The notes under the pieces were generated by a model. The model did not search any database. It saw nothing but the letters and a program-made list of their open reading frames with translations, and was not told where the DNA came from. This document shows positions 1-64,000 of a stretch of DNA of 64,000 nt, piece by piece. Positions within the stretch are counted from its first letter, which is position 1; each line of letters starts with the position of its first letter. The stretch spans positions 1 through 64,000 of the IMG/VR virus record IMGVR_UViG_3300028654_000384; one strand, 5' to 3'. The position numbers were made by a program, and so were the translations under genes.

Positions 1-530
1 GTAACGGCGGCGTCGGGGGGTCGACCACCTTCGGTGCACTGGCCACCTTTCGTGGAGGTTCGGGCGGTGGAGGTGGCAACGTTACTGCGTCAACAGTCAG
101 CGGCGGCGGCCAGTGCACTCCTCTACAAGGCCCGGCCAACAACTATGCCGACGTGGAGTTGATAACAGCCGGCATTACATCAACCGTCGGTGCTTTCGTC
201 AGTTCTCCTGCAGGTGGCGGTTTCGGGTTATCTGCATCAGCGACCGGTCTGGCAGGTGCCTACAATGAAGTGGGTGCCGGTACCCCGGGCGTGGGCGGCG
301 CCGGCGCTGGGACTCACTTCGGTTCCGGCGGCGGAGGCGCGGGTCCCAATGGCAACGGAGGTGCGGGCGGTGCAGGCGTCGCGTCGGGCACCGCCAATGC
401 GGGTGGTACCGCATCGGCCAACACAGGGGCCGGCGGTGGGGGAGGCGGTAGCCAGAGCACTGCTGCCACTGCATCCGGCGCAGGAGGCGTCGGCGGTTCG
501 GGACAGTTGACAGTGGTGTGGATGGCGTGA
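1..530 (+). CDS. Gly-rich tail fibre or virion protein, 3' part only
   Basis: The frame is open from the window start (NGGVGGSTTFGALATFRGGSGG...) to TGA at 528-530; GGAGG-rich, ending in the hydrophobic C-terminus LTVVWMA. Confidence 0.7.
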   Translation, partial: NGGVGGSTTFGALATFRGGSGGGGGNVTASTVSGGGQCTPLQGPANNYADVELITAGITSTVGAFVSSPAGGGFGLSASATGLAGAYNEVGAGTPGVGGAGAGTHFGSGGGGAGPNGNGGAGGAGVASGTANAGGTASANTGAGGGGGGSQSTAATASGAGGVGGSGQLTVVWMA

Positions 531-566
531 AAGTTGATCTAGGCATGTTAAGCACTGAAACACTCC

Positions 567-572
567 TACTTA
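567..572 (+). promoter_or_regulatory. Late-type promoter motif TACTTA
   Basis: TACTTA upstream of AGAGGTG (SD-like) and ATG 597; the motif recurs before many virion genes. Confidence 0.6.
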
Positions 573-596
573 CGATCAAGAGGTGACGCTACGTAA

Positions 597-1466
597 ATGA
601 GGGCGCTGGTGCTGTCAGGCGGTGGTGCAAAGGGCGCTTATCAGGTCGGCATCCTGAAGCGATGGATGGGCGAACTCAACCTCGATTATGACATCATGTG
701 CGGTGTGTCGGTGGGTGCCATCAACGTCGCCGCCCTGGCCCAAGAGCCCCTAGGCAACCCACGTGCCGCCATCGAGCGCCTCGAGAAGTTCTGGCTGAGT
801 ATCAACCAGTCGTCAATATTCGGGCGCTGGCGGCCCTTCGGTCGCCTCCACGGCCTGCGCACTCGTCCTGCCATCTTCGATTCGACGCCGTTGTTGTCGC
901 TGCTAGAACGCAGCATCAACGCTGACATGATCAAAGTGTCGGGTCGGCAGTTGGCAGTCGGTGCTGTCTGCATCGAGACGGGGGAATTCAACTACGGCCG
1001 CGAGACCGATGCTGACATCATCAAGTGGGTGCAGGCGTCGGCCAGCTACCCGCTGTTCATGTCGCCCGTCGACATCGGCGGCAAGCTGTGGTGCGACGGC
1101 GGCCTCAGGCACATGATGCCCATCCGTGAGGCAATCAGGTTGGGGGCAACCGAGATCGACATCATCGCCTGCAATAACCCGTCGCTGTTTAACCCATGGA
1201 AGGCCACGGGCAAGCGTGCAGTACCCGACTACGTCATCAGGATGATTGACTTGATGACCGACCAGATCCTCCGCGCTGACATGCAGCTGGTGGGCTTGAT
1301 GAACGACGTGGTGACGCGAGCCGACAAGCACCGCCACATCAAGCTGCGGATGGTGCAGCCCAAGGTCAGGCTGACGTCGAACTCCATGCAGTTCGATCCC
1401 ACCGACATCGCCCGGATGATGGAGCAAGGTTACCTCGACGCCGATACGTATGTAGTCTACGACTAG
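597..1466 (+). CDS. Patatin-like phospholipase
   Basis: GGGAKG (oxyanion loop), GVSVG (GxSxG nucleophile) and DGG (catalytic Asp) motifs. Confidence 0.9.
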   Translation: MRALVLSGGGAKGAYQVGILKRWMGELNLDYDIMCGVSVGAINVAALAQEPLGNPRAAIERLEKFWLSINQSSIFGRWRPFGRLHGLRTRPAIFDSTPLLSLLERSINADMIKVSGRQLAVGAVCIETGEFNYGRETDADIIKWVQASASYPLFMSPVDIGGKLWCDGGLRHMMPIREAIRLGATEIDIIACNNPSLFNPWKATGKRAVPDYVIRMIDLMTDQILRADMQLVGLMNDVVTRADKHRHIKLRMVQPKVRLTSNSMQFDPTDIARMMEQGYLDADTYVVYD

Positions 1467-1474
1467 GGTGACAC

Positions 1475-2002
1475 ATGACGTTAACACTGCTGCAGACCGC
1501 CAACTTTGGCACTTCGCGCGCCAATGTCACGGGTTCGTTCGGAGTGGGCTACACCGTCCTCGACGTGTCGGGCACCATCGTCACCGCCCGGACGACGTTG
1601 AACGTGTCGCAGTCGGCACCGGGCACGGGCAATTACTACGCCAACGTTACCTACCCGTCCAACTTCAATGGCCAGATCGTCTGGGACTGTCCCCAGATCA
1701 CCAGCTCACTGGGTGCGGTGTTGAGCCCGATCTATGCGTCAGAGCAGCAGAACTTTCAGGCCAACGATCCGTCGGCGGGGGCGGCCTACACGCTGTTGTC
1801 GGGCACCCTGGTGTCACAGGTGCAGGGCCTCTACGACGTCGCCTTCGGGCGGTGGAAGATCAACAAGGCGGCCAACCAGATGGTGTTCTACCGCGCCGAC
1901 AACGTCACCGTCGTCGCCACCTTCAACCTGCTCGATGACAATGGCAATCCGACGTTCGACGGCGTCTTTGAGCGCCAGCTGACTGGTGCGGTCACGCCGT
2001 GA
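1475..2002 (+). CDS. Putative virion structural protein
   Basis: Beta-rich, T/G/N-rich 175-aa ORF with phage-like codon usage, next to the neck genes. Confidence 0.6.
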   Translation: MTLTLLQTANFGTSRANVTGSFGVGYTVLDVSGTIVTARTTLNVSQSAPGTGNYYANVTYPSNFNGQIVWDCPQITSSLGAVLSPIYASEQQNFQANDPSAGAAYTLLSGTLVSQVQGLYDVAFGRWKINKAANQMVFYRADNVTVVATFNLLDDNGNPTFDGVFERQLTGAVTP

Positions 2003-2005
2003 GCC

Positions 2006-2374
2006 ATGGGCACCCCGCTCACCGATAAGATCATCACCAGGGGCATGGGTCCCGCGCGCAAGACGCCTGAGAAGGCCAGCCTCATCACCATGGGCTTTGG
2101 CCCGATCGAGGTCATCATTGCCGTCGTCGTCACCCCCGAGGAGAACCTCAAGTGGCTGACGTGGGCCCGCCTCAGGAGCGTTGACAATGCCTCGCCGGCA
2201 CAGTTGTTGGCGGCGGTGCAGGCGCAGGCGGCGTCGGGCATCAATGGCGGCCCGTTGCAGAACCCGGCATCGTGTGATTGTCCCAATGTGACGGTGAAGA
2301 CGACCGCGCCCGCACCGCTGGTGACGGGCAACGTGCCGTGGAGTCGACTACGCAACATCATGAGGCGGAGGTGA
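2006..2374 (+). CDS. Hypothetical protein (IITRGMG/LITMGFG repeat)
   Basis: Starts 3 nt after the upstream stop; two ITxGxG motifs. Confidence 0.6.
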   Translation: MGTPLTDKIITRGMGPARKTPEKASLITMGFGPIEVIIAVVVTPEENLKWLTWARLRSVDNASPAQLLAAVQAQAASGINGGPLQNPASCDCPNVTVKTTAPAPLVTGNVPWSRLRNIMRRR

Positions 2375-2408
2375 CACGAACGTCGTGATCGTCTTTCAAC
2401 ATCAAGCC

Positions 2409-2414
2409 TACTTA
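2409..2414 (+). promoter_or_regulatory. Late-type promoter motif TACTTA
   Basis: CAAGCCTACTTAGATC immediately before GTG 2419; near-identical context at 35531. Confidence 0.65.
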
Positions 2415-2418
2415 GATC

Positions 2419-3588
2419 GTGACCACGTTTAATCAGACGATCAATCCCACCGCTTTCGGCTTTTATGACGCGGACGCTGTTTTTCAGACCGAAGCCAACG
2501 CCATGGTGACGTACGTTAAAAGGCGGCTAGGTGACGACGTATTGAGTGTTGAGTTGACCTCGAAGCAGATCTGGGCGTGCCTCGAAGAGGCCACCCTCGA
2601 GTACTCACGCAACATTCAAGAGTTGAAGATTGTCAGTGACCTTGTCAATGTCATCGGGCAGTCAACGAGTTCGGTCAACATGACCAACACCTATCCCCAA
2701 CGCAGCCTCGAATTCTTGATGCGATCGTCCGACGCCTATGCCATGGCTGCCGGGGTGGGAGGCAACTTCGACACCATCCTGGGCTACATTCCGCTGATTT
2801 CGGGGCAGCAGGACTACAACCTGTACTCGTCAATGAAGACGATCGATGGCAGTCAATTGGTCATCGACTCACTGCCCGCGGGTAGCAAGGGCAAGCTGCG
2901 CGTCATCGAGCTGTTCCACTTTGAGCCCCTCGCTGCACAGTCAATGCTGCTCAACGCCAGCAACATCACCAACTTTCTTGCCACCAACTTCAACTATGAG
3001 TCCTACGTCAATAGCACGGTCTTCTACGTGCTCCCGGTCTTCGAGGACGTGCTGCGCCGCGGACAATTGAAAGAAGCTTTCCGCGTTCGCCGGTCGAACT
3101 ACAGCTACCAGATCATCGGCAACAACATCAGGATCTATCCGATTCCGATGAGTGAGTACACCGTCGGCAATATGTACCTCCGGGTCGGTGCACCTCCCAA
3201 CATCCTCGATCCGAGCTTTGAGGACGACTCGATCTACGGCATCTCGGGTCCCGAGAACGTGCCCTTCTCGCTGTTACCCTACTCGACGATCACGCTGCCC
3301 GGTCGGCAGTGGATCAGGCAGTACACGCTGGCGTTGGCCAAGGAGCTGCTCGGGTTGATCAGGAGCAAGTTTCAGACGATTCCAATCCCCAATGCCGACC
3401 TGCAGCTCAATGGACAGGAGCTGATCGCCCAAGGCCGTGAAGACAAGGACAAGCTGACGACGCAGCTCGGCGACTTCCTCAAGCAGCTGACGACGCAGGG
3501 CATGATGGCACAGCAGGCTGACATCGCCGAGAACATGCAGAAGACACTGCGGTACATCCCGTTCCCCAAGGCGATCACGTTTGGTTGA
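2419..3588 (+). CDS. Neck protein (T4 gp13-like)
   Basis: YVKRRLG..VLSVELT..QIWACLEEA and WIRQYTLALAKELLG.IRSKF..IPIP motifs; position ahead of a gp14-like gene. Confidence 0.75.
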   Translation: MTTFNQTINPTAFGFYDADAVFQTEANAMVTYVKRRLGDDVLSVELTSKQIWACLEEATLEYSRNIQELKIVSDLVNVIGQSTSSVNMTNTYPQRSLEFLMRSSDAYAMAAGVGGNFDTILGYIPLISGQQDYNLYSSMKTIDGSQLVIDSLPAGSKGKLRVIELFHFEPLAAQSMLLNASNITNFLATNFNYESYVNSTVFYVLPVFEDVLRRGQLKEAFRVRRSNYSYQIIGNNIRIYPIPMSEYTVGNMYLRVGAPPNILDPSFEDDSIYGISGPENVPFSLLPYSTITLPGRQWIRQYTLALAKELLGLIRSKFQTIPIPNADLQLNGQELIAQGREDKDKLTTQLGDFLKQLTTQGMMAQQADIAENMQKTLRYIPFPKAITFG

Positions 3589-3591
3589 TCC

Positions 3592-4050
3592 ATGCAGGTG
3601 ATGACGCTCAGAGAACTGCGGCACCGTCTTACTTTGATGATGGAGGGTGAGGATGTCGGCGCGTTCGATACTGCACGTTTGACGGTGCAATATCGGATTA
3701 TTGACGGCATGCGCATGTTCATTGATGCGCGCTTGAAGCAACCTGATTGGCTCGAGAAAGCAATAGCAGACGTTCGCCCCAAGCGCCCTGCCGTCGAACA
3801 GACTGTTGATCTCCACGGTCACGAGGCATACCTCAATCGCATGGACGCATATTTTCATGGCAAGGGCTACGGTGGTGAAGTGATGATGGCCGTCCTACGC
3901 TTTCTCAAGGATCGCGGGTATGCACGAGCACGTGGGTATATCGAGCACGCCAACATCGCGTCGCAGAGTATGATGAAGAAGGTGGGTGCTAAAGTACAAG
4001 AGCGGCAAGAACACGGCAGTTACTGGTCAATTGATCTGGAGAATGTCTGA
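3592..4050 (+). CDS. GNAT-family acetyltransferase with N-terminal leader
   Basis: FHGKGYGGEVM (motif A) and NIASQSMMKKVG (motif B). Confidence 0.75.
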   Translation: MQVMTLRELRHRLTLMMEGEDVGAFDTARLTVQYRIIDGMRMFIDARLKQPDWLEKAIADVRPKRPAVEQTVDLHGHEAYLNRMDAYFHGKGYGGEVMMAVLRFLKDRGYARARGYIEHANIASQSMMKKVGAKVQERQEHGSYWSIDLENV

Positions 4051-4721
4051 TGTCACGCCTCTTCATCACACCGCGTGAAATCGCCTTCATCAGCGACATC
4101 ACCAAAGAACTTGTGAAAGACGTCATAGGACAGTTCATCTATTACTACGCCATCAATGAGAACAAGACACGCACCGATGTCGTCTACAACGAGGCACTGC
4201 AGAAGGTCTTTGATGCACCGATCAAGCTCGATTGCCTCGTCGACGCCCACTTTCAGGCCGACACCAAGATCAATGAGTTCGGCGTCGATGCACAGTTCAA
4301 GATTGAGGCCTACATTCAGTACCGCGACCTCGTCGACAAGGGCATCAACGTCGCCATCGGAGATTACTTCAGTTTCTCGGACGTCTTTTATGAAGTCACC
4401 GAGAAGGTCTTCATGCGTAACATCTACGGCATGCCCGAGCACAAGGACGGCGTCAAGCTGATCGGTACCAAGGCCCGCGACACGCAGTTCAAGGCCCTGA
4501 CGCTCGGGCCCACCGACATCGCCCGTCCCGAGGCCGACGCGGTGCAGACGACGTTCCATCAACAGCGCGGGCAGGCGACCAATGCCGAGGGCCCGACGGG
4601 CGACCAACGCGACCTGCAGAACCCTGCCGTCGTTGGCACGCCCATCACCGGTGCCAAGGAGGTGTCTCCTAAGGCGGCAGAATTCCCTGGCGATAGTGCC
4701 TTTTATGACGAGAATGACTGA
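4050..4721 (+). CDS. Neck / head-completion protein (gp14-like)
   Basis: ELVKDVIGQFIYYY..., GDYF.F.D.FYEV pattern; stop-start overlap with both neighbours. Confidence 0.7.
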   Translation: MSRLFITPREIAFISDITKELVKDVIGQFIYYYAINENKTRTDVVYNEALQKVFDAPIKLDCLVDAHFQADTKINEFGVDAQFKIEAYIQYRDLVDKGINVAIGDYFSFSDVFYEVTEKVFMRNIYGMPEHKDGVKLIGTKARDTQFKALTLGPTDIARPEADAVQTTFHQQRGQATNAEGPTGDQRDLQNPAVVGTPITGAKEVSPKAAEFPGDSAFYDEND

Positions 4722-5947
4722 TGACGACCCGCTACACCGCTCGCTCTAAATCGCGCTTTCGAGTGCCGGGCCTGCCGTCGGGCTTTGGTACACTGCCAGC
4801 AACGACGAAGGACGGCGTCACTCTGCCCCCGGTGGGCATCGAGGACGTCGACCGTGCCCTGTTCAACCTGTTCAATGCCGAGATCCCGTTCGCCGTCGCG
4901 GGCGACGGCACTGACATCGCCAAGGTGCCCGTCATCATGGCGGCGGGTGAAAAGTGGGCCCTCAACAAGCGCATGCGTGCCGTCCGTGACCGCAACAACG
5001 CGCTGATCCTGCCACTGATCACCATCGTCAGGACGTCGATCGTGCAGGACGTGGGTGCTGACGTGACGGGCCGCGGCATCAACCAGCAGACCGGCGAACT
5101 GGTCATCCAGCGGCGGCTCGATAATTCCGACCGCAGCTACCAGAACCTGGTCAACAACCTGCTCAACACCCACAATCTCGACCTCTGTGAAAACCTGTAC
5201 CCCAACCTCGACAACAACATCTTCGAGACCATCGTCGTCCCGGCACCACAGTTCTTCACCGCACAGTACGATGTCACCCTGTGGACGCAGTACACGCAGC
5301 ACATGAACCAACTGCTCGAGCAGCTGATGGCGTCGTTCCTACCTCAGGGCAACTGCTGGCAGCTCAACACACCGAAAGGCTACTGGTTCATCGCCACCGT
5401 CGATGCCAACACCTATACGTCGGAGACCAACACCGACGACTACTCGCAGGCCGAGCGCATGGTCAGGTACAAGTTTGTCATCAAGGTGCCGGGCTACGTG
5501 CTGGCGACGGGAGTGCCGGGCGCACCCGTTCCCATTAGGCGCTACGTGTCAGCGCCGTCGATTGACTTTGTCGTCGCAGCGTCTAGCGTTAGTGACAACC
5601 TCGATCTGGGTGGTGGTGAGGACTCTGTGGCCGATCCTTTCTTGGGCGCCGATGACCCCACGTTGCCCCTCGATGCGGCGACCAGCAAGCGGCGCGATCA
5701 GCGCTTGACCAACGGCACGCGCCTGTACCCGGGTGCGGACGCCATCACACCTGAGGATCCCGCCTTGACAACGTACCCACGCGGTGTCAAGCCCCCGCGC
5801 TACGTCAAGGTGACGGGCATCGATAGCAACGGCAACACCGTCGTCAAATACGTCAGGGTCAAGACCGTCAATCCGGCAACGGGAGAGATGGTATTAGCCT
5901 CCGATGCGACGTTGGGAGGCCTGTCGATCGTCACTGTCGATGGTTGA
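4721..5947 (+). CDS. Tail terminator / tail completion protein (gp15-like)
   Basis: IEDVDRALF..F, VPVI.A.GEKW, P.F.TA.Y.VTLWTQY..HMNQLLE; lies directly before the sheath gene. Confidence 0.65.
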   Translation: MTTRYTARSKSRFRVPGLPSGFGTLPATTKDGVTLPPVGIEDVDRALFNLFNAEIPFAVAGDGTDIAKVPVIMAAGEKWALNKRMRAVRDRNNALILPLITIVRTSIVQDVGADVTGRGINQQTGELVIQRRLDNSDRSYQNLVNNLLNTHNLDLCENLYPNLDNNIFETIVVPAPQFFTAQYDVTLWTQYTQHMNQLLEQLMASFLPQGNCWQLNTPKGYWFIATVDANTYTSETNTDDYSQAERMVRYKFVIKVPGYVLATGVPGAPVPIRRYVSAPSIDFVVAASSVSDNLDLGGGEDSVADPFLGADDPTLPLDAATSKRRDQRLTNGTRLYPGADAITPEDPALTTYPRGVKPPRYVKVTGIDSNGNTVVKYVRVKTVNPATGEMVLASDATLGGLSIVTVDG

Positions 5948-5991
5948 TGCACCTACCGAACGTCGATCGGGCTTTCACGCTTGTAACCGCA

Positions 5992-5997
5992 TAGTTA
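5992..5997 (+). promoter_or_regulatory. Late-type promoter motif TAGTTA
   Basis: Upstream of SD GAGGAG (6022-6027) and sheath 1 ATG 6035. Confidence 0.6.
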
Positions 5998-6034
5998 TGC
6001 TATAGCGATTCCACGCCGTTAGAGGAGCTCGGTA

Positions 6035-9000
6035 ATGTCCGCACAAACGTTTCAATCACCCAACTTCTTCGCTCGGGAGATCGATAAGTCTGCACCCGTT
6101 CCACAGGGGCCTGTCGGTGTTCCAGCAGGAGTGATCGGCACTTCTGATAGGGGCCCGGCCTTTGTCCCGGTCACTGTCGGTAATTTCGATCAATTCATCT
6201 CGACGTTTGGTAACCTCGATCCCAATTGCTTTGGGCCCTACGCTGCCTTCTACTTCTTGGCCAACCGCAGCGCGCTGACCTTCATGCGCGTCCTCGGGGC
6301 GGGTGCTAACCAGAGCAGCTCCGACATTACGCGGACGTCGACGACGGGTCGCACCCTGAGCGCCGGCTTTCACCTCGACGGCGTGTCGCCGGCAGTGACG
6401 GGTGACAATCGCCACACGGGCATCGTTCAGTTCATCGTGGGCGTGCACACCCTGCAGCCCAATGAGGCATACGGCGCCGCCATCTTCACCGACAATGATT
6501 CCTTCCACGGTTCGACCGTCCGCCTCGTTCGCGGCATGATCATGACGCCGCAGACGGCTCGCATCATGGTGACCGACGGCAACCACGACTTGTCGGCCGC
6601 TGGGCAGATCAGCAAGTTGGTCGACTTCGGTGACCTGACGAGCACGCCAGGTTACTTCAAGTTGGTCATCAGTTCATCGTTGGGTGCCAGCTTCTACAAC
6701 GACGACGGTAATCCAGGTTGCCGCATCTTGACGGCATCGCTCAATCCTGATGACTCGCGTTACTACGCCAAGTTGTTGAACACCAACCCCGACAGCTTCG
6801 TCCTCTACCAGCACCTGCTCTATGCAGACTTTGCCGTCGACGACGAGATTGCGACGGCCACGGTCGCCGGCATCCTGTCAGGAACTGCCAACACCAGCCT
6901 CAATAACTCCGACACTGCATACGCCGGCGCGCCCTACAACGACAAGTCGACGTACCTGTCATCGTTCGGCGCCTTCGATGCGCGGTTTCAGACGCCGACG
7001 TCGACGTACTTCATCAGTCAACCCTTCGGTAATACCGAGTACGATCTGTTCGCGGTGCAGGCCCTCGATGACGGCGCCTTCGCCAGCGACCTGTACAAGG
7101 TGTCGATCGCCAACGTGCAGGCATCGACCAACCCCGCCTATGCATATGGCACCTTTTCGCTGCAGGTTCGTCAGTTCAATGACACCGACGTCAATCCCAT
7201 CATCCTGGAGCAGTTCAATCACCTGTCGCTCGATCCCACCGCGGACAACTACATTGCCGCCGTCATCGGCGACCGCCGCGTCACCTTCAATTTTGACTCC
7301 ACGTTGCAGGAGGATCGCAGGGTCATCACCAGCGGAAAATACCCGAACAACTCGACCACGATCCGCGTGGTGATGAATGACTCCGTCAACAAGGGACTGA
7401 TCCCGGCGATGGCACTGCCCTTTGGTTTCCGGGGCGCGCTGGTGCCCAAGACCAACGACACGCTGACGGACAACGCCTTCCAGGCGACCAACACCGTCCG
7501 CATCAACGGCATCTTGACGGGCAGCAACTTCGGGCAGCAGGCCCTCAGCGGTGCCATCGTGCCGCCCGTTCCCTACCGCAGCAAGGTGACGAAGGGTGCA
7601 CGGCCCTCGCCGCAGCTGTGGTTGGGCCAACCAGGCCCGGCCGAGCTGTCGAGCCCGCTGTACTACTGGGGTACGCAGTTCGAGCGCCTTGACATACCGC
7701 TCGATCCGAACAATGAATCCATTCCCAACCCGTTGATCGCGTCCTACTCGCAGTTCTTGGGCATCGCCGCCCTCGACAACCTGGTCACCGGGTCAGGTGC
7801 TGACACCCTCAACAACGACAAGTTCAGCCTCAAGAAGGTTGCCTTCTCTAACCTCAGCATCAATGACCTGACGGCGTCGATCGACACTCACATGCGAGAG
7901 GCGGCTTACATCCGCAACGGTCGCAACGACGGCGCGCAGTACACTATCAACGACGGCGTCCTGGGCAGTAGGATCACCCTCGCGACGCTGTTGGCCAAGG
8001 GCACCGCACAGCAGTTCAATCGCTTTTCGCCCTACTTGAAGTTCACCAACTTCCTGCAGGGGGGCTGGGACGGCGTCAACATCCTCGATCCCAATGCCAA
8101 GCGGCTCAATGATCGATCGACCAGCTTCGATGCCGGTGGGCAAGCGGCCGCAGGCTTCATCAGCCCGGGTTTCACCGCACTGAATCAGGCGGGCTCGGGC
8201 CAGAACAACTCGGCGGTGCAGTCGTACCTCACTGCCATCAACGTGATGACGGATCCCATGCAGGCCAACCACAACATTCTGGTGATACCCGGCATTCGTG
8301 AACCCTTCATCACCGATTATGCTGGGACGGCGATCCGCAACTACGGCCTGGCCTACTACATCATGGACCTGCAGAAGTTCGATGAATTCAGCACTCGCTT
8401 GTTCAACGACTCGACGGGATCAGCAGGTGGTCCGGCACGGCCCGACGTGCAGCAGACGGCGACGGGTCTCAACACTCGCGCCCTCGACAACAACTACGTG
8501 GGTACCTACTTCCCCGACGTCATTGTCACCGATAAGTTCAACAACCGTCGGGTCAAGGTGCCGTCGTCAGTCGCCGCACTGGGGGCACTGGCCTTCAATG
8601 ACCGCGTCGGCTACCCGTGGTTCGCTCCGGCGGGCTTCAATCGTGCCGCACTCGACTTCGTCAACAATGTCGAGGTGAGGTTGAATGCGTCGGACAAGGA
8701 CGTGCTGTACAGCAGCAGGATCAATCCGATTGCATCGTTCCCTCGACAGGGGTTCGTCATCTTCGGTCAGAAGACGCTGCAACAGTCAGCATCGGCTCTC
8801 GACCGTGTCAATGTCAGGCGCCTGTTGCTCGAGGTCAAGCGCGTCATCGTCGGCATCGCCATGAAGTTGGAGTTCGAGAACAACACTCCCGACGTGTGGA
8901 ATAAGTTCACGTCGCAGGCGGTGTTGCAGTTGGGCCTGATTCAGGCGGCAGCGGGCATCGAGGCCTTCCAGGTCGTCATGAATGAGACCAATAATTCAGG

Positions 9001-9115
9001 TGATGATCGTGACCAGAACAAGCTGAACGGCAGAATCGTAGTTGTGCCCACGCGCGTGATTGAATTCATCGCGTTGGATTTCATTATCACGAATTCCGGC
9101 GTTCAATTCGTCTAA
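6035..9115 (+). CDS. Tail sheath protein 1
   Basis: SPNFFAREID, GTSDRGPAFVP, PWFAPAGFNR, GQKTLQ...SALDRVNVRRLL, FENN and IEFIALDF sheath motifs. Confidence 0.92.
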   Translation: MSAQTFQSPNFFAREIDKSAPVPQGPVGVPAGVIGTSDRGPAFVPVTVGNFDQFISTFGNLDPNCFGPYAAFYFLANRSALTFMRVLGAGANQSSSDITRTSTTGRTLSAGFHLDGVSPAVTGDNRHTGIVQFIVGVHTLQPNEAYGAAIFTDNDSFHGSTVRLVRGMIMTPQTARIMVTDGNHDLSAAGQISKLVDFGDLTSTPGYFKLVISSSLGASFYNDDGNPGCRILTASLNPDDSRYYAKLLNTNPDSFVLYQHLLYADFAVDDEIATATVAGILSGTANTSLNNSDTAYAGAPYNDKSTYLSSFGAFDARFQTPTSTYFISQPFGNTEYDLFAVQALDDGAFASDLYKVSIANVQASTNPAYAYGTFSLQVRQFNDTDVNPIILEQFNHLSLDPTADNYIAAVIGDRRVTFNFDSTLQEDRRVITSGKYPNNSTTIRVVMNDSVNKGLIPAMALPFGFRGALVPKTNDTLTDNAFQATNTVRINGILTGSNFGQQALSGAIVPPVPYRSKVTKGARPSPQLWLGQPGPAELSSPLYYWGTQFERLDIPLDPNNESIPNPLIASYSQFLGIAALDNLVTGSGADTLNNDKFSLKKVAFSNLSINDLTASIDTHMREAAYIRNGRNDGAQYTINDGVLGSRITLATLLAKGTAQQFNRFSPYLKFTNFLQGGWDGVNILDPNAKRLNDRSTSFDAGGQAAAGFISPGFTALNQAGSGQNNSAVQSYLTAINVMTDPMQANHNILVIPGIREPFITDYAGTAIRNYGLAYYIMDLQKFDEFSTRLFNDSTGSAGGPARPDVQQTATGLNTRALDNNYVGTYFPDVIVTDKFNNRRVKVPSSVAALGALAFNDRVGYPWFAPAGFNRAALDFVNNVEVRLNASDKDVLYSSRINPIASFPRQGFVIFGQKTLQQSASALDRVNVRRLLLEVKRVIVGIAMKLEFENNTPDVWNKFTSQAVLQLGLIQAAAGIEAFQVVMNETNNSGDDRDQNKLNGRIVVVPTRVIEFIALDFIITNSGVQFV

Positions 9116-9150
9116 CAGATCAACTGCTTGCATGTGGTGTATGATGGATC

Positions 9151-9876
9151 ATGTTCATCATTTACAAGCACACTAACCGTTCCAACGGAAAGGTCTATGT
9201 TGGATACACTAAGTTTACACTTGATGAACGATGGAAACAGCATTGTAAAGATGCTCGACTAGGCAGTGACTTTGCTTTTCATCGGGCGATCCGCAAGCAC
9301 GGGTTAGATGTTTGGGATCACTGTGTCATCGAAGAGTGTATTGACCTCTCCGAAGAGCAGGTCGGAGCACGTGAGATGTATTGGATAGCCGAACTTGCAG
9401 CAACGACTGACAAGCATGGTTACAACATGACGCATGGTGGGTTAAGTCGTCTCACGGTGTGGACCGAAGAGATGCGAGAGTTTCACAGGGTTAGAACCAG
9501 TGAAGGTACCAAGTTGGCGTTTCAGGATCCTGAGATTAAGAAGCGTCACCAGGTAGCAACAAAGATCGCTAGCAATAAGCCTGAAAATCGGAAGCGCAAT
9601 AGTGATGCACAGAAGATTGCTCAGAACAAGCCTGATACCAAAGTTAAGCACGCAGCTTCAATAAAACGCGCGTGGGAAAATGAGCTTCCTACGTTGATTG
9701 CACGGAGAAAACTCATTGAGCAGCTTGATTTGGTCACGAAGGTTGTAATTGCTACGTTTAGATCAGCGCGCGAGGCAGCACGTGAATTAGGACTTAGTCA
9801 AGGTAGCATCTCTAACGTTGCACGTGGTTTGACTAAGTCTGCTGGTGGTTTTGGCTGGCGCTACGTCGTCGCTTAA
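9151..9876 (+). mobile_element. Free-standing GIY-YIG homing endonuclease with C-terminal NUMOD1-type HTH
   Basis: IIYKHTN..NGKVYVGYT...RW..H, YNMT.GG, FRSAREAARELGL..ISNVARG; visibly AT-richer than flanks; TATGAT 5 nt before the ATG. Confidence 0.88.
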
Positions 9877-9939
9877 TTACCCTCCACTTCCATATCTCGG
9901 GCCGTCAATTTTCGTGGCGATAGAACGTCGCTTTGGTGA

Positions 9940-9945
9940 TAGTTA
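9940..9945 (+). promoter_or_regulatory. Late-type promoter motif TAGTTA
   Basis: Upstream of AAGGTGA and sheath 2 ATG 9963. Confidence 0.6.
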
Positions 9946-9962
9946 CATCAAGGTGACTATCC

Positions 9963-12900
9963 ATGGCGCAACTTAAGTTCGGTTCTGCAGGTGTCTCGAC
10001 GACGGAGATTGACCTCTCACAGCCCACTTCACAGCAGCCTGTCGGAGTACCCGCCGGCATCATCGGCACCGCGCTGAAGGGCCCCGCCTTCGTGCCCATT
10101 ACCGTCGGAGTGATCGACGACTTCTACGCCAAGTTCGGTCTCACTGACGGCAAAAAATTCGGGCCCATCGCCGTCTCCGAATGGCTCCGCAATGCAGGCG
10201 CCGTCACTTACCTTAGGGTCCTCGGAGTTGGCGACGGCACCACGCGCCAGACCAACGGCGACGTCAACTCGGCAGGCTTCACCGTCGGTGAACAGCAACC
10301 CAACGCGACCAACGCAGGCAGCCTGGGTTCCAATCCCTACTCCAACGTCGGCGGTGCCCTGGGTCGCACCTACTTCTTGGGCGCCTTCATGGCCGAGACG
10401 TCGGGTTCCACGTTGTTCAGCCAGGCCGGCATCAATGCTGACGTCGCGGCCTTCACCGCGGCCCCCATCGTCCGCGGCGTGCTGATGGCCACGTCGGGCG
10501 TCATCCTGACGCTGTCGTCGTCGGTGTCAGGCGTCAACAGTGCCCCTGCCTCGAACACTGCGGTGGCCACCGATGCCGTAGGCTCGCCCCTCGGCGACGT
10601 CGTCTTGATGACCAGCGGCATTGCCCGTCAGGACTTCGTGCTGCTGATCAACGGCCTGACCAACACCAATCCGCTGTTCCCGAATGTCATCACCGCATCG
10701 TTCGACATGACGGCACCCAACTACTTTGGCAACGTCCTCAACACTAACCCGCTCAACCTGTCGCAGGCCGGTTACTGCCTCTACGCAGGTTGGGACATTC
10801 ACCCGTCGACGGCCGTCGTCACCGGGTCAGGCATCGTGTCGACCAAGTACGGTGCAGGGGCGGCCACGGTCTTTGCCGCCGGCATCGAGCCTTCGGCCTT
10901 CTTGTTGACGAGTTCGCTGGCACGTGACACGGGTAACTCACAGGTGCCTGATTACGAGGACTTCCGCGATCGTTTTAGTCACGCGCGCAGCTCGTGGGTC
11001 GTCAGCCAGCCCTTCGGCGGCCAGCCTCACAACCTGTTCCGCGTCCATGCCCTCGACGACGGCCACTACGCCTCTACTCTCTACAAGCTGTCGATCGAAA
11101 ATCTGGCTTATTCGTCGGATCCCACCAACCTGTACGGTAGCTTTGACCTCGTCCTACGCCAGTGGGGCGACAATGACCTGGCACCCACCTACATTGAACA
11201 GTGGCGTGGCCTGTCGCTCAATCCGTCTGACTCACGCTACATTGCGCAGGTCATCGGTGACATGAATGCCTACTTTGACTTCGATCGTGGGCCCACCGCA
11301 CAGAAGCTCGTCATCAATGGCAACTATCCGAACGCGTCCAACTACGTCCGCATTGAGATGGATGCCAACGTCGACGCCGGTGAAGTCGATCCGACGGCGC
11401 TGCCCGTCGGCATCCGTGGCGCCCGCCACCTCATCACTGCGGGGTCAGGCACCCTGGCCGCGCCGACCAATCGCATCGTGTCGGGTAGCAACAATGAACT
11501 GTTGATCAGCTCGACCGTTGCCTTTGCGTCGACGGTCGAGCCGCCGGTGCCGATGCGACAGAACTTGACGCAGGGGTCGGGCGCCAAGTTGCAGGTGCAG
11601 CCGCTGTTGTACTGGGGCGTGCAGTTTGAACACGTGCCCGCCGTCGCCACGCCCAATGCGACGTCGCAGCCCAACAATTCATTGAAGTCGTTCGCCAAGT
11701 TCTTCCCCGAGATGAGGACGGACATTCAGAACTTCCGGGTGGGTGATAACCCGGGTGCAGTCACCAGCGCCGGCGCCGTCGTCGACGCCGACAAGTTCAA
11801 TCTCAACATGTTCACCCTGATGAACGTGCAGGTCGTCACCAACTCGGCGGGCACCGCCGATCCCAACCAGTGGGTCAATGCAACCTACGTCCGCAATGGC
11901 AACATTGTTACCAACAACGTCGCGGCAACGCGGGCCTTGCTGACGACGGACTTCATTCAGGCCAACCGCCGCTTCTTGAAGTGGTCGTTCTTCATGCAGG
12001 GTGGTTTCAGCGGCGTCAACATCTTTGACAACGACGAGGCGACACTCTCTAACGCCGCCGTCGAGGCCGACATGAATGCGACCAACCGCGGCTTCAACGT
12101 GGGCCCGACAGTGTCGGCCTACGCCAAGGCTTTGCAGGTGATGGGCGACGTCGCCGGCGTCGACATCGAGCTGTTGGCCGTCCCGGGCATCAGGCACCCC
12201 GTCGTCACCGACAATGCGATCGCGACGGTTGAGCAGCGCTTTGACGCCCTGTTCATCATGGACATTGAACAGTACGATGTCAGCAATCAGGCAGTGACGT
12301 CGGACAGCCAGCAACCGTCGGTGACGCTGACGGCGGCCAACTTCGCCTCCCGTGCCGTCAACAGCAGCTTCGGTGCCGCCTACTTCCCCGACGTGGTGAT
12401 GCCCGATCCCAACACCGGCACCAACCTGTACGTGCCGCCGTCGGTCGCCGTCCTGGGAGCACTGGCCCTCAACGATGCAGTGGGTCACCCGTGGTTCGCT
12501 CCGGCGGGTTTCACTCGCGGAGCGCTGCAGACGACGCTTGAGGCCCGTGTCAAGCTGTCGAAGACCAACATGGACGTTCTGTACGATGTCAACGTCAATC
12601 CGATCGTTGCCTTCCCGGGCAACGCGACGGGGGGTACCAACCCGAAGGGTGGAGTGGTCGTATGGGGTCAGAAGACTTTGCAACAGGCGGCATCGGCCCT
12701 CGACCGCGTCAACGTTCGTCGCCTGCTGATTGAGATCAGGCGGCAGGTCAGGGACATCTCCAACACTGTCATATTTGAGCCCAACCGCGACGCTACGTTG
12801 GCGGCTTTCTCGGCCGCCGTCACTCCGGTCCTTCAAAGGATCCAGGCACAGGCAGGTCTCGAGCGCTTCAAGGTCGTCATCGACAGCAGCACCACGTCTC

Positions 12901-13013
12901 AGCTCGATGTAGAAAATAACACAATTCGTGGAAAAGTGTTTGTCATCCCGACGAAGAGCATCGAGTATGTTAGCATTGACTTCATCGTGACCAACGCGCT
13001 CAACCAACAGTAA
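9963..13013 (+). CDS. Tail sheath protein 2
   Basis: SAGVSTTEID, GTALKGPAFVP, PWFAPAGFTRG, WGQKTLQQAASALDRVNVRRLL, FEPN and IEYVSIDF motifs. Confidence 0.92.
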   Translation: MAQLKFGSAGVSTTEIDLSQPTSQQPVGVPAGIIGTALKGPAFVPITVGVIDDFYAKFGLTDGKKFGPIAVSEWLRNAGAVTYLRVLGVGDGTTRQTNGDVNSAGFTVGEQQPNATNAGSLGSNPYSNVGGALGRTYFLGAFMAETSGSTLFSQAGINADVAAFTAAPIVRGVLMATSGVILTLSSSVSGVNSAPASNTAVATDAVGSPLGDVVLMTSGIARQDFVLLINGLTNTNPLFPNVITASFDMTAPNYFGNVLNTNPLNLSQAGYCLYAGWDIHPSTAVVTGSGIVSTKYGAGAATVFAAGIEPSAFLLTSSLARDTGNSQVPDYEDFRDRFSHARSSWVVSQPFGGQPHNLFRVHALDDGHYASTLYKLSIENLAYSSDPTNLYGSFDLVLRQWGDNDLAPTYIEQWRGLSLNPSDSRYIAQVIGDMNAYFDFDRGPTAQKLVINGNYPNASNYVRIEMDANVDAGEVDPTALPVGIRGARHLITAGSGTLAAPTNRIVSGSNNELLISSTVAFASTVEPPVPMRQNLTQGSGAKLQVQPLLYWGVQFEHVPAVATPNATSQPNNSLKSFAKFFPEMRTDIQNFRVGDNPGAVTSAGAVVDADKFNLNMFTLMNVQVVTNSAGTADPNQWVNATYVRNGNIVTNNVAATRALLTTDFIQANRRFLKWSFFMQGGFSGVNIFDNDEATLSNAAVEADMNATNRGFNVGPTVSAYAKALQVMGDVAGVDIELLAVPGIRHPVVTDNAIATVEQRFDALFIMDIEQYDVSNQAVTSDSQQPSVTLTAANFASRAVNSSFGAAYFPDVVMPDPNTGTNLYVPPSVAVLGALALNDAVGHPWFAPAGFTRGALQTTLEARVKLSKTNMDVLYDVNVNPIVAFPGNATGGTNPKGGVVVWGQKTLQQAASALDRVNVRRLLIEIRRQVRDISNTVIFEPNRDATLAAFSAAVTPVLQRIQAQAGLERFKVVIDSSTTSQLDVENNTIRGKVFVIPTKSIEYVSIDFIVTNALNQQ

Positions 13014-13014
13014 C

Positions 13015-13043
13015 GTGAACAGCCTGCCCGTGCAGGTTAAGAT
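13015..13043 (+). promoter_or_regulatory. Sigma70-like promoter GTGAAC-17-TAAGAT
   Basis: -35 at 13015-13020 and -10 at 13038-13043, before ATG 13057. Confidence 0.65.
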
Positions 13044-13056
13044 GAACTAACACCAC

Positions 13057-13848
13057 ATGTTCATCGTCTACAAGCACATCAATCGAGTCAACGGCAAAGT
13101 GTACATCGGTTACACAGCCAATGGGGTCGATGAACGTTGGCGTGGGCACTGTTATGCCGCTTCTTCAGGTGAGGAGCTCGTGTTTTCGCATGCAATTAGA
13201 AAGTACGGTGTAGATGCCTTTGCACATGATGTGTTAGAGACATGTGCGACAAAGCAACAAGCGTGTGAGGTTGAAATTCGATTGATCGCCGAACACAACA
13301 CCATGGTTCCGCACGGCTATAATATGACACACGGTGGTGAGCGTCGGGTCGGAGAATGGAATCCGATGGCCAAACTCACCGAAGATGATGTCCTTACGAT
13401 CAAGAATACGTGGAACACTCTGCGGCTCGATAATGCGGACGTAATTGGTGACTTCTATCGTCGCTTTGCTCAGAAGTTGAGTGTGACTGCAGACTTGATC
13501 TGTCAAATCATCAAGGGACGATTGTGGTCTCATGTTGGACCTGAACTTGTGAATGTCAACGTGAGTCACCGCGGCAAGGGCAAAGCTGCAGGTGAGAAAA
13601 TGAAGCAACGATGGGCCGACGCGGAGTTCCATGAAGTGCAATCACTCAAGCGCCGCGGCGAAAATAACGGTAGATCAGTGGTGACCGAAGACATTGTCAG
13701 GGCACTGCGCCTTGAGTTCGATCAGCTTGATACGAGCACTAAAGGTGTTACCAAGTCGTTCTGCGTGAAGCATGGTGAACGTCTCGGCGTGACCAGTGAG
13801 AACATCTATGGCATCGTCAAGCGCAAGTCGTGGAAAAACGTCGTCTAA
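13057..13848 (+). mobile_element. Free-standing GIY-YIG homing endonuclease with two HTH-like modules
   Basis: IVYKHIN..NGKVYIGYT, GYNMTHGG, KLTEDDV..I and I.GIVKRKSW; AT-richer than flanks. Confidence 0.88.
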
Positions 13849-13878
13849 TCCTGCGCTACGTCACCTAACGCGTGAGAA

Positions 13879-13910
13879 TGTGCGGGTGCCGACCATACTT
13901 ACTCCTCATG
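13879..13910 (+). promoter_or_regulatory. Late-type promoter block (TACTTA 13896-13901), imperfectly repeated at 18546
   Basis: TGTGCGGGTGCCGACCATACTTACTCCTCATG versus TGTGCGGGTGACGAATACTTACTTTCATCATG. Confidence 0.7.
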
Positions 13911-14195
13911 AAGCTATCGGCACTGCGCCTTGTCGTCCGCGAAGAGTTGTCCCGTCTCAACGAGGTTTCCTTCGCACAGGCGGGTGCCGATCAGCCCCTG
14001 ACGCAGTTCATCAAGCACCTCAACATGGCCAAGGCCGACCTGAATGAGCTGTTTCAACAGACGACTGACACCAAGGCCGGCAATACGGCGACGAAGCTGC
14101 TCAACCAGCTCAACGCCATCATCCTGTCGCTCGACCATGCACCTGAACTGACGAAGAACCCGTTCGCCGACGCGGGACGAAAGGCACGCCGATGA
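13908..14195 (+). CDS. Leader-bearing hypothetical protein (MKLSALRLVVREE)
   Basis: Start reassigned to ATG 13908, just after the late motif. Confidence 0.7.
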   Translation: MKLSALRLVVREELSRLNEVSFAQAGADQPLTQFIKHLNMAKADLNELFQQTTDTKAGNTATKLLNQLNAIILSLDHAPELTKNPFADAGRKARR

Positions 14196-14557
14196 AGCTC
14201 TCACAGAAGCAACTACGACAGATCATCAATGAAGTTGCAGGTCAGAGGATGACCGAGGCCGGCGACGACGGGCGGACGAGTTGGTCACGTGGGTACCGCA
14301 CGGGTGCAAACGAGCCGGACTACGAAGAACTCGGTGGCGCCCTCGCCGGTGCCGTCGTCAACAAGTTGACCAAGAACGTGCAGGATACCATTGACAGGAT
14401 CGTCGAGCACGTGTCGCCCGATGTTGAATTGCCGGCGCGCCTTGAAGACCTCGAAGCTGCAGCCTACGATATCGTCGAAGGGGCGATGCCGATGATCAGG
14501 GACGCGCTTGAGCGGTTGGCCGAGGCGCTGCTACGTAGTCTGATGAACCCCGAGTGA
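14192..14557 (+). CDS. Leader-bearing hypothetical acidic protein (MKLSQKQLRQIINE)
   Basis: ATGA overlap with the upstream gene. Confidence 0.7.
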   Translation: MKLSQKQLRQIINEVAGQRMTEAGDDGRTSWSRGYRTGANEPDYEELGGALAGAVVNKLTKNVQDTIDRIVEHVSPDVELPARLEDLEAAAYDIVEGAMPMIRDALERLAEALLRSLMNPE

Positions 14558-16213
14558 TCAGTAACTGATCTCGTAGGTCAGGTTCTTGCAACCGTAGATC
14601 CTGACGACGCCCGCTTCTTGTGCGACTTGTGCTTCTGTCAATCCCCGCGACTTATCAGCCTTGTACTTGAAGCGATTGAAGCGGTGATTGAAGTCCGTCC
14701 ACCAAAAGCGAGGTGGTGATTCACCTGTCTGGTGCCACCCTGCAGATGACCAACTGTTTGACGCACCCAAGCGGGTGTCGACGTATGACAATAGCCTTTG
14801 GCATCCCAGCTCTTTGGCCCTTGCTTGGGCACTCGATGTCAGCCTGCTCAACGCCCCGGGCACGTTGGTGCCAACCTTAGTGCAGAAGCGGGCAATTTCG
14901 AGGGCACCCTGGTGTTTCTTGTGCAGTGGCGTACGTATTGATAGTGCGGTGATGATTTCACCATTGTGACTCAATCCCAGTGCCCACGATGCCTGTGTGT
15001 CGCCGTCAATGTGATTGCGAGTGAAGAAAGATCTACGTTCAGCAGTATTGAGCTCGACGATGCTGCACTTGCGTGCTCCGACCATTACAGGCGTCAGGCC
15101 CAATCGGTGCGAGATCATAGATTCAACGATCGATCGCTTGTCACGCCACTCATCTTCAAAGACGTGGAGCAGGGTGATGCCCTTCGCTCTACACAGGTCG
15201 GTCTTGTTCTGGTGGTAGATCGCCGACTTGTGGACGATGCTGTGCCAGTAGAGGCCGTTGTACTCGATCGCTAGCGACACAGCAGGCACGAAGATGTCGA
15301 GCTCGAGTCCCTCGATCTGACCGCGATCGTTGGTGGTGATGTCGCTCGTCAATTCCCTGACATAGTTCGCAACGTCCTGTTGCCCTCGGCTACCACCGGG
15401 ATCACAGGCATAGCACCGTCCGTGTTGCAGGCGCCTGAGCGAGCTCGTCCACTGGACCCCGCACTGTGAGCATGCGACTTCAATATTGCTTGTCTTGTCG
15501 TCGACGTATGAATTTAGGCTGTCATTGATCACGCGCAGCGTGGTGCCTTCCTCGATGCGGACCTTGACGTCATCGACCTTCAATCTCTTCATGTCGTCGA
15601 GGTGTTGCCTGAGCTTGGCCTGTGAGTGAGCCAGCGAGACCTTCGCTGCCATGTCCTTGATCCTCTGATCATTCTCCTTGTTCAGGCCTTTGGCCCAGGG
15701 CGTCAGTTCGCCCGAAGCAAAGCGTCCACGTTGATTGTCAGCGAATTCTTGTAGCCTCGAGTCAGTCTCCTTGGTCAGGCCCTTCGACCACGCGACGATG
15801 GTACCCGCATCGAATGCTGCCTGGCGACCCACGCTGGTGGCTTGAGCGCGAGCTGCGACGCGCTCGTCAGTTTCCTTGGTCAGGCCCTTTGACCAACTCT
15901 CTTTACCTACGAGCTTCTCACGTCGTTTTTGTGAGATCTCCTCGGCTTTATCGGCGTCGTACAATGCGTAGATGTTGCCATTGTGGCCGCGCAGTAGGTT
16001 GCCATAGCCTTGTCGCCAACCCAACCATGTGGTGACTTGTTGGCACCCACAGGCACATAGCTTGGGACCTGAATTGAGCTCATTCCATAACGTTTGTGAA
16101 GACGTCTGGTGTGCTGTGGTCAGGTGGGTCTCAAAAGTTGTCTGGCGCTTCGATGAGAATGAACTGCACAGTGGACAAGTGATGGGTTCGACTGTCTGAC
16201 CTAGTTGTGCCAT
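14558..16213 (-). mobile_element. Hef/Vsr-like endonuclease: Zn finger, WxKGLxKE repeats, nuclease domain, C-terminal GNAT/Mom-like domain
   Basis: CPLC..HLTTAH, CACGC, three W.KGL.KE.D.R repeats, ELDIFVP..IEYNGLYWHS, FF..NH..G, E..RFC and LSYVD.R.G motifs. Confidence 0.75.
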
Positions 16214-16218
16214 GGTTG

Positions 16219-16247
16219 ATTATACGTATCCACCTATTCTTGTATAG
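16219..16247 (-). promoter_or_regulatory. Leaderless promoter CTATAC-17-TATAAT on the minus strand
   Basis: Perfect TATAAT 5 nt from the ATG of the 16213 gene; the same -35 occurs at 49980. Confidence 0.6.
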
Positions 16248-16289
16248 TGCACTTGAGTGAGTTTTAGGTCATAATCCTAGATGACGTGA

Positions 16290-16295
16290 TAGTTA
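16290..16295 (+). promoter_or_regulatory. Late-type promoter motif TAGTTA
   Basis: Upstream of GGAG and the tail tube ATG 16337. Confidence 0.6.
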
Positions 16296-16336
16296 GCCTT
16301 GAATGGTGCACCACGCACCCCCAAATGGAGATAAAA

Positions 16337-16825
16337 ATGGCCGAAACGCTCGACGTGACAAGCATGCTTCCCAACAAATTCGAACCCAAGCGCAAGAACC
16401 GTTGGGTGCTCCAGATTGAAGGCGTTGACGCCTACATCATCAAGACGGCCGCGCGGCCCACGGTGACGACGGAGCCCGTCGAGATTCCCTTCATCAACAG
16501 CCGCCGTTACTTGGCCGGGCTGACGAAGTACGGCACCATCGCCGTCACCTTGCACGATCCCATCGCACCGTCGGGCGCGCAGCAGGTGATGGAGTGGGTG
16601 CGACTGCACTTCGAGAGCGTGTCGGGTCGGTCGGGCTACGCCGACTTCTACAAGCGTGACATTCAGCTGAAACTTCTCGATCCCGTTGGGACGGTGGTGG
16701 AGTTATGGGATGTTAAAGGTGCGCTGATCACCGAGGCCAACTTCGGTGAACTCACCTATGAAGACGGCACCCCTGTCGAGATCGCTCTCACTATTCAGGC
16801 GGATCAGTACGTTTTGCAGTTCTAA
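16337..16825 (+). CDS. Tail tube protein (gp19-like)
   Basis: FEPKRKNRW, IPFIN..RY.AG..K...I..TL.DPI.PSGAQ.VMEW.R, YKRDI.L.LLDP.G.VVE.W; start at MAETLDV. Confidence 0.9.
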   Translation: MAETLDVTSMLPNKFEPKRKNRWVLQIEGVDAYIIKTAARPTVTTEPVEIPFINSRRYLAGLTKYGTIAVTLHDPIAPSGAQQVMEWVRLHFESVSGRSGYADFYKRDIQLKLLDPVGTVVELWDVKGALITEANFGELTYEDGTPVEIALTIQADQYVLQF

Positions 16826-16846
16826 GCGACCTTAGTACACATTGGG

Positions 16847-16876
16847 TTGTACAACTTACGTGGGTCGTGGTACAAT
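16847..16876 (+). promoter_or_regulatory. Leaderless promoter TTGTAC-18-TACAAT
   Basis: -10 ends 6 nt before ATG 16883. Confidence 0.55.
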
Positions 16877-16882
16877 TGTGCC

Positions 16883-18538
16883 ATGGCCTACGATCGTTTA
16901 AAGTGTCAGCTGTGTGCCAAGGACTTCGGCCAAGAGGTTGGCTTCCTGCGCCATGTCGCCGACGTTCATGGACTACAACCCGACGAAGAACTTTACGTCA
17001 CGTGGACACTCGTACCTGCAGTCAAGCCCACCTGTGCCTGTGGTTGTGGCCAAGTCGTCAAGTGGAATGGGTGGAAAAAGGGGTACACGTCGAAGTACCT
17101 GCGGGGTCACAACGCTGCATCCGACACCGTCTTTGCCGATCCCGTTCGCGCAAAGGAGTTCGCAGAGAAACGCGCGAAAGGCTACGCCGACGGCAAGTAC
17201 TCGTCGTGGAACAAGGGCCTGACCAAGGAGAATGATCCACGCATTCAGGTGATCGCTGACAAGATCTCCGCATCGCTGATCGAGGGCTACGCTTCAGGGT
17301 CGATCGTTGACTGGCACGCGCTCGATCCTGATAAGGCCCGTGCCGCGGTAGCAAAGCAGTCAGCGACGAAGGCAGCTCGGTTCGCGTCAGGTGAATTGGT
17401 GCCGTGGAACAAGGGTGAAACGAAAGAGACCAATCCGATCATTGCTGCCGCAGCGGTGAAGATTGCCGCGCAGTACACACGCCCCAATGCCGGCGCGCGC
17501 ATCAAGCTCGACCAGGTGAAGGAGCGGATTGACGCACACGCTGACAAGTTCACCGCCGTGTCTGACCTGAGCGAGTACACGACTCGTCGCGTTGCTCGGC
17601 TCAAATTTCGCTGCACTGTCTGCGGCACCGAACAGAGCAAGAGCCTCGCCATGCTCGAGGAGTGTCCCGTCTGCTTCACCTGTCACCCGAAGGAGTCGAA
17701 GGGTCAACTCGAGGTCTACGACTTCGTCAAGGCGCTGTCACCCGACGCTGTGCTGTCAGATCGCACCGTCATCGCTCCACTAGAGCTCGACGTCTTTGTC
17801 CCCTCGCACAAGTTGGGCATCGAGTACAACGGCCTTTACTTCCACAGTGCCGAGTGCCTCACTGACCCGAACTATCACCAGCGCAAGCTCGAGGCCTGTC
17901 TCACCGCCGGCATCAACCTGTTTTCCGTCTACGAGGACGAGTGGCGTGATCGCCGGCCCATCATCGAGGCCATGATCCGTCACCGCCTGTTGTCACCCAC
18001 CGTCACCTACCACGCTCGTAAGTTGTCGGTCGTCGAGCTACCAACCGCTCAGGCTCGTGCCTTCTTTGACGCCAACCACCTCGAGGGCTATGCACGGTCG
18101 TCGGTCACCCTCGGCCTCGTCGATACCAAAGATGGTGTGGTCGCCGCCATGGCACTGCGCAGGCCCTTTCACCGAGGCCATGCCTCATCATACGAGGTGT
18201 CGCGGTGCTGTGCCAAGTTGGGCACCTCTGTCCGCGGTTGGCTGGGCAAGTTGACGACGCGTGCCGCGGGGTGGGCCGCCGAACGGGGTTCGGTGCAGCT
18301 GATGACCTACGTCGATGCTCGTGTCGGCAGGGGCACGGGCTATGAAGCGGCGGGTTGGCAGCTGGTCAAGGCATCGACGGGCATCCGCTTCTGGTGGACT
18401 GACTTCGATCACCGCTACAACCGCTTCAAGTTCAAGGCCGACAAGGCTCGAGGCATGACGCAGGCCCAAGTCGCTGATGAGGCAGGCGTCGTCCAGATCT
18501 TCGGCTGCACCAACTCATCATGGCGTTACGTGATCTGA
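16883..18538 (+). mobile_element. Hef/Vsr-like endonuclease with C-terminal GNAT/Mom-like domain (paralog of 14558-16213)
   Basis: CQLC..HVADVH, CACGC, WNKGLTKENDPR, ELDVFVP..IEYNGLYFHS, FFDANHLEG and LMTYVD.RVG.G.GY...GW motifs. Confidence 0.75.
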
Positions 18539-18545
18539 TCGTCAG

Positions 18546-18577
18546 TGTGCGGGTGACGAATACTTACTTTCATCATG
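18546..18577 (+). promoter_or_regulatory. Late-type promoter block (TACTTA 18561-18566)
   Basis: Imperfect copy of 13879-13910. Confidence 0.7.
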
Positions 18578-19012
18578 CAGCTCACCGAACGTCACCTCCG
18601 CGACCTCATCGGTCAGGTCATCACTGAAGCCAAGGGCAAGGATCGCGGCGCCGACGCTGCCAAGCAGGTGGCTGATGCTATCAAGGTGCTCATCACGGTG
18701 GGCCCCAAGGTCGAGAAGTACTTTGAGGAGAAGTTGTCTATGATGACGACGATCCCCGCTATGTTCTCTGACGAGCTCGAAGTAGAACATGTTGTCGACA
18801 AACTGCGTAATCTCATTGATAAGGCGGTGGAGCTCGACGATGTCGTGGTGCCTGTATACAAGGCCGCCGCAAAGGCTGCGCCCAAGGCTCCCACCCGCGA
18901 CCGCTCTCGCGGCCGCCTGGCCAACGCCAATCCTACCGCCGACGAGCGTTCACTGGGACTAAACAAGCGTCGTGAAATTCGGCGTCAGGCACGTGAGCGT
19001 GGTCGGACCTAG
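18575..19012 (+). CDS. Leader-bearing protein with a basic C-terminal tail
   Basis: MQLTERHLRDLIGQVITE; Arg-rich end (KRREIRRQARERGRT). Confidence 0.7.
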   Translation: MQLTERHLRDLIGQVITEAKGKDRGADAAKQVADAIKVLITVGPKVEKYFEEKLSMMTTIPAMFSDELEVEHVVDKLRNLIDKAVELDDVVVPVYKAAAKAAPKAPTRDRSRGRLANANPTADERSLGLNKRREIRRQARERGRT

Positions 19013-19020
19013 GCCACCAC

Positions 19021-19281
19021 ATGTCCTCCTGGCTCCGCGACGGCACCGCACCCCCACCGAGGGCCCTCGAAATAATCATCGGCCACTTCGATAGGGTTGC
19101 CTGTCCCACATACCTCGGGGCCATCTCGCTTGAAGTGGGGTGGAGCCTGGCCCGGACGCAGGAGATGGTGACGGTGCTGGTGCATCAGGGCTTGGTGCGT
19201 GAGCTGTCGATCGATGAAAAGCGGGCAATGGGTGGTGACGCTGACCACACAATCTACGTGCGCGTGTCAAAAGCGGCCTGA
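19021..19281 (+). CDS. Small protein, possibly winged helix-turn-helix
   Basis: LGAISLEVGWSLARTQEMVTVLVHQGLV resembles a wHTH. Confidence 0.45.
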   Translation: MSSWLRDGTAPPPRALEIIIGHFDRVACPTYLGAISLEVGWSLARTQEMVTVLVHQGLVRELSIDEKRAMGGDADHTIYVRVSKAA

Positions 19282-19347
19282 GATCACGCGGTAGCTGACA
19301 CCTATCCTCGTCGGTGGTGTATGATGACCATTGAACGAGGAATGCAC

Positions 19348-20217
19348 ATGTCAGACGAACGTGAACAGCGTAACCAGGTCTTTGCAGCGGCGCCCACCGC
19401 CGGCGTCGATGCGCGGATCCCGACTCAATCGGCCGTAGACAAGTTCAAGGCCGACTTCGGCATTGACATCCCGACGGAGACAGTGCCCCTGCCGTCGAAT
19501 GGCAAGGTCTACCCGCCGGCGTCGCCGCTCCACAATCAGGAGACGGTCGACATTCTACCCATGACGGCCCGCGAAGAGGACATCCTGACCAGCCGCGCCC
19601 TGATGAAGAAGGGCACCATCCTCAGTGAACTGATCAAGTCGTGCCTCGTCAACAAGGCCATCGACCCGCTCGACATGCTGATCGGTGATCGGACGGCAAT
19701 CATGGTCGCCATCCGGATCACGGGCTACGGCGCCGACTATGACACCGAAGTCGAGTGCAATGAGTGCCAGAACAAGTCGCCCAAGCCCTTTAACTTGGGT
19801 GAACTGCCCATCAGGCGCTTGGCACTGACACCTGTCGCCGACGGCCTCAACTTGTTTGAGTTCACGTTGCCGCTGACCAAGAAGGTGATCAGGTTCAAGT
19901 TCCTGACGGGCCGCGATGAGGAGCAGATCACGGCGACGGCGGACAGGCAGAAGAAGCTAAACCTACAGTCCGACGCGACGGTGACGACCAACCTGTTGTA
20001 CTGCATTCAGGCCATTGACGGCATCGAGGATCGGGCCAAGATCGCCTCCTTCGTCAGGATGATGCCCGCGCGGGACTCACTGGCGCTACGTAGCTATATC
20101 CGCGACAACGAACCCGGCATCATCATGCGGCAGGAGGTGACGTGCCCGTCCTGTGGATGTACGGAGGTGATCTCGATGCCAATTGGGATTACGTTCTTTT
20201 GGCCTGGCTCCAAGTGA
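19348..20217 (+). CDS. Tail assembly chaperone / baseplate hub assembly protein (gp26-like)
   Basis: VPLPS.GK.Y, PMTAREEDIL, LL.GDR.AI..AIRITGYG, two CxxC pairs, ends TFFWP; start at MSDEREQ after GAGGA. Confidence 0.75.
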   Translation: MSDEREQRNQVFAAAPTAGVDARIPTQSAVDKFKADFGIDIPTETVPLPSNGKVYPPASPLHNQETVDILPMTAREEDILTSRALMKKGTILSELIKSCLVNKAIDPLDMLIGDRTAIMVAIRITGYGADYDTEVECNECQNKSPKPFNLGELPIRRLALTPVADGLNLFEFTLPLTKKVIRFKFLTGRDEEQITATADRQKKLNLQSDATVTTNLLYCIQAIDGIEDRAKIASFVRMMPARDSLALRSYIRDNEPGIIMRQEVTCPSCGCTEVISMPIGITFFWPGSK

Positions 20218-20473
20218 CAAAGAGCTGCTCATCTGGGAACCAGCGTTTCTCTGCGTCTATTATGGGGGCATGACTGCATCTGAGGCGTATAACCTTCCCG
20301 TTCCCGTCAAACGTTGGTGGGTGGATCGCATCGTGCGCGAGCTCAATAAGGACAAGAGCGTCGATGGCGATAGCTCTCCGAGCCGTGCTCTCCACACCAA
20401 TTCTCCTGAAGTGAGGCAGATGCAGGGTAGAACAAGGCCGCAGTCACCTTCTCGTTTGAGGCGCTTCACTTGA
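20198..20473 (+). CDS. Putative frameshift extension of the tail chaperone (GT-like product)
   Basis: The +1 frame is open across the end of the chaperone gene (FGLAPSDKELLIWEPAFL..YYGGMT..EAYNLPV..KRWW); TTCTTTTGG at 20194-20202. Confidence 0.65.
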   Translation, partial: FGLAPSDKELLIWEPAFLCVYYGGMTASEAYNLPVPVKRWWVDRIVRELNKDKSVDGDSSPSRALHTNSPEVRQMQGRTRPQSPSRLRRFT

Positions 20474-20488
20474 TCTCCTTCTAGTGGA

Positions 20489-20494
20489 TAGTTA
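20489..20494 (+). promoter_or_regulatory. Late-type promoter motif TAGTTA
   Basis: Intergenic, upstream of ATG 20541. Confidence 0.5.
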
Positions 20495-20540
20495 GATCTG
20501 CAGCGAATTGTGGAGAACGCCGCGGCAGAAAGACACTCTC

Positions 20541-20831
20541 ATGCAGATCGACTCAAACATTGTCACGGCGTTTTTTACCGCGGTGCCCGCCACGCTGTTG
20601 GCCTTGGGAACCTTAGTTACATCGCTCAAGAACGCGCGCAAGCTCGATGACGTTCACTTGACGCTCAACAGTAGGTTGACGGAACTGATCAAGACCACGC
20701 TCGCACAAGGTAGGCAGAATGAGCGCGATGATCAGCGCGACGGGTCAAGCACCGCACCCACGAAGTCACAACCTGCAGTCATTCCAATCGTCTTTGTGCC
20801 GACCGTCACCATCGACAAAGACGACAAGTAA
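20541..20831 (+). CDS. Small membrane protein (holin-like candidate)
   Basis: N-terminal hydrophobic helix IVTAFFTAVPATLLALGTLV followed by a coiled-coil-like segment. Confidence 0.5.
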   Translation: MQIDSNIVTAFFTAVPATLLALGTLVTSLKNARKLDDVHLTLNSRLTELIKTTLAQGRQNERDDQRDGSSTAPTKSQPAVIPIVFVPTVTIDKDDK

Positions 20832-20840
20832 TTCCACGCC

Positions 20841-21125
20841 CTAGAGCGGGAACTTGATACCGAGCACCCGCTCAAATTCCCGTGCCGACGCGTGCTTCAG
20901 GTTGAGCTTATTCATGACGCTGTCGACGGTCGCACCCGGCCGCTCGAGCTCTTCCTGAAAGCGCCGTGAGTCAATCATGGCTTGAGCCACAGCATTGACC
21001 TCTTCGGGAGTGCCCCTGATCTTGAGGTTGATGGCCTTGCCGACGAGCCACGCGGCCACCGATGTCAGAAAGATCTTGCCGAGGACGTTCATGCGAAGTT
21101 CGTTGAGGCGGTTAGCGTCGTTCAT
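20841..21125 (-). CDS. Hypothetical protein
   Basis: Minus-strand ORF preceded by TACTTA (21134-21139 read on the minus strand). Confidence 0.65.
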   Translation of the reverse strand: MNDANRLNELRMNVLGKIFLTSVAAWLVGKAINLKIRGTPEEVNAVAQAMIDSRRFQEELERPGATVDSVMNKLNLKHASAREFERVLGIKFPL

Positions 21126-21133
21126 GGCGACGA

Positions 21134-21139
21134 TAAGTA
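21134..21139 (-). promoter_or_regulatory. Late-type promoter motif TACTTA (minus strand)
   Basis: GACATACTTATCGTCGCCATG read on the minus strand. Confidence 0.6.
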
Positions 21140-21158
21140 TGTCACAGGATGTTGACCT

Positions 21159-24100
21159 GTGCCGTCTAACGAAGATCTGTCTGACCAGCTCAGCCTGACG
21201 ACAAAGCTCGCCTCAATGCTGGAGCGGATGGCCGCGGCGTCGGGTAAGATCGAGCAGTCGTACGCGTCACAGATCGACTCCGTCACGAAGTTGGCGGCCG
21301 CGATGGGCCAGATCAACACGCAGGGGGCCGTCGCCGGCATTGAAGTCCTCAACAAGTCCGTCAAGGACATGCAGGACAAGATGAAGCAGGCCGGCGGGGC
21401 CTCGGAGAGTGCCTTTCAAAAGCTGGGCAAGAAGGTCGAAGACACGGGCAAGACCTTCAAGGACAAGTTTCCCAAGTCGGTCGTCATTGCGACGGCGGCA
21501 CTGTCGGGCTTTGCCCAGGGCGTTCGCAACATCATCGCCTTGGGTAAGGGCCTGACGGGTTTCGTCACGGGCTTTGTCGACGGCATCTTCAGCCTCGGCG
21601 CCGCCATCATTGCCATCCCATTCAAGATCTTCGAGGGCCTCGTCGACATGGCGGCCAAGTCGGCAGGTGGCAGCAACGAGCTGATGCAGGCGATCGAGGG
21701 GCTCCGCAAGGAATTTGGCTTCCTGTACGGCACCACCAACAAGACAATCATAGACATGACCAAGTCGTTGCAGGGTTTCAGCGACACCGGGCTGTCGGCA
21801 TGGCGCATCTTCGGCAACATGGCACAGCGCCTCGAGGCCTTTCAAAAGTTGGCGACGGAGATGGGAGCGACCTTCACCTCGCTGCGCAAGGAGTTTGAGG
21901 CCAATGGCGGCGCACTGCTAGCCTACCAGAAGGGCCTGGGCATCAGCGATGAGCTGATGAAGGGCGTCGCTTCCCGGGCCATCGCGATGGGCGATTCATT
22001 GGGTGACACCCTGAAGAGCGCGACCAAGTACTCGCTGGAGTTGGCCAAGGCCTTCGGCCTCGATGCCAAGGTACTGAGCCGCGACATGGCCAAGGCACTG
22101 ACTGACGTCAAGCACTTTGCAGGGGCGACGATCAAGGAGATCGGCGAGGCGGCGACCTATGCCCGCAAGTTGGGCCTGGAGCTTGACAAGATCACGGGTA
22201 CCCTCGACGCCTTTGAGACCTTCGACTCCGCCGCCGAGAACGTCGCCAAGCTGTCACAGGCCTTCGGGGTGCAGGCCGACGCCTTCGAGCTGATGTCAGC
22301 ACAGAATCCTGCGGAACAGATCGACATTCTACGTAAGTCGTTCTCAAAGGCGGGCGTCGATGCCTCGACCTTCAACCGCCAGCAACTCAAGTTGTTGGCA
22401 TCGACGACGGGCCTCGACGAGGCGACGGCGAAACAGGCCTTCTCGTTGAAGAACCAGGGCATTGGCCTCGATCAAGTCAAGAAGAAGGGTGGCGAGGCCG
22501 AGAAGAAGACGCTGACACAGGCTGAGGCAATGGGCAAATTGGCCGACGCCATCGAGCGTATGGTGCAGTCGGGTGGCGGCATGGAGGGTGGCTTCTGGGA
22601 CCAGTTCGTCAAGGGCATCAAGAACGGCATCATGTCGTCGAAGGAGTTCTTTGGCCTGATGCGCAACATTCAGATCGCTCTGCGTGACGTCTACATGATT
22701 GGCGTCCAGTTGGGTCGCGTCCTGGTCAAGATCGTGCCGGGTTTCAAGGACATCTTGGGAGGCCTAAGTGACTTCTTCCAGCCCAAGTACTTCGACAAGC
22801 TGTTCAGGGGCATCAGCGACTCTGTCAAGCGTTTCTTCAGTCCTGACAGTCCTGACAAGAACTCGATTCCTAAACTGATCGAGGGCCTGCAGAAGTCCTT
22901 CACCGACATGTTCACCGCCGAAGGCCCACACGGCAAGCGAATCCTCGAGGGCTTCAAGACCTTCTTCAAGGCGTTCTCCGGCATCGCGGCGTCGGCCATC
23001 ACTTGGTTGGCAGATCAGATCCGCGATGGCATCAAGGTCGTCATTGACCTACTGACAGGTCGCACGAAGTTGGGTACTGCGGGAGCCAAGGGCGCCGCCG
23101 CTGGTGGATTGGGCTTCTTGGCCGATGTGTTGGGCCCTGTCGTCGAGTCGTTGAAGGGCGCGTGGCAAAAGCTGAAGGATCCCCTCCACGACCTGGTGAT
23201 GCAGCTGGGCAAGATGTTGAAGACGTTCCTGACATCTGACGAGTTCATCGGCTTCATCAAGCCTGCGCTGCCCTACCTCGCCACAGCGTTGTTCGGGCCC
23301 GTCTTCACTCGTGCCATCCTCGGCGCAGTGACTGCTAGCCTGGCCAAGGGTGCCATCGGCATGCTGACCGGGGGCGGAGGACAGGCCGTCATCAAGCAAG
23401 TGGCCGCGAAGGCTGCGGCGAGCCTATCGGGTAAAGTGGAGGGCGGTCTATTGGGCAAAGCGGGCGGTCTGGCAGGTCGCGTCGCTGGGCCTGCTGCGCT
23501 GGTGGTGGCAGCGCTGGCCATTGGCAAGGGCGTCGATGAGTACACTGACCAAATCACCAGCACCCTCGATCGGTCGTCGAAAGTCATCGGTGCGGGTGCC
23601 ACAGGCGTCGTCGACGCCCTGACGTTGGGCCTATTGCCCGATGACCTGAAGTTGAAGCTGGCCAACACCATGGCGTCGGTGACCGACTCGGTCTTTGGTG
23701 CCATCAAGTCGGCCTTCGGCGAGGGCTTTGGTAACAGCCTCAAGCAGACGCTGGCGTCGGCCTTCGAGGTCTTCGGCAACATCTGGTCGGTGTTGAGCAA
23801 CCTATTCACCGGCGACCAAGCGTCGTTCAACCAGTCGGTCCTCGAGTTGGGAGCGTCACTGCTGCGGTTCGTCATCAATGCCGTTGAGTACACCCTCAAC
23901 CAAGCACCATTGTTGCTGGTGAAACTGGGGACGAAGGTGATTGACGGCCTGGGCGGCATCATCATCAAGATGGTGACGGGCTTTGGCTCCCTGTTGGCAT
24001 CGGGTGTCGATGAGGTCTTTGGCACCCACTTGGCCGACAAGATGAAGCAATGGGGTGAGACCGTCAACAAGGGAATGGATGCTGCTGCCGCGGCCATCGT

Positions 24101-25040
24101 CAAGACGACTGATCAGAACTCCAAGCAGATCGCTGACGCCACGCAGAACTTCAATGACACCTATCTCCGGACGTCGGCCGATAAGGCTAAGATTGCCGCA
24201 TCGGCTGCACTGTCGGCGACACAGGCCACCAATGATGCTGTCAAGCAAGCCGCTGATGCGGCGGGTGGCGGCTTGTCAAAGGTAGCTGAGAACCTGCAGG
24301 CCGTCAAGGACGCCAAGAAGCAGCTCGATGACAAGGACTTTGATGTCGCTGGGGCGCTCAAGTCGATCGGCGACAAGCTCCGAGGTGTGTCGTTCAACCT
24401 CATCAGCGACGATCAATTGGCTGACATCGACAAGTCGAACACCGGACTTCAGTCACTGCACGACCTCGTCGGTACCATTCCCACCACGTTGGGCGACATC
24501 TCGAGCGGGTTGAAGGCCACGTCGTTCAACTTCATCAGTGATGATCAGTTGACGGACATGAGCAAGTCGTTGAAGGGCTTCAAGGCGCTCGACAAGTTCT
24601 CGACCGACGTTGCGGGTTCGTTCTCCAACTTTACCGATCTATCGAAGGCCGCGGCGACGATCAAGAAGGGTGCCATCGCCGAGGCTGCCATGGCAATCTC
24701 TGACATGGTCGCCGCCGCCAATGAGCTCGATTCTGCGTTGGCCGACGGCAACATCAATAAGATTGACGTCAAGGCCAAGCTCGATCGAGTCGCCAAGGCG
24801 GTGGGTCTAGGAGGCAAGGCCACGTACACTGTCAATCCAAGCAAGCAGGTGCAGATCGTCGTCAATCTCGAGGTGACAATGGACGTCGACAAGGTCGAAA
24901 AGGTGATGATCATGCGCCAGCAATCGATCATCCGCGACCGCCTCAATTTTGCGACTGACAATCCGGCCGCCAAGGGCGTCACGACAGTGCCCTCGACGTA
25001 CCAAGCAACGCTGCCCAACGTGCAAGGCGGGTCACAGTGA
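21159..25040 (+). CDS. Tape measure protein
   Basis: 1293 aa, Ala/Gly/Lys-rich and helical, with hydrophobic Gly-rich stretches; follows the tail chaperone. Confidence 0.85.
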   Translation: MPSNEDLSDQLSLTTKLASMLERMAAASGKIEQSYASQIDSVTKLAAAMGQINTQGAVAGIEVLNKSVKDMQDKMKQAGGASESAFQKLGKKVEDTGKTFKDKFPKSVVIATAALSGFAQGVRNIIALGKGLTGFVTGFVDGIFSLGAAIIAIPFKIFEGLVDMAAKSAGGSNELMQAIEGLRKEFGFLYGTTNKTIIDMTKSLQGFSDTGLSAWRIFGNMAQRLEAFQKLATEMGATFTSLRKEFEANGGALLAYQKGLGISDELMKGVASRAIAMGDSLGDTLKSATKYSLELAKAFGLDAKVLSRDMAKALTDVKHFAGATIKEIGEAATYARKLGLELDKITGTLDAFETFDSAAENVAKLSQAFGVQADAFELMSAQNPAEQIDILRKSFSKAGVDASTFNRQQLKLLASTTGLDEATAKQAFSLKNQGIGLDQVKKKGGEAEKKTLTQAEAMGKLADAIERMVQSGGGMEGGFWDQFVKGIKNGIMSSKEFFGLMRNIQIALRDVYMIGVQLGRVLVKIVPGFKDILGGLSDFFQPKYFDKLFRGISDSVKRFFSPDSPDKNSIPKLIEGLQKSFTDMFTAEGPHGKRILEGFKTFFKAFSGIAASAITWLADQIRDGIKVVIDLLTGRTKLGTAGAKGAAAGGLGFLADVLGPVVESLKGAWQKLKDPLHDLVMQLGKMLKTFLTSDEFIGFIKPALPYLATALFGPVFTRAILGAVTASLAKGAIGMLTGGGGQAVIKQVAAKAAASLSGKVEGGLLGKAGGLAGRVAGPAALVVAALAIGKGVDEYTDQITSTLDRSSKVIGAGATGVVDALTLGLLPDDLKLKLANTMASVTDSVFGAIKSAFGEGFGNSLKQTLASAFEVFGNIWSVLSNLFTGDQASFNQSVLELGASLLRFVINAVEYTLNQAPLLLVKLGTKVIDGLGGIIIKMVTGFGSLLASGVDEVFGTHLADKMKQWGETVNKGMDAAAAAIVKTTDQNSKQIADATQNFNDTYLRTSADKAKIAASAALSATQATNDAVKQAADAAGGGLSKVAENLQAVKDAKKQLDDKDFDVAGALKSIGDKLRGVSFNLISDDQLADIDKSNTGLQSLHDLVGTIPTTLGDISSGLKATSFNFISDDQLTDMSKSLKGFKALDKFSTDVAGSFSNFTDLSKAAATIKKGAIAEAAMAISDMVAAANELDSALADGNINKIDVKAKLDRVAKAVGLGGKATYTVNPSKQVQIVVNLEVTMDVDKVEKVMIMRQQSIIRDRLNFATDNPAAKGVTTVPSTYQATLPNVQGGSQ

Positions 25041-25055
25041 GTATAGGATCTGCAC

Positions 25056-25322
25056 ATGGCTGACAATAATGACTTCATCGACCGCCTGCGCGAAGATCCG
25101 ATGTATCAGGCCGCGCTGGCCAAGGCGCGGACGCCCGCGGAACGCCAATTGATCACCACGTTGGTCGAGAACCTGGTCGGTGGCATCGGCGGAGTGCTGG
25201 GCCCGGTCATCGAACGCGCCAAACGTGACCCCGAGTTTGCGCGACAATTGAACAAGGCAATCAGTGAAGACAAGGACGTACTTACCGCTAGCACCGCCGC
25301 GTTGTCGGGCTCGACTTCCTGA
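25056..25322 (+). CDS. Hypothetical protein
   Basis: ATG 6 nt after a TAGGAT box; typical codon usage. Confidence 0.6.
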   Translation: MADNNDFIDRLREDPMYQAALAKARTPAERQLITTLVENLVGGIGGVLGPVIERAKRDPEFARQLNKAISEDKDVLTASTAALSGSTS

Positions 25323-25327
25323 ACTGC

Positions 25328-28300
25328 ATGCCTACCTCTGGAGATAACCTCAACACCGGGCCCGGTGGCTTTCCCATCGATGGCCAGACGTACACCTATG
25401 ACGTCGGCGTCCCCGATGCACAGGGAGGCAGCCAAGGGCCCCACAAGGCCACCATCGACGTCAGTGCCGGTTTCATCGATGCCGACGGCAAGCCCAAGGA
25501 CTTGTCGGCGCCGACGAAGGCCACGTTGGGCCAGTACTTGAGCAAGGCGACGCAAGGCAAAGAGGGATCGTCAACCGTCACTAACAAGTACCCCGTCGAC
25601 GCGGTCATCAGGACGCTGACGTTGAGCGACGGCAAGGGCTTTCCGGTGCAGCTCGAAAATCCTGTCAACAACGCGAATTCTTTCACAGGCGGCGACACTA
25701 CGGCGATCGCGGCGACCACGACGTCATATCCATCGATCTCATCGTTGATCAAGAAGGGCAAGTCGTCGACGCCGGGCATTGACGGCAATGATCTGTTATC
25801 AGGGGTACCCGGCACTGTCAACTACACTTCGCAACCCGGCAAATTGAGCGGCAACGGCAGCGCTAACCCGCAACCCATCGTCGGTCACAAGAAGACAGAC
25901 CAGGTCGTCAATTCCTATGTGTCGACGGTGTTATCGACCAATCGTTTTGCGTCGGCGGGCACCAATAACCAAGCGCCCTACACGACGACGGACGTCAACA
26001 CCCCCGATCCTGCATATCAACCGGCGTTGACACGACAGCACAAACTGGGTGCCTATGATCCGCTCGCACCGACAGTCACGACTGGGAGGCTGGCATCGAT
26101 TGGGCCATTGCTGACGATGCGCGCGGGTCTTGAATTGAACTCGACGGCGCCCGGCGCAGATCCCAACTCCGACAGCCTACAGGCCGGAGCACTACTACCA
26201 GGCCTTGCACAGTTGGGGGCCACGCGCGTCGATCAGCGCTTGTTGTTGGCCAGCGACATTCTAGCGACGTTGACGGACAATGAAGTACCCAATTCCGACG
26301 TCCTCAGCATCGGCGCGCAATCATGGGGCCAGCTCAATAACGTTGATGATCCATTCTCGGGCACTGACGCCCTGGGCATGACGGCGCTGTCAACGGCTCT
26401 CGTCGCGGGGCTCGTCCTGATCATTGACGGTCTATCGCTGTTGATCGGTGCGATTACACCTGGCACCCGTGCTCCGACACGAGACAATCGGGGTCGCTAT
26501 GCCGTCGGTGAGTACTTTGCCGGCACTAAGGCCGGGAACAAGGCGGCGGGAGGCAGTCTATTGGGAGCTATCAGCGCGGTGAGCTCGCTCAATTTGGGTG
26601 CACTAGTGGGCATTCAACCCACCAATTTTCCATTGAACCTAGCACTGCAGACGGGCACCAATGCGTTCTTCGGCCTGCCACAAGGCGGCAATGTCGCCAC
26701 ACAGTTGCTCGGGACGATCAAGTCATCTGCCGATAGTCCGGGTTTCAACGTTGTCATTGCGCGGGCCATCATTCGTGGTAGCGTCACCATCGCCGATGCA
26801 CTGGGTAGGATTGGGGGCAACGTGATGAATGACATCACTGCCATCCTATCGTTGATCGACAGCATCAGGTCGTCGAAGGTCATTGCTGCCATCAATGTCT
26901 TCTCGATCCTCGGCGACGCCATCCTGTCGCAACCCGCTGACTTTGTCGACGGTTCTTCGGCGGGCGGCAACAAGACGTCGGAGATGGACAGTTACGACAA
27001 CACGCTGACGAACGCTGCCAGCAAGAGTCGCCTGAAGGGTAGCTTGAAACTGGCGTGGGCGTCTAACACGGCGCCTGCCAACGTGCTGTTGCCCGCATCG
27101 ATCCTGGGTGCCAGTGCCGCCGTCAAGGGCTTAGGTCAATTCAGTCCCTACCTCGGCGTGCAAGTTGATTCTTATTCACGCGTGCAAGCCACCGTCGTCA
27201 CCAAGGACAATGGCGGTCGCATCGATCCTGCAACGGCGGCGGCATTCGAGACGGAACTCGATGCCGAGTACGTGCCCTTCTACTTTCACGACGTGCGAAC
27301 GAACGAGATGGTCAGCTTCCACGCCTTTTTGGCATCGCTGACCGATGACTTTGCGGCCGGTTTCGAAAAGTCGGAGGGTTTCGGTCGCGTTGAGCCCGTC
27401 AGGATCTACAAGTCGACTGAACGTAGGATCGGCATGTCGTTCTACATTGCGGCGACGTCGCTCAACGACTTTGATGAGATGTGGGTGAAGATCAATAAGC
27501 TCGTCACCCTTGTCTATCCACAGTACACACAAGGCCTGACAATGATGAGTGCCGATCAATCGTACTCCGTCACCCAACCCTTCAGTCAATTGGTCGGTGC
27601 CAGCCCATTGATCAGGATCAGGTTGGGCGACCTGTTGCGCAGCAACTACTCGCAGTTTGCGCTCGCCCGCCTCTTCGGCCTAGGCAACCAGGACTTCAAG
27701 GTCAATGGTTCGTCGTTCGTGGGAGATTCACTGTTCGATCAGAGCCAACTCGATCTGCTGAGCCTCGCTGTCGCGCAAGCCAAGCAGTTTCCCAACGGCG
27801 AAACCTACGTGCCCGCCGACGGCAGCTATCCATTGTTCGCCGACACGGGTAACATCCTGGGTCGGCTTGCGGCTAGCTTGCCCATTCCCAAAATTCCCGG
27901 CGTTAGCACCGGTCAGGGTCCATCCTACGCGCCGACGTTCCAACCACAGAAGATCGCCGTCGCCGGTACCATCATCATGGTAAAGGCTCTGGCACCCGTG
28001 CCGGGCAGTCCCGACATGTTGATCTGCGAGGTCGCGTACAATGATGATCCGCGGATTCGCGAGACCTTTGCACAGCAGCTCGCGCGCGCTGATGCTGCCT
28101 TCAATAATGACGACTTGCCCCTGCAGAAGGTCATCGGTGGCAAGTACGTCATTCCGGCCTATGTACTGCGACCCACTGACGCGACGATGGGTAATTTTGT
28201 CAGTGCCATCTCCGGGGGCGATCTGAACACCACGTTTGCGACTGACCTGACCGACTTCCTCAATCCGAACGACAGCGCAACGGGGTACAACGCTGTCGCC

Positions 28301-28546
28301 AAGTCGTTCAAGGACACGGGAGGTAAGGGACTCGCGGGGTTCATCGAGACGATGGCGTTTGATTGGTTGAACCAGACGACGTGGGAGACGAACTTGGGTT
28401 CGACGGCACCCAAACTGTGCAAGGTCACCATCGGCTTCGCCCCCATTCACGACATCAGCCCGGGCATTGACCACCTCGGGTTCAATAGAGCACCCATCTT
28501 TCCTGTCTCGAGCATGGGTCAACAGAACCAAACGAAGGCGCAGTGA
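25328..28546 (+). CDS. Baseplate / tail-tube initiator-like protein with long insertions
   Basis: PFYF.D.R....SF.AFL..LTD.F......GFGRVEPV.IY..T.R.I...F, SPLIRIRLGDL and GFI....FDW...WE...APK.CKV; these resemble tube-fold baseplate proteins. Confidence 0.6.
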   Translation: MPTSGDNLNTGPGGFPIDGQTYTYDVGVPDAQGGSQGPHKATIDVSAGFIDADGKPKDLSAPTKATLGQYLSKATQGKEGSSTVTNKYPVDAVIRTLTLSDGKGFPVQLENPVNNANSFTGGDTTAIAATTTSYPSISSLIKKGKSSTPGIDGNDLLSGVPGTVNYTSQPGKLSGNGSANPQPIVGHKKTDQVVNSYVSTVLSTNRFASAGTNNQAPYTTTDVNTPDPAYQPALTRQHKLGAYDPLAPTVTTGRLASIGPLLTMRAGLELNSTAPGADPNSDSLQAGALLPGLAQLGATRVDQRLLLASDILATLTDNEVPNSDVLSIGAQSWGQLNNVDDPFSGTDALGMTALSTALVAGLVLIIDGLSLLIGAITPGTRAPTRDNRGRYAVGEYFAGTKAGNKAAGGSLLGAISAVSSLNLGALVGIQPTNFPLNLALQTGTNAFFGLPQGGNVATQLLGTIKSSADSPGFNVVIARAIIRGSVTIADALGRIGGNVMNDITAILSLIDSIRSSKVIAAINVFSILGDAILSQPADFVDGSSAGGNKTSEMDSYDNTLTNAASKSRLKGSLKLAWASNTAPANVLLPASILGASAAVKGLGQFSPYLGVQVDSYSRVQATVVTKDNGGRIDPATAAAFETELDAEYVPFYFHDVRTNEMVSFHAFLASLTDDFAAGFEKSEGFGRVEPVRIYKSTERRIGMSFYIAATSLNDFDEMWVKINKLVTLVYPQYTQGLTMMSADQSYSVTQPFSQLVGASPLIRIRLGDLLRSNYSQFALARLFGLGNQDFKVNGSSFVGDSLFDQSQLDLLSLAVAQAKQFPNGETYVPADGSYPLFADTGNILGRLAASLPIPKIPGVSTGQGPSYAPTFQPQKIAVAGTIIMVKALAPVPGSPDMLICEVAYNDDPRIRETFAQQLARADAAFNNDDLPLQKVIGGKYVIPAYVLRPTDATMGNFVSAISGGDLNTTFATDLTDFLNPNDSATGYNAVAKSFKDTGGKGLAGFIETMAFDWLNQTTWETNLGSTAPKLCKVTIGFAPIHDISPGIDHLGFNRAPIFPVSSMGQQNQTKAQ

Positions 28547-28554
28547 GGTGATGC

Positions 28555-28848
28555 ATGTCGCTTAGCAGGTACAGTCGTACACCGGTGCTCGACTATGGAT
28601 CATCGTACGGCATGGGTCGTGCGCGCGTGGCGATCCAGAGCGCCATTGCTAGTGGGCAATTGACGACACGTCAGATGATCGTCCGCGGCGTTGAAAGGCT
28701 TGATACCATTGCGGGCGAGGTGTACGGCGACGCGCGGTATTGGTGGGTGGTGGCGGCCGCCTCAGGGATCGGATGGGGGCTGCAGGTGCCGCCGGGAACA
28801 ATCCTACAGATCCCATCACTTGCAGACGTGGCGAGCTTGGTCGGTTAA
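28555..28848 (+). CDS. Baseplate wedge / LysM-like tail X protein (gp53-like)
   Basis: ERLDTIAGEVYGDARYWWVVAAAS....VPPGTILQIP. Confidence 0.8.
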   Translation: MSLSRYSRTPVLDYGSSYGMGRARVAIQSAIASGQLTTRQMIVRGVERLDTIAGEVYGDARYWWVVAAASGIGWGLQVPPGTILQIPSLADVASLVG

Positions 28849-28850
28849 TC

Positions 28851-31772
28851 ATGCCCGGCGACTTCTCGACACTCGACCAGATTTTTCAGATGGTGACGCC
28901 CGGTGACCTGGGTGGAGGCCAGGACTTCGTCTTTGGCGGGCCCTTGAACAAGGTTGATAGCACCATTGTTCAGATGCAGAAGATCCTCGAAAACGACGGC
29001 CGCGGCGTCTATAACACTGCCGACCTCATCAACAAGTTCAAGGCGTTGTCGACATCACCCAATGGTGGTCAAGGCGTTGACCTATCGACGTACCTCGCGG
29101 TGTACAGTACCCAAGGCTTCGTCGATTCACTGGGTCCCAACGTCGCCCTGTCAAAGAAATACACCGGTGCTGATGGTGCCACACGTGACCTCAGCGGTAA
29201 TGGCATGCAGGAGATCGTGGGCAAGGACTACGCACTGTCGGTGGCGTCGAAGGGCCCGTCTGACATTGCCATCGTCATGAGCAAGACGCCGTTCTTCAAC
29301 CCGACGACGCGTAACACCAAGAAAGCAGAGATCTTCCTCAACTCGATGCCGTCGACGGTGCTGTCGCAGCTGGTTCCCTACATGCAGGTCGAATTTCAGA
29401 CGACGCGTAGCCCATCGCCCTTCCTACAGACAGCGGGCCAGCTCAAGTTCCTGTTGGGTGCCGTCGACAAGGCGACGACGTTGGCCGAGGGCCCGAACAA
29501 GGTACTGGTCGAAGGACACCAGATCACCGCCAATGGCTCCGAGCTCGATTACGCCGGCATGGAGCTGTTCACCAGCCCGCAGACGTTGGTCAACCCGCAG
29601 CCCAATCGCGTGGTGCAGGGTTCAGGTGGGCGCTATGCTGACGTCATCGATCCGTTCAGGCCCTTTGCTTCACTGGAGCACGTGTCGATCGTGTCCGTGC
29701 CTGCTGTCGGCATGTTCTCGTACAAGAAGGCGACGATGACGATCAAAGTCCACGATCGGTCGAGGTTGGCCGAGATCAGTGACCTGATCAGGCCCCGCGT
29801 CTACACCGGGGTGACGGTGTGGATGACCTATGGTTGGCGCGCGCCGGTTCGTTCAGGCGTTGCCGATGCTACGTACTTCGACTATGTCAACAACAACCTG
29901 CTGATGCGTGAAGCCTACGGCATCGTCAATTCGAACTTCTCATTCGACAACGTGGGCCAAGTGACGATCACCCTGGAGCTGTTCACCAAGGGCATTGACG
30001 AGATGCGTCAGGCCAAGATCTCCGACAACAAGAACGACATGGCCTTCAGGACTGACGAGATCAAGCGCTTGACCGAACAGATTTCGGAATACCGTCAACG
30101 GTTGAAGCTCGATCCTCCCGAGGGCCTCAATAAGGAGATCAGGACCTTTCAGATCCTCGATGCCGCCGAAGCGGGTTCGTTCCCCGATCTCAACGCCAAC
30201 GACGTCGCCAAATCGATCGACGCGCTACAACAGGCATTGAACAAGACGGCCAACATCGATCAAGCGGCCCTACGTGGCCTCATCACGGGCCTGAAGAAGC
30301 TGTACACGCCGGCCAACAACGACAAGACCAAGTTCAACTTTCAAGTCGCCTACCAGACGCGGGTGACGCAGACGATCAGCACCATGTTTCAAGAGGTCCA
30401 GACGGGTCCCGATCCCTTCTTGCCCATCCTCGCCAAAGGTAAGGCCGTCAATGTGGAGTTGGCCAAGTTGATCGATCAGTACAACTCGCCCGCCAAGACG
30501 CAAGTGGCGTCGTTCAAGAAGAAGGCGGTGTCGTTCGGCAAGTTGTTCAGCGTCTTTGCCCTCCGAGCCATCACCAGCATGAACATCTTCGATGAGGTGC
30601 AGGTCTTCTTCTACAACCTCAATGAACAGTGTGGCCCGGTCAGCCAACACAGCATCGCCGAGTTTCCGATCGACATGGCGCAGTTTCTCGATCAATACCG
30701 CGAGCTCGTCGTGTCCCGCGGCGGTGAGCGCATCACCCTCGAGGACTTCCTACAGTTGGCGATCAACGCACAGTTCCTCGACAATCGGGCCATTGGCTAC
30801 GGCCTGCGCCAGTACTACTTGCCCTACGACCCGAAGAACAAGGACCCACAGGTCAAGAAGGATCAGGAGGCCAACTTCGAGAATGTGTTGTCGAAGTACA
30901 CTGCGCAGTACGGGCCCTTCAAGAAGCCCGTCATTGAGATGTACGTCGAGGTGGCTCACGAGAAGTCGAGTGAGGTGGGTGACAGCGACGTGCTGCAACT
31001 GTTGAACTACTCGGCGAAGGATGCCACGACCCTCAACGTCAATGACATCAAGGGCAAGCAGGCGCGCAAGATCATGCGGCTCCACGTCTACGACAAGCAG
31101 ACCAACGCCTACCGCGCCGCGGGCCAACTGCTGAAGAATGAGAGCAACACGGGCTTCATCTCGGTGCCGTCGTCGGACTATGCCAAACAGTTCGTCAGTG
31201 ACACACAGATGGCCGATGGGTTCTGGCAGAACGCCGTCAATGCGCAGATCCAACAGGACGCGACGCGGGGTGCTGTCAAGTTGATCGACATCAAGAGCAA
31301 TCAACAGATCAAGAACGTGGTGTCAAAGCTGGTGCCAACGATTCGCTTCGGCGCCAACGGGACGACGATCACCGTGGCCAGCCTGGCATCGAAGGCAGAC
31401 CCGCTGTTGTCGACAGTGCAGATGGTCCGCAGCATGACGGTCAAGAACAATGCGTCGCCTGCGGGGTCGGGTGAGGGTGGCATTCCACTCCGCGTCATCC
31501 CGGCGCAATTGACGCTGACGACGTTGGGCAACCCCCTCGTGTGCATGGCACAGATGTATTTCTGTGATTTTGGTACTGGGACGACGCTAGATTCGTTGTA
31601 CACCGTCACTGGGCTGACGCACACTTTCTCACCGGGAAAGTTCGAGACGCAGTGGAACTTCTGTTATTCTGATGGTTATGGCGTCTGGGAGGGAGCACCA
31701 AACGTGATGAAGGTCATCACTTCGTTCCCACCTGACATCTCGAGCCCGACGAACGGTGCGAAGCAGTCCTGA
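28851..31772 (+). CDS. Baseplate hub-like protein (gp27 / late control D-like)
   Basis: Position after the LysM-like gene; C-terminal TLTTLGNP....Q.YF.DF.TGT..D..Y.VTG..H....GKF.T; start reassigned to ATG 28851. Confidence 0.6.
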   Translation: MPGDFSTLDQIFQMVTPGDLGGGQDFVFGGPLNKVDSTIVQMQKILENDGRGVYNTADLINKFKALSTSPNGGQGVDLSTYLAVYSTQGFVDSLGPNVALSKKYTGADGATRDLSGNGMQEIVGKDYALSVASKGPSDIAIVMSKTPFFNPTTRNTKKAEIFLNSMPSTVLSQLVPYMQVEFQTTRSPSPFLQTAGQLKFLLGAVDKATTLAEGPNKVLVEGHQITANGSELDYAGMELFTSPQTLVNPQPNRVVQGSGGRYADVIDPFRPFASLEHVSIVSVPAVGMFSYKKATMTIKVHDRSRLAEISDLIRPRVYTGVTVWMTYGWRAPVRSGVADATYFDYVNNNLLMREAYGIVNSNFSFDNVGQVTITLELFTKGIDEMRQAKISDNKNDMAFRTDEIKRLTEQISEYRQRLKLDPPEGLNKEIRTFQILDAAEAGSFPDLNANDVAKSIDALQQALNKTANIDQAALRGLITGLKKLYTPANNDKTKFNFQVAYQTRVTQTISTMFQEVQTGPDPFLPILAKGKAVNVELAKLIDQYNSPAKTQVASFKKKAVSFGKLFSVFALRAITSMNIFDEVQVFFYNLNEQCGPVSQHSIAEFPIDMAQFLDQYRELVVSRGGERITLEDFLQLAINAQFLDNRAIGYGLRQYYLPYDPKNKDPQVKKDQEANFENVLSKYTAQYGPFKKPVIEMYVEVAHEKSSEVGDSDVLQLLNYSAKDATTLNVNDIKGKQARKIMRLHVYDKQTNAYRAAGQLLKNESNTGFISVPSSDYAKQFVSDTQMADGFWQNAVNAQIQQDATRGAVKLIDIKSNQQIKNVVSKLVPTIRFGANGTTITVASLASKADPLLSTVQMVRSMTVKNNASPAGSGEGGIPLRVIPAQLTLTTLGNPLVCMAQMYFCDFGTGTTLDSLYTVTGLTHTFSPGKFETQWNFCYSDGYGVWEGAPNVMKVITSFPPDISSPTNGAKQS

Positions 31773-31794
31773 CATGTAGTTCGTCACCTCTGCG

Positions 31795-33009
31795 GTGTAC
31801 GTTGGTTTGGTGCATCGCTTTTGCCTAGACGCCGCGCTCCTCGGCACCGACAAGCACCTGCTCGTCGACGGTGAGAGCGCATCGTGGTCACCCGTCGTTC
31901 CACCGAAGGTGTTCCACTGCACCGGCCACGTGAAGTCCACCAGCGAGCAGTGCCTCGACACCGTCGCCAAGTTGGCAGGCCTCGAGCTGCCCTTCGCGCC
32001 GCCGCCACGCTTCGTGCAGGCGATGTCAGCGTTGTCGGGCTCAATCACCGGTGATGTGCCGTGGCAGCAGGTGATGCCCGCCGCCGCCCACCAAGACTTC
32101 ATCAGGTGCCTCGTCAATGCGACCAGGGTTGTCATGCAATCGGCCCTCGTCGATTATTTTGAGGGCATTTGGGTGCCAGGTAGTGTTGTTGTGGCTTCGC
32201 TCGCTCGCGCATCCATCGACGTGACCAAGTGGCAGGAGTTAGTCGCCGTGGGATTGGGCAACGTGCCCGCGTTGAAGTCGTTTCAACCTGATGCTGACGG
32301 CTTCGCACGCGCAGTCATCTACGATCGGTTCGCGACGCTGACGGGACGCCTGACGGTGACAGCGGGCCCACAGATCTTGACGTTGAAGCGGGAACACCGG
32401 TGCATCCTCAGGTCGCGCCATGGCGATGCCGGGACGATCGTCGCCCTCGACTTTGCGGCCCTCGAGGCCCGAGTGTTGCTGTACGAGTTCGGCCGCAGCT
32501 GCGATGAACCTGACCTGTACGGGGCGCTGGCACGCGAATTGGGCCACGATCGCAAGGCGATCAAGGGTGCTGTCATCTGTGAGCTGTACGGCAGCAGCAA
32601 GTACGCATTGGGCAAGCACTTGGGCATCGAAGGCAAGGAGCTCAATCACTTCGTCAAGCGCGTCAAGGCCTACTTTAGGACCAGCGAGCTGCTGGCGCGG
32701 ATCAAGGCACAGTTCGTGGCGACGGGCTTCATCACCAATCGCTACGGCCGACCCATCAAGGTCGATGAACCTCTCGATCACGTGCTGGTCAATCACTATG
32801 CACAGTCCACCGGCGTTGACGTGACGATGTTGGGCTTTCACCAAGTCATCCAACGTTTGCCGCCGAGGACGAAGCCGATCTTCCTGCTTCACGACTCGAT
32901 CCTGCTCGACGTGCACAATGATGACTTGGCCGAAGTGCAGAAGATCGACAACGTGCGTGTCAAGGGCTATGTTCAGAAGTTTCCGTTGAGGATGGAGAAG
33001 ATTGCATGA
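31795..33009 (+). CDS. polA: Family A DNA polymerase, polymerase domain only
   Basis: TGRL, motif A LDFAALEARVL, motif B RKAIKGAVICELYG, NHYAQSTG and motif C LHDSIL; no exonuclease motifs; start uncertain. Confidence 0.85.
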   Translation: MYVGLVHRFCLDAALLGTDKHLLVDGESASWSPVVPPKVFHCTGHVKSTSEQCLDTVAKLAGLELPFAPPPRFVQAMSALSGSITGDVPWQQVMPAAAHQDFIRCLVNATRVVMQSALVDYFEGIWVPGSVVVASLARASIDVTKWQELVAVGLGNVPALKSFQPDADGFARAVIYDRFATLTGRLTVTAGPQILTLKREHRCILRSRHGDAGTIVALDFAALEARVLLYEFGRSCDEPDLYGALARELGHDRKAIKGAVICELYGSSKYALGKHLGIEGKELNHFVKRVKAYFRTSELLARIKAQFVATGFITNRYGRPIKVDEPLDHVLVNHYAQSTGVDVTMLGFHQVIQRLPPRTKPIFLLHDSILLDVHNDDLAEVQKIDNVRVKGYVQKFPLRMEKIA

Positions 33010-33254
33010 TGACCCCGGGCACCGTCATCGAGTGGCGCTATGTGTCGAGCGCCAGGCGCGTACGCGGCGGCACAATGATGCTGGTCGACTTCGGTCCCGA
33101 CGTGTTGATCGGTGGCTTTCACCTGCTGATCGGCTTCGTCGACGACGTGATGACGTGGATGCCCTTGGGCCGTGCCAAGTTGTACCAAGTCAGGATCGCC
33201 ACCCAACGCCTCGTCTATCCGTGTGAGGCAGTGATGCTGATGGGGCACACGTGA
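33009..33254 (+). CDS. Small 'PGxxIEW' family protein, copy A
   Basis: MTPGTVIEW...IGGFHLL...MTWMPLG matches copies B and C. Confidence 0.65.
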   Translation: MTPGTVIEWRYVSSARRVRGGTMMLVDFGPDVLIGGFHLLIGFVDDVMTWMPLGRAKLYQVRIATQRLVYPCEAVMLMGHT

Positions 33255-33514
33255 AACCGGGTGACCTGATCGAGTGGGTGTATGAACCCGAGAATGTACT
33301 TGTGCGCGCCAATGAACACATGTGGTCGTCGATGATGAAAGCCTGGGTCCACATCGGAGGTGTCCACTTGCTTATCTCTCGCGCCGAAGGCACCCTGACG
33401 TGGTTGCCCCTCGGTGCATTTGACAAGGGGTTGCTCCGCGCGCGCGCGGATGATACATGGCGACAGCGTTCGCAAACCACTAGGACCGCGGTTGCTCCAC
33501 GTAGCGTCGAATGA
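33251..33514 (+). CDS. Small 'PGDLIEW' family protein, copy B
   Basis: GTGA overlap; gapless paralog of 54933-55226. Confidence 0.7.
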   Translation: MKPGDLIEWVYEPENVLVRANEHMWSSMMKAWVHIGGVHLLISRAEGTLTWLPLGAFDKGLLRARADDTWRQRSQTTRTAVAPRSVE

Positions 33515-33520
33515 TGGCGC

Positions 33521-33549
33521 CTGAACACTGTGCCCGGTGATGATAAGAT
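33521..33549 (+). promoter_or_regulatory. Leaderless promoter CTGAAC-17-TAAGAT
   Basis: -10 ends 6 nt before ATG 33556. Confidence 0.7.
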
Positions 33550-33555
33550 CAACCC

Positions 33556-34176
33556 ATGTCGTTGACACCTGAGCAGATTGAGCAGAACTGGCTACGCTTT
33601 CGGACGTTGTGTGGCAAGTTGGGTGAGCGCTCACCCGCGGTGATGCGGATGGTCGATGAGCTCGATGAGCGGCTGTGCCTGTGCCCGGCGTCGTCGAAGA
33701 GGGATTTCCACCACGCATTCCCAGGAGGTTTAATTTCGCACTCATTACGCGTATTGAACAATTTGGTCATTCTCAATAATTCATATGGATGGAATTTGCC
33801 TAAGGACAGCATGATTATCGCCGCATTGTTTCACGACATCGGAAAATGTGGGCTACCAGGCACTGATGCGGTGAATGACTTTTATACACCTCAAACAGAC
33901 GGCTGGCGTGTTGAAAAAATGGGTGAGGAGTACAAGTACAACAACGATCTAGCCTATATGACGACGCCTGATCGAAGTATGTTTATGATGCAACACTACG
34001 GTATTCAACTCTCTATTGATGAATATTTGTCAATCAAATTAAATGATGGCTTTATCGTGCCTGAAAACAAGTCATATGGATTGAAGATTTCTCCACTGGT
34101 CTATGGGACGATGACAGCAGATTATGTCAGTACAATGGAAGAAAAACACGTAGCATATTGGCCGTCTGAACAATGA
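33556..34176 (+). CDS. HD-domain phosphohydrolase
   Basis: HHAFPGGL..HSL, ALFHDIGK, and later IKLNDG motifs. Confidence 0.85.
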   Translation: MSLTPEQIEQNWLRFRTLCGKLGERSPAVMRMVDELDERLCLCPASSKRDFHHAFPGGLISHSLRVLNNLVILNNSYGWNLPKDSMIIAALFHDIGKCGLPGTDAVNDFYTPQTDGWRVEKMGEEYKYNNDLAYMTTPDRSMFMMQHYGIQLSIDEYLSIKLNDGFIVPENKSYGLKISPLVYGTMTADYVSTMEEKHVAYWPSEQ

Positions 34177-35081
34177 CAAAGTCACTTCAATATGAAGTGT
34201 ACTGTTACAGTTGTCATTGCGCACGATGCACGTGGCGCGATATCTACGTCGGTAAGGCTAAATATGGCACCAATGATCGGCACCATACGCACGTAGTCGT
34301 TGCTCGTCGAATATTGTCAGGGCGCGGCACTAAAAAAGACCTGAAGTTTGATTACTTCATGGCAAAGCACGGGATTGATAATCTTCATGTAAGAACTTTG
34401 ATCACGTGTTCATCTGAAGACGAAATGAATGACCAAGAGATTAAGATGATTGTTGAAAAAAAGACGTTCCACGAGTTTGGTGGAATGAATTTTGATCGTG
34501 GTGGTCGTGGCGGGCGTAGAAAGGGAGTTTATACACCTACGCCTGAGACGCGTGTTAACGCTAGCATTGCACAAAAGAAAGCTCATGAAGCTGATCCCAC
34601 ATTGCGATACAGAGCAACGCGTGGTTTAATAGAAGGTGGAAAAGTGTGGCGTGAAGCAAATCCTGATGCGATGAAAGGTGTTGTTGAACGTGGGTGGGAA
34701 ACAATTCATAAGCAACTTGAAACTGATCCTGAGTATGCTGAACAATTCACAGCCATGCACATGGAGAAGTCGCGCAAGGGTGGCGATGCGTTCTTGGTTA
34801 AACACGCCAATCCAGAATTTGCAGATGATTTTGCAAAAAAGTGTGGTGATGGCGTAAGTGCTTGGTGTAAGGCAAACCCAGAAAGTGTCAAGCTACGTGC
34901 ACAACGCGCCGCGGGAACTAAAGCTGCTAATGGTACTGGGATTAAAGCTGCTCGCGCCACAGCGCAAAAAACGCCTAAATCAGAGTACACACGTCGTGGA
35001 CTAAAAGGGTGGGAGTTACGACGTCAAAGGCAATTTCGCCAAAAATCTCACTCATGGCTTACGAGAGAAAAGGCAGAGTGA
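34173..35081 (+). mobile_element. GIY-YIG-like homing endonuclease
   Basis: YEVYCY...IYVGKA...R, E..MI, MNFDRGG; basic helical C-terminal half; AT-rich. Confidence 0.7.
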
Positions 35082-35383
35082 TGACTTCACTCATTGTTCC
35101 CGGCGATGTTGTTTCCCTCAAAGGCACAAGCGGGGGTATGTCGCGTCAACACCTGTATTCGACACCGGGTATCGATGCTATCGCCGACGTAAGTGATGAT
35201 GGGGTGTTGTTCGTTGTGTCTACCCTTGAGGTCAAGGACGCATACAAGAGGAGCGGCATACTTCGCAGCGAGTTCTTCTTCTACGTTCTCATCATGTCGG
35301 GTCACATTAGTGGCCATATGGCCGGGTGGATCACTGCTGGTCGAGTGGTGAAGTTGTGGAGTGCACATGAAGCAGTTGCCTGA
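35081..35383 (+). CDS. Small beta-barrel-like hypothetical protein (PGDVV)
   Basis: IVPGDVVSL...FVVS...YVL...GW; coupled to the upstream stop. Confidence 0.55.
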   Translation: MTSLIVPGDVVSLKGTSGGMSRQHLYSTPGIDAIADVSDDGVLFVVSTLEVKDAYKRSGILRSEFFFYVLIMSGHISGHMAGWITAGRVVKLWSAHEAVA

Positions 35384-35543
35384 TGACAAGACCTATGCGT
35401 GTCCCAAGTGCGCGGGACCTACCACTAAGTTGAAGGGCTTTGCATGCTACTGGTGCCGACCCTGTGACCACGTCATTGATCTGTGGTATACCGATGATCT
35501 CGTGGTCATTGATGCGTCAAAGTCACCCGTCAAGCCTATTTAG
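35367..35543 (+). CDS. Small Zn-ribbon protein
   Basis: CPKC ... WCRPC. Confidence 0.55.
   Translation: MKQLPDDKTYACPKCAGPTTKLKGFACYWCRPCDHVIDLWYTDDLVVIDASKSPVKPI
35537..35542 (+). promoter_or_regulatory. Late-type promoter variant TATTTA
   Basis: CAAGCCTATTTAGAACATG mirrors CAAGCCTACTTAGATCGTG at 2403. Confidence 0.6.
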
Positions 35544-35546
35544 AAC

Positions 35547-35771
35547 ATGAGCAATTCACTGCTCGAAAAGTACATCAGGTTGATGGTTCAAGAGGCACAT
35601 GATGCCCGGGTACCCAATCAATTGGTCGGTGACTCGGGTGATGAGGGCGAACAGGTTGAAGTGGATGAGGCATCGGTGGTTGGCGGCATAGCAGGCTACA
35701 CTGCACCTCTCGGCATGGATCCAGACAAACTAGGACGTAGGAAGAACGCATCCAAGCGGAAGCGCAAGTAA
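35547..35771 (+). CDS. Leader-bearing small protein (acidic middle, basic tail)
   Basis: MSNSLLEKYIRLMVQE; VDEASVVGGIAGYTAPLG; ends RRKNASKRKRK. Confidence 0.7.
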   Translation: MSNSLLEKYIRLMVQEAHDARVPNQLVGDSGDEGEQVEVDEASVVGGIAGYTAPLGMDPDKLGRRKNASKRKRK

Positions 35772-35796
35772 TTCAGCACAAAGCGGTAACAGGAAC

Positions 35797-35822
35797 GGTG
35801 GCGCAGAACAATCTGCGCCACC
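35797..35822. terminator. 11-bp perfect hairpin
   Basis: GGTGGCGCAGA-ACAA-TCTGCGCCACC; no clear U-tract. Confidence 0.5.
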
Positions 35823-35824
35823 CC

Positions 35825-35853
35825 TTGAACAAGGCAACGGACGAAGGTATGAT
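35825..35853 (+). promoter_or_regulatory. Sigma70-like promoter TTGAAC-17-TATGAT
   Basis: Exact spacing; heads the yodC-like / endonuclease / ssb unit. Confidence 0.7.
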
Positions 35854-35921
35854 CCAATGGTAGGTGCACTGATGCACTCACATAGTGGTTCATTCTGAGG
35901 TAGTAGGAAAGAGGATAGAAA

Positions 35922-36146
35922 ATGGCACAGGAATTCAATCCCGGTGATCAAGTTAAACACTTGTCAGGTGGACCTGTAATGACGGTTGACTATTGCAACG
36001 GCACCGCAGCTACTTGTTCATGGTTCGATCATAAAAGTGGTAAGTTTGAAACAGCGACACTCAGGAAAATAGCTCTCAAACTTCATGTGGAAGAGCATCA
36101 ACCTGTCGTCCTACAAGACGACGGATACAAGTGGCCGACGGACTAA
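35922..36146 (+). CDS. YodC / DUF2158-like small protein
   Basis: FNPGDQV...SGGPVMTV......C.WFD signature. Confidence 0.75.
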   Translation: MAQEFNPGDQVKHLSGGPVMTVDYCNGTAATCSWFDHKSGKFETATLRKIALKLHVEEHQPVVLQDDGYKWPTD

Positions 36147-36149
36147 TCG

Positions 36150-37082
36150 GTGCTGATTACCAAGCTTTCCGCCACGCGTGCACTATGTGCGTGTGATGTT
36201 TGTGGCACAGAAATTGTTCGTTCATTCAACCGTATGGGTGAACTGCAATTCTGTACACGTGCATGCATGACTTCAGCGCGGAAAGCTGGTGGTGTTCTAC
36301 AACGGAAGACCGAAGCTACAGCACTTACAAAGTACGGTGTCACGAACGTAGCAAAATCAGTTCTCATCAAGGAACAGACGAAGCAAACGTGCATGGTGCG
36401 CTATGGTGTCTCAGCACCTGTGTTATCGCCTGAGATTGATGCCAAACGTCGCAAGACGCTTGAAGAGCGGTATGGTGTTGATCAGACGTTCAAGTCTACT
36501 GATGTGCGTGCCAAGTCTCGTGATACCAAACTTGAACGGTATGGTGAGGAATGGCCTGCTAAATTAGACGCCACGAAGCAAAAAGTGATAGAGACGAACA
36601 TGGAGCGTTACGGCGTTCCAAGTCCCTTTAGTCTCGGATCACCCTTTCGCAGCGCTGATGATTGTAGTAAAGGGGGACAGGTTAGCTATCGTGCTCAAGG
36701 ACTTAAGGCGGGTGGCGAAGGGTTCTTATCGAAACCTGAACTTCAGTTACGTGATCTATTGGTTGAACAGTTCGGCGTTGAAGATGTTGATCAACAAGTT
36801 GTGGTGCAACACGGCGTTCGAAAACCTTGGTTGATCGACTTCTATGTCAAGTCAATTGACACCTACGTGCAATCAGACGGCGTCTATTGGCATGGGCTTG
36901 ATAGGGCATATAATGAACTGCATCCGGATGCACAGAAGACGTATGATCACGATAGACAGCAAGATCAATGGTTCGTGAACAATGGACGACGTCTGATTAG
37001 GATTACTGACAAGCAAGTGAAAGAGTGGATGAAGACGGGATCCGCGTCAGATGCGCTGAAGCAGATTCTTCTTCAACGGTAA
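36150..37082 (+). mobile_element. Vsr/DUF559-like homing endonuclease with 'RYGV' repeats
   Basis: CDVC..FC...C, five (K/R)YG(V/E) repeats, SKPE, IDFY...DGVYWHG and LIRITD motifs. Confidence 0.75.
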
Positions 37083-37102
37083 TAGGAAAGAGGAATAGGA
37101 AC

Positions 37103-38029
37103 ATGGTAGATCTCGAGGCGATTCGTCGCAAAGTCGCGCAGCTCAACGGCGAGCGCAAGAATTCAAACGTCCAGCTGTGGAAGCCCGCCCCGGGCGAGTA
37201 CAAGGTCAGGGGACTGCCGTGGAAGCCCGGCACCGCGACCGCTGATTCCCCCTTCATTGAGCGCCAGTTCTACTACTTGGGCGATCAACCCCGGATCCTG
37301 GCCCCTCGCCAGTTCAACAAGCCCGATCCCATCAATTCGCTGATCACCAAGCTGTTCCGCTCTGGCAACCCCGATGACCGCGAGAACGCCAAGAAGCTGA
37401 TGCCCAAGATGGTCGCCTACATGCCCCTCATCGTCCGCGGTGAAGAGGACAAGGGCGTGCAGGTGTGGTCGCTCAACAAGCTCGTCTACAAGGACCTGCT
37501 GGCGCTGTTCACCAATACCGAACTGTCGGATGATGGCAGCCTCATTGACTTTCTCGACCCGGTCGATGGCATTGATCTCAAGGTGACGATCACCAAGTCG
37601 CCCAAAAAGTTCAACGGGCGTGACGTGATGGACGTCAAGATCGGCGCCGTCCGCAAGCAGAGCAAGTTGTCGAACGACGACGCGCAGGCCAAGAAGTGGC
37701 TCGACAACCTCCCCAACGTCGACGACATGTTCCCGACCAAGACGACGGCCGAGATTGAAGCGGCGCTCAACGCTTACCTGTCGGGTGATTCACCTGACGC
37801 TGACGGTTCAAGCCGTGGCACTAAACCTCAGGACGAACTCGACAAGTTGGCCGATGATGTCAAGGCCGAAGTCAAGGCGCCCGCGACCGAAGCAGCGAAG
37901 GCGCCAAAGGCAGCGCCCGCCGCGAAGAAGGCCCCTGCCAAGAAGGCCGAAGTTGATGACGACGCTCCCGCTGAAAAAGTGTCGCTCGATGATGCCTTTG
38001 CATCGTTGATCAACGACAACGACGAGTAA
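37103..38029 (+). CDS. Single-stranded DNA-binding protein (gp32-like)
   Basis: LWKP..GE..VR.LP, F.E..FYY, DPI..L...L, G.D.K.T; acidic C-terminus DDAFASLINDNDE; start at MVDLEAIRRK. Confidence 0.8.
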   Translation: MVDLEAIRRKVAQLNGERKNSNVQLWKPAPGEYKVRGLPWKPGTATADSPFIERQFYYLGDQPRILAPRQFNKPDPINSLITKLFRSGNPDDRENAKKLMPKMVAYMPLIVRGEEDKGVQVWSLNKLVYKDLLALFTNTELSDDGSLIDFLDPVDGIDLKVTITKSPKKFNGRDVMDVKIGAVRKQSKLSNDDAQAKKWLDNLPNVDDMFPTKTTAEIEAALNAYLSGDSPDADGSSRGTKPQDELDKLADDVKAEVKAPATEAAKAPKAAPAAKKAPAKKAEVDDDAPAEKVSLDDAFASLINDNDE

Positions 38030-38038
38030 CAACAGATC

Positions 38039-38060
38039 GGCGAGGGTCCTTCCTCGCCTT
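38039..38060 (+). terminator. Possible terminator hairpin after ssb
   Basis: GGCGAGG-GTCCTT-CCTCGCC followed by TT. Confidence 0.4.
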
Positions 38061-38150
38061 GCGAGCCAGGTGTAAAGGTGCACAGTCGGCTACCCGCCGG
38101 CAGGGCTAGGTTCAATGCCTAGGGTTTCGCTCGAAGAAAGGCAGTGCCAT

Positions 38151-39347
38151 ATGGCGAAAAAAGTCGAGGCTCAAGATCCCAAAGCTAGCAGTGCTGACGT
38201 CGACGACTTCACGTCGCAATTGATCAAAGACATCAATAAGGAAATGGGTCTTCGTGTGGCCTATAACCTCAATGAGGCTACGGCACCGACGATCGTCAAA
38301 AGGTGGATCCCGACTGGCTCACTTCAACTCGATTATGCGATCAGGAATTGTGCTGGCGGTGGTTATCCTGAAGGTCGCATCATTGAGATTGCAGGGACGC
38401 CGTCTGTCGGAAAGTCGCACTTGGCCTACCACGTCGCCGCCAACGTGCAGGCGATGGGCGGATTGGTCGTCTACATTGACACCGAGAACGCAACCCCCGT
38501 TGACAAGCTGAAACACATGGGGATTGACGTTCGTAAGCGTTTCGTGTATTGTGATGAGCATGCAACGGAGAACGTCTTCAAGATCATTGAATCGATCATC
38601 CTTAAGGCAAAGACGTTGCCCGCGACCAAGGACATCCCGATTGTCGTGATTTGGGATTCGATTGCTGCCACATCGCCGCTAGCCGAATTGAACGGTGAGT
38701 ATGAGGACAATACCATAGGGTTGCAAGCACGCGTCATCAGTAAGGGGATGAGGAAGATCACTGGCGTCATAGGGCAAAACAATGTGACGTTGTTGTGCTT
38801 GAATCAGCTACGTGATGCCATAGGCGTGATCCATGGTGATCCTCAGGTGACACCCGGGGGAAAAGCAGTGCCATTTCATGCATCAGTTCGTATACGACTT
38901 AGCTCTGGCACGCAAGTCAAGGACAGCAAAGGCAACACGATCGGCATCCACGTCATTGCCACAATCAAGAAGAACAAGGTTGCACCACCTTTTAGGAAGC
39001 ATGAGTTCGACATCATCTTTGGTGTTGGGATCGTTGAACACGAGTACATCTTTGATGAAGTCAGAGCATACTGTGCTGACAACAAGGTGTTTGCAGCGTC
39101 AGGTGACAAGCAAGTAGAGATCAAGATCTCTGGAGCGAGTTCATGGAAGGAACTTATTGTCAGCGATGCTAAGACTGGTGAGGTCATCCTCGAGAAGAAG
39201 TTCTATAAGAGTGACTTCGGTGACCTAATGAAGGACTCGCAGTATAAACCATTCATTGATAAGGTGATCGAGGCAACTTACATGACTGTTTCTGGTGAGA
39301 AAGCCGAAGAAGGTGAGACGCCTGTTGACGATGAAGAGGCGGCCTGA
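38151..39347 (+). CDS. recA: RecA/UvsX recombinase
   Basis: GRIIEIAGTPSVGKS (Walker A), YIDTENA, IWDSIAA, LNQLRD and TPGGKA..FHASVRI. Confidence 0.93.
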   Translation: MAKKVEAQDPKASSADVDDFTSQLIKDINKEMGLRVAYNLNEATAPTIVKRWIPTGSLQLDYAIRNCAGGGYPEGRIIEIAGTPSVGKSHLAYHVAANVQAMGGLVVYIDTENATPVDKLKHMGIDVRKRFVYCDEHATENVFKIIESIILKAKTLPATKDIPIVVIWDSIAATSPLAELNGEYEDNTIGLQARVISKGMRKITGVIGQNNVTLLCLNQLRDAIGVIHGDPQVTPGGKAVPFHASVRIRLSSGTQVKDSKGNTIGIHVIATIKKNKVAPPFRKHEFDIIFGVGIVEHEYIFDEVRAYCADNKVFAASGDKQVEIKISGASSWKELIVSDAKTGEVILEKKFYKSDFGDLMKDSQYKPFIDKVIEATYMTVSGEKAEEGETPVDDEEAA

Positions 39348-40147
39348 TGGTAGAGCGCATGGTGTGTCATCGAACCATGACGATGGTGACCAATACACAT
39401 TTGAAGCGTCATGCACTGTCGGTCGACGAATACAGGAAGAAATTCCCGGGTGTCACACTAGGAAGCACGCCATGGCTTGAGACCTGGCGCAATAGTGAGA
39501 AGAACAAGCAATACGCTCGTGATCTACTGGTTCACATCGGCCAAGATGAAGAGTTGCAAACGCGTCGGAAGGCTAGCGTAAAGACTGCGTGGAAGAATGT
39601 TGATCTACTCAAGCGCCACTCTGACACAATGAAATCAGTAGTTCTCATGAATGAAACATACGCAGCACACCTGAGAAACAAGCCAGTCACGGATCGCATG
39701 CGCATGTCGAACTTCGATAGGTGGGTGATCGATCATGGGTACTCCGAAGCTGTTATTCGTCAGCAGGAATGGCAGAAGAACAATGTACTGCCCACGTCGT
39801 CAAGGGACACGAAGATAGAACTTCGTGTGCGTGATCTACTAGATGAGTTGGGACACATGTATCTGACACAGTTTGCCGTGCTTCACTACAGGTGTGATGT
39901 GTATGTTCCCGCGTTGAACCTTATCATTGAAGCGAACGGTGATTACTGGCACGCTAACCCAACAAAGCATGCACCAGACGATCTCATTGGTCCGTCACGC
40001 TCGTCAGCAGCGTCTATTTGGGAGCGTGATGTACATAGGGTACATGCATTGAGAAACATGGGGTTCACCGTTCTTATGTTATGGGAGAGTGACATCAAGT
40101 CATTGAGTGCGGAGAGATTAATGGCGTTGATGAAGGAGTGTAACTGA
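39347..40147 (+). mobile_element. Vsr/DUF559-like endonuclease with a Ros/MucR-like N-terminus
   Basis: HLKRHALSVDEYRKKF; TKIE, DVY.P..NLIIE.NGDYWH and V.MLWESDI; AT-rich; overlaps the recA stop. Confidence 0.75.
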
Positions 40148-40554
40148 TGGACACTCACGTGCAGTGGGCGATCTCTGCCGATGTTGAGGGCTTGGTCAAG
40201 GTGATCACCGATTGTAGAAAGCAGTTGATCGACATTGCCAAGCGTAAGCACAACAAGTCTCGCGTCACCGTCGTGGCGTGCGATGCCTATGCAGATCCCA
40301 AGGTCGTTGAATTGCTACGCCTGAGTGAGGCGTGGATCGGTGCTGACCCACTACCCGCCGTCATCAACAAGCGGACGGGTGAGGAACAGGTTGAGTTGTC
40401 GGAGCGTGTCGCCACATTTGACTCCTTTCAACTGCACACCCACCCGATCATGGGTGAGCGCGACATCAGGTTGATCATGGAACTTGGAGTGGGTGACGAC
40501 CGCGATCAGCTCTTTTTCGGCAATATTGCACTGACAGACGGAACGACGCCATGA
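40147..40554 (+). CDS. Hypothetical protein
   Basis: Coupled ORF, 135 aa. Confidence 0.6.
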   Translation: MDTHVQWAISADVEGLVKVITDCRKQLIDIAKRKHNKSRVTVVACDAYADPKVVELLRLSEAWIGADPLPAVINKRTGEEQVELSERVATFDSFQLHTHPIMGERDIRLIMELGVGDDRDQLFFGNIALTDGTTP

Positions 40555-40784
40555 AGAATGCACTGATCTTTCTGGAGCTATTGACCAAGCAGTTCCCGCC
40601 ACTGGCCCGTCATGCCCACTCGTTGACCCTGCACCGTGGCAAGTTGATGGTGGCCTTGGTCAACACAGCGCCGTGTTCCACGTTCATCCTCAACGCTGCA
40701 GACCTGGAGCACGACCCTGCCAAACTGGTCAGGGAGATCGTGGGCCTGATGTCGAAAGAAGATCAACCGAAGCAGCCGGCCTGA
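40551..40784 (+). CDS. Hypothetical protein
   Basis: ATGA overlap, 77 aa. Confidence 0.55.
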   Translation: MKNALIFLELLTKQFPPLARHAHSLTLHRGKLMVALVNTAPCSTFILNAADLEHDPAKLVREIVGLMSKEDQPKQPA

Positions 40785-40809
40785 ACTGTGTGCCCGTGAG
40801 GGGTACAGT
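40781..40809 (+). promoter_or_regulatory. Leaderless promoter CTGAAC-17-TACAGT
   Basis: The -35 contains the upstream TGA stop; ATG 40817 follows 7 nt after the -10. Confidence 0.65.
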
Positions 40810-40816
40810 GATAGAC

Positions 40817-41791
40817 ATGTCAAGTGATCGTCCTATCCTGATTGTGGATGCAATGAATCTGTTCGTCAGGAGTTGGGCCGCTTATCCGACCATGTCGAGC
40901 CATGGATACCAGATGGGCGGTTGCATCGGCTTTCTGAAGACGTTGAAGCGCATTGTCAATGAAGTGCAGCCCCGGGCCGTCTATGTCTGTTGGGAGTCAG
41001 GAGGTAGCTCACGCCGTCGCAAGTTGTTCGCCGAATACAAGCTCAACCGCAAACCTGGTAAGCTCAATCGCTTCTATGAAGACGACATTCCTGACACCGA
41101 AGAGAACAGGCGCCACCAACTCGAGGCACTGGTCTACATGTCAAAGTGTGCGCCCTTCTGCCAGTTATTCGTGCAGGACTGTGAGGGAGATGACCTCGTC
41201 GCCTACCTGTGTTGCGGGCCCCTGCGCGGCGACGACAAGGTCATCGTGTCGTCCGATAAGGACCTCTACCAGCTGCTCGACGATCGGACGAAGTTGTACA
41301 GCCTTCACAAGAAGACCTACGTCACTAAGGCCGATGTCATGGAGGAATTTAGAGTACAGTCAAAGCACTTCGCGTTGGCCAAGGCACTGTGCGGTGACAA
41401 TGGTGACAACGTGCCTGGCATCAAGGGCTTGGGTTTCAAGACGGTGGCCAAGCTGTTCCCAATGTTGGGCCTCGATGATGACTTGTTGTTGCAGGACATC
41501 ATCGACTACGCTCATACCCACGTCGATGAGTCGAAGATCTTTCAACGCATCGTCGAACAAGCGGACGATGTGAGGCGCAATTGGAGACTAGTGTTCTTAG
41601 ACGGCAGCATGTTGTCGGCGACACAGCAGGCGGCGATAGACCAGCGATTGCAGAACTTCGTGCCTAGGCCTGATAGGATTGGGTTGGTCAGGCGCCTCAT
41701 CAATGAGGGCATCGGTGACTTTGCCGTTGAGGACTTTTTTGGTGCGTTCAATTGCATTGAGAACACGCAACACAAGACGGGAGACGAGTGA
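40817..41791 (+). CDS. 5'-3' exonuclease (PolI N-terminal / T4 RNase H-like)
   Basis: IVDAMNLF.R, EYKLNR, EGDDL, SSDKDL.QL and L.GD.GDNVPGIKG.G.KT motifs. Confidence 0.9.
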   Translation: MSSDRPILIVDAMNLFVRSWAAYPTMSSHGYQMGGCIGFLKTLKRIVNEVQPRAVYVCWESGGSSRRRKLFAEYKLNRKPGKLNRFYEDDIPDTEENRRHQLEALVYMSKCAPFCQLFVQDCEGDDLVAYLCCGPLRGDDKVIVSSDKDLYQLLDDRTKLYSLHKKTYVTKADVMEEFRVQSKHFALAKALCGDNGDNVPGIKGLGFKTVAKLFPMLGLDDDLLLQDIIDYAHTHVDESKIFQRIVEQADDVRRNWRLVFLDGSMLSATQQAAIDQRLQNFVPRPDRIGLVRRLINEGIGDFAVEDFFGAFNCIENTQHKTGDE

Positions 41792-43212
41792 TGGCGATAG
41801 CTTCGACAGTTTCATTCGGGACTTATGGGAAAGCGTTCCAAGAGAAGGTCATACAGGCCCTGCTCACCGACCGCCCGTGGGCCGAGCAGATGCAGGAAGT
41901 CATCGACACTTCGTACTTTGACCTACGCTACCTGACGTTCCTCGCCGAGCACTACTTCAACTACGCCAAGAAGTACAAGGTGTTTCCGTCGTTGCAACTG
42001 CTCATCACCATCATCCGTGACGAACTGAAGGTGGGCACTGACACCGTGCTCCGCGATCAGATCATCGAGTACTTGACGCGGATGCGCACCAGCCCCGACA
42101 TGGGTGACCTGCAGTACGTCAAGGAAAAGTCGCTCGACTTCTGTCGTAAGCAGGCACTGAAGCAGGCGTTGGGTGAGGCCGTCGAACAGATGCAGGACGG
42201 CAAGTACGAGCAGATCGTCGAGGGCATCAAGAAGGCCGTCTGCGTGGGCACTACACCCGCCTTGGGCCATGACTTCTTTCAGGACTATGAGGCCCGCTTC
42301 ACCCGGCTGCAGCGTAACTGCGTGGCCACGGGCCTCGACGAGCTCGACCGCAAGGACATCCTCAATGGAGGTTTGGGTGGTGGTGAACTCGGCGTCATTG
42401 TCGCTCCGACTGGGGTCGGCAAATCGCACTTCTTGACGTGGTTGGGTTGTCACGCGCTCCGTCGAGGCGTCGACGTGCTGCACTACACCTTCGAGCTGTC
42501 TGAGGCGGCGACGGGTCTACGTTACGACTCCAACCTCTGTGACATTGACTCCAACACCGTCATCGAGAACAAGGACAAGGTCATCGAGACGTATCGGACG
42601 GCGAAGATGGGTCGGCTGATGATCAAGGAATTTCCTGCCAACACGGCGACGATCTACACTCTTCGTGCACACATGGAGCGGCTCGATCTCAAGGGCTTCA
42701 GCCCGGGCATGCTGATCATTGACTACGCCGACATCATGCGGTCAACGCGTCAATACGACTCGCTGCGCCATGAACTGAAGTTGATCTATGAGGAATTACG
42801 TAGCTTCTCAATGGAGAAGAGGATCCCAGTATGGACCGCCAGTCAGAGCAATCGCGAAGGCAGCACGCAGGATGTCGTTGACCTCAATAACATGAGCGAA
42901 GCGTACGGGAAAGCGATGACTGCAGATGTTGTGTTGAGCCTGAGTCGGCGCACACACGAGAAGTCATCTGGTGAGGGGCGCCTCTGCGTGGCCAAGAACA
43001 GGTCGGGCAGAGATGGGCTGGTTTATCCGGTGCTGATTGACACCGCGCGGAGTAAGTTTGCCATAACGGGCGGAGTGATGGGCTTTCAAAAGGCGACTGA
43101 CGACGATGAAAAGGAGAAGAAGCGACAGATCCGGGAGAAGTGGCTCGAACTCAAGCGAGAACCAGCATTCAATGAATCGCTCAAGCCCACTGCAACGCCG
43201 AGTGAAAGCTGA
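41788..43212 (+). CDS. dnaB: Replicative DNA helicase (DnaB / gp41-like)
   Basis: APTGVGKS, FELSE, IIDYAD, WTASQSNR, ADVVL and KNR.G motifs. Confidence 0.9.
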   Translation: MMAIASTVSFGTYGKAFQEKVIQALLTDRPWAEQMQEVIDTSYFDLRYLTFLAEHYFNYAKKYKVFPSLQLLITIIRDELKVGTDTVLRDQIIEYLTRMRTSPDMGDLQYVKEKSLDFCRKQALKQALGEAVEQMQDGKYEQIVEGIKKAVCVGTTPALGHDFFQDYEARFTRLQRNCVATGLDELDRKDILNGGLGGGELGVIVAPTGVGKSHFLTWLGCHALRRGVDVLHYTFELSEAATGLRYDSNLCDIDSNTVIENKDKVIETYRTAKMGRLMIKEFPANTATIYTLRAHMERLDLKGFSPGMLIIDYADIMRSTRQYDSLRHELKLIYEELRSFSMEKRIPVWTASQSNREGSTQDVVDLNNMSEAYGKAMTADVVLSLSRRTHEKSSGEGRLCVAKNRSGRDGLVYPVLIDTARSKFAITGGVMGFQKATDDDEKEKKRQIREKWLELKREPAFNESLKPTATPSES

Positions 43213-43266
43213 TGCTGATCATCACCCGAACTTTGCGCAAACCCTAAACCCGGGCAAGTTGCGTGA

Positions 43267-43272
43267 TAGTTA
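43267..43272 (+). promoter_or_regulatory. Late-type motif TAGTTA upstream of nrdJ
   Basis: 76 nt before TTG 43349; SD AGGAG present. Confidence 0.4.
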
Positions 43273-43348
43273 TGACCCTGGTAACGTGTCATCGGGCACC
43301 GCAAGTTAGCCCCCTGATATTCCACTTGGTCTCACAGGAGAGGGCAAA

Positions 43349-45856
43349 TTGACGACGACGTACACCTATGATGAGGCGCGTGACGCCTCGCTTACTTACT
43401 TTGACGGCGATGAGCTGGCGTCTGACGTTTTCGTTGGCAAGTATGCGCTGCAGGACTTGAAGGGCACGCTGTTCGAGCGCACGCCCGATGACATGCACGC
43501 CCGCGCTGCCCGAGAGTTTGCTCGCATCGAGGCCAACTACGCGAACCCACTGTCCAAGAGGGAGATTCAACGCCTGTTGTCATCGTGGGAAGTCGTCATG
43601 CAAGGCGGACCCATGTCGGCGATAGGCAACCCCTACCAGGTGCAGTCGTTGAGCAATTGCTTCGTCATTGAGTCACCCTATGACAGCTATGGCGGCATCA
43701 TGAAGGCTGACCAGGAGCAGGTGCAGATCATGAAGCGCCGCGGCGGCGTGGGTTTTGACATGTCGACGATTCGTCCGCAAGGCCTACCTGCTGCGAACGC
43801 GGCCCGGACGACCGACGGCATTGGCATCTTCATGGAGCGATACAGCAACACCTGTCGCGAAGTGGCCCAAGGTGGCCGTCGTGGGGCACTGATGCTGACG
43901 ATCAGCGTTCACCATCCCGAAGTACTGACCTTCGCCAACATCAAGCGCAACACCTTGAAGGTGACGGGTGCCAACGTGTCGGTGCGGGTGACCGACGACT
44001 TCATGAACGCCGTCATCAATGATAAACAGTACCAGCAGCGCTTTCCCGTCGACGGCCCACCCGGTAAATTGGTCACCGAGCAGTGGGTCAGCGCCCGCGA
44101 AGTGTGGTACAACATCATCGCGGCGATGCGTGACTGCAGCGAGCCCGGCATGCTATTCTGGGACACCGTGCAACGGATGGGCCCGGCAGATGCCTACGCA
44201 CAGTTCGGCTATGGATCGGTGAGCACCAACCCGTGCGGCGAAATTCCCCTCTCGTGCTACGACAGTTGTCGGTTGATGCTGATGAACTTGTGGAAGTTTG
44301 TCCGTGAGCCCTTCACTCCTCGAGCCAAGTTTGACTTCGCCGCTTTCGAGGCATCGACTTACATAGCTCAACGGCTGATGGACGATCTCGTCGATCTGGA
44401 GCTCGAGGCCATCGATAGGATCTTGGCCAAGCTCGACGCTGACCCCGAACCCGCCGGTGTCAAACGCACTGAGGTCGAATTGTGGCACAAGATCAGGAAC
44501 GCAGGCGCCAATGGCCGTCGCACTGGTCTGGGCATCACCGCACTGGGCGATTGCATCGCCGGCCTCAACATGCACTATGGCAGTGACGAGTCGATCGCGG
44601 TGACTGACGCCGTCTATCGGACGCTGGCACTGTCGAGCTATCGCTCGTCCGTCGCCATGGCCAAGGAACGCGGTGCCTTTCCGATCTTTTCTCATGACGT
44701 GGAACGGGGCAATCCATTCATCCAGCGCATCATGGCCGAGGATTACTCCCTTCGTCGTGACTATGAACAATACGGCCGCCGCAACATCGCCAACACCACG
44801 ACGGCCCCAGCAGGCAGCGTGTCGATCCTGACGCGGACAACGTCGGGCTGTGAGCCCGTGTTGTTCCTGAAGAGCCGTCGCAAGCGCAAGATCACCGCCG
44901 CTGACAAGCAGGCCCGCGTCGATGAGACCGATGCGTTGGGTGACCAGTGGCAGCACTATGACCTGTTTCATGCAGGGTTGACAGAGTGGATGCGAGTGAC
45001 GGGCGAGACCGACATCACCAAGTCGCCCTACCACGGTGCGACGGTCGAGTCGATCGATCCCCTGAAGAAGATCGCCGTGCAGGCCGCTGCACAGAAGTGG
45101 ATCTGTCACGCCATCAGCAATACCACTAACCTGCCCGAAGACGTCACGGTGGGCAGCGTCGAGGCCCTGTGCCTCCGCGCGTGGGAGACTGGGTGCAAGG
45201 GCGTCACCATCTACCGCAAGAACAGCCGAGCCGCCGTCATCGTTGATGAAGCGTCGGCAAACGCGGGAGGACAACCGCTGGTCGTCACCGAGACCCACGC
45301 GCCCAAGCGGCCCAAGGAACTGGAGTGCGACGTGCACCGGGTCGCCGTCAAGGGTGAGCAACACCTCGTCCTGGTGGGCCTGTTGAACGGCTCGCCTTAT
45401 GAGATCTTCGCGGGCCTGTCGGAGCAGGTCGAGGTGCCCAAGAAGGCCAAGCGAGGCACCCTGATCAAGAACGGTAAGAAGGATGGGTTGGCCACCTACA
45501 ACCTGCGCATTCCATTGGGTGATGATGACCAACTGTTATTGAGGGACGTGGTGTCGCTGTTCGACAATGCACTGCACGGCGCCTTCACCCGGACGTTGAG
45601 CCTGGCGCTGCGTCACGGCGTGCCCGTCCAGTACCTGGTCGAACAACTGCGCAAGGACAAGCACAGCGACATCACCTCGTTCAGCGCCGTCATCGCTCGG
45701 GTGTTGAAGGGCTACATTAAGGACGGTGCAGCGACGACGACTGACAAGGCATGCCCCAACTGTGGCGGTGCAACGCTGGTCTACCAACAGGGATGTGTGC
45801 AGTGTGTGGGTGGCATGTTGCCCAATGGAACGGCGTGCACGTGGAGCAAGTGCTGA
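43349..45856 (+). CDS. nrdJ: Class II (B12-dependent) ribonucleotide reductase
   Basis: LSNCF, GGVG.D.S..RP, QGGRRGA, TNPCGE, APAGS.S and C-terminal CPNC..CVQC..CTWSKC. Confidence 0.92.
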   Translation: MTTTYTYDEARDASLTYFDGDELASDVFVGKYALQDLKGTLFERTPDDMHARAAREFARIEANYANPLSKREIQRLLSSWEVVMQGGPMSAIGNPYQVQSLSNCFVIESPYDSYGGIMKADQEQVQIMKRRGGVGFDMSTIRPQGLPAANAARTTDGIGIFMERYSNTCREVAQGGRRGALMLTISVHHPEVLTFANIKRNTLKVTGANVSVRVTDDFMNAVINDKQYQQRFPVDGPPGKLVTEQWVSAREVWYNIIAAMRDCSEPGMLFWDTVQRMGPADAYAQFGYGSVSTNPCGEIPLSCYDSCRLMLMNLWKFVREPFTPRAKFDFAAFEASTYIAQRLMDDLVDLELEAIDRILAKLDADPEPAGVKRTEVELWHKIRNAGANGRRTGLGITALGDCIAGLNMHYGSDESIAVTDAVYRTLALSSYRSSVAMAKERGAFPIFSHDVERGNPFIQRIMAEDYSLRRDYEQYGRRNIANTTTAPAGSVSILTRTTSGCEPVLFLKSRRKRKITAADKQARVDETDALGDQWQHYDLFHAGLTEWMRVTGETDITKSPYHGATVESIDPLKKIAVQAAAQKWICHAISNTTNLPEDVTVGSVEALCLRAWETGCKGVTIYRKNSRAAVIVDEASANAGGQPLVVTETHAPKRPKELECDVHRVAVKGEQHLVLVGLLNGSPYEIFAGLSEQVEVPKKAKRGTLIKNGKKDGLATYNLRIPLGDDDQLLLRDVVSLFDNALHGAFTRTLSLALRHGVPVQYLVEQLRKDKHSDITSFSAVIARVLKGYIKDGAATTTDKACPNCGGATLVYQQGCVQCVGGMLPNGTACTWSKC

Positions 45857-45863
45857 GCTGACC

Positions 45864-45883
45864 GATACTTATCGCTCAGGAGC
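45864..45883 (+). repeat. 20-nt exact repeat containing late motif and SD (copy 1)
   Basis: GATACTTATCGCTCAGGAGC, identical at 61714-61733. Confidence 0.85.
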
Positions 45884-45889
45884 ACGCGC

Positions 45890-46258
45890 ATGAGGGTCAG
45901 TTACCGCGCACTGAAGAAGATCATCCGTGAAGTGGCGCTGTCGCCCTCCGTCTTCAAGAACAACCACGTGGTGCAGGATCCCATGGATCGGCCCAACATC
46001 GCGCAGGCACTGACGGCGTTGGAGCAGCCCTTCAAGACTGGGTTGGAGACCAACCTCGTCCTCGATGCCCGTGACAGCTACGACGAGGAGACGCGGGAGC
46101 TCGACGATGCCGAATACGCGAGGATCAAGGACGTGGCGGCGAAGGCGACTGAGTTGATGCTGGCTCGCGCCCACAAGGCGGTGCAGGCGTCGTGGGCCGA
46201 GGCGATGAAGGGCGTGGGCAGCGCCGACAAAGCAACCGTACAGAAGAAGGTGGCGTGA
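45890..46258 (+). CDS. Leader-bearing protein (MRVSYRALKKIIRE)
   Basis: Directly after the late motif and SD. Confidence 0.75.
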   Translation: MRVSYRALKKIIREVALSPSVFKNNHVVQDPMDRPNIAQALTALEQPFKTGLETNLVLDARDSYDEETRELDDAEYARIKDVAAKATELMLARAHKAVQASWAEAMKGVGSADKATVQKKVA

Positions 46259-46509
46259 TGGCAAAGGTAATCAAGCTAACGCAGGAGCAGCTCAGGAATC
46301 TCATCAAGGAAGGGATTAGTACCGGCGAAGTGCGTGCAATGACCCATCACCTACAAGACATTAAACGCTCTCTTGGGCGGATGGGTGCTATTCAACAAGG
46401 CATTGGATATGGCAATACGACATCCGAGATCTCCAGTGCACTCGATGCGCTTAAAAGTGCCATCGATGAAGTCGACGAAGTGCTCATTCAGGCACTCGGA
46501 GGTAAGTGA
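46258..46509 (+). CDS. Leader-bearing small protein (MAKVIKLTQEQLRNLIKE)
   Basis: TGATG coupling; AT-richer than neighbours. Confidence 0.7.
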   Translation: MAKVIKLTQEQLRNLIKEGISTGEVRAMTHHLQDIKRSLGRMGAIQQGIGYGNTTSEISSALDALKSAIDEVDEVLIQALGGK

Positions 46510-46853
46510 TGGTAAAGTTGTCAGTGAAACAACTGCGGAATCTCATTCGTGAAGCCGGTGAAGGTCTGAAGACCCCTTCTCGGCACATGAGGTGGGGCAC
46601 ATGGATGGTTGCATGGGGCGTAGCGCTAGCCGATGCAGGTGTCAACCAAGAGGATCTGCCGATCTTCGACGTCGTTGATGAGGACATGGGACAACTTGCT
46701 CTGGAGAAGATGTGGGGCGACTTCTTCGATAAGGGCAAGTCACCTGAAGAAGCCGTAGCACTGGCGATGGATCGTGATGCGTTCGCTGCTGACTATTACG
46801 ATCCCTACATCGACGAATTCACTAGTGAACTTGAACACGCTGGGAGGCTGTGA
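46509..46853 (+). CDS. Leader-bearing acidic protein (MVKLSVKQLRNLIRE)
   Basis: TGATG coupling. Confidence 0.7.
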   Translation: MVKLSVKQLRNLIREAGEGLKTPSRHMRWGTWMVAWGVALADAGVNQEDLPIFDVVDEDMGQLALEKMWGDFFDKGKSPEEAVALAMDRDAFAADYYDPYIDEFTSELEHAGRL

Positions 46854-46857
46854 TCCA

Positions 46858-47151
46858 TTGAAATCCACGGTGGGCCAGCTGCGCCGCATCCTCTTTGAAG
46901 AGGCACCTCCGCGCGTGCTGCACGAGGCCTACCTCAACGGCGTGCCCGAGTGGCAGCTCCGCCAAGATACCACCGACTACGTTGACCAGATCCGCGTCCG
47001 CATCAAGCAGTTCATCCTGCTGAACAAGAGCCAGAGCTCGTCAGACCAGCGTGAGGCCATCAACGCCATGAACGACGTCTGTGATGAACTCGAGATGAAA
47101 CTCTATGACCAACTGGAAAATAGTCTCTTCGACTTCACGCGGCGAGTTTGA
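46858..47151 (+). CDS. Leader-bearing protein (MKSTVGQLRRILFEE)
   Basis: TTG start after GGAGG (46843-46847). Confidence 0.65.
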   Translation: MKSTVGQLRRILFEEAPPRVLHEAYLNGVPEWQLRQDTTDYVDQIRVRIKQFILLNKSQSSSDQREAINAMNDVCDELEMKLYDQLENSLFDFTRRV

Positions 47152-47180
47152 GGTACGTTCATAATCGTCAGTGAACAGCC

Positions 47181-47186
47181 TAGTTA
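47181..47186 (+). promoter_or_regulatory. Late-type promoter motif TAGTTA
   Basis: 5 nt before ATG 47192. Confidence 0.55.
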
Positions 47187-47191
47187 TCAGT

Positions 47192-47404
47192 ATGACCCTC
47201 CTAATGCTGTTCGCCGCCGTCCTCATCTTTGCACTTTTCATTTGGATTGCCAGCATCGTGCCGGTGCCTGCAAAGATGCCCTGGCTCCGTACCATCTTCT
47301 ACATTTTCATCGCGCTGGTCGCGATCGTCCTTTTGGCGCAGTTCGCCGGCTGCACTGACCTGGGCCTCAACCACAGCATCGGCGTCGGCCACCGCGCCAA
47401 CTAA
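47192..47404 (+). CDS. Small protein with two transmembrane helices
   Basis: Two hydrophobic runs separated by PVPAKMPWLR. Confidence 0.7.
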   Translation: MTLLMLFAAVLIFALFIWIASIVPVPAKMPWLRTIFYIFIALVAIVLLAQFAGCTDLGLNHSIGVGHRAN

Positions 47405-47409
47405 TTGCC

Positions 47410-47438
47410 TTGACCATCTCGCCCACCCGGTATAGGGT
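47410..47438 (+). promoter_or_regulatory. Leaderless promoter TTGACC-17-TAGGGT
   Basis: 6 nt before ATG 47445. Confidence 0.55.
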
Positions 47439-47444
47439 GTGGCG

Positions 47445-47768
47445 ATGGACCTTGAAGAGCACTACGTAGCCTGCGCCTGCAGTGACTTCAACCACGTCTT
47501 TCGCTTCGTCTTTGACCCCGACGACGGCGACCTGTGGTTGGAGGTGCAGTTGCGCCAGTGGCGACCCTGGTACAAGCGTGCGTGGATTGCACTGCGCTAT
47601 GCCTTCGGTCTGCAACAGGCCTATGGCCACTATGACGTCACGGTGCTGAAATCAGCCGACTTCGCGCGGTTGCATGCGCTGCTCGATCGCGCCGAGGCCT
47701 TTGACCGTGCCCGCTCGGCCGCCGCGGCCCTTGGTTCACTGCAGAATAAACCCGTGTTGAAAGGATAG
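47445..47768 (+). CDS. Hypothetical protein
   Basis: C.C.D..H.FRF....L.LEV.L......KR...A.RY.FG. Confidence 0.6.
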   Translation: MDLEEHYVACACSDFNHVFRFVFDPDDGDLWLEVQLRQWRPWYKRAWIALRYAFGLQQAYGHYDVTVLKSADFARLHALLDRAEAFDRARSAAAALGSLQNKPVLKG

Positions 47769-47776
47769 GTTCTCCA

Positions 47777-48688
47777 ATGGCCTACAATGCAAAGGTGCTG
47801 TGTGATAGCCTGAGTCCTGATGGCGTGCGACTCATCACGATGGAGGTGACATTCGCGAGATGTGTCCTCGCTGAGATAAATACGCATAGGGCATTTTCCC
47901 GTAACAGCGCATCATCCCGTGCAATCCCGATTGCAAAGATGTTGCAAAGAGTACAGGATGATCCTTTCATCCCCATTTATTGGGGGCGCAATCAAAGCGG
48001 GATGCAGGCGAATGAAGAGTTGACACCTGAAGCACAAGCGCTAGCACTAGAACAGTGGTTGTTGGCTCGTGATAACGCTGTGAAAACGGTGGAACGTCTT
48101 CAGTCGCCCGACATCAACCTTCACAAACAGATCGCTAATCGGCTACTAGAACCCTTTCTTTATCATACTGCAATCATAAGTGCCACCGAGTGGGGCAATT
48201 TCTGGGGCTTGCGCTGTCACCCCGCCGCGCAGCCCGAGATCAGGAAGGCCGCCGACTTGATGCGCGCCGAGTACGATGCATCGGAACCCTTTCCCGTCAA
48301 CTATGGCGACTGGCACCTGCCGCTCGTGCGCCACGCCGAGGCCTTCGACCTGCAGGTCAACGGCATGTCGCTCGACGACGTCGTCAAGGTGTCTGCGGGT
48401 AGGTGTGCCCGGGTGTCGTACCTGACTCATGCTGGGATAAGAGATCCGAAGGCCGACATTGAACTGTGCGATAGGTTGGTGAGCTCGGGCCACATGAGTC
48501 CGCTCGAGCACGTCGCTAGGCCGATGACGCGTGAAGACGCTGAGCGGTTGGTATGCGCCAGTGTTGATTTACCCGCTCGTCACTACATCGACATCAAGCA
48601 GGTGTTCTGTGGCAATTACAGAGGGTGGGTACAAGCGCGCAAGGAACTGCAACACGAGGCCGACTTCTCTGCACGTCCGTCAGTTTGA
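47777..48688 (+). CDS. thyX: FAD-dependent thymidylate synthase
   Basis: E.NTHRAFSRNSASSRAIP (ThyX motif variant), KQ.ANRLLEPF, NF.GLR and H.SP.EH. Confidence 0.9.
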   Translation: MAYNAKVLCDSLSPDGVRLITMEVTFARCVLAEINTHRAFSRNSASSRAIPIAKMLQRVQDDPFIPIYWGRNQSGMQANEELTPEAQALALEQWLLARDNAVKTVERLQSPDINLHKQIANRLLEPFLYHTAIISATEWGNFWGLRCHPAAQPEIRKAADLMRAEYDASEPFPVNYGDWHLPLVRHAEAFDLQVNGMSLDDVVKVSAGRCARVSYLTHAGIRDPKADIELCDRLVSSGHMSPLEHVARPMTREDAERLVCASVDLPARHYIDIKQVFCGNYRGWVQARKELQHEADFSARPSV

Positions 48689-48817
48689 TTATCGTTTTAG
48701 AGGGTCCTGAAATATAATTTGTTAACATATGAACAACTTGCGCTAATGACAGACGTTACATGGAATAAAGGAGCAAAGGAATACATTGATGAAAAATGCA
48801 ATAACGCTGGCATTTGA
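48685..48817 (+). pseudogene. AT-rich relic: kinase-like 5' stub plus an unrelated frame fragment
   Basis: TTG overlapping the thyX stop reads IIVLEGPEI*; a second frame reads KYNLLTYEQLALMTDVTWNKGAKEYIDEKCNNAGI*. Confidence 0.45.
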
Positions 48818-49400
48818 AGGGCCCGATCGGCACGGAAAATCGACGCAGGCCAAGTTGCTGCACGAGGCATGCCTTGCCGCTGGGTACAAGGCCATCCTCG
48901 TCAAGGTACCCACCGATTCCTGCACTCGGACGCACCGCTTGATCTACGCCATGTTGGCCAACGGTTGGGCACGCAAGGTGCCACACCTGTTTCAACTGGT
49001 GCACTTTCTCAACAAGTTGCTGTTTCAATTGCTGTACTTGCCCATCATGTTGAAGTGGTGTGACATCGTCATCCTCGATCGTTGGGCGCTGTCGGCGACG
49101 GTGTACGGTACCGTCGACGGTGCCAATCGCTGGTTCTCACGCGCGCTGTTCTCCCTGTTGAAGAAGCCCGACATCACTGTTGTTTTTCACGGTGCGCCTT
49201 TCAAGCGGGCGTCGGTCGACGATTCCTACGAGAAGGACGGCGGCTTTCAACAGCGCGTCGCGCAGGGGTACGTTGACTGGGCGATGGAACACCCGTTTGA
49301 TCACACGTTGATCAACAATCAGTTCAAGGATGTCAATGGCATTCACAGCGACATCATCACTCGACTCCTTCAACGCGGCTTGATACGTGGTGTGAAGTGA
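48789..49400 (+). CDS. tmk: Thymidylate kinase
   Basis: AFEGPDRHGKSTQ (P-loop), ILDRW..S..VYG and PD.T motifs. Confidence 0.88.
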   Translation: MKNAITLAFEGPDRHGKSTQAKLLHEACLAAGYKAILVKVPTDSCTRTHRLIYAMLANGWARKVPHLFQLVHFLNKLLFQLLYLPIMLKWCDIVILDRWALSATVYGTVDGANRWFSRALFSLLKKPDITVVFHGAPFKRASVDDSYEKDGGFQQRVAQGYVDWAMEHPFDHTLINNQFKDVNGIHSDIITRLLQRGLIRGVK

Positions 49401-50005
49401 TCTTCGATTGTCTCGTCGCCGACCCGCCTTGGGCCTTTGACGACAAGTTGGCGCGGATGAAGTCGCCCACTCGCCGCGGCGCCGCATCGCAGTACTCGAC
49501 GTTGTCGCTGGCCGACATTGCAGCACTGAAGGTGCAGGACCTGATCAATCCTGCCGGTTGTGTGCTGGCGCTGTGGGTGCCGTCAACGCTGCTGCTCGAC
49601 GGGCTCCGGGTGATGCAGGCTTGGGGGTTCTCTCCCAAGAGCACCGTCATCTGGGTCAAGACGTCAAAGAAGGCGCAGCCCATCGACGTGGCGACGGGTG
49701 ACGGCCTGGCCTTCGGCATGGGGCGGACGTTCAGGCAATCGCACGAGCTGGCGCTGATCGGCACCGCGGGTAAGAGCGTCTATCCGACGATGCAGGATCA
49801 CTCGCAGCGGTCGGTCATCTTTGCGCCCAACATGGGCCATAGCCAGAAGCCCGATGAGCTGCAACTGCGCCTCGAGAAAATGTGGCCTGACGCTCAGAGG
49901 TTGGAACTGTTCGCCCGGCGCTCGCTGCTCAATTGGACGTGCGTGGGCGATGGAATTGACGGCCTCGACATTCGCGACGCTATACAAAAGCTCACAGCGC
50001 TGTAA
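49397..50005 (+). CDS. MT-A70-family N6-adenine methyltransferase
   Basis: ADPPW.F, LALWV, WGF, WVK, HS.KP and LELFAR motifs. Confidence 0.88.
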   Translation: MIFDCLVADPPWAFDDKLARMKSPTRRGAASQYSTLSLADIAALKVQDLINPAGCVLALWVPSTLLLDGLRVMQAWGFSPKSTVIWVKTSKKAQPIDVATGDGLAFGMGRTFRQSHELALIGTAGKSVYPTMQDHSQRSVIFAPNMGHSQKPDELQLRLEKMWPDAQRLELFARRSLLNWTCVGDGIDGLDIRDAIQKLTAL

Positions 50006-50008
50006 GAT
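49980..50008 (+). promoter_or_regulatory. Leaderless promoter CTATAC-17-TAAGAT
   Basis: 6 nt before ATG 50015; TAAGATCTGCACATG resembles TAGGATCTGCACATG at 25044. Confidence 0.55.
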
Positions 50009-50014
50009 CTGCAC

Positions 50015-50323
50015 ATGAAACGAGATTACTCAAAGCGCACGAGCACGATGTACGATGATCGTGACGGCGACACCTTGACGACGTTGAGCGCGCCTCTCAT
50101 CAAGACGTGTGACAGCGAGAAGCCCATCATGACGTTCTTCTTGATGCCGGTGTCGGGGACGGTGCCGACGTCACAGCATGGACAACCCGCGATTGGTTTT
50201 GAAATCATCGGTTACGTGAGACTGGACGCATTATCGAGGGACCTGCAGGCCGCCGTCCGCAAAGAGCTACATACCCGCCCACCAACCGCGCCATTGGGCA
50301 CGCGCACAGGAGATGCAGGATGA
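50015..50323 (+). CDS. Hypothetical protein
   Basis: Promoter directly upstream; ATGA overlap downstream. Confidence 0.55.
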   Translation: MKRDYSKRTSTMYDDRDGDTLTTLSAPLIKTCDSEKPIMTFFLMPVSGTVPTSQHGQPAIGFEIIGYVRLDALSRDLQAAVRKELHTRPPTAPLGTRTGDAG

Positions 50324-50826
50324 CATGTGTAGTCAGTGCTGTTGATGGTGATAAAGTCGTGATGATGGGTGATCATTCCTATATGCAGACGGATCATCAT
50401 ACCATGAATGGTTGCAAAAAGGTCTTAAAGTCGGGTGAATTCATATGTGGTTTTGCAGGGTTTATTGACCCTGCAATGGCAACACTTAATGCCATTGAAA
50501 AAACACCGCTAATTGGGAAAACGCTTGACGAGCGCCGGAATGAATTACTTGCTAGATTTAATAAAGTTCAACCTGTACGTGCCAATAACACCTATCTAGT
50601 GGGACACAAAGGTAAGCTCTACACCGTTCTACCTAACACTGTGTTAGAGTCGAATGTTGGTTTCATTGGATCAGACGTAAATCTGTACGCAATCGTGTAT
50701 AAATACGCCATCGCGAGGGGCGACAGCGTGAAAGTTGCGCTGGCATCAACAATCGTGTTTGCCGCAGATTATCTGCCTAGATATGTAGTTCTCGATCATG
50801 AAGGACCAACGATTGAAGAAGTTTGA
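50320..50826 (+). CDS. Ntn-hydrolase / HslV-like peptidase (divergent)
   Basis: M-T-C-V-V-S start with Thr2, MGD, KKV....ICGFAG; AT-rich. Confidence 0.5.
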   Translation: MTCVVSAVDGDKVVMMGDHSYMQTDHHTMNGCKKVLKSGEFICGFAGFIDPAMATLNAIEKTPLIGKTLDERRNELLARFNKVQPVRANNTYLVGHKGKLYTVLPNTVLESNVGFIGSDVNLYAIVYKYAIARGDSVKVALASTIVFAADYLPRYVVLDHEGPTIEEV

Positions 50827-51613
50827 CGGCGTTCGCTTCTATGGCTACAAGCACTGGACGCTTGAGGCAGTGCCGCGTTGTTTCAACGTGGGCAAGGGTG
50901 TTATAGGTCGTTCTGACGTTGACCGTGGGCGTAATCACAAGTGGCACGCCATGGTCAAACGCCTTGGTCTCCGTGTTGAGGTCTGCATCGGCCCGGTGAC
51001 CAATGAAGAGGCATGTGCTTGGGAGATTGAGTGGATTGCTAAGGAGAACACTTTCTCAACCAACCACTCACATGATGATCCCAATGACATCGGATGCAAT
51101 TTCACGAAGGGTGGTGGGGGCGTTGTAGGACGTCCTCAAACAGATGAAGAACGTCGTAAACGGCGCGCAAGTTTGAAAGTTACATATGAATCGCCTGAAC
51201 TTCGTCAAGGGCAAAGTGCATTGCAGAAGGATCACTGGTCAGACGATGAACGTAAGCAAGCGCATGTTCGTGGTATTAAGGCTCAAGCGAACACCCCTGA
51301 AACGTTGGCGAAGAAAAGAGCGGCTACAACGAAGAGTTGGGAAAATGAAGAGACGCGGCAAAAGCATGAGGCGGGCAATGCTCGACGTTGGAGCGATCCT
51401 GCTGAACGAGAACGTCATGGTAAGGCAATACAATTGGCTGCTCAGGCTCCCGGCGCTAGAGAACGACGTGTACAAGCCGCGCGTGAAATCAATAGTCGTC
51501 CTGAGGTCAAACGCATAAAGAGCGCAAAGATGACAGCAATATGGGTTATACGCAAAGTCAAGGCGTTTAGAGAAAAATCACACACGTGGCTTACACATCA
51601 ACGCAAGGTGTAG
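50798..51613 (+). mobile_element. GIY-YIG-like homing endonuclease
   Basis: FYGYKH....FNVGKG...R, A..WE..WI, NFTKGGGG; basic helical repeats; start uncertain. Confidence 0.7.
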
Positions 51614-51625
51614 TAGAGATAGAAT

Positions 51626-51895
51626 ATGGAAAATGAGTTCAAGTTCGCAGACGAAGTGTTTCACCGCCTCGTGCAGATCGTTCAGGAGGCGCTACTGTCC
51701 GGCGTCGACTGCGCCGATCTCCTCCGCCAGATCCGCGTCACCGTGGGTGATGCGGGTGACTTGGTGCTGACATCAGCGTATCAACAGCAGGTCAAGGAGA
51801 TGCACGACAAGATGTTGGAACACGCTCGCGAGCTGCAATCTGTGCAGGCGGGCAACAAGTTCATCGTGCCGGGTGGCAACGACGGTAACAACTGA
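51626..51895 (+). CDS. Hypothetical protein
   Basis: IVQEALL.G.D.AD.LRQI; typical codon usage. Confidence 0.65.
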   Translation: MENEFKFADEVFHRLVQIVQEALLSGVDCADLLRQIRVTVGDAGDLVLTSAYQQQVKEMHDKMLEHARELQSVQAGNKFIVPGGNDGNN

Positions 51896-51896
51896 C

Positions 51897-52271
51897 ATGA
51901 GCGCCCCCATCGACATGCGTGTCCTCTGGGAGCAACAGTTGGCCTTCATGCGCCTGCTGCAGGAGAAGCGCAACTGGCCTCAATTCCCAGTTGACATCTC
52001 GACGAAGCAGGGGCAGACGCTGTTGCACGACATCCGCCATCACATCATGGATGAATTGTTCGAGGCGGGTCAGCACCTGAAGAACGCCAAGGCCCACCGG
52101 GCGACTGAGGTGCCTGAAGTCGACCGTGAAGCCTACAAGGAAGAACTTGTCGACGCCCTCCACCTGTACTTCGAGCTTGTCATTGCCAGCGGCATCTCGA
52201 TTGAAGAGTTGGCTGACGCCTACATGAAAAAAGGTGAAGTCAATGTTGAACGTATCATGCGCGGATATTAG
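51897..52271 (+). CDS. Dimeric dUTPase / MazG-like NTP pyrophosphatase
   Basis: MDELFE, KEELVDALH and Y..K..VN..R motifs. Confidence 0.75.
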   Translation: MSAPIDMRVLWEQQLAFMRLLQEKRNWPQFPVDISTKQGQTLLHDIRHHIMDELFEAGQHLKNAKAHRATEVPEVDREAYKEELVDALHLYFELVIASGISIEELADAYMKKGEVNVERIMRGY

Positions 52272-52287
52272 GTGACGCCAACTGAAG

Positions 52288-52317
52288 GTGAACTTGTGAC
52301 CGCACCGGTGTTACCAT
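52288..52317 (+). promoter_or_regulatory. Leaderless promoter GTGAAC-18-TACCAT
   Basis: 6 nt before ATG 52324. Confidence 0.5.
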
Positions 52318-52323
52318 TGAGGA

Positions 52324-52758
52324 ATGGCACCGAGCAAAGGTTCTTTCAACTACGACTGGTTGGGCGACATGGCTGAGTCGTTCAACAACATGTTTTCACA
52401 GTCTAAGATGTCAACGACGGTGACGGAGACGACTGAAGAGGACAACACGCCGGGCACCTATCGCAATGGTCCTGGCTACCACACCACGAAAGACGCGACG
52501 GGCATGACGTTGGTCATTGACCTGCCCGGTGTCGATCCCACGGGACTCGAGGTGTGGGCCGAAGGTGAGAGCGTCATCGTCGTCAGTGGCAAGAAAGTCG
52601 GCGGCAAGAACGCCTCTTTCACCGCACGTTATCGGCTCGACATCGGTTATAGTACGTTCGCAGCGACGGCGGAAGCGAAGTTAGGCCAACTCCACATCCG
52701 TGTTTTCACGGCATCTCCTTTTGTTACCGTGAAGCCAATTCCCATCGACATCAAGTGA
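52324..52758 (+). CDS. Small heat-shock protein (Hsp20-like)
   Basis: IDLPGV....LEV......V.G...F..RY.L......A....G.L.I. Confidence 0.7.
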   Translation: MAPSKGSFNYDWLGDMAESFNNMFSQSKMSTTVTETTEEDNTPGTYRNGPGYHTTKDATGMTLVIDLPGVDPTGLEVWAEGESVIVVSGKKVGGKNASFTARYRLDIGYSTFAATAEAKLGQLHIRVFTASPFVTVKPIPIDIK

Positions 52759-53369
52759 TGCAGCCCTTCATCGTCGACCCGGCGACCTACGACAAGCGGC
52801 AGGCCTTCGACGCTGCGTTGGTCTACGTCAAGGCCTTCCTCGACCTCAACGGCATCGCACCCGTCACCGAGTACCTGACGGAGCCCGATGACGCCAAGAA
52901 GCCACCTGGGAAGAACCCGTGGCACGATCGCGGTTGGTACTGGTTCGGCACCGTCTTCGTCAACCTAAAGAAGACGCGGACGCCCGTCAAGGTGCCCGGC
53001 TTTCAATGGTCTTATACGGGTTACAAGGCCGACCTCACCACACCCGGAGTGCTGGCCCACGAGGTCGGTCACCACGTGCACTTTGAGCTCGACCGCGTGC
53101 GTGGCGAACACGTGCTGGGCAAAGTGCGTGCAGTTTACGCGATTGAACCACCAGTGTCTGGCTATGAACCCAACCCGTACGAGGTCTTCGCTGAGTCGAT
53201 GCGACTGTTCATCCTCAACCCGATGTTGCTAGCCGAGGGTCGCCCTGAGCGGTACAGCATGTTGATCAAGCTGAACCTGCAACCACTACACCATGCACCG
53301 TGGCGCGAGGTGTTGGTAAACGCTCATCCGAAGATCATCGCGGCGGCCGAGAGGTGGATTGAACGATGA
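52755..53369 (+). CDS. Zincin-like metallopeptidase
   Basis: LAHEVGHHVH followed by EVFAES.R. Confidence 0.65.
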   Translation: MMQPFIVDPATYDKRQAFDAALVYVKAFLDLNGIAPVTEYLTEPDDAKKPPGKNPWHDRGWYWFGTVFVNLKKTRTPVKVPGFQWSYTGYKADLTTPGVLAHEVGHHVHFELDRVRGEHVLGKVRAVYAIEPPVSGYEPNPYEVFAESMRLFILNPMLLAEGRPERYSMLIKLNLQPLHHAPWREVLVNAHPKIIAAAERWIER

Positions 53370-54385
53370 ACTTCGACATTGACGCACGGACGATCCTGCA
53401 GGTTCGGCACGGCTCACACGCCTACGGCCTCAACACCCCCACGTCCGACCTCGACATCAAGGGTGTTTGCGTCAAGCCCAAGAGCGCGTACCTCGGTTTC
53501 ACGCAGCGCTTCGAGCAGCAGGAGCACATAGGTGGTAAGGACGCCAGTGATGGCGTCGATAAGGTCACCTTCTCGCTCGACAAGTTCGCCGCACTGGCCG
53601 CCGACTGCAACCCGAACATCATCGAGATCCTGTGGGTCGACGACAGCGACGTGCTGAAGTCAGATGCCTTCGGTGATGAGCTGCGTGGCCTGCGCGCGGA
53701 CTTCTTGTCGAAGAAAGCGCGGCACACATTTAGCGGCTACGCCTTTGCGCAGTTGAAGCGCATCAAGTCCCACCGTGTGTGGCTCTTGAACCCGCCGTCT
53801 GCACCGCCTACACGTGAACAGTTCGGTCTGACGGAGCTGACGAAAGTCAGCAAGTCTGAGATCGGCGCCTTCGACTCGCTATTCAACCTGCACACCGTCG
53901 ATGATGAAGCCACGTCGGCCGAGCGCATCGGTGAGATCGTTGAGACTGCACGCAGCGTCCTCAATGTCGAGCTACCCAAGGACGTCATCACCCTGTTCAC
54001 CCGGGAGAAGGCGTACCGAGCGGCACTAGCCCACTGGGAGCAGTACCTCACGTGGAAAAAGGCACGTAACCCAAAGCGGGCCGAACTCGAGGCCAAGTTC
54101 GGGTACGATACCAAGCACGGCATGCACCTTTGGAGGCTGATGCGCATGTGCAAGGAGATCTTGATGACGGGCAGGGTGCTAGTTAAGCGGCCAGATCGCG
54201 AAGACCTATTGCGTGTCCGCAATGGTGACGTCAGCTACGATGAGTTGATTGAGCAGGCCGATCGCCTCGAGGTCGAGTGCGATGAGTTGTACCAGACGTC
54301 GTCGCTACCTCGTGAACCCAACCGAGCCTACCTCGATAGGTGCATCGTCGACATGACCGATCGCTACCTGACGCTGCACGGTTAA
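53366..54385 (+). CDS. Nucleotidyltransferase (Pol-beta superfamily, RNA-repair-associated type)
   Basis: GSHAYGLNTPTSDLDIKGV, NPNIIEILW, GYA..QL and YD.KH.MHL.RL motifs. Confidence 0.85.
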   Translation: MNFDIDARTILQVRHGSHAYGLNTPTSDLDIKGVCVKPKSAYLGFTQRFEQQEHIGGKDASDGVDKVTFSLDKFAALAADCNPNIIEILWVDDSDVLKSDAFGDELRGLRADFLSKKARHTFSGYAFAQLKRIKSHRVWLLNPPSAPPTREQFGLTELTKVSKSEIGAFDSLFNLHTVDDEATSAERIGEIVETARSVLNVELPKDVITLFTREKAYRAALAHWEQYLTWKKARNPKRAELEAKFGYDTKHGMHLWRLMRMCKEILMTGRVLVKRPDREDLLRVRNGDVSYDELIEQADRLEVECDELYQTSSLPREPNRAYLDRCIVDMTDRYLTLHG

Positions 54386-54410
54386 ACACGGCCCCACACC
54401 GGTGTACTGT
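54382..54410 (+). promoter_or_regulatory. Promoter TTAAAC-17-TACTGT
   Basis: The -35 contains the upstream TAA stop; ATG 54419 follows. Confidence 0.5.
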
Positions 54411-54418
54411 GTGATCAG

Positions 54419-54910
54419 ATGTTGTTCATTGTCGTCTTTGCCGTGTCACTGCTCACTGCGACATTCTTCGGCCACGCGATTCACTGGGCCCTGCACCAAC
54501 GCTGGTCGCGGGTCTTCAATCGGGCCCACATGGAACATCATTGTGATTTGTACCCTCCCGGTCGCCTGTCGTCCGACAAGTACCGCCTACCACGCTGGTA
54601 CCACCGCGGGGCCTTGCTCTTTACGCCGCCACTCCTCATTATTCTGGCGACGGCGGGTGGGCTGTTGTGGTTGCTGGGTGCGCCGTGGTGGACGTTGGTC
54701 GTCTTTGGCATCGTCTTGATTGGCTTCGGCCTCTTCAACGATGCGGCCCACGACACCATGCACATCAGGCAGTACCCGCTGATGAAGCACAGGTGGTACC
54801 GTAACATGCGGAAACTGCACTACCTGCATCACGTCGACATGAAGACAAACTTCGGCATCGTGAGTTTCACCTGGGATAAAGTGTTCAGGACGTTCGCTGA
54901 TAAACGCTGA
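54419..54910 (+). CDS. Fatty-acid hydroxylase / sterol desaturase superfamily protein
   Basis: HWALH, HMEHH, HDTMH and HYLHH histidine boxes, NFG, and transmembrane helices. Confidence 0.85.
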   Translation: MLFIVVFAVSLLTATFFGHAIHWALHQRWSRVFNRAHMEHHCDLYPPGRLSSDKYRLPRWYHRGALLFTPPLLIILATAGGLLWLLGAPWWTLVVFGIVLIGFGLFNDAAHDTMHIRQYPLMKHRWYRNMRKLHYLHHVDMKTNFGIVSFTWDKVFRTFADKR

Positions 54911-54932
54911 CGCACACGAACGCAGTGACAAC

Positions 54933-55226
54933 ATGAAACCCGGTGACCTCATCGAGTGGTTTTACAAGTTGAACGGCGACGTCGTTCATCCTCGTGAAAC
55001 GTTGTGGTCGTCGATTGAGCAGCGCTACGTGCCCATCGGGGGCACCCACCTGTTGGTCAGCATCGTCAACGGTGAGCTGACCTTCCTCACTTTGGGGGCA
55101 CAATGTAAGGGGTTGCTCCGCGCGCACGAGGATGATCTAGTGAGCGCGTCGGACTTCGAGGCATCGTGGCGGATTGCTCCACGCGTGAGTGAGTGTAAAG
55201 TGTTGGTGCCTCGTGGTAGGATGTAG
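54933..55226 (+). CDS. Small 'PGDLIEW' family protein, copy C
   Basis: Gapless paralog of 33251-33514. Confidence 0.7.
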   Translation: MKPGDLIEWFYKLNGDVVHPRETLWSSIEQRYVPIGGTHLLVSIVNGELTFLTLGAQCKGLLRAHEDDLVSASDFEASWRIAPRVSECKVLVPRGRM

Positions 55227-55230
55227 CTAG

Positions 55231-55488
55231 ATGTGTCCCTATCGCTATGCGCTGCAGCCGTCGTCGGTGCCCCGTCCTCGACGTACCCTATTGGGTCGTT
55301 ACAGGACGTTCTGCCGGCGCGTCGAAGTCTTCTTCGGTCGCCTGCACTTGGGCCGCCTGAAGCGAGACACCTGCTTTGCGTGCGGCAAGCGAGAACCGGG
55401 ACCTGCGAATCGTACGTCACGGCACCGAGATTTTCCTGACCTGTACGACTGTGGTTGCATTGAGAGGAGTTGCTCACATGATCGCTGA
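55231..55488 (+). CDS. Hypothetical Cys-containing basic protein
   Basis: ATG 8 nt after TAGGAT; CFAC and CGC. Confidence 0.45.
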   Translation: MCPYRYALQPSSVPRPRRTLLGRYRTFCRRVEVFFGRLHLGRLKRDTCFACGKREPGPANRTSRHRDFPDLYDCGCIERSCSHDR

Positions 55489-56011
55489 AGTTGACCCGAA
55501 GTTGCTCTCGATCGCCGCCGCGTTCATCGGCGCGCGCCTGCAGCACGTGCTGCCACGCTGTAATAGCCGCCACCTTGGCCCGGTGTCGACGATCAGCGTT
55601 GAGCAATACAAGAGCAAGTTCAATTACGTACGCATCTATTGCACTCTGGCTGATCCCGACCTGGTGCAGGCAAAGGCTGAGGCCGCCGGGTTCGCAGTCG
55701 ACGCCCTCTTCACGGCCACGTGCCTCAGGCGCGACGCCATGTTCTACCGCCAGTGTTACCTCGACATGGTGACGTTGATGCCGCACCTGCGTGAGGCGAT
55801 CTGTTCGCAGGCCGACTACTACGAGCTGTTGTTCGCCGACGTCGCTGAGCTGCATGCTCACCTCGATGAGTTAGCAATACCTGATCCGAAGGTGATCAAC
55901 AAGTTCGAGCACTATTTCAGGCGGTACGGCGTTGATAGCGTCGACAAGCTGAAGGAGCTGCTGGCATCGTTCTACCCGCCGCCCTCACGCGATACGACTG
56001 TCAACCGCTGA
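55478..56011 (+). CDS. Hypothetical protein
   Basis: SD GAGGAG before ATG 55478; EQYKSKFNYVRIY motif. Confidence 0.65.
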   Translation: MIAEVDPKLLSIAAAFIGARLQHVLPRCNSRHLGPVSTISVEQYKSKFNYVRIYCTLADPDLVQAKAEAAGFAVDALFTATCLRRDAMFYRQCYLDMVTLMPHLREAICSQADYYELLFADVAELHAHLDELAIPDPKVINKFEHYFRRYGVDSVDKLKELLASFYPPPSRDTTVNR

Positions 56012-56036
56012 ACAACATCGCCGCGTGGTGTACGAT
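56008..56036 (+). promoter_or_regulatory. Leaderless promoter CTGAAC-17-TACGAT
   Basis: The -35 contains the upstream TGA stop; 6 nt to ATG 56043. Confidence 0.7.
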
Positions 56037-56042
56037 TGTAAC

Positions 56043-56855
56043 ATGACACAATTCGCGTGGGCAACTGATTGCCATCTCGATCACTTGGGTGACGACAATC
56101 AACACTTGATCAAGTTCGCCGAGTCGCTGATCAAGAGCAACCCGACGGGCGTCTTCTTGACAGGCGACATCTCCGTCGCGCGCAAGCTGGTCTTTCACCT
56201 GTCGGCGATCGAGAAGGTGGTGCAGCGACCCATCTATGTCGTGTTGGGCAACCACGATTACTACGGGAGTTCGATTGAGCACGTCCGCAAGATGATGCGA
56301 GAGCTGACCAACGTCAGTCCCTTCATCCGCTACATGCCGACGATGCCCTACTTTTCCCTGACGCAGGCAACGGGCATCGTCGGCCATGATGGCTGGTACG
56401 ACGGCTACATCGGTGACTGGCAGAACAGCTCGTTCAACATGACTGATTGGACTGCAATTCACGACTTCTTGCCCGTCAACGGTGCCAAGTCGACGATCGT
56501 CGGGCTGGCCCGTAAATTGGCCCACGAGGGCGTCCTCCACATGCAGAACGGCATCAAGCAGGCCGTCAAGTACCACAAGCACATCGTCGTCCTCACCCAC
56601 TACCCGCCCTTTGCCGAGGCCCACGTGCACGAAGGTCACCCGGGCGAACAGAGCGTCATGCCATTCTTCACCAGCAAGATGTGCGGTGACATGCTGATGG
56701 CGGCATCGAAGGCGTACCCGAACGTCAATTTCAACGTCTTCGCCGGTCACACACACGGGAAGGTCGACTTGAAAATCACGCCGAATTTGTCTGTCCACGT
56801 GGGCGCCGCGACCTACGGCAAACCCGAACTGCAGGGGCTGGTCGACGTCGCATGA
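56043..56855 (+). CDS. Calcineurin-like metallophosphoesterase
   Basis: TDCHL, TGDI, LGNHDYY, THYPP and GHTH motifs. Confidence 0.9.
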   Translation: MTQFAWATDCHLDHLGDDNQHLIKFAESLIKSNPTGVFLTGDISVARKLVFHLSAIEKVVQRPIYVVLGNHDYYGSSIEHVRKMMRELTNVSPFIRYMPTMPYFSLTQATGIVGHDGWYDGYIGDWQNSSFNMTDWTAIHDFLPVNGAKSTIVGLARKLAHEGVLHMQNGIKQAVKYHKHIVVLTHYPPFAEAHVHEGHPGEQSVMPFFTSKMCGDMLMAASKAYPNVNFNVFAGHTHGKVDLKITPNLSVHVGAATYGKPELQGLVDVA

Positions 56856-57139
56856 ACTTCAAGATCGTCATGGGGGAGACCGCTCTCGGCATTGAGCACA
56901 AGTTCGTTGGGCCCGGCCTTTCACAGTACGCGAACGGGGTTCACTTTCTTCAGGTCCCAAACGCCTGGGCGCTCAAGTGCATGGAGGGAGACGAGGTACT
57001 CTCGTGCGAAGAGAAGATTGATCACAGCTTTGGTAAGCGCCAAGCTGAGACAGTCATACAGTTACTCGAACAGGCGTTTGAAGCCGGGAAGACCGAAGCC
57101 AAACGGGAACTGCGCGCCATGTTGGGCATTCACCAGTGA
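56852..57139 (+). CDS. Hypothetical protein
   Basis: Coupled at both ends. Confidence 0.6.
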   Translation: MNFKIVMGETALGIEHKFVGPGLSQYANGVHFLQVPNAWALKCMEGDEVLSCEEKIDHSFGKRQAETVIQLLEQAFEAGKTEAKRELRAMLGIHQ

Positions 57140-58026
57140 GGGTTGAGACCTTCACCGACGGCTACGCCATCTGCGCTGACTGCACCACAGTCGAGACCGT
57201 CAACGCAGTCCGTGAACTGACGGGTGCGATCCCATTAATCATTGCGGATCCGCCTTACGGGCACATCCTATCAGACGCTTGGGACAACCCGATCGAACTC
57301 TCCAACGCCAGCGAGTTCGCGCAGTGGATGTTGGAGTGGACATACAAGTGGTCACAATTGTTGCTGCCCAACGCAGCTTTTTACGTCTGGGGGGGAACGG
57401 GGAAACCTGACTTCAGGCCCTTCTTTCGCTACATCATCAAGGTTGAGGATCAGTTTACTGGCACGGGTGATCCACGTAGTGCAGTCGGCCTGAAACTCGC
57501 CAATCTGATCACCTGGTCGAAAAAGCGGGCCTACGGCGTCAAGCACAACTACTTGTTCACACGTGAAGAGCTGGCTTACTTCATCAAGGGTGATGACATC
57601 AAGAAACCTCGTTGTTTTAACATCCCATTGCTCGAGACATTGCGTGGGTACAAAGGCTATAACAAAAAATACCCGGCAAAATCTGATTTTTACCGTCGCA
57701 CCAACGTGTGGACTGACATCACCGAAGTCATGCGCGGCAAGGTGCACTCGGCGCAGAAGGCCCAACGTGTCATCGAGATCCCGATCGAGGTGCACACGCA
57801 GCCCGGTGAGTACGTCATTGACCCATTCGCGGGTTCGGGCACCACGGCCCTGGCCGCCCGCAAGTTGGGCCGCAAGTTCGTCGTCATCGAGAACGATGAA
57901 AAGACGTTCGATGAGATGGTCGCTAGACTACACGAAAGTGCCATTGTAAACGGGCACGGCCCAAGTGTAGAGTCTGACCATGGACACCAAGCAGCCACTG
58001 ATCGGTCAGACACCGACGTCGACTGA
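57136..58026 (+). CDS. DNA N4/N6 methyltransferase (beta class)
   Basis: IIADPPYG, H.AQK and VIDPFAGSGTT motifs. Confidence 0.88.
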   Translation: MRVETFTDGYAICADCTTVETVNAVRELTGAIPLIIADPPYGHILSDAWDNPIELSNASEFAQWMLEWTYKWSQLLLPNAAFYVWGGTGKPDFRPFFRYIIKVEDQFTGTGDPRSAVGLKLANLITWSKKRAYGVKHNYLFTREELAYFIKGDDIKKPRCFNIPLLETLRGYKGYNKKYPAKSDFYRRTNVWTDITEVMRGKVHSAQKAQRVIEIPIEVHTQPGEYVIDPFAGSGTTALAARKLGRKFVVIENDEKTFDEMVARLHESAIVNGHGPSVESDHGHQAATDRSDTDVD

Positions 58027-58306
58027 ACCCGTACGCGAGGATCCCGCCACGTTGCAGCGGCAGATTGCGTACTACACTCACGTACAGCGCTGTGCGTCAA
58101 TTCGCCGTGAACGTGCCGAGGAGCTGATGCAGCGTCCCGTCGCCAAGTCTTGGGACGCGGCCAAGAAGGCCAAGATGGTGCGCAAGTTGATGGCGTCGAA
58201 GCAGGAGTTCGATCAGTCGGTCAGCGCGCTCGACCAGCTCAACTTCAGGTTGCAGCAGGTCACCAACGGGCAGGGCACTTCGGGACCTGTCACCAACACG
58301 CCATGA
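57980..58306 (+). CDS. Hypothetical coiled-coil protein
   Basis: Fills the gap between the two methyltransferase genes; ATGA overlap downstream. Confidence 0.55.
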   Translation: MDTKQPLIGQTPTSTEPVREDPATLQRQIAYYTHVQRCASIRRERAEELMQRPVAKSWDAAKKAKMVRKLMASKQEFDQSVSALDQLNFRLQQVTNGQGTSGPVTNTP

Positions 58307-59079
58307 ATACCATTCACCAAGCCACTGCGTTGTCGGTGCTGAAGGCGACGCCTGACAACAGCGTCGATCTTGTGTACTCCGATCCGCCTTTTGGCACCGG
58401 CGTTGTGCAGTCGTCTCACGGTATGGCATACAACGACGTCACACTGGAGTACGGCGCCTTCTTGAGCCAGCACCTCGTTGAATTTCACCGCGTCCTGAAA
58501 CCCACGGGTACCCTGTACCTGCACCTCGACTGGCGACACGTGCACATCGCTCGTCTCGACTGCGATCAGATCTTCGGTACAGACAACTTTCTCAACGAGA
58601 TTATCTGGAGCTACAATTTTGGGGGCCGTGGCAAGACGACATGGGCACGTAAGCATGATAACATTCTCGTCTATGCCAAGCACGCTGGTCAGCACGTCTT
58701 CAACTACGATGACATTGACCGCGTGCCCTACAAAGCTCCCGACATGCAGCGAGTGGGCAGGACACCTGAAGACGCTGAGGCTCGCATCGCACGTGGGCAG
58801 GTGCCGACCGACGTTTGGGAGATGAGCATCATCGGGACGAACGCCAAGGAACGCACGGGGTATCCCACACAAAAGCCCCTAAAGCTCGTCGAACGCATCA
58901 TCACCGCCAGCTCGCCACCCGGGGGTCTGGTCATGGACGTCTTCGCGGGTTCTGGCACCACAGGCGAAGCCGCACACAAGCACGGCCGTTCGTTCGTCCT
59001 TGCCGACACCAACCCACAGGCGATTGAAGTGATGCAGCGACGATTGAAGGACGTGCCCACTGATTGGAGATTACCGTGA
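58303..59079 (+). CDS. DNA N4/N6 methyltransferase (beta class)
   Basis: SVDLVYSDPPF, YPTQKP..L.ERII and MDVFAGSGTT motifs; start at ATG 58303. Confidence 0.9.
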   Translation: MNTIHQATALSVLKATPDNSVDLVYSDPPFGTGVVQSSHGMAYNDVTLEYGAFLSQHLVEFHRVLKPTGTLYLHLDWRHVHIARLDCDQIFGTDNFLNEIIWSYNFGGRGKTTWARKHDNILVYAKHAGQHVFNYDDIDRVPYKAPDMQRVGRTPEDAEARIARGQVPTDVWEMSIIGTNAKERTGYPTQKPLKLVERIITASSPPGGLVMDVFAGSGTTGEAAHKHGRSFVLADTNPQAIEVMQRRLKDVPTDWRLP

Positions 59080-60020
59080 CCGACGTCGTGAACTTCAATG
59101 AAGTCAAGCTGAACAAGCCCCTGTTGACGATGCTGCACGAAGGCCAGCTCTTCAACCGTGGCACGTTGGAACTGCTTGGGCTCGTCTTCGAGCACGGTGG
59201 CTACATCGCTGGCGGTTTTGCGGCGTTGGTCGCCCGCCACGTGGTCATGTGCACACCAGCGGCAGACTTTTACCGTGATGTCGTCAATCACACGGGAGGC
59301 CCGATCAAGGTCGCTGGGTGGTCGCATGCGTTTCGTCGCCACGGTGACATCGACGTCTTCTTCTCGTCACAGCAACAACTCGACGGCTTTCTCAACGATC
59401 CACGTCGGTCGATCGTCGACTTGAACGTCACGCCGACGGTGACGGGCGCTGGGTTGGATCACATCGTCGATGGAGATGTCAAGGTGCAGGTCATCACCCG
59501 GTGGGCGAGGCCGATGAAGGAGCACATGACCAGCTTTGACATCTACAACTCCATGGCGGGCGTGACGAATGAAGTGTTGGTGATGGCGGAGCAGTGGGAA
59601 GCGCTCGAGCGAGCCATGATGCTGCACGTGACGACGTGGGCCGGGCCGTGGACAGTCGGCCGTGTCTTCAAGTATGTCAACACTAAGGGCTACAGTACAC
59701 TGACACCGTTGACTGCGGCTTACCTACACAGTGAGGTGTGCAAGACGCTGGAGCAGGTCAAGTCGGTGCGCTTTGAGATCGAACACGCTCGCATGGTGAC
59801 TCGCAAGGCTCCTCCCGCTCACCTCCACCTCGAATTGCAGCGTAACACACTGTTGAGGTACATGGTCGGGTGTAGAGAGGGTAGGAAGCAGTGGGTGTTG
59901 AAGCCCCTGCTGGCCAGTTTCACTGCAGAGCAATTGCTGACGTTGTCGGCGCTGTGTGGGACGGAACCCGCGTACGACTACGCCATGAAGGAAATTCACA
60001 GGCGCATGCCCGTCGGGTGA
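59076..60020 (+). CDS. Nucleotidyltransferase-like protein (CCA / poly(A) polymerase head-like)
   Basis: YIAGGF, GDIDVFF, VQVI and SFD motifs; GGAG before GTG 59076. Confidence 0.5.
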   Translation: MTDVVNFNEVKLNKPLLTMLHEGQLFNRGTLELLGLVFEHGGYIAGGFAALVARHVVMCTPAADFYRDVVNHTGGPIKVAGWSHAFRRHGDIDVFFSSQQQLDGFLNDPRRSIVDLNVTPTVTGAGLDHIVDGDVKVQVITRWARPMKEHMTSFDIYNSMAGVTNEVLVMAEQWEALERAMMLHVTTWAGPWTVGRVFKYVNTKGYSTLTPLTAAYLHSEVCKTLEQVKSVRFEIEHARMVTRKAPPAHLHLELQRNTLLRYMVGCREGRKQWVLKPLLASFTAEQLLTLSALCGTEPAYDYAMKEIHRRMPVG

Positions 60021-60051
60021 GGTGTGATGCATAAGATGCATCAGCACTGCC

Positions 60052-60057
60052 TAGTTA
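60052..60057 (+). promoter_or_regulatory. Late-type promoter motif TAGTTA
   Basis: 8 nt before ATG 60066. Confidence 0.55.
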
Positions 60058-60065
60058 TCGCTGAC

Positions 60066-61016
60066 ATGTACCTCGCGCCCAAGCGGCTTCGACCCGGAGC
60101 CCGCGTTGCCATCATCGCCCCTGCTTCACCCTTTCGCCCTGAAGAGCTGGTGGTGGGCCTCGACGTCGTCCGCGAGTGTGGCCTTGAGCCCGTGCTGGGC
60201 CCCAACGTCAGGTCACTGCGGACGGTTGACATCCACGCCGCACCGCTGGTCGACCGCGCTGAAGAACTGATGTGGGCCTTCACCGACCCGACGATCAGCG
60301 GTGTCATCTGTGCGTTGGGTGGCTACGGCAGCGCCGAGACGTTGCCCTACCTCGACTTTGACAAGATCAGGGCCTCAAGGCGCCCGCTGCTAGGCCTGAG
60401 CGACATCTCGGCCCTCAACAATGGCCTGTTGACGGGCGCGGGCCTCATCAGCATCAATGGCCAGTACCCGGCGATCAGGCTCGACAAGGGTGAGCGCATC
60501 AAGAAGCTCGACTGTGAGTCGCTGAAGTTTGGCTTGGAATTGATGATGAGCGACCAGCCGTGGGACGTACGTCCCTTTGCAGTCAACCAGTTCCTGCCCC
60601 GGACGGTGTCGCCCGGGCGGGCCAGCGGCCACGTCATCGGCATGAACTTGGAGACGTTCTGTTGCTTGCTGGGCACCCCCTTCTTTCCCGACGCCCAGGA
60701 TGCTATTCTGTTCATTGAGGACGTGCGCAAGGACGGCGAAAAAGTGGCCCGCATGTTTAGCCAACTGCGCCTCGCTGGCGTCCTTGACAAGGTGGCTGGC
60801 ATCGTCGTCGGTGAGTTTGCCGAGGTGCCGACGAAGTTGGAACCCGACGTGCCGTCGATCGAGGACGTCATCCTGCAGTACCTGTCGAACGGGCCCCCGT
60901 GTATGTATGGGGCATCCTTCTCTCACGGCGATTGGACAATTCCCGTCCCGGTGGGAGCACAGTGTACGATGGATGCAGATACGGGTGAAGTGTCCTTTGA
61001 CTTCTCGATGGCCTGA
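60066..61016 (+). CDS. LD-carboxypeptidase (peptidase S66)
   Basis: L.PG..VAIIAPAS, GGYGS, GLSDISAL (Ser), LFIEDV (Glu) and FSHG (His). Confidence 0.9.
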   Translation: MYLAPKRLRPGARVAIIAPASPFRPEELVVGLDVVRECGLEPVLGPNVRSLRTVDIHAAPLVDRAEELMWAFTDPTISGVICALGGYGSAETLPYLDFDKIRASRRPLLGLSDISALNNGLLTGAGLISINGQYPAIRLDKGERIKKLDCESLKFGLELMMSDQPWDVRPFAVNQFLPRTVSPGRASGHVIGMNLETFCCLLGTPFFPDAQDAILFIEDVRKDGEKVARMFSQLRLAGVLDKVAGIVVGEFAEVPTKLEPDVPSIEDVILQYLSNGPPCMYGASFSHGDWTIPVPVGAQCTMDADTGEVSFDFSMA

Positions 61017-61041
61017 ACACCCCCGCGTTCCGCATTAGGAT
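61013..61041 (+). promoter_or_regulatory. Leaderless promoter CTGAAC-17-TAGGAT
   Basis: The -35 contains the upstream TGA stop; GTG 61048 follows 6 nt after the -10. Confidence 0.6.
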
Positions 61042-61047
61042 TGGACT

Positions 61048-61110
61048 GTGATCTTGTCAGTCGAATTTTTGAGTGTGGTGCCGTGGGCTGTGCAAGCGTG
61101 TGCGGTGTAA
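61048..61110 (+). CDS. Putative 20-aa hydrophobic peptide
   Basis: MILSVEFLSVVPWAVQACAV*, at the leaderless start position. Confidence 0.3.
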   Translation: MILSVEFLSVVPWAVQACAV

Positions 61111-61142
61111 GTATAGGATGAACTCTGACGAAGGATGATCCC

Positions 61143-61700
61143 GTGAAGCGCGCCCTGCTCCTCAATGCCGATTACACACCCCTCCATTTCATCAGCGATT
61201 GGCGTGCCATTCGCCTGGTGATGCTCTCTCGCGCCGAGATCGTCATTGACTTTCAGACGGGTCTGCCGTCGGTGTGGGATGACGAGGCCTTCACTTCGCC
61301 CGGATTGATGCCCACTGATCCACTGCGATCGGTCGCCATCCCGGCGACGTTGCGGATGTACCGCAAGATCCACAAGAAGTGGAAGCCACCGCGTTTTCGC
61401 AGCCAAGTGTTGTTCAACCGTGATGATTGGACGTGCCAGTATTGCGGCACCAAGTTGTCGTGGAAGACGGTCGAGATCGAGCACGTGGTGCCGTTGTCAC
61501 GTGGTGGGCCGACGACGTGGCTCAACTGCGTGTCTGCGTGCAGGGACTGCAACAAGCGCAAGGGCAACAGGACGCCCGACGAAGTGGGCATGAAGCTGTT
61601 GAAGAAGCCCGCCAGTCCGACGGCACTGCACTTCTGGGACGCCGCCAAGACCGATTGTTACCACCCGTCGTGGGATACATTCCTCCCGAAGGAACGCTGA
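61143..61700 (+). CDS. HNH endonuclease
   Basis: ALLLNADY.P, RD.WTCQYCG, IEHVVPLSRGG..TW.N.V..C..CN..KG. Confidence 0.9.
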   Translation: MKRALLLNADYTPLHFISDWRAIRLVMLSRAEIVIDFQTGLPSVWDDEAFTSPGLMPTDPLRSVAIPATLRMYRKIHKKWKPPRFRSQVLFNRDDWTCQYCGTKLSWKTVEIEHVVPLSRGGPTTWLNCVSACRDCNKRKGNRTPDEVGMKLLKKPASPTALHFWDAAKTDCYHPSWDTFLPKER

Positions 61701-61713
61701 CCGACGCGTCGCT

Positions 61714-61733
61714 GATACTTATCGCTCAGGAGC
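61714..61733 (+). repeat. 20-nt exact repeat containing late motif and SD (copy 2)
   Basis: Identical to 45864-45883. Confidence 0.85.
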
Positions 61734-61741
61734 CTGTGCGC

Positions 61742-62923
61742 ATGCGATTGAACCTGACTGAGTTGCAGCGAGTCGTGGAGCGAACAATTGACGAAGAGAG
61801 GGCCGTTGATGCCCTGAAGGGTGAAATCCGCCGCGTCTTGGGCCCGGTCGTCATCACTGAGGGTCGGCTAGAACACGTCGTGGCCGAGGCCAATGATCGC
61901 CTCGACGTCCTGCACCGCACGGGCCGCGACGGGCAACTTGACTTTCTCTCCAACATCACCACGACCTTCATCGACCACAAGCACCCCGAGGTTCGACGCT
62001 TTGCGGCGCGCATCATCCCGGAACGTTTCTTGCCCAAGATGGTGACCGACAAGGACGCCGCCGTCCGCGCCGCCGTCGCCATGCGGGTGCCCATGCCCGC
62101 GGTTCGCGAGATGATGAAGCGCTTCAAGCACGACGACCAACTACGTGCCATCTATCGCCAACGCAAGCAGGCGCTGCACGAGGCGGGCATCAGCCCACCC
62201 AAGGCAGAACCCCTGGGCCATGACCCTGTCGACGGTGCAGAGCGAATGGGCGACGTGGCCCGGACGGCCGAAGGCCCCGAATTGAGCGATGCATGGTACG
62301 ACGAACAGGCCCGCCTCTTCATTCACGACTACGCTCGAGCCGAGGCCAATGATCAGCATGCCCGGTTGCTCGATCGGGGGTGGGCATCGCTCGTCGTCCG
62401 CCGCTTCTGTGCCAGCACCAAGGCGACGGCGCACGTTGAGATCGATGCAGAGAAGTTGCTGAAGCACGTCAACGACCTGATGGAAGAGAAGGACGATCGG
62501 ACGCTGGAACGCGACGCGATGAAGGAGACCCTGGCGTGGTTGGGTGCGCAGGACATCAATGAGTCGGCACTGCCTGAATTCCACGAGATCATCGATCCCG
62601 TCCGTGCACTGCTGGAGGCCAACCTGTCGCAGGAACAGTACGTCGCCGAGGCGCTGAAGCTGTTCAACGTCAAGCGGTCGGAGCTGCCCAAGGGCATCCG
62701 CAAGTACTGCCTGGGTGAGGCCAACCTGCGGGTGACGTTGGTGCCGTGCCTGGGTAGCCTGCCGCACCAGCACGGTTTCCGCGCCGTCGACGAGCGTGCC
62801 CTCGACAAGTTCTGTGAGTCGTGGAACGACGGCCAAGCGCTGGTCGGCGAGCCCTTCGTCCTCAACTGGGGACCTCACCAGGGCGATGCATCGAAGGTCA
62901 ACTTTACCGTCACCCTGAAGTAA
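61742..62923 (+). CDS. Leader-bearing protein with HEAT/LRV-like repeats
   Basis: MRLNLTELQRVVERTIDE; HPEVRRFAA and DAAVRAAVA; start reassigned to ATG 61742. Confidence 0.7.
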   Translation: MRLNLTELQRVVERTIDEERAVDALKGEIRRVLGPVVITEGRLEHVVAEANDRLDVLHRTGRDGQLDFLSNITTTFIDHKHPEVRRFAARIIPERFLPKMVTDKDAAVRAAVAMRVPMPAVREMMKRFKHDDQLRAIYRQRKQALHEAGISPPKAEPLGHDPVDGAERMGDVARTAEGPELSDAWYDEQARLFIHDYARAEANDQHARLLDRGWASLVVRRFCASTKATAHVEIDAEKLLKHVNDLMEEKDDRTLERDAMKETLAWLGAQDINESALPEFHEIIDPVRALLEANLSQEQYVAEALKLFNVKRSELPKGIRKYCLGEANLRVTLVPCLGSLPHQHGFRAVDERALDKFCESWNDGQALVGEPFVLNWGPHQGDASKVNFTVTLK

Positions 62924-62932
62924 GATCTTGAG

Positions 62933-63415
62933 ATGCAGACGACGCTCGGCAAGCTGAAGTACGTGATCAGCGAGGTGCTTGAGGCCAACCAGGTGCTCAA
63001 TCGCCTGCGTGCCGTTGCTGCTGGCAAGAAGCCCTACATGGTGGGCCAGTGGGCGACGGTGCCCCGAGATTATTCACAGCCCAGCGTGGGCGTCGCTAGT
63101 TGTTGGGTTGCCGAAGACCCCGAGTTGGGCAAGGTGTACCTGACGTTTAGCTCACACATCACCTACAAGAAGGTCAAGAACAGTCGCCTGCGCGATCCCG
63201 GCGGCACCCGCTATGCCTACACCGCGATCCTGTCGTCGCACCCGTGGGAGACGTTTGAGAACCACGGCAATGTGCCTGTCTTCAAGCTGGCGGCGACGGG
63301 TGAAGGCCGCGAGGACGACAAAGCACTGCAGGCGCGCAAGCAGATGGTGAAGCTGTTCGGCGTCGACCCGATGGCCCACAGGGGCCCACTTGAACCGACG
63401 GAGACACGAAGATGA
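62933..63415 (+). CDS. Leader-bearing hypothetical protein (MQTTLGKLKYVISE)
   Basis: Downstream in the same unit. Confidence 0.7.
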   Translation: MQTTLGKLKYVISEVLEANQVLNRLRAVAAGKKPYMVGQWATVPRDYSQPSVGVASCWVAEDPELGKVYLTFSSHITYKKVKNSRLRDPGGTRYAYTAILSSHPWETFENHGNVPVFKLAATGEGREDDKALQARKQMVKLFGVDPMAHRGPLEPTETRR

Positions 63416-63747
63416 AGACGACAATCAGCAAGCTGAAGCAGTTGATCAACGAGCACCTGTTGGTCGAGGTACCCGTTGGATCCGGCATGCGCAAGCCGCA
63501 GTTCGGCCTGTCGTCGGGAGGCGGTGGTCTCAGGCCCGCCAAGTTCGATCCTGCAGTGCACGATCTCAAGGACGTCATGTGGGCCGTCATGGACGAGTTT
63601 GCGGGCGTTGCCTCTGACCTCGGTGTCGACGACATCAAGGATCCCGCCTTCATCGGTTACATCGGCGATCAGTTGACTGATAAGGGTGTGCCCAACGACA
63701 TCATCCTGCAGGTCAAGGCCAAGCTGCAACGCGGGCAGTCGCGTTAG
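63412..63747 (+). CDS. Leader-bearing hypothetical protein (MKTTISKLKQLINE)
   Basis: ATGA overlap. Confidence 0.7.
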   Translation: MKTTISKLKQLINEHLLVEVPVGSGMRKPQFGLSSGGGGLRPAKFDPAVHDLKDVMWAVMDEFAGVASDLGVDDIKDPAFIGYIGDQLTDKGVPNDIILQVKAKLQRGQSR

Positions 63748-63749
63748 GG

Positions 63750-63778
63750 TTGAACATCACGTGCAGTGTGTGTAAGAT
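63750..63778 (+). promoter_or_regulatory. Sigma70-like promoter TTGAAC-17-TAAGAT
   Basis: Exact spacing; followed by GGGAGGG and ATG 63802. Confidence 0.7.
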
Positions 63779-63801
63779 CATGAACGTGGGGAGGGCAGCA
63801 C

Positions 63802-64000
63802 ATGATCAATGAATTGTCACAGGCGAGGTTGTCGCCCGAGAGTGATGCGTACAAGCGCGTCTATGACCTGCTCGAGGAACACACAGTCTCGTGGGTGACT
63901 GACGCGTGGAAGAAGAACCCCACGCTCGATGCCATTCAACAGCAACCGCTGTACAAAGTGACGCTTGAACAGGTGTTGAATGCGCCCAACGGGCGTAGTC
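63802..64000 (+). CDS. Hypothetical protein, 5' part only
   Basis: MINELSQARLSPESDAYKRV... is open to the window end. Confidence 0.55.
   Translation, partial: MINELSQARLSPESDAYKRVYDLLEEHTVSWVTDAWKKNPTLDAIQQQPLYKVTLEQVLNAPNGRS

Follow-up and report, generated by a model that had tools for sequence, protein, structure and literature searches.

Between two neck genes of an uncultured soil phage of ~359 kb lies a small gene whose product is, according to its predicted structure, a compact RimI-like GNAT with an intact CoA-binding loop. This predicted acetyltransferase probably travels in the virion and is injected along with the genome, as judged from its relatives, which bear short, putatively head-targeting tags or form parts of fusions predicted to be packaged in the head; the tag of this copy itself is degraded. 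The ORF occupies positions 3592..4050 on the + strand (152 aa, leader remnant included) of the window, by which we mean the whole 64,000-nt stretch that was analysed, positions 1 to 64,000 of the record of IMGVR_UViG_3300028654_000384. The record as a whole is longer, comprising 216 kb, and is ~63 % complete.

An earlier note on this DNA had read a GNAT fold from two segments of the translation, GKGYGG (aa 90-95) and NIASQSMMKKVG (aa 121-132), and had proposed structure prediction as a check; GNAT models and the predicted structure agree in bearing this out. The AlphaFold2 model (pLDDT 92.7, pTM 0.83) shows the GNAT core fold, with a mixed sheet and the CoA-binding half of helix 3, strand 5 and helix 4 present. 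Residues 21-152 form the catalytic domain (3652..4047, + strand), whilst residues 1-20 appear as a low-confidence detached helix; assignment of the N-terminus to GNAT strand 1 and helix 1 was rejected, as the model places these residues outside the fold. At the sequence level, PF13302 was matched with 27.1 bits (cut-off 25.4; E 7.9e-6), over aa 86-134 only, PF00583 was matched by 42 of 57 relatives (best 1e-9), and a profile of the family matched 26 GNATs in the PDB (best 2.4e-7). The acetyl-CoA pyrophosphate-binding loop, H89-G-K-G92-Y-G94 (3856..3873, + strand), was assigned from the motif A pattern and from its position in the model, where it links strand 78-86 to helix 93-107. Apart from the His that opens it in place of Q/R, the loop agrees with GNAT motif A, (Q/R)-x-x-G-x-(G/A); at least 90 % of the 57 relatives share G92, and the loop consensus is GKGYG. 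Conservation also marks the strand-helix block Y116-I-E118-H-A-N121...G132 (3937..3987, + strand), which corresponds to the GNAT motif B region and is the part aligned by the Pfam GNAT models and PDB profiles. Y116, N121 and G132 are conserved here in at least 90 % of relatives (consensus YIE..N..S..M..KLGF). The canonical N-terminal arm of strand 1, helix 1 and helix 2 is absent from the model, the N-terminal half comprising strands 21-26, 30-37 and 41-48, a single helix 53-61, and strands 68-75 and 78-86. Structural alignments nonetheless span 106-121 of the 132 domain residues, and on the model this half is a variant, not another fold. A Tyr in helix 4 acts as the general acid in many GNATs. 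Comparison of the 57 relatives revealed Met instead of Tyr at this position in the family, and acetyltransferase activity is not guaranteed for that reason.

The gene is packed as tightly into its surroundings as the earlier note had described. Directly upstream is a gp13-like neck or head-tail adaptor gene (2419..3588, + strand), identified by a match to the head-tail adaptor Ad2 family phrog_211 (E 1.8e-13) and a precomputed annotation as PF26809 (Phage_T4_gp13), with 31 % identity to its homologue in Mel-JY01. Directly downstream is a gp14-like neck gene (4050..4721, + strand), which had no Pfam match of its own and was recognized through a syntenic homologue after the gp13-like gene of Mel-JY01 (E 4e-11) and through ESM-Atlas neighbours with PF11649 (T4_neck-protein); it displays 78 % identity to the gene following the GNAT orthologue in contig L003. 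The second downstream gene (4721..5947, + strand) encodes a gp15-like tail sheath stabiliser or tail terminator, matching PF16724 at 25.0 bits, right at the cut-off, and also phrog_227. The stop codon of the gp13-like gene (3586-3588) lies 3 nt ahead of the GNAT ATG, the GNAT stop overlaps the gp14-like ATG by 1 nt (TGATG, 4048-4052), and the junction at 4721 overlaps likewise. A scan of 2419..5947 found no promoter-like or terminator-like sites above chance. Transcription and translation of the GNAT gene together with the late neck genes is the best explanation of this arrangement; the locus was found in none of the RNA runs searched. The gene falls within late structural modules in every informative context, following the gp13-like gene in the window, L003 and L116, and lying in a baseplate module in L115.

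The same phage carries a family of short N-terminal leaders. We defined the leader as a motif of 14 residues at the N-terminus, MKLTxxxL[KR]x[LIV]I[RN]E, scored by HMM with a threshold of at least 9 bits. In the 216-kb record 18 ORFs begin, from their Met, with M-[KRQ]-[LT]-[ST]-x-x-x-L-[KR]-x-[LIV]-I-[RN]-E and reach the threshold, against none among reversed or shuffled ORFs (maxima 6.0 and 7.7 bits). The last four positions of the leader consensus are [LIV]-I-[RN]-E, and the Glu is present in at least 90 %. On these scores the leader family in this genome is real, and its detection rests on motif and HMM, not on BLAST; a BLAST comparison of the first 60 residues of the GNAT ORF with all ORFs of the record yielded no significant paralogue. 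Its conservation lies at the amino acid level, with K/R and L/I/V exchanges, and the leader as a nucleotide-level signal was rejected accordingly. Small leader-bearing ORFs in the window, all on the + strand, are MKLSALRLVVREEL... (13908..14195; 13.9 bits with the leader HMM), MKLSQKQLRQIINEV... (14192..14557; 30.7 bits, leave-one-out 23.6), MQLTERHLRDLIGQV... (18575..19012; 26.1, leave-one-out 10.1), MRVSYRALKKIIREV... (45890..46258; 26.8, leave-one-out 18.5), MVKLSVKQLRNLIREA... (46506..46853; 26.3, leave-one-out 21.2), MQTTLGKLKYVISEV... (62933..63415; 26.6, leave-one-out 20.1) and MKTTISKLKQLINEH... (63412..63747; 27.7, leave-one-out 21.2). The earlier note had suggested that no other leader-bearing cargo has a recognisable catalytic domain. 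This holds for the window but not for the genome, where a leader-tagged NUDIX hydrolase is encoded at 115824..116396 of the record.

The GNAT itself had been described as preceded by the shared leader. That the leader exists, and that orthologues of the GNAT carry it, was upheld; that the window copy displays it was not. Its N-terminus scored 0.0 bits against the leader HMM (E 110), under the null maxima, whereas orthologues P0003 and P0002 scored 15.2 and 13.6 bits, respectively, and the canonical leader is carried by P0003, P0002 and P0007. T5, L9, R10, L15 and E18 are invariant across the three orthologues, and of the leader the window copy retains just the anchors Leu9, Arg10, Leu15 and Glu18. 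What is left is a leader remnant at aa 1-18 (MQVMTLRELRHRLTLMMEGE...; 3592..3645, + strand), modelled as a detached helix over aa 6-16 (pLDDT 61-69 over aa 1-20). Its last residues, M16-M17-E18, may form a protease site, with G19 next in the chain; the residue at the putative P3 position is Met, neither Leu nor Ile. By sequence comparison the leader of the window copy is degenerate and statistically unrecognisable, and this tag may be non-functional because the N-terminus scores below the null maxima.

Searches for the wider GNAT family revealed other leaders as well as fusions. Other stand-alone members carry different short leaders that end in hydrophobic-x-Glu: of 51 with an N-terminal extension, 34 contain this motif in it, against 19.6 expected, and at least three unrelated classes of leader occur across the family. 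The P0032 leader, MKSVEFIAEA, is close to the MKTYQEFIAE of T4 ipII and ipIII, and neighbours on the P0032 contig, including an ART-PolyVal ADP-ribosyltransferase, share the P0032-type leader. A further ~20 family members are domains within giant MuF- or portal-fused polyvalent proteins of 800-2200 aa, with MuF in P0019, P0058, P0060, P0045 and P0077, MuF_C in P0080 and a portal domain in P0055; ART-PolyVal, ADPrib_exo_Tox, Acb1, peptidase, SNF2 or topoisomerase IB domains are found in the same chains. Sequence and profile searches found no members of the family in cultured phages, and the GNAT domain was not matched in 50,697 phage records when megablast and tblastn were run with the locus and with P0036, P0046 and P0058. 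Profiles of the GNAT family and the leader were blank in Mel-JY01, Alice, RsoM2USA and Atu_ph07, and in the immuto phage save for one weak leader-profile match, such blanks not being proof of absence.

These comparisons suggest a route from synthesis to the next host, which we infer at each of its stages, namely head targeting, cleavage, retention, injection and substrate, by analogy with known systems. The short N-terminal leader would direct the GNAT into the prohead core in the manner of the T4 capsid targeting sequence, and a T4-type (S77) prohead protease would cut it off after Glu18 (M-M-E, then G). The folded domain of ~134 residues would stay in the DNA-filled head and be ejected into the next host along with the genome, where, using host acetyl-CoA, it may acetylate an amino group of a host protein before phage gene expression, in the service of take-over or counter-defence. 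The RimI-, RimL- and RimJ-like structural neighbours favour a protein amino group as the target of the modelled enzyme. The injected acetyltransferase proposed in the earlier note gains considerable indirect support from the RimI-like fold, the canonical leader of the orthologues, the other short leaders in the family, the MuF or portal fusions and the constant location in late structural modules; it is weakened by the degenerate leader of the window copy and by a 216-kb record in which neither prohead protease nor capsid gene was found. Taken as a whole, this account of a leader-targeted, cleaved, head-retained, injected and host-protein-acetylating RimI-like enzyme is the one we prefer, at slightly less than an even chance.

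The alternative that survives best, to which we assign a minor but appreciable chance, is a late cytoplasmic acetyltransferase that is never packaged and whose N-terminal helix is a decayed remnant. It would acetylate virion proteins (for instance neck, tail or sheath proteins that start with Ser, Thr or Ala, at this first residue), much as RimI/RimJ/RimL act on ribosomal proteins, or else a host protein late in infection. The null score of the window leader speaks for such an enzyme, but orthologues have kept the canonical leader and Glu18 is invariant among them. Co-translation with neck genes whose products start MS.. or MT.. and the structural-module location in four contexts would also suit it; against this, homologous necks exist without the GNAT in Mel-JY01, the immuto phage and LR756508.1, and in L012 the GNAT lies among other leader-tagged enzymes, not structural genes. 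The nearest structures are N-alpha-acetyltransferases of ribosomal proteins, which favours this alternative, yet the domain is also fused to MuF/portal and counter-defence enzymes in unrelated elements without a T4-like neck.

Packaging might be combined with another substrate. The best match of the family profile in the PDB was the chlorovirus polyamine acetyltransferase A654L (E 2.4e-7), and Foldseek matches included streptothricin and nourseothricin acetyltransferases, consistent with a packaged enzyme, injected or capsid-resident, that acts on a small molecule such as polyamines, an antibiotic-like compound or a signalling metabolite. We consider this improbable: the top-ranked structural matches are protein N-acetyltransferases, Iyer et al. 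placed the polyvalent-protein GNATs in a RimI-like clade (PMC5512222), and the fold by itself does not tell substrates apart.

The leader could instead mark proteins of the prohead core or scaffold that are degraded rather than retained, and its distribution in related phages bears on this point. In LR756508.1, more than 25 leader ORFs occupy three places, namely the interval from portal to protease, the stretch past the protease and the region ahead of the gp13-like gene, and in the marine contig L049 the protease gene has six of them immediately behind it. This leader type thus clusters round the head protease gene in related phages, an association that also speaks for packaging, the reading we prefer. 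A Pfam search of ten of the LR756508.1 leader proteins identified no domains, and for one L049 leader protein no relatives were found in cultured phages. All three nearest relatives (Mel-JY01, LR756508.1 and the immuto phage) encode an S77 protease. Pfam S77 and Gp23 searches of the 216-kb record found neither this protease nor a gp23-type capsid gene, and we place the head module of the phage in the ~143 kb beyond the record; a metagenome scan with a protease alignment recovered only close relatives of Mel-JY01 and not this head module. As the portal-protease interval and the post-protease region in LR756508.1 and L049 are positions of prohead core genes, the GNAT might be an accessory that enters the scaffold core through its leader and is then degraded or expelled, like T4 gp22, gp67 and gp68, without ever being delivered. 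Such a fate is most improbable for this protein, in that a conserved CoA loop and conserved catalytic-region residues would make no sense if destroyed in a compartment free of acetyl-CoA, the protein, a compact fold of 15 kDa, shows no conserved cleavage motif inside it and in this is like the T4 internal proteins that stay in the head, and relatives are fused to effector domains. The earlier note had named tRNA as a possible target. GNAT toxins that acetylate aminoacyl-tRNA exist and the protein is small, but a toxin of the TacT/AtaT type is barely credible here and was rejected because the flanks are neck genes with no antitoxin-like neighbour and the fold lends no support: the 50 best structural matches include no toxin that acetylates tRNA, and no toxin family was matched in Pfam or NCBIfam.

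There is also a broader proposal that we regard as possible, if on balance doubtful. In a large branch of T4-like and huge phages, most of them uncultured, MKLTxxxL[KR]x[LIV]I[RN]E would serve generally as the tag that targets proteins to the capsid and is cut by the protease to release them. The GNAT would be a widespread injected effector with interchangeable loading, by at least three unrelated leaders or by MuF/portal fusion, and within seconds of the start of infection it would acetylate a host protein of defence, transcription or translation. Were this true, the whole injected proteome could be readable from sequence, amounting here to ~20 proteins including the RimI-like acetyltransferase and the NUDIX hydrolase. 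To our knowledge, very few injected proteins are known outside T4, P1, N4 and the phiKZ group, and huge phages are almost all uncultured. Injected proteins act before phage gene expression, which makes them foremost candidates for roles in anti-defence and host take-over. A leader that serves as a head-targeting tag would allow injected proteins to be listed from sequence for hundreds of environmental T4-like and huge phages, would make the GNAT family a recurrent injected enzyme with a testable activity, and would link two separately described phenomena, the T4 capsid targeting sequence and Aravind's polyvalent proteins. For the window gene the practical value is lower, given a degraded tag and a phage that is not in culture.

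In T4, a 10-residue targeting sequence is enough to package foreign proteins, with residues 8 and 10 governing cleavage and earlier residues targeting, and packaging into the prohead core followed by ejection with the DNA has precedent (PMC9026906, PMC3012670). As with the T4 internal proteins, a short N-terminal tag is common to otherwise unrelated small proteins with diverse cargo and ends in hydrophobic-x-Glu, the gp21 cleavage pattern (Leu/Ile-x-Glu in T4). The leader of this phage clade differs in sequence and in length (14 residues vs 10), and the predicted cargo differs in being an enzyme of a fold unknown among those internal proteins, with a degenerate leader in the window copy. The earlier note had drawn its analogy with T4 Alt, an ADP-ribosyltransferase that has its own short 7-residue propeptide and no shared tag (PMC9026906), and the internal proteins with a capsid targeting sequence fit better. 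Many inner-head proteins of phiKZ and SPN3US have N-terminal propeptides that are cut after Glu by a T4-related prohead protease and are ejected (PMC5694885); these propeptides are mostly of 100-130 residues and lineage-specific, unlike the leader here, which is short like the T4 tag.

With respect to the enzyme itself, sequence identity to RimI, RimL and RimJ is only 10-17 %, the N-terminal arm has three strands and one helix before the CoA-loop strand pair in place of strand-helix-helix, and the helix-4 Tyr is replaced by Met. Rac of phiKMV-like Pseudomonas phages is cited in PMC7824862 as a GNAT acetylating the RNA polymerase alpha subunit. Like the predicted enzyme here it is a phage-encoded GNAT, and it serves take-over of host transcription, a type of target that by analogy is plausible here too. 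We know of no report of Rac being packaged in the virion.

A close parallel is found in the work of Iyer, Burroughs, Anand, de Souza and Aravind (Iyer et al. 2017), who had already predicted injected GNATs: RimI-like domains, often beside an ADP-ribosyltransferase, in MuF- or portal-fused giants predicted to be packaged and injected, along with stand-alone forms encoded amid late structural genes, which they describe as 'suggesting deployment in the capsid' (PMC5512222). The family profile did not match Mycobacterium phage Alice, cited for a second GNAT family of Iyer et al., a blank that is not proof of absence. Our profile search found the domain of the window protein in such MuF/portal architectures, and from these sequences the tag and the polyvalent fusion look like two ways of delivering one cargo domain. 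A leader-tagged injected GNAT would thus be a variant on the predicted injected GNATs, the difference being that a stand-alone protein of 152 aa would be delivered by a tag instead of a fusion.

The ORF at 3592..4050 (+) proved to be real and encodes a protein of 152 aa. As a single sequence it matched PF13302 at 27.1 bits (cut-off 25.4) over residues 86-134 only, and a word-based search recovered just two relatives; because this evidence was thin, an exhaustive profile search was run. At E ≤ 1e-3 this gave 97 cluster representatives, 60 of them at E ≤ 1e-10. The family profile matched 26 solved GNATs, and PF00583 and PF13302 were matched by 42 and 36 of 57 stand-alone members, respectively. 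An AlphaFold2 model built on the resulting alignment (pLDDT 92.7, pTM 0.83) comprised a detached low-confidence helix (residues 1-20) and a confident domain (residues 21-152), in which the CoA pyrophosphate loop H89-G-K-G92-Y-G94 links the equivalent of the fourth strand to helix 3. Conservation among relatives reached at least 90 % for G92, E96, Y116, N121 and G132. The modelled N-terminal arm is atypical in that three strands and a single helix replace the strand-helix-helix of GNATs, and the family has Met at the position where many GNATs carry the helix-4 Tyr. Despite these two atypical features the protein is confirmed as a GNAT, of a compact RimI-like variant; structure prediction, proposed in the earlier note as a check on the fold, bore it out.

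A gp13-like head-tail adaptor gene (2419..3588; phrog_211, E 1.8e-13; PF26809 precomputed) ends 3 nt before the GNAT gene, whose own stop shares one base with the start of a gene for 223 aa (4050..4721); this gene likewise overlaps the gp15-like gene (4721..5947; PF16724), and a tail sheath gene (6035..9115) lies 3′ of the latter. The 223-aa gene had no family match of its own and is gp14-like by synteny: in Microcystis phage Mel-JY01 its homologue (E 4e-11) comes after gp13-like. Clusters with PF11649 (T4_neck-protein) are among the language-model neighbours of the window's 223-aa protein. Promoter-like or terminator-like sites within the neck-gene block did not exceed chance. Given these neighbours and the stop/start overlap, the description of the gene as translationally coupled between two neck genes is fair. 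Since nothing separates the gp13-like and gp14-like genes of Mel-JY01, the GNAT gene is an insertion in the lineage of the window's phage. The stand-alone gene was within late virion modules in every informative context, either 3′ of gp13-like (the window and related contigs L003 and L116) or in the baseplate module adjoining a gp25-like gene (related contig L115). DUF7487 genes flank it in L116 and a further related contig, L002, and window ORFs 14558..16213 (-) and 16847..18538 (+), with a Cys/His-rich zinc-finger-like N-terminus, appear similar; these may be mobile genes shuffling the GNAT region.

Other features of the structural block were also recorded. A patatin-like phospholipase gene (597..1466; PF01734, E 2.7e-36) lies just 5′ of the neck genes, and ORFs of low complexity, rich in glycine (GGxGG runs), lie at 3..530 and at 1304..2827 of the contig encoding the GNAT relative P0032. 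Two full-length sheath paralogues, both phrog_23 (6035..9115, 1026 aa; 9963..13013, 1016 aa), are each followed by a GIY-YIG homing-endonuclease gene (9151..9876 and 13057..13848), and the second is called as two pieces (700 and 313 aa) in L007, an ENA contig of the same phage.

The source record spans 215,857 bp and is ~63 % complete (IMG/VR). Identical copies of the GNAT protein were found on more than 24 contigs, two of them ~359 kb, and the locus was present in at least 16 rhizosphere metagenome runs, indicating that the phage is uncultured and huge, at about 359 kb. Neither a prohead protease nor a capsid gene was found in the 215,857-bp record; the head module must lie outside it, in the remaining ~143 kb. 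All three nearest relatives encode an S77 protease. On the ~359-kb contigs, some 10 kb 5′ of where the window starts (L007/L008, 1527..6939), the gene for a 2512-aa protein is followed by seven genes of similar size (237-271 aa) without Pfam match, which may form an array of tail-fibre or decoration paralogues.

A BLAST search with the GNAT N-terminus found nothing. Motif scanning, together with an HMM trained on 12 ORFs other than the GNAT, revealed the leader, which follows the pattern M-[KRQ]-[LT]-[ST]-x-x-x-L-[KR]-x-[LIV]-I-[RN]-E. In the record, 18 ORFs scored at least 9 bits, each with its match at a Met start, and 17 of these lie on the coding strand. Control sets made by reversing or shuffling ORFs yielded none (maxima 6.0 and 7.7 bits), and 9 of the 12 seeds still reached at least 16.7 bits when left out. 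Leader proteins are small (~88-217 aa), and small ORFs with the motif include 13908..14557, 18575..19012, 45890..47151 and 62933..63747 of the window plus at least nine further ORFs of the record. No Pfam domain was found in the seven canonical leader ORFs of the window. Outside it, at record positions 115824..116396, a 190-aa canonical-leader protein (MASDRDLLRQLIREV...) contains a NUDIX hydrolase domain (E 7e-18) and is a candidate second leader-tagged enzyme cargo; because of it, the claim that the GNAT is the only such cargo with a catalytic domain holds for the window and fails genome-wide. A phage DnaJ and WGR domain protein (record 77892..78983, -) has a weakly leader-like N-terminus (5.5 bits, probably chance).

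The window GNAT itself begins MQVMTLRELRHRLTLMMEGE and scored 0.0 bits, whereas its orthologues P0003 (MTVKQLRRLIRES) and P0002 (MRTTLGKLRMLVERLIREA) scored 15.2 and 13.6 bits, and a third, P0007 (MRITVSQLKALVREA), also carries the leader. T5, L9, R10, L15 and E18 are invariant in a three-way alignment and match the Leu that never varies in the leader, the Lys/Arg beside it and the Glu at its end, with a four-residue insertion shared by P0002 and P0004. It is fair to describe the gene family of this clade as leader-tagged and the window copy as bearing an apparently degraded leader, with Met-Met-Glu at the putative cleavage position. The shared leader reported before the GNAT stands for the leader family and the orthologues, and only partly for the window copy.

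Similar leaders were found in other phages. LR756508.1, a 484-kb uncultured phage related through its gp13-like gene, gave 19 leader HMM matches, and its ORF map contains more than 25 small genes starting MKLTERKLR.IIKEE, located in the portal-to-S77 protease interval, immediately beyond the protease, and shortly before gp13-like. Prohead core genes occupy the corresponding positions in T4. Leaders of this type (MKLTERKLRxIIKEE, MKLTKSQLKEIIREE) form arrays at 143.5-162.8 kb and 187-195 kb of LR756508.1 and at 1356..4559 of an unrelated marine T4-like contig, L049, where six leader genes lie directly 3′ of the protease gene. This genomic company supports a probable head function for the leader. 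In LR756508.1, intein or homing-endonuclease-like insertions split both the portal and the protease gene.

Within the GNAT family, the conserved domain starts at an (E/D)-(T/S)-x-R-L motif, and the part before it varies by lineage. Among the 51 stand-alone members whose N-terminal extension has at least 6 residues, hydrophobic-x-Glu occurred in the extension of 34; windows of equal length taken from other parts of these proteins gave an expectation of 19.6. At least three unrelated classes of extension can be told apart, namely MKLAELFES and MKIASLFES; the T4-like MKSVEFIAEA, MRATEFIVEA, MRTREFIVES and MISFKQFLAEE; and, in the window's clade, MTVKQLRRLIRES and relatives. Neighbouring genes on the P0032 contig also carry T4-like leaders (MRAAEFIFEA, MKLVEFSNLKE, MRFNQILFEH), one encoding an ART-PolyVal ADP-ribosyltransferase. 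Some 20 further members are domains within proteins of 400-2200 aa; 7 of 16 scanned had a MuF, MuF_C or portal domain, and further domains in these chains included ADP-ribosyltransferase, anti-CBASS Acb1, C39 or LF-like peptidase, SNF2, topoisomerase IB and nucleotidyltransferase. P0077, a 2231-aa metagenomic polyvalent protein with two Acb1 anti-CBASS domains, two GNAT domains, MuF and an intein, is a striking candidate for an all-in-one injected counter-defence protein.

The analysis itself shows gene structure, fold, leader statistics and domain associations. The best reading, held tentatively for the chain as a whole at somewhat below an even chance, is a packaged and injected GNAT. The gene would be expressed late along with the neck genes, and the leader would carry the protein into the prohead core, where the S77 protease would cut it off after Glu18; the 134-residue GNAT would stay in the filled head, be ejected with the DNA and acetylate a host protein with host acetyl-CoA. 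We infer its targeting, cleavage, retention and ejection, as well as its activity and substrate. The main rival, distinctly less probable, is a late cytoplasmic enzyme with a decayed tag, which might acetylate the N-termini of virion proteins; the window copy's degraded leader fits it, and the leaders kept by the orthologues fit packaging. A small-molecule substrate is unlikely, and a degraded core accessory, set against the conserved GNAT residues, is unlikelier still. The tRNA target offered in the earlier note, taken as that of a tRNA-acetylating toxin, found no support and is very improbable. That note's observation was partly confirmed, and its proposal of an injected acetyltransferase partly supported.

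The 10-residue capsid targeting sequence of T4 IPIII is enough to bring foreign proteins into the prohead core, with residues 8 and 10 serving gp21 cleavage and earlier residues targeting, and is the only common part of the diverse T-even internal proteins (PMC9026906; PMC3012670). In the T4 genome, ipII and ipIII both start MKTYQEFIAE; the leader described here is built on the same principle, with a hydrophobic anchor at the N-terminus and [LIV]-x-Glu after it. A limited literature search found no description of the MKLT...IRE leader, which appears to be new as a candidate tag for head targeting in uncultured T4-like and huge phages. Phage GNATs that modify host proteins are already known (Rac, as cited in PMC7824862). 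In 2017 Iyer et al. predicted injected GNAT modules; they argue that polyvalent proteins are packaged and injected, place RimI-like GNATs among their components, 'typically' beside an ADP-ribosyltransferase domain, and point to solo versions located within sets of late structural genes, 'suggesting deployment in the capsid' (PMC5512222). The multidomain members of our family have the same architecture as these polyvalent proteins. What also appears new is a stand-alone RimI-like GNAT family putatively delivered by interchangeable short leaders, part of it with a near T4-type tag.

What the first reader, a model, noticed from the sequence alone, without database searches (positions are those of the whole stretch)
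3592..63747. Twelve unrelated proteins share an N-terminal leader ending in Glu: candidate capsid-targeting and processing system
Seen in sequence: the starts are 3592 MQVMTLRELRHRLTLMME, 13908 MKLSALRLVVREE, 14192 MKLSQKQLRQIINE, 18575 MQLTERHLRDLIGQVITE, 35547 MSNSLLEKYIRLMVQE, 45890 MRVSYRALKKIIRE, 46258 MAKVIKLTQEQLRNLIKE, 46509 MVKLSVKQLRNLIRE, 46858 MKSTVGQLRRILFEE, 61742 MRLNLTELQRVVERTIDE, 62933 MQTTLGKLKYVISE and 63412 MKTTISKLKQLINE. The shared pattern is roughly L-[RKQE]-x-[LIV]-[IVL]-x-E. The bodies after the Glu show no evident similarity, and every gene lies in a unit headed by a TA(C/T)TTA late-type motif (2409, 13896, 18561, 35537, 45866, 61716). Established: T4 internal proteins carry a 10-aa capsid-targeting sequence (MKTYQEFIAE) removed by the gp21 protease after (I/L)-x-E. 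Inference: this is a longer amphipathic address tag that loads diverse cargo into the head for injection, genetically coupled to a portable late promoter.
Basis: partly seen in the sequence, partly recalled or inferred. Interest (0 to 1): 0.85.

Follow-up and report, generated by a model that had tools for sequence, protein, structure and literature searches.

The report
Shared 14-residue leader on phage proteins
An uncultured 359-kb relative of phage T4 puts the same 14-amino-acid tag, ending in a protease-type cut site, on at least 16 otherwise unrelated small proteins; the tag most likely sends them into the forming capsid, which would give a function to many genes that now have none.

Summary
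Nine of the 12 listed proteins carry a strict leader, M-[KR]-[LI]-[TS]-x-x-Q-L-[RK]-x-[LI]-[IV]-[RK]-E. It is fixed to residue 1 (9 N-terminal matches against 0.41 expected, P = 6e-10). Two more (18575, 61742) are variants whose Glu lies four residues later. One (3592) is a GNAT acetyltransferase and is not a member.

A model built from the nine finds further leaders that were not used to build it:
- one just past the window end;
- four in this phage's head module;
- about 35 in 39 related contigs;
- 140 in 76 related head modules, all on the coding strand;
- 28 in 12 kb of another contig.

Conservation stops at the Glu. The bodies are unrelated by BLASTP. Codons differ, and the relatives' GC ranges from 34 to 66%, so the peptide is what is conserved.

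The phage encodes a T4-type portal, a gp21-family (S77) prohead protease and a gp23-type capsid protein. The predicted capsid maturation site, QVL[KR]E|, matches the end of the leader. Three conserved small proteins next to the portal and protease carry the leader.

The best explanation (confidence about 0.6) is a T4-style capsid-targeting propeptide, expanded in this clade. TAYTTA behaves as the clade's late-promoter-like motif. Packaging, cleavage and injection are not shown.

The parts
13908..14195 (+). Leader gene, 95 aa. Leader MKLSALRLVVRE (13908-13943), two residues shorter than the consensus.
   Evidence: The body has orthologues in L016 and L018, which also carry the leader.
14192..14557 (+). 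Leader gene, 121 aa. Leader MKLSQKQLRQIINE (14192-14233). This is the best match to the model.
   Evidence: 26 bits. The public gene call starts at 14249 and so drops the leader.
18575..19012 (+). Variant leader gene, 145 aa. MQLTERHLRDLIGQVITE: residues 1-12 fit, and the Glu comes four residues later in V-I-T-E.
   Evidence: 10.7 bits.
35547..35771 (+). Leader gene, 74 aa. MSNSLLEKYIRLMVQE (35547-35594).
45890..46258 (+). Leader gene, 122 aa. MRVSYRALKKIIRE. It is the first of a four-gene array directly after the RNR gene.
46258..46509 (+). Leader gene, 83 aa. MAKVIKLTQEQLRNLIKE.
46509..46853 (+). Leader gene, 114 aa. MVKLSVKQLRNLIRE. The body has no relatives in 5.8 billion proteins other than a 99%-identical copy.
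46858..47151 (+). Leader gene, 97 aa, TTG start. (M)KSTVGQLRRILFE.
61742..62923 (+). Variant leader gene, 393 aa. MRLNLTELQRVVERTIDE. The protein is conserved in more than 100 relatives, and its N-terminus MRLKLxxLQKVVKxTIDEE is conserved too.
   Evidence: AlphaFold2 model with pLDDT 86 and a helix over residues 5-33. No significant PDB match.
62933..63415 (+). Leader gene, 160 aa. MQTTLGKLKYVISE.
63412..63747 (+). Leader gene, 111 aa. MKTTISKLKQLINE.
   Evidence: Orthologues in L022 and L023 keep the leader.
13896..13901 (+). TACTTA late-promoter-like motif, 6 nt before the ATG of 13908.
18561..18566 (+). TACTTA motif, 8 nt before the ATG of 18575. It shares the upstream sequence GTGCGGGTG.CGA with the motif at 13896.
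35537..35542 (+). TATTTA motif, 4 nt before the ATG of 35547.
45866..45871 (+). TACTTA motif, 18 nt before 45890. A 20-nt cassette, GATACTTATCGCTCAGGAGC, is shared with the site at 61716.
61716..61721 (+). TACTTA motif, 20 nt before 61742.
2409..2414 (+). TACTTA motif, 4 nt before the neck gene gp13 (2419-3588). It shows that the motif heads structural genes that have no leader.
3592..4050 (+).
   Evidence: PF13302. No hit from the leader model.

Best explanation
The leader is a clade-specific version of the T4 capsid-targeting propeptide.

Proposed mechanism (inferred):
1. A 14-residue N-terminal peptide forms a short amphipathic helix. Its consensus is M-K-[LI]-T-x-x-Q-L-[RK]-x-[LI]-[IV]-[RK]-E.
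2. The helix docks the protein onto the scaffolding core while the prohead assembles.
3. The gp21-family (S77) prohead protease removes it by cutting after the Glu, at the same [ILV][IL][KR]E site that it is predicted to use on the major capsid protein.
4. Core head-assembly proteins next to the portal and protease carry the leader. So do many fast-evolving small proteins of unknown function scattered through the genome. These are transcribed from TAYTTA late-type promoters and would be packed into the head. Some may be delivered to the host with the DNA.

Shown here:
- the motif, its fixed N-terminal position and its selection at the peptide level;
- its spread through the clade;
- the T4-type head genes;
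- the match to the predicted capsid maturation site;
- its presence on conserved head-module proteins;
- the promoter-like motif.

Inferred: docking, cleavage, encapsidation and ejection.
For: 1. Position and significance. There are 9 strict N-terminal matches against 0.41 expected (P = 6e-10). The anchor Leu is at residue 8 in most of the 45 members.
2. Members not used to build the model. It finds one just past the window end, about 35 in 39 sheath-linked relatives, 28 in 12 kb of L062 and at least 7 in the 484-kb GenBank phage LR756508.1. A 36-leader profile finds 965 proteins at E <= 1e-3 among 1.84 billion representatives.
3. Where conservation ends. Information content is 1.5-3.4 bits at the conserved positions of residues 1-14, about 1 bit at 15-16 and about 0 beyond. 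Forty-five members fall into 36 unrelated body clusters.
4. Peptide-level selection. Synonymous codons differ; identity is 0.38 at third positions against 0.64 at second positions. Relatives range from 34 to 66% GC.
5. T4-type head. The phage encodes Portal_T4, Peptidase_S77 (30% identical to T4 gp21, E = 6e-23) and Gp23.
6. Match to the capsid site. Aligned to the T4 gp23 cut at E65|A66, the capsid protein gives QVLRE|V. The site QVL[KR]E is invariant in 59 relatives. It equals the P4-P1 residues (the last four before the cut) of the leader.
7. Head-module proteins. Four head-module proteins of this phage carry the leader. Across 76 related head modules there are 140 hits, all on the protease strand and none on the other. 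They are concentrated in three syntenic families that flank the portal and protease.
8. Promoter-like motif. TAYTTA precedes head, neck and tail-fibre genes and the leader units, but no replication gene. It is conserved upstream of a head gene in 39 of 44 relatives.
9. Precedent. T4 internal proteins have 10-19-residue propeptides that act as capsid-targeting sequences; targeting and processing determinants were mapped on the 10-residue IPIII peptide, and gp21 cuts after L/I-x-E (PMC9026906). T-even phages have more than 30 internal-protein variants, at loci with promoter cassettes (PMC2839356). T4 gp24, gp22 and gp21 start MAKINELLRE, MLKEQLIAE and MNEPQLLIE.
Against: - There is no virion proteome or N-terminal sequence for any member, because the clade is uncultured.
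- The leader model does not detect the T4 targeting sequences. The relation to T4 is by analogy and shared cleavage logic, not by demonstrable homology.
- The bodies are mostly acidic (pI 4-6), whereas the T4 internal proteins are described as highly basic (PMC8442874).
- Weak conservation continues two residues past the Glu, and further in some paralogue sets (EE[LA]xRL). In the one confident model the leader is part of a long continuous helix, residues 5-33.
- Arrays of 28 leader genes imply an unusually large internal proteome.
- Many metagenomic ORFs hold a second, internal copy that keeps the Met. The model does not explain this.
- A protein on a contig that looks cellular has eight motif-like repeats, so the motif is not exclusive to phages.
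Confidence: 0.6

Rival explanations
1. The leader is a scaffold-assembly and degradation motif only. Every protein carrying it is a transient part of the prohead core, is cut by the protease and is expelled before DNA packaging. None of it is cargo kept for delivery.
For: Three conserved head-module families in the positions of T4 core and scaffold genes carry it. In T4, most core-protein fragments and removed propeptides leave the head (PMC9026906). Acidic bodies would fit poorly next to packed DNA.
Against: Most carriers are hypervariable, phage-specific proteins lying outside the head module, in arrays of up to 28. That is not expected of structural scaffold parts. T4 uses the same kind of peptide for proteins that stay in the head.
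Confidence: 0.15
2. The leader is a docking helix for a common cytoplasmic partner, such as a chaperone, another protease, an N-terminal processing enzyme or a host target. It has no role in the virion.
For: The leader genes 45890-47151 and 61742-63747 lie among nucleotide-metabolism and methylase genes. The helix continues past the Glu in some members. Internal copies exist. A peptide deformylase gene sits next to the leader-bearing head genes.
Against: The peptide is fixed to residue 1 and ends in the protease-type site that matches the capsid maturation site. It sits on conserved head-module proteins. The leader units embedded in replication regions have the same upstream motif as structural genes.
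Confidence: 0.12
3. The leader loads proteins into the tail or baseplate lumen, as N-terminal packing signals do in extracellular contractile injection systems.
For: In many relatives the leader arrays lie directly after the second sheath gene, within the tail module. This phage has two giant sheath paralogues.
Against: The conserved carriers flank the portal, protease and capsid genes, not tail genes. The terminal Glu fits the head protease. In a phage the tube lumen is taken up by the tape-measure protein and must pass DNA (established knowledge).
Confidence: 0.05
4. It is one fast-diverging paralogue family, or a recombination cassette, and the N-terminus is kept by descent or gene conversion. 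Alternatively the conserved thing is an element in the nucleic acid.
For: The genes form tandem arrays. Some phages have paralogue sets with longer shared N-termini (L021 and L053). Two pairs of promoter and 5' regions are near-identical.
Against: Codons are not conserved. The peptide is kept across 34-66% GC. Bodies range from 43 to 393 aa with no detectable similarity. The leader sits on three distinct conserved head families.
Confidence: 0.05

Closest known systems
[quoted passage not shown]
   Same: Both are short N-terminal peptides within T4's 10-19-residue range. Both start MK, have a hydrophobic pair, and end in hydrophobic-x-Glu, the gp21 cleavage logic. Both are attached to otherwise unrelated small proteins. 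The genome here has the same head machinery (S77 protease, T4 portal, gp23).
   Different: The consensus here is different and more strongly conserved, at 14 residues. The leader model does not detect T4 ipI, ipII or ipIII. The numbers are far larger: at least 16 in 118 kb here and 28 in 12 kb elsewhere. The cargo is mostly acidic. The genes are scattered through the genome. Nothing has been shown by experiment.
N-terminal propeptides of T4 head proteins cut by gp21 (gp24 MAKINELLRE, gp22 MLKEQLIAE, gp21 MNEPQLLIE, gp23 …FLTE65|A)
   Same: Same position and same terminal motif. Here, conserved head-module proteins and the predicted capsid site end in [ILV][IL][KR]E.
   Different: In T4 these propeptides share only L/I-x-E. 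Here a full 14-residue consensus is shared by core and accessory proteins.
Hypervariable internal-protein loci of T-even phages with associated promoter cassettes (Repoila 1994 and Comeau 2007, as cited in PMC2839356)
   Same: Variable cargo genes are preceded by a reusable regulatory element. There are two pairs of near-identical promoter and 5' cassettes in the window.
   Different: The T-even elements are based on early promoters (PMC2839356). Here the motif is TAYTTA, shared with structural genes, and it is not found at the leader arrays of relatives.
Propeptides of head and ejection proteins in phiKZ-like giant phages such as SPN3US (PMC5694885, PMC7411985, PMC10052503)
   Same: These are giant phages in which a prohead protease processes many head proteins (PMC7411985, PMC10052503); from my own knowledge the cut is after Glu.
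N-terminal packing signals of extracellular contractile injection system payloads, and trafficking domains of polymorphic toxins (from my own knowledge, not tested here)
   Same: A conserved N-terminal address is joined to variable cargo, and the genes lie in arrays.
   Different: Those load a tail tube or a secretion system and are not removed by a capsid protease.

Membership tests
T4-type capsid-targeting propeptide / internal proteins | Short peptide (10-19 aa) at the extreme N-terminus | tested here: met
   Leaders are 12-18 aa. The anchor Leu is at residue 8 in most of the 45 members.
T4-type capsid-targeting propeptide / internal proteins | Ends in the gp21 cleavage consensus (L/I)-x-E | tested here: met
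   Position 12 is I or V in 40 of 41 sequences and position 14 is E in 36 of 41. The consensus is from PMC9026906.
T4-type capsid-targeting propeptide / internal proteins | The genome encodes a gp21-family prohead protease and a T4-type head | tested here: met
   Peptidase_S77, Portal_T4 and Gp23 lie on the same 359-kb contig. The protease is 30% identical to T4 gp21, E = 6e-23.
T4-type capsid-targeting propeptide / internal proteins | Sequence similarity to the T4 targeting sequence | tested here: not met
   The leader model gives no hit on T4 ipI, ipII or ipIII. Only MK… and the hydrophobic-hydrophobic-x-E end are shared.
T4-type capsid-targeting propeptide / internal proteins | Only the leader is conserved; the mature parts are diverse | tested here: met
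   There are 36 body clusters among 45 proteins. Information content drops after residue 14-16.
T4-type capsid-targeting propeptide / internal proteins | The leader is removed by the prohead protease | not testable with these tools
   This needs N-terminal mapping or an in vitro cleavage assay. The only indirect support is the match to the predicted capsid site.
T4-type capsid-targeting propeptide / internal proteins | The proteins are present inside the capsid and ejected on infection | not testable with these tools
   There is no isolate or proteome. A weak hit to a PA5oct structural protein turned out not to be a leader match.
T4-type late promoter (TATAAATA, gp55-dependent) | A conserved A/T-rich -10-like element upstream of late structural genes | tested here: inconclusive
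   TAYTTA is enriched about 30-fold upstream of genes. It precedes head, neck and fibre genes and is conserved in 39 of 44 relatives. The sequence differs from TATAAATA. No transcription start sites are available, and I did not look for a gp55 homologue.

The most novel reading that the evidence does not exclude
A large clade of uncultured T4-related huge phages may use a single 14-residue 'packaging code' to load dozens of hypervariable small proteins per genome into the capsid, from arrays of up to 28 consecutive genes. These proteins would form an injectable arsenal, for example against host defences. It would be organised like the polymorphic-toxin loci of bacteria and could be read straight from sequence. 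In this reading the tag also works as an internal module in multi-unit precursor proteins.
Probability: 0.35. Interest if true: 0.8.

Novelty: new variant of a known kind. Interest (0 to 1): 0.62.

Why it matters
If the tag is a capsid address, a simple sequence rule would assign a cellular location and an expression class to hundreds of proteins of unknown function in huge-phage genomes. At least 965 protein clusters match in public metagenomes.

It would also point to which of those proteins probably act first in the infected cell. And it would offer a short portable tag for loading foreign proteins into large capsids, as the T4 targeting sequence already does.

It also shows that the T4 device is much older and more widely used than the few T-even internal proteins suggest. 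A practical point follows: public gene calls sometimes start downstream of the leader (14192 is called at 14249), which hides the tag.

Tried and rejected
- Megablast of a window gene against 50,697 phage records found nothing. The closest cultured relative by sheath is Microcystis phage Mel-JY01, at 30% identity.
- tblastn with a 27-aa leader against cultured phages found nothing, because the query is too short for that database.
- A two-leader protein gave weak hits to Pseudomonas phage PA5oct 'structural protein'. Translating the region showed no leader, so the hits are spurious.
- Homology searches for two cargo proteins found only near-identical copies.
- Pfam and PHROGs gave no function for any cargo or for the small head-module proteins. 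PHROG 7338, of unknown function, matches the leader region only.
- The 90-aa leader-bearing head protein (call it p90) shows no similarity to T4 gp67.
- The top repeat-rich hit, P0123, lies on a contig that looks cellular. I excluded it as evidence about phages.
- The fold of the 393-aa member has no significant PDB match.
- The window has no tRNA and no Rfam family.
- No paper in the library holds the peptide strings, and none links capsid-targeting sequences to metagenomic huge phages.
- I considered a ribbon-helix-helix N-terminus. I rejected it because no second conserved helix follows the leader.
- I did not run a second structure prediction on a small leader protein. Without a deep alignment it would not have been informative.
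Full report
**What the window is**

The window is the first 64 kb of IMG/VR contig 3300028654_000384. The same phage was assembled several times as contigs of about 359.3 kb from soil or rhizosphere metagenomes. It is a huge myovirus distantly related to T4.
- It encodes T4-type neck proteins gp13 and gp15.
- It has two sheath paralogues of about 1,020 aa.
- It has a T4 baseplate protein and a tape-measure-like protein of 1,293 aa.
- Replication genes (RecA, flap endonuclease, DnaB, RNR) lie at 36-46 kb.
- The closest cultured relative by sheath is only 30% identical.

**The observation**

- Nine fit the strict pattern [LIVM][RKQ]x[LIVM][LIVM]xE a few residues after the start codon. The whole six-frame translation holds only 20 such matches.
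- Within called genes there are 9 N-terminal matches and 8 internal ones. The expectation for N-termini is 0.41, giving P = 6e-10.
- 18575 and 61742 fit residues 1-12 and carry their hydrophobic-x-Glu four residues later.
- 3592 is a GNAT acetyltransferase that the leader model does not recognise.

**Anatomy of the leader**

I aligned 45 members from the window and from related contigs. The leader is tied to residue 1:

M1-[KR]2-[LI]3-[TS]4-x-x-Q7-L8-[RK]9-x-[LI]11-[IV]12-[RK]13-E14.

- Information content is 1.5-3.4 bits at the conserved positions of residues 1-14. It falls to about 1 bit at 15-16 and to zero after that.
- The bodies form 36 BLASTP clusters among 45 proteins. They are 43-209 aa long (393 for the 61742 family), hydrophilic and mostly acidic. 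None has a Pfam or PHROG function.
- Codons for identical residues differ about half the time. Nucleotide identity is 0.38 at third positions and 0.64 at second positions.
- The same peptide is kept in relatives whose GC ranges from 34 to 66%. Selection therefore acts on the peptide, not on the DNA or RNA.

**Spread of the leader**

A model built from the nine window leaders finds further leaders that were not used to build it.
- A tenth lies just past the window end: MRTTVKHLRSLIHE.
- About 35 more lie at ORF starts in 39 contigs whose sheath is 45-68% identical. They often form arrays directly after the second sheath gene.
- A profile of 36 leaders finds 965 proteins at E <= 1e-3 among 1.84 billion representatives. 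The top hits hold two or three copies.
- One phage-like contig has 28 leaders in 12 kb, all on one strand.
- A 484-kb GenBank 'uncultured phage' has at least seven in 8 kb.
- One repeat-rich hit lies on a contig that looks cellular, so the motif is not strictly viral.

**Link to the head**

The window holds no head genes, so I walked upstream on the 359-kb contig. The gene order there is: terminase; 211 aa; 101 aa; T4-type portal with an intein; 288 aa; Peptidase_S77; 126 aa; peptide deformylase; 153 aa; 90 aa; 180 aa; a 698-aa scaffold-like protein; Gp23.

- The protease is 30% identical to T4 gp21, E = 6e-23.
- Four of the small proteins start with the leader, or carry it within the first 10-25 residues:
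  - MIRVSVERLRRLIKEE (101 aa);
  - MALSRSELKSVIKEL (153 aa);
  - …KIGLLRLRHLINEE (211 aa);
  - …VKLTPALLKRIIEEE (90 aa).
- In 76 related head modules (protease 65-79% identical) there are 140 N-terminal leader hits. All are on the protease strand and none on the opposite strand.
- Of these, 124 fall in three syntenic families: 42 between the terminase and the portal, and 31 and 51 in two families just after the protease.
- These families occupy the positions of the T4 core and scaffold genes. They show no sequence similarity to gp67.

**Match to the capsid maturation site**

T4 gp23 loses 65 residues (PMC9026906), and its sequence reads …FLTE65|AEIGG. Aligned to it, this phage's capsid protein gives …QVLRE60|VGNS. 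Across 59 relatives the site QVL[KR]E is invariant. This is the same [ILV][IL][KR]E that ends the leader. It is more specific than the general T4 rule L/I-x-E.

**The upstream motif**

- TACTTA is the most enriched hexamer in the 45 nt before genes: 7 of 74 genes against 0.23 expected.
- Motifs close to a gene start precede gp13, a patatin-like gene, a 94-aa gene on the minus strand and five leader units.
- Elsewhere on the contig they precede the gene before the terminase, the 288-aa and 90-aa head genes, the scaffold-like gene, a 175-aa gene and the 2,512-aa tail-fibre-like gene.
- None precedes a replication gene.
- The motif is conserved 20-30 nt upstream of the 90-aa head gene in 39 of 44 relatives.
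- Five of the eight motif-proximal genes in the window are leader genes (Fisher P = 0.0013).
- The leader arrays of relatives mostly lack the motif. The coupling to a 'portable promoter' is therefore a feature of this phage, not of the clade.

**Interpretation**

The published T4 facts are these.
- Internal proteins carry 10-19-residue N-terminal propeptides that target them to the scaffolding core.
- On the 10-residue IPIII peptide, residues 4 and 7 matter for targeting and residues 8 and 10 for processing.
- gp21 cuts after L/I-x-E (PMC9026906).
- The sequence MKTYQEFIAE can carry foreign proteins into heads (PMC8442874).
- T-even phages have more than 30 internal-protein variants, at loci with promoter cassettes (PMC2839356).

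The leader here has the same position, length class and terminal logic, and sits in a genome with the same head machinery. The most likely reading is a clade-specific, expanded version of that device.

The reading rests on association and analogy. The T4 sequences are not detected by the leader model. No proteome exists. The cargo is acidic. The helix can run on past the Glu. Internal copies that keep a Met are unexplained. I put the explanation at about 0.6. The main rivals are a purely transient scaffold role and a role outside the virion.

**Novelty**

I found no paper that mentions these peptide strings or links capsid-targeting sequences to metagenomic huge phages. Pfam has no family for the motif, and one PHROG of unknown function matches it. 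The principle is known from T4. The consensus, the scale and the clade are new.

Noticed in passing
window 6035-9115 and 9963-13013, with 9151-9876 between: There are two giant tail-sheath paralogues (1,026 and 1,016 aa, both matching PHROG 23 and Phage_sheath_1C). A GIY-YIG homing-endonuclease gene separates them, and a second GIY-YIG gene follows at 13057-13848.
   Followed up: partly
window 14558-16213 (-) and 16883-18538 (+): Two paralogous 551-aa proteins match HNH/homing-endonuclease PHROGs 3339 and 559. They flank the 162-aa tail-tube-like gene (16337-16825) in divergent orientation.
   Followed up: no
window 2409, 13896, 18561, 35537 and 21139 (-): At five genes TAYTTA ends only 4-8 nt before the start codon and there is no Shine-Dalgarno sequence. 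At the other genes it lies 18-28 nt upstream with a GGAG between. If the motif is a -10-like element, the first group would give leaderless mRNAs.
   Followed up: partly
window 13870-13901 vs 18536-18566, and 45860-45885 vs 61710-61735: There are two pairs of near-identical promoter and 5' cassettes: GTGCGGGTG.CGA..ATACTTACT, and GATACTTATCGCTCAGGAGC. Each pair heads different leader units.
   Followed up: partly
L058:10381-10875 (same phage, head module): A peptide deformylase gene sits inside the head module, between the S77 protease and the leader-bearing 153-aa and 90-aa genes. It is present at that place in 25 of 76 relatives.
   Followed up: no
L058:5020-8463 and L058:1145-3985: The portal gene (1,147 aa) carries intein and HNH domains. 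The large terminase is unusually long, at 946 aa.
   Followed up: no
P0118-P0267 (metagenomic proteins); L062:10001-10450: Many ORFs contain two or three leader copies. The internal copies keep the Met (…ENKMKITKSQLRRIIKEE…) and no stop codon intervenes. They could be fused units, precursor proteins or internal starts.
   Followed up: partly
L062:284-11636: A 43-kb phage-like contig (GC 39%) has 28 consecutive leader hits in 12 kb. Almost every gene in that stretch starts MKITKRQLRRIIRE.
   Followed up: partly
L061:10001-12883 (P0123): A 960-aa protein with eight internal LTxxxLRxIIxEEL repeats lies among housekeeping genes (a tRNA synthetase, CTP synthase, guanylate kinase). Motif-like repeats therefore also occur in what looks like a cellular genome.
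   Followed up: partly
window 14192-14557: The public gene call for this ORF starts at 14249 (102 aa) and omits the leader. Automated start choice can hide the tag.
   Followed up: yes
window 597-1466 and 3592-4050: A patatin-like phospholipase, headed by TACTTA, and a GNAT acetyltransferase, between gp13 and a gp14-position gene, sit inside the structural gene block.
   Followed up: no
window 34000-40000: GC drops to 0.48-0.53 here, against about 0.58 elsewhere. Two stretches (35772-36233 and 35384-35546) have no called gene. No tRNA or Rfam match was found.
   Followed up: partly
window 31795-33009: A 404-aa ORF with a DNA_pol_A Pfam hit directly follows the large baseplate-region genes. A DnaE-type polymerase (1,178 aa) lies 6 kb past the window end (L001:16619-20155).
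   Followed up: no

What the first reader, a model, noticed from the sequence alone, without database searches (positions are those of the whole stretch)
14558..18538. Divergent pair of nuclease-GNAT/Mom-like fusion genes bracketing the tail tube gene
Seen: two ~550-aa paralogs in opposite orientation, each with a C2H2 finger, CACGC, WxKGxxKE repeats, a Zn ribbon, a Vsr/Hef-like nuclease (ELD.FVP..IEYNGLY.HS) and a further ~170-aa domain (FF..NH..G, E..R.C, L..YVD.R.G, GW). Established: Mu Mom is a GNAT-fold DNA-modifying enzyme. Inference from motif recall, not a search: the C-terminal domain is Mom/GNAT-like, so these could be single-chain cut-and-protect selfish elements rather than plain homing endonucleases. 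Both have their own leaderless promoters inside a late operon.
Basis: partly seen in the sequence, partly recalled or inferred. Interest (0 to 1): 0.65.

Follow-up and report, generated by a model that had tools for sequence, protein, structure and literature searches.

The report
Hef homing endonucleases flanking tail tube
Two selfish, mobile nuclease genes of the known phage "Hef" family sit on either side of the tail tube gene.

Summary
Two paralogs of 551 aa each (39% identical) diverge from the tail tube gene of an uncultured rhizosphere jumbo myovirus. Each has three parts:
- an N-terminal zinc-finger and repeat DNA-binding module;
- a Vsr-like "EDxHD" nuclease, whose best structural match is I-Bth0305I;
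- a GNAT domain, whose best Foldseek match is phage Mu Mom (8BV8).

The nuclease+GNAT core is homologous to Hef of phage U5 (34% identity, E 3e-33), reported as a working homing endonuclease. So these are Hef-family free-standing homing endonuclease genes.

In 79 related viral contigs, the two sites beside the tube gene are empty, hold a Hef gene in the same orientation, hold decayed remnants, or hold a different nuclease (TnsA-like or HNH-like) fused to the same N-terminal module. That is the pattern expected of homing genes.

The Mom/GNAT guess is supported. In this subfamily the equivalents of Mom H58, E108, R111, D149 and R151 are nearly invariant. The Pfam Mom model does not match, S124 is G in copy B, and D149/R151 are lost in many other Hef proteins, including U5 Hef.

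The "cut-and-protect" idea was published as a prediction by Iyer et al. 2021 and is still untested. Verdict: a new member of a known kind, with an open and testable question about the GNAT domain.

The parts
14558..16213 (-). Hef-family homing endonuclease gene, copy A (551 aa, P0001)
   Evidence: ORF. phrog_3339 'homing endonuclease' 5e-75. Core is 34% identical to U5 Hef, E 3e-33. 644 homologs found.
15389..16213 (-). Copy A, aa 1-275: N-terminal DNA-binding module (C2H2 finger, CxCGC knuckle, 3 W-x-KG-x-TKE-x-D repeats, helical linker, CxxC...CxxC ribbon)
   Evidence: Invariant Cys/His/Trp/Gly columns in alignment A4. Only weak C2H2 and ribbon Pfam hits. In relatives the same module is fused to TnsA-like and HNH-like nucleases at the same genomic site.
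15092..15388 (-). Copy A, aa 276-374: Vsr-like / EDxHD nuclease domain
   Evidence: AF2 model pLDDT 89. Foldseek 3r3p E 1.5e-4, TM 0.74, 26% identity. VIA: 3r3p Z 12.4, 3hrl Z 12.2, Vsr 1cw0 Z 11.2. Profile against PDB finds only 3r3p, E 0.0011. D306, E317, N319, H324, H334, K337 and D354 are invariant or nearly so.
14561..15091 (-). Copy A, aa 375-551: Mom-like GNAT domain with an insertion between strands beta6 and beta7
   Evidence: AF2 model pLDDT 96. Foldseek top PDB hit 8bv8 Mom, E 1.6e-6. VIA: GNATs Z 12-13.6; Mom Z 12.7 over 163 residues. Profile hits GCN5, 2.5e-5. hhalign against the Mom family, E 2.6e-4.
16219..16246 (-). Promoter-like site of copy A: TATACA, 16 nt, TATAAT, ending 5 nt before the ATG; no Shine-Dalgarno sequence
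   Evidence: Function not tested.
16337..16825 (+). Tail tube gene (gp19-like), the conserved gene flanked by the two insertions
   Evidence: phrog_4542 1e-27; PF06841 9e-5, below cut-off. 70-99% identical homologs in 80 IMG/VR loci. GGAGA ribosome-binding site before the ATG at 16337.
16848..16876 (+). Promoter-like site of copy B: TGTACA, 17 nt, TG-extended TACAAT, ending 6 nt before the ATG at 16883
   Evidence: The same region is conserved upstream of orthologs that share only ~50% protein identity (L009, L036, L038, L040, L042).
16883..18538 (+). Hef-family homing endonuclease gene, copy B (551 aa from the ATG at 16883; the ORF opens at a TTG at 16847; P0002 numbering starts at that TTG)
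   Evidence: ORF. 39% identical to copy A. phrog_3339 3.5e-58 and phrog_1384 'Mom-like' 7e-4. Start choice.
17699..17998 (+). Copy B nuclease domain (P0002 aa 285-384)
   Evidence: Aligned with copy A. The nuclease positions tallied (Q278, E304, D306, E317, N319, H324, H334, K337, E353, D354) are the same in both copies.
17999..18535 (+). Copy B Mom-like GNAT domain (P0002 aa 385-563)
   Evidence: NCBIfam XF1762_fam 2e-8, below cut-off. phrog_1384 7e-4. The equivalents of Mom H58, E108, R111, D149 and R151 are present, Y159 is Y, and S124 is G.
13057..13848 (+). GIY-YIG homing endonuclease gene in the same sheath-tube insertion island (context)
   Evidence: PF01541 3.9e-8; phrog_314 7.7e-27.

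Best explanation
These are two free-standing homing endonuclease genes of the Hef family. They have invaded the two intergenic sites flanking the highly conserved tail tube gene of an uncultured jumbo myovirus. One site lies between the sheath and tube genes, the other between the tube gene and a baseplate gene.

**What is shown**
- Each protein is modular. A variable N-terminal zinc-finger and repeat module is followed by the invariant Hef core.
- The core is a Vsr-like EDxHD nuclease packed against a Mom-like GNAT domain.

**What is inferred**
- The N-terminal module recognises a site in or near the neighbouring conserved genes.
- During co-infection with a relative that lacks the gene, the nuclease cuts that relative's DNA near the empty site. 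Recombinational repair then copies the Hef gene, with its own promoter, into the site.
- Each gene seems to bring a sigma-70-like promoter placed so that transcription would start at or next to the ATG, giving a leaderless mRNA.
- The GNAT domain is under strong purifying selection and keeps a cofactor-type loop and most Mom catalytic residues. It is probably a working ligand-binding or transferase module that is integral to Hef function.
- Whether it modifies DNA to give self-immunity, helps hold or flip bases in the target, or does something else is not settled.
For: **Family membership**
- phrog_3339 5e-75.
- The core matches U5 Hef over residues 2-268 of 272, at 34% identity, E 3e-33. It also matches annotated Hef-like genes in 421 phage records.
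- Taylor et al. 2011 (PMC3239194) already placed Hef-type enzymes in the EDxHD family.

**Folds**
- Nuclease: 3r3p TM 0.74, Z 12.4.
- GNAT: Mom 8bv8 is the top Foldseek hit and gives the longest VIA alignment.

**Nuclease catalytic residues**
- Equivalents of I-Bth0305I D196, N208 and H213, plus E317, are conserved in 119-121 of 121 homologs and are present in both copies.

**Mobility pattern in 79 related loci**
- Upstream site: empty in 47, holds a full minus-strand Hef gene in 15, and has other content in 13.
- Downstream site (62 of 79 loci measurable): empty in 15, holds a full plus-strand Hef gene in 7 (9 of all 79 loci when contigs that end before the baseplate gene are counted), and has other content in 40.
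- Position and orientation are always the same. Four loci hold both genes.
- Broken or internally deleted copies occur in L006 and L025.
- The Hef orthologs are only 43-56% identical, while the tube protein is 76-86% identical.

**Module swapping**
- At the same downstream site, L010 and L018 carry the same N-terminal module fused to a TnsA-like nuclease (PF08722, 1e-14). L016 carries it fused to an HNH-like domain.

**Same habit elsewhere**
- Hef-like genes sit beside sheath, tube or capsid genes in Cassandra, Campylobacter phages, RaK2, Vibrio D504 and Klebsiella phages, and in LIMEstone1 (PMC3296691).

**Promoters**
-.

**GNAT conservation in 121 homologs**
- H401 121/121, E439 121/121, R442 120/121, D479 120/121, R481 119/121.
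Against: - No cleavage, homing or transcription was observed here.
- The target sites are unknown. Relatives are too diverged (76-84% nucleotide identity) to read target-site polymorphisms.
- No near-identical variant lacking a Hef gene was found in the four public runs laid on the locus.
- No RNA data exist.
- The equivalents of I-Bth0305I E170 and D222 are Q278 and H334 here. U5 Hef shows the same two residues.
- Some EDxHD enzymes, including I-Bth0305I itself, work without any GNAT domain. The role assigned to that domain is therefore inference only.
Confidence: 0.8

Rival explanations
1. Single-chain cut-and-protect. The GNAT domain covalently modifies adenines in the phage's own copy of the nuclease target, by Mom-like aminoacyl or acyl transfer. 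The element can then cut unmodified relatives, or host DNA, without cutting itself. 2021. It is compatible with homing, because it would explain self-immunity.
For: - Mom is the best Foldseek PDB match and gives the longest structural alignment, which includes the beta6-beta7 insertion that is essential in Mom (PMC13219725).
- Equivalents of Mom H58, E108, R111, D149 and R151 are nearly invariant in this subfamily.
- The GNAT domain is as conserved as the nuclease: both show 59% mean column identity.
- Pfam's Mom model hits 11-31% of members in three ESM Atlas clusters with the same two-domain fold.
- EDxHD nucleases can work without a GNAT domain, so the domain must add something.
- The prediction is published (PMC7824862).
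Against: - PF25680 Mom does not match either protein at E <= 10.
- hhalign against the Mom family gives only 42% probability.
- The equivalent of essential S124 is G in copy B and is G or A in 31 of 121 homologs.
- Across diverse Hef proteins, the D149 equivalent is D in only 8 of 14 and the R151 equivalent is R in only 8 of 14. U5 Hef, the tested homing enzyme, has N at the D149 position.
- The W48 dimer contact of Mom is absent.
- The cofactor loop looks like a canonical CoA-type loop (G-G-A-S) rather than Mom's loop. A tRNA-dependent reaction is therefore not implied.
- No modification data exist.
Confidence: 0.25
2. The GNAT domain is a non-catalytic structural part of the Hef core. It would be a DNA clamp or base-flipping reader, or a platform that positions the nuclease, inherited from a Mom-like ancestor that bound DNA.
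For: - The Mom catalytic D and R equivalents are lost in about 40% of diverse Hef proteins, while the fold, the H58 and R111 equivalents and the aromatic Y159 equivalent persist.
- The two domains pack rigidly in the model: pTM 0.90, pLDDT 96.
- The Mom fold is proposed to bind duplex DNA and flip adenine (PMC13219725).
Against: - The cofactor-binding loop (V-x-G-G-A-S-R/K-L) is kept across very distant Hef proteins. That is unusual for a pseudo-enzyme.
- Polar residues at the Mom active-site positions are invariant in the 121-member subfamily.
- The N-terminal module already supplies DNA binding.
Confidence: 0.3
3. These are not homing elements but a phage-encoded restriction-modification-like weapon. 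The nuclease attacks host or superinfecting phage DNA in general, and the GNAT domain protects the phage genome genome-wide. This is Iyer et al. 2021 read literally.
For: - The published prediction.
- Several copies per genome in some jumbo phages, for example 5 places in the PA5oct relatives and 11-12 in Campylobacter phages.
Against: - Presence or absence at fixed intergenic sites next to conserved genes, decayed copies, interchange with GIY-YIG, HNH-like and TnsA-like nuclease genes, and long variable sequence-reading N-terminal modules are all hallmarks of homing genes.
- U5 Hef is reported as a homing endonuclease.
Confidence: 0.1
4. The GNAT domain acetylates a protein, for example the enzyme itself or a host repair or recombination factor, to favour repair by gene conversion.
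For: The domain profile matches protein acetyltransferases (GCN5, 2.5e-5), and the top VIA scores are N-terminal acetyltransferases. The motif A loop is retained.
Against: - These are generic fold matches.
- The features shared specifically with Mom (H58 and R111 equivalents, beta6-beta7 insertion) point to a nucleic-acid substrate.
- There is no supporting context.
Confidence: 0.08

Closest known systems
Hef of T4-like phage U5 (Sandegren, Nord & Sjoberg 2005; GenBank AY262133) and annotated 'Hef-like' homing endonucleases of Acj9, Campylobacter CP220, Dickeya LIMEstone1 and others
   Same: - Same nuclease+GNAT core (34% identity over 267 residues, E 3e-33) and similar total length (544 against 551 aa).
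- Free-standing gene wedged between conserved essential genes.
   Different: - The N-terminal module differs. U5 and Acj9 have a helix-turn-helix-like segment where these proteins have a zinc ribbon, and they lack the C2H2/CxCGC head.
- The target gene differs: nrdA/nrdB in U5 and Acj9, tail genes here.
- U5 Hef has N at the Mom D149 position, where these proteins have D.
I-Bth0305I, prototype of the EDxHD (Vsr-like) homing endonuclease family (PDB 3R3P; PMC3239194)
   Same: - The nuclease fold is the best structural match (TM 0.74, Z 12.4, 22-26% identity).
- Equivalents of D196, N208 and H213 and the extra acidic residue are present.
- The DNA-binding repeats lie N-terminal to the nuclease.
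   Different: - I-Bth0305I is intron-encoded, 266 aa long and has no GNAT domain.
- The E170 and D222 positions are Q and H here.
Mom of phage Mu (PDB 8BV8; Pfam PF25680; PMC13219725)
   Same: - GNAT fold with an insertion between the last two strands.
- Equivalents of H58, E108, R111, D149, R151 and an aromatic residue at Y159.
   Different: - Not matched by the Pfam Mom model.
- Only 11-14% identity.
- W48 and Y59 are not conserved, and S124 is variable.
- The loop before helix 3 is canonical G-G-A-S rather than Mom's N-S-E-S.
- The domain is fused to a nuclease, whereas Mom is a stand-alone dimer. The chemistry is unknown.
Mom-REase fusions of jumbo phages described by Iyer, Anantharaman, Krishnan, Burroughs & Aravind 2021 (PMC7824862), e.g. 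the five in PA5oct
   Same: The same protein family. A PA5oct 'putative homing endonuclease' has the same two-domain fold (TMq 0.89, E 2e-28), and PA5oct relatives carry 5 copies.
   Different: That paper reads them as restriction-modification-like systems. The locus evidence here favours homing genes. Neither reading has been tested at the bench.
T4 Seg (GIY-YIG) and Mob (HNH) free-standing homing endonucleases
   Same: - Intergenic insertion next to conserved genes.
- Modular DNA-binding repeats.
- Variable presence among relatives, and clustering with other nuclease genes.
   Different: A different catalytic fold and no GNAT domain.

Membership tests
Hef / EDxHD (Vsr-like) homing endonucleases | Vsr-like nuclease fold | tested here: met
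   Foldseek 3r3p E 1.5e-4, TM 0.74. VIA: 3r3p Z 12.4 (rmsd 2.9, 94 aligned), 3hrl Z 12.2, Vsr 1cw0 Z 11.2.
Hef / EDxHD (Vsr-like) homing endonucleases | Catalytic residues equivalent to I-Bth0305I D196, N208 and H213 | tested here: met
   D306 121/121, N319 119/121, H324 121/121. Present in both copies.
Hef / EDxHD (Vsr-like) homing endonucleases | Acidic residues equivalent to I-Bth0305I E170 and D222 | tested here: not met
   Q278 (119/121) and H334 (121/121) occupy the aligned positions. U5 Hef also has Q and H there, so this looks like a feature of the Hef branch.
Hef / EDxHD (Vsr-like) homing endonucleases | Sequence homology to the characterised U5 Hef over the whole core | tested here: met
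   tblastn of residues 2-268 of 272: 33.7% identity, E 3e-33. phrog_3339 5e-75.
Hef / EDxHD (Vsr-like) homing endonucleases | Variable presence at a fixed site among related genomes | tested here: met
   Upstream site: empty in 47, full Hef gene in 15. Downstream site: empty in 15, full Hef gene in 7 (9 of all 79 loci when contigs that end before the baseplate gene are counted). Orientation is always the same, and decayed copies occur.
Hef / EDxHD (Vsr-like) homing endonucleases | Site-specific cleavage and preferential inheritance in mixed infection | not testable with these tools
   Needs bench work. The host is unknown.
Mom family (Pfam PF25680) | GNAT fold | tested here: met
   Profile hits GCN5, 2.5e-5. 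More than 240 GNAT structures at E <= 1e-3, with Z 12-13.6.
Mom family (Pfam PF25680) | Match to the family model above its cut-off | tested here: not met
   No PF25680 hit at E <= 10 for either C-terminal domain, whereas Mu Mom scores 2.4e-75. phrog_1384 'Mom-like' gives only 7e-4, on copy B.
Mom family (Pfam PF25680) | Profile-profile relationship to Mom homologs | tested here: inconclusive
   hhalign A1 against A5: E 2.6e-4, probability 42%, 126 columns. Pfam Mom hits 11-31% of members of three same-fold Atlas clusters.
Mom family (Pfam PF25680) | Essential residues R111, D149 and R151 (and H58) | tested here: met
   R442 120/121, D479 120/121, R481 119/121, H401 121/121. Both copies have them. 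In the wider Hef family, the D and R equivalents are kept in only 8 of 14.
Mom family (Pfam PF25680) | Essential S124 | tested here: inconclusive
   The aligned position is S in copy A and G in copy B. In the subfamily it is S in 82, G in 22 and A in 9 of 121. The placement depends on a weak alignment.
Mom family (Pfam PF25680) | HTH-like insertion between the last two strands | tested here: inconclusive
   An insertion of ~30 residues with a helix lies at the same place. Mom aligns over 163 residues, against ~135 for other GNATs. No residue-level superposition was available.
Mom family (Pfam PF25680) | W48-dependent dimer | tested here: not met
   The aligned position is Ala.
Mom family (Pfam PF25680) | Glycyl-tRNA-dependent modification of N6 of adenine in DNA | not testable with these tools
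   Biochemistry is required.
Canonical acyl-CoA GNAT | Motif A loop Q/R-x-x-G-x-G/A | tested here: inconclusive
   G453 is invariant. Most Hef proteins read V-x-G-G-A-S, but copy A reads V-P-G-A-L-S and copy B reads V-R-G-W-L-G. CoA binding was not tested.
NUMOD3 DNA-binding repeats (Pfam PF07460) | Match to the family model | tested here: not met
   No hit at E <= 10 on the N-terminal halves. The likeness of the W-x-KG-x-TKE repeats to NUMOD3 is from memory. NUMOD3 occurs in 35% of one same-fold Atlas cluster.

The most novel reading that the evidence does not exclude
Hef-type homing endonucleases may be self-immunising. Their Mom-like GNAT domain would put an acyl or aminoacyl-derived mark on an adenine inside the enzyme's own recognition site in the carrier genome. 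The gene could then target a perfectly conserved sequence without needing resistance mutations. That would make it a one-polypeptide 'homing restriction-modification' element, possibly using acyl-CoA rather than Mom's charged tRNA.
Probability: 0.2. Interest if true: 0.75.

Novelty: new member of a known kind. Interest (0 to 1): 0.4.

Why it matters
- For genome annotation, these genes should be named Hef-family (EDxHD) homing endonucleases with a Mom-like GNAT domain. They should not be left as hypothetical proteins or labelled HNH.
- The wider point is an open question that is easy to test. A large, purely viral family couples a site-specific nuclease to a conserved relative of the only known DNA-acylating enzyme, and nobody has shown what that domain does.
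- If it modifies DNA, it would be a new way for selfish nucleases to avoid cutting their own genome. It would also be a source of site-directed DNA-modifying enzymes.
- This locus offers two diverged copies, natural empty sites in relatives to use as substrates, and natural variants in which the same targeting module carries other nucleases.

Tried and rejected
- **Pfam and NCBIfam on the whole proteins.** Only sub-threshold hits: zinc fingers, MTES_1575 at 0.011, and XF1762_fam at 2e-9 below its cut-off.
- **Word search with the C-terminal domain alone.** It found 13 proteins, mostly gene fragments on short contigs and no clear stand-alone relatives. The tool's length and word limits apply, so this says little.
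- **PDB sequence search with the domain profile.** It did not list Mom.
- **hhalign against Mu Mom alone.** Weak, 7% probability.
- **Mapping target-site polymorphisms.** I compared occupied and empty loci, but the relatives are only 76-84% identical at the nucleotide level, so this was not informative.
- **Public runs.** There were 21 rhizosphere DNA runs and no RNA. Contigs of four runs laid on 13000-18950 showed no joint that skips a Hef gene and no differences, so there is no evidence either way on recent gain or loss or on transcription starts.
- **Homodimer prediction of the nuclease+GNAT core.** No verdict. It is not evidence for or against dimerisation.
- **Feature search of the N-terminal module in the ESM Atlas.** Only leads below 0.9.
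- **Paralogy of the small flanking ORFs.** Not supported: E 1.5, and no alignment for the other pair.
- **Split sheath matches in relatives.** These are an in-frame extra domain, not an intron.
- **Papers not held.** Sandegren 2005 and Iyer 2009 are not in the library. What I say about U5 Hef's activity rests on the GenBank annotation, on citing reviews and on my own recollection.
- **The large representative-protein search.** Not used, because the family was not left open.

Full report
**1. What is in the sequence**

The window holds two long ORFs at the stated coordinates: 14558..16213 on the minus strand (551 aa, P0001, "copy A") and 16847..18538 on the plus strand (P0002, "copy B"). They are 39% identical over their full length (E 1e-130) and point away from each other.

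Between them lies a gp19-like tail tube gene (phrog_4542 1e-27; PF06841 9e-5, below cut-off). Nearly every other gene in the 64-kb window is on the plus strand, so copy A is an oddly oriented insert in a block of structural genes.

Upstream lie two tandem sheath paralogs (34% identical), a GIY-YIG endonuclease gene (PF01541 3.9e-8) and two small ORFs. Downstream of copy B are two small ORFs and a T4-baseplate-family gene (PF12322 1.6e-14).

They are conserved across 121 homologs collected from metagenomes.

I make two corrections:
- Copy B most likely begins at the ATG at 16883, which also makes it 551 aa. That start and the sequence before it are conserved in orthologs.
- The tube gene begins at the ATG at 16337, behind a GGAGA site.

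**2. Domain identities**

An AlphaFold2 model of residues 280-551 of copy A, built on 42 homologs, is very confident (pLDDT 96.3, pTM 0.90).

*GNAT domain*
- Its C-terminal ~170 residues form a GNAT fold. The best Foldseek match in the PDB is the crystal structure of phage Mu Mom (8bv8, E 1.6e-6), closely followed by ordinary acetyltransferases.
- In the VIA re-alignment the GNATs are tied at Z 12-13.6. Mom (Z 12.7) aligns over 163 residues, against about 135 for the others.
- By sequence, the domain profile finds GCN5 (2.5e-5) but not Mom.
- The Pfam Mom model PF25680 does not match at E <= 10.
- phrog_1384 "Mom-like" matches copy B at 7e-4.
- A profile-profile comparison with 33 Mom homologs gives E 2.6e-4 at 42% probability.

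*Nuclease domain*
- The nuclease domain, modelled alone (pLDDT 89), matches the I-Bth0305I catalytic domain best (3r3p; Foldseek E 1.5e-4, TM 0.74, 26% identity; VIA Z 12.4).
- Next come a DUF559 protein (Z 12.2) and Vsr (Z 11.2).
- The domain profile finds only 3r3p in the PDB sequence set (E 0.0011).

*N-terminal half*
- It has no family match.
- It consists of a C2H2 finger, a CxCGC knuckle, three W-x-KG-x-TKE-x-D repeats and a four-cysteine ribbon.

**3. Family**

The nuclease+GNAT core matches Hef of phage U5 over 267 of 272 residues (34% identity, E 3e-33). It also matches genes annotated as Hef-like homing endonucleases in 421 phage records.

Taylor et al. 2011 had already placed Hef-type enzymes in the Vsr-like "EDxHD" family (PMC3239194).

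Structure searches of viral libraries find the same two-domain fold in many phage proteins (TM 0.82-0.97). One is a PA5oct "putative homing endonuclease". In three of the ESM Atlas clusters, Pfam's Mom model hits 11-31% of members. The N-termini of these proteins vary (NUMOD3, DUF723, DUF4379, DUF7487, HTH).

Iyer et al. 2021 described these same jumbo-phage proteins as Mom domains fused to restriction-fold nucleases, and predicted that one domain cuts and the other protects (PMC7824862).

**4. Evidence that these are mobile homing genes**

I fetched 80 IMG/VR loci that encode a tube protein 70-99% identical to this one and mapped the neighbouring genes. One locus is the same phage and was left out, which leaves 79.

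| Site | Measurable loci | Empty | Full Hef gene | Other content |
|---|---|---|---|---|
| Sheath-tube (upstream) | 75 | 47 (gap of 41-210 nt) | 15, always on the minus strand | 13 |
| Tube-baseplate (downstream) | 62 | 15 | 7, always on the plus strand | 40 |

- At the downstream site, 9 of all 79 loci hold a full plus-strand Hef gene when contigs that end before the baseplate gene are counted.
- Four loci hold both genes.
- L006 and L025 hold broken or internally deleted copies.
- The Hef orthologs are only 43-56% identical, while the tube proteins are 76-86% identical.
- At the downstream site, L010 and L018 carry a gene with the same N-terminal module joined to a TnsA-like nuclease (PF08722, 1e-14). 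L016 carries it joined to an HNH-like domain. The N-terminal module is therefore a portable targeting module, and several nuclease types compete for the same site.
- Hef-like genes in unrelated phages also sit beside sheath, tube or capsid genes.

All of this is the known behaviour of free-standing homing endonuclease genes.

**5. Promoters**

Each gene is preceded by a sigma-70-like site whose -10 hexamer ends 5 or 6 nt before the ATG. Neither has a Shine-Dalgarno sequence.

In 64 kb, the pattern of a -10 hexamer, 4-7 nt and ATG occurs three times. Two of those are at these two start codons.

For copy B the arrangement is conserved in orthologs that share only about 50% protein identity. For copy A the upstream regions of orthologs differ.

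No RNA data exist to test it.

**6. Is the GNAT domain a working Mom-like enzyme?**

Mutagenesis of Mu Mom showed that R111, S124, D149 and R151 are needed for activity, that H58A and Y59A cut it sharply, and that an insertion before the last strand is essential (PMC13219725).

In the alignment with the Mom family, the equivalents in the 121-member subfamily are as follows.

| Mom residue | Equivalent here | Conservation in 121 homologs |
|---|---|---|
| H58 | H401 | 121/121 |
| E108 | E439 | 121/121 |
| R111 | R442 | 120/121 |
| D149 | D479 | 120/121 |
| R151 | R481 | 119/121 |
| Y159 | position 488 | aromatic in 120/121 |
| S124 | position 456 | S 82, G 22, A 9 (S in copy A, G in copy B) |

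- The Y59 and W48 equivalents are not conserved.
- Across 14 very diverse Hef proteins, the H58 and R111 equivalents are invariant.
- In the same set, the D149 equivalent is D in 8, the R151 equivalent is R in 8, and U5 Hef has N at the D149 position.
- The loop before helix 3 reads V-x-G-G-A-S-R/K-L in most Hef proteins. That is closer to the canonical CoA-binding loop than to Mom's own loop. It explains why the profile finds GCN5 rather than Mom, and it leaves the donor substrate open.
- The GNAT domain is as conserved as the nuclease (59% mean column identity for both).
- EDxHD enzymes such as I-Bth0305I work without a GNAT domain.

I conclude that the domain is probably a functional ligand-binding or catalytic module, and that DNA modification is possible but unproven. 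If it does occur, it cannot depend on the Mom D/R pair in every member of the family.

**7. Verdict**

The domain assignments are right. But the proteins are members of the known Hef homing endonuclease family rather than an alternative to it, and the cut-and-protect idea is a published, untested prediction.
- New here are a well-documented pair of insertion sites in an uncultured rhizosphere jumbo-phage lineage, the sharing of one targeting module among three nuclease types, and a residue-level comparison with the recently solved Mom structure.
- Interest is moderate, because the role of the GNAT domain is an open question that simple experiments could settle.

**8. What led nowhere**

- Laying contigs of four public runs on the locus showed no variant lacking a Hef gene.
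- A homodimer prediction gave no verdict.
- The word search with the C-terminal domain gave mostly fragments on short contigs.
- Two key papers were not held.

Noticed in passing
window 13057-13848 (+): A GIY-YIG homing endonuclease gene lies directly after the sheath gene, in the same insertion island as copy A. Related GIY-YIG genes occur at this place in L003, L036, L038 and L041.
   Followed up: partly
window 6035-9115 and 9963-13013 (+): Two tandem tail sheath paralogs of about 1020 aa each (34% identical, E 2e-164). Related contigs have two or three.
   Followed up: partly
L064:3537-7973 (also L053, L063, L065-L067, L070, L072): The sheath gene of some relatives has an in-frame insertion of roughly 100-650 aa near residues 125-200. 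In L064 it is one continuous 1478-aa ORF, so this is an extra domain rather than an intron.
   Followed up: partly
L010:2513-3442, L018:1306-2223, L016:8535-9365: At the tube-baseplate site, relatives carry genes in which the same C2H2/CxCGC/repeat N-terminal module is fused to a TnsA-like (PF08722) or an HNH-like nuclease in place of the Hef core.
   Followed up: yes
window 14192-14557 and 18575-19012 (+): The two small ORFs next to the Hef genes begin with similar N-termini (MKLSQKQLRQIINE and MQLTERHLRDLIGQVITE), each ending in an I/L-x-E motif. They are otherwise unrelated (E 1.5) and match no family. The likeness to capsid-targeting leader peptides is only an impression.
   Followed up: partly
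window 19021-19281 (+): An 86-aa ORF with a weak IclR-type helix-turn-helix match (E 0.013) lies between the copy B island and the baseplate gene.
   Followed up: no
window 14400-18700: The locus is held, at up to 100% of sampled words, by 21 rhizosphere metagenome runs from 2019. The closest cultured phage has a sheath protein only 32% identical (Microcystis phage Mel-JY01). The lineage is therefore uncultured, with contigs up to 361 kb.
   Followed up: partly
L006:9400-10725, L025:5965-6502: Copy-B-type genes in these relatives are broken or internally deleted, as expected in the decay phase of a homing gene's life cycle.
   Followed up: partly
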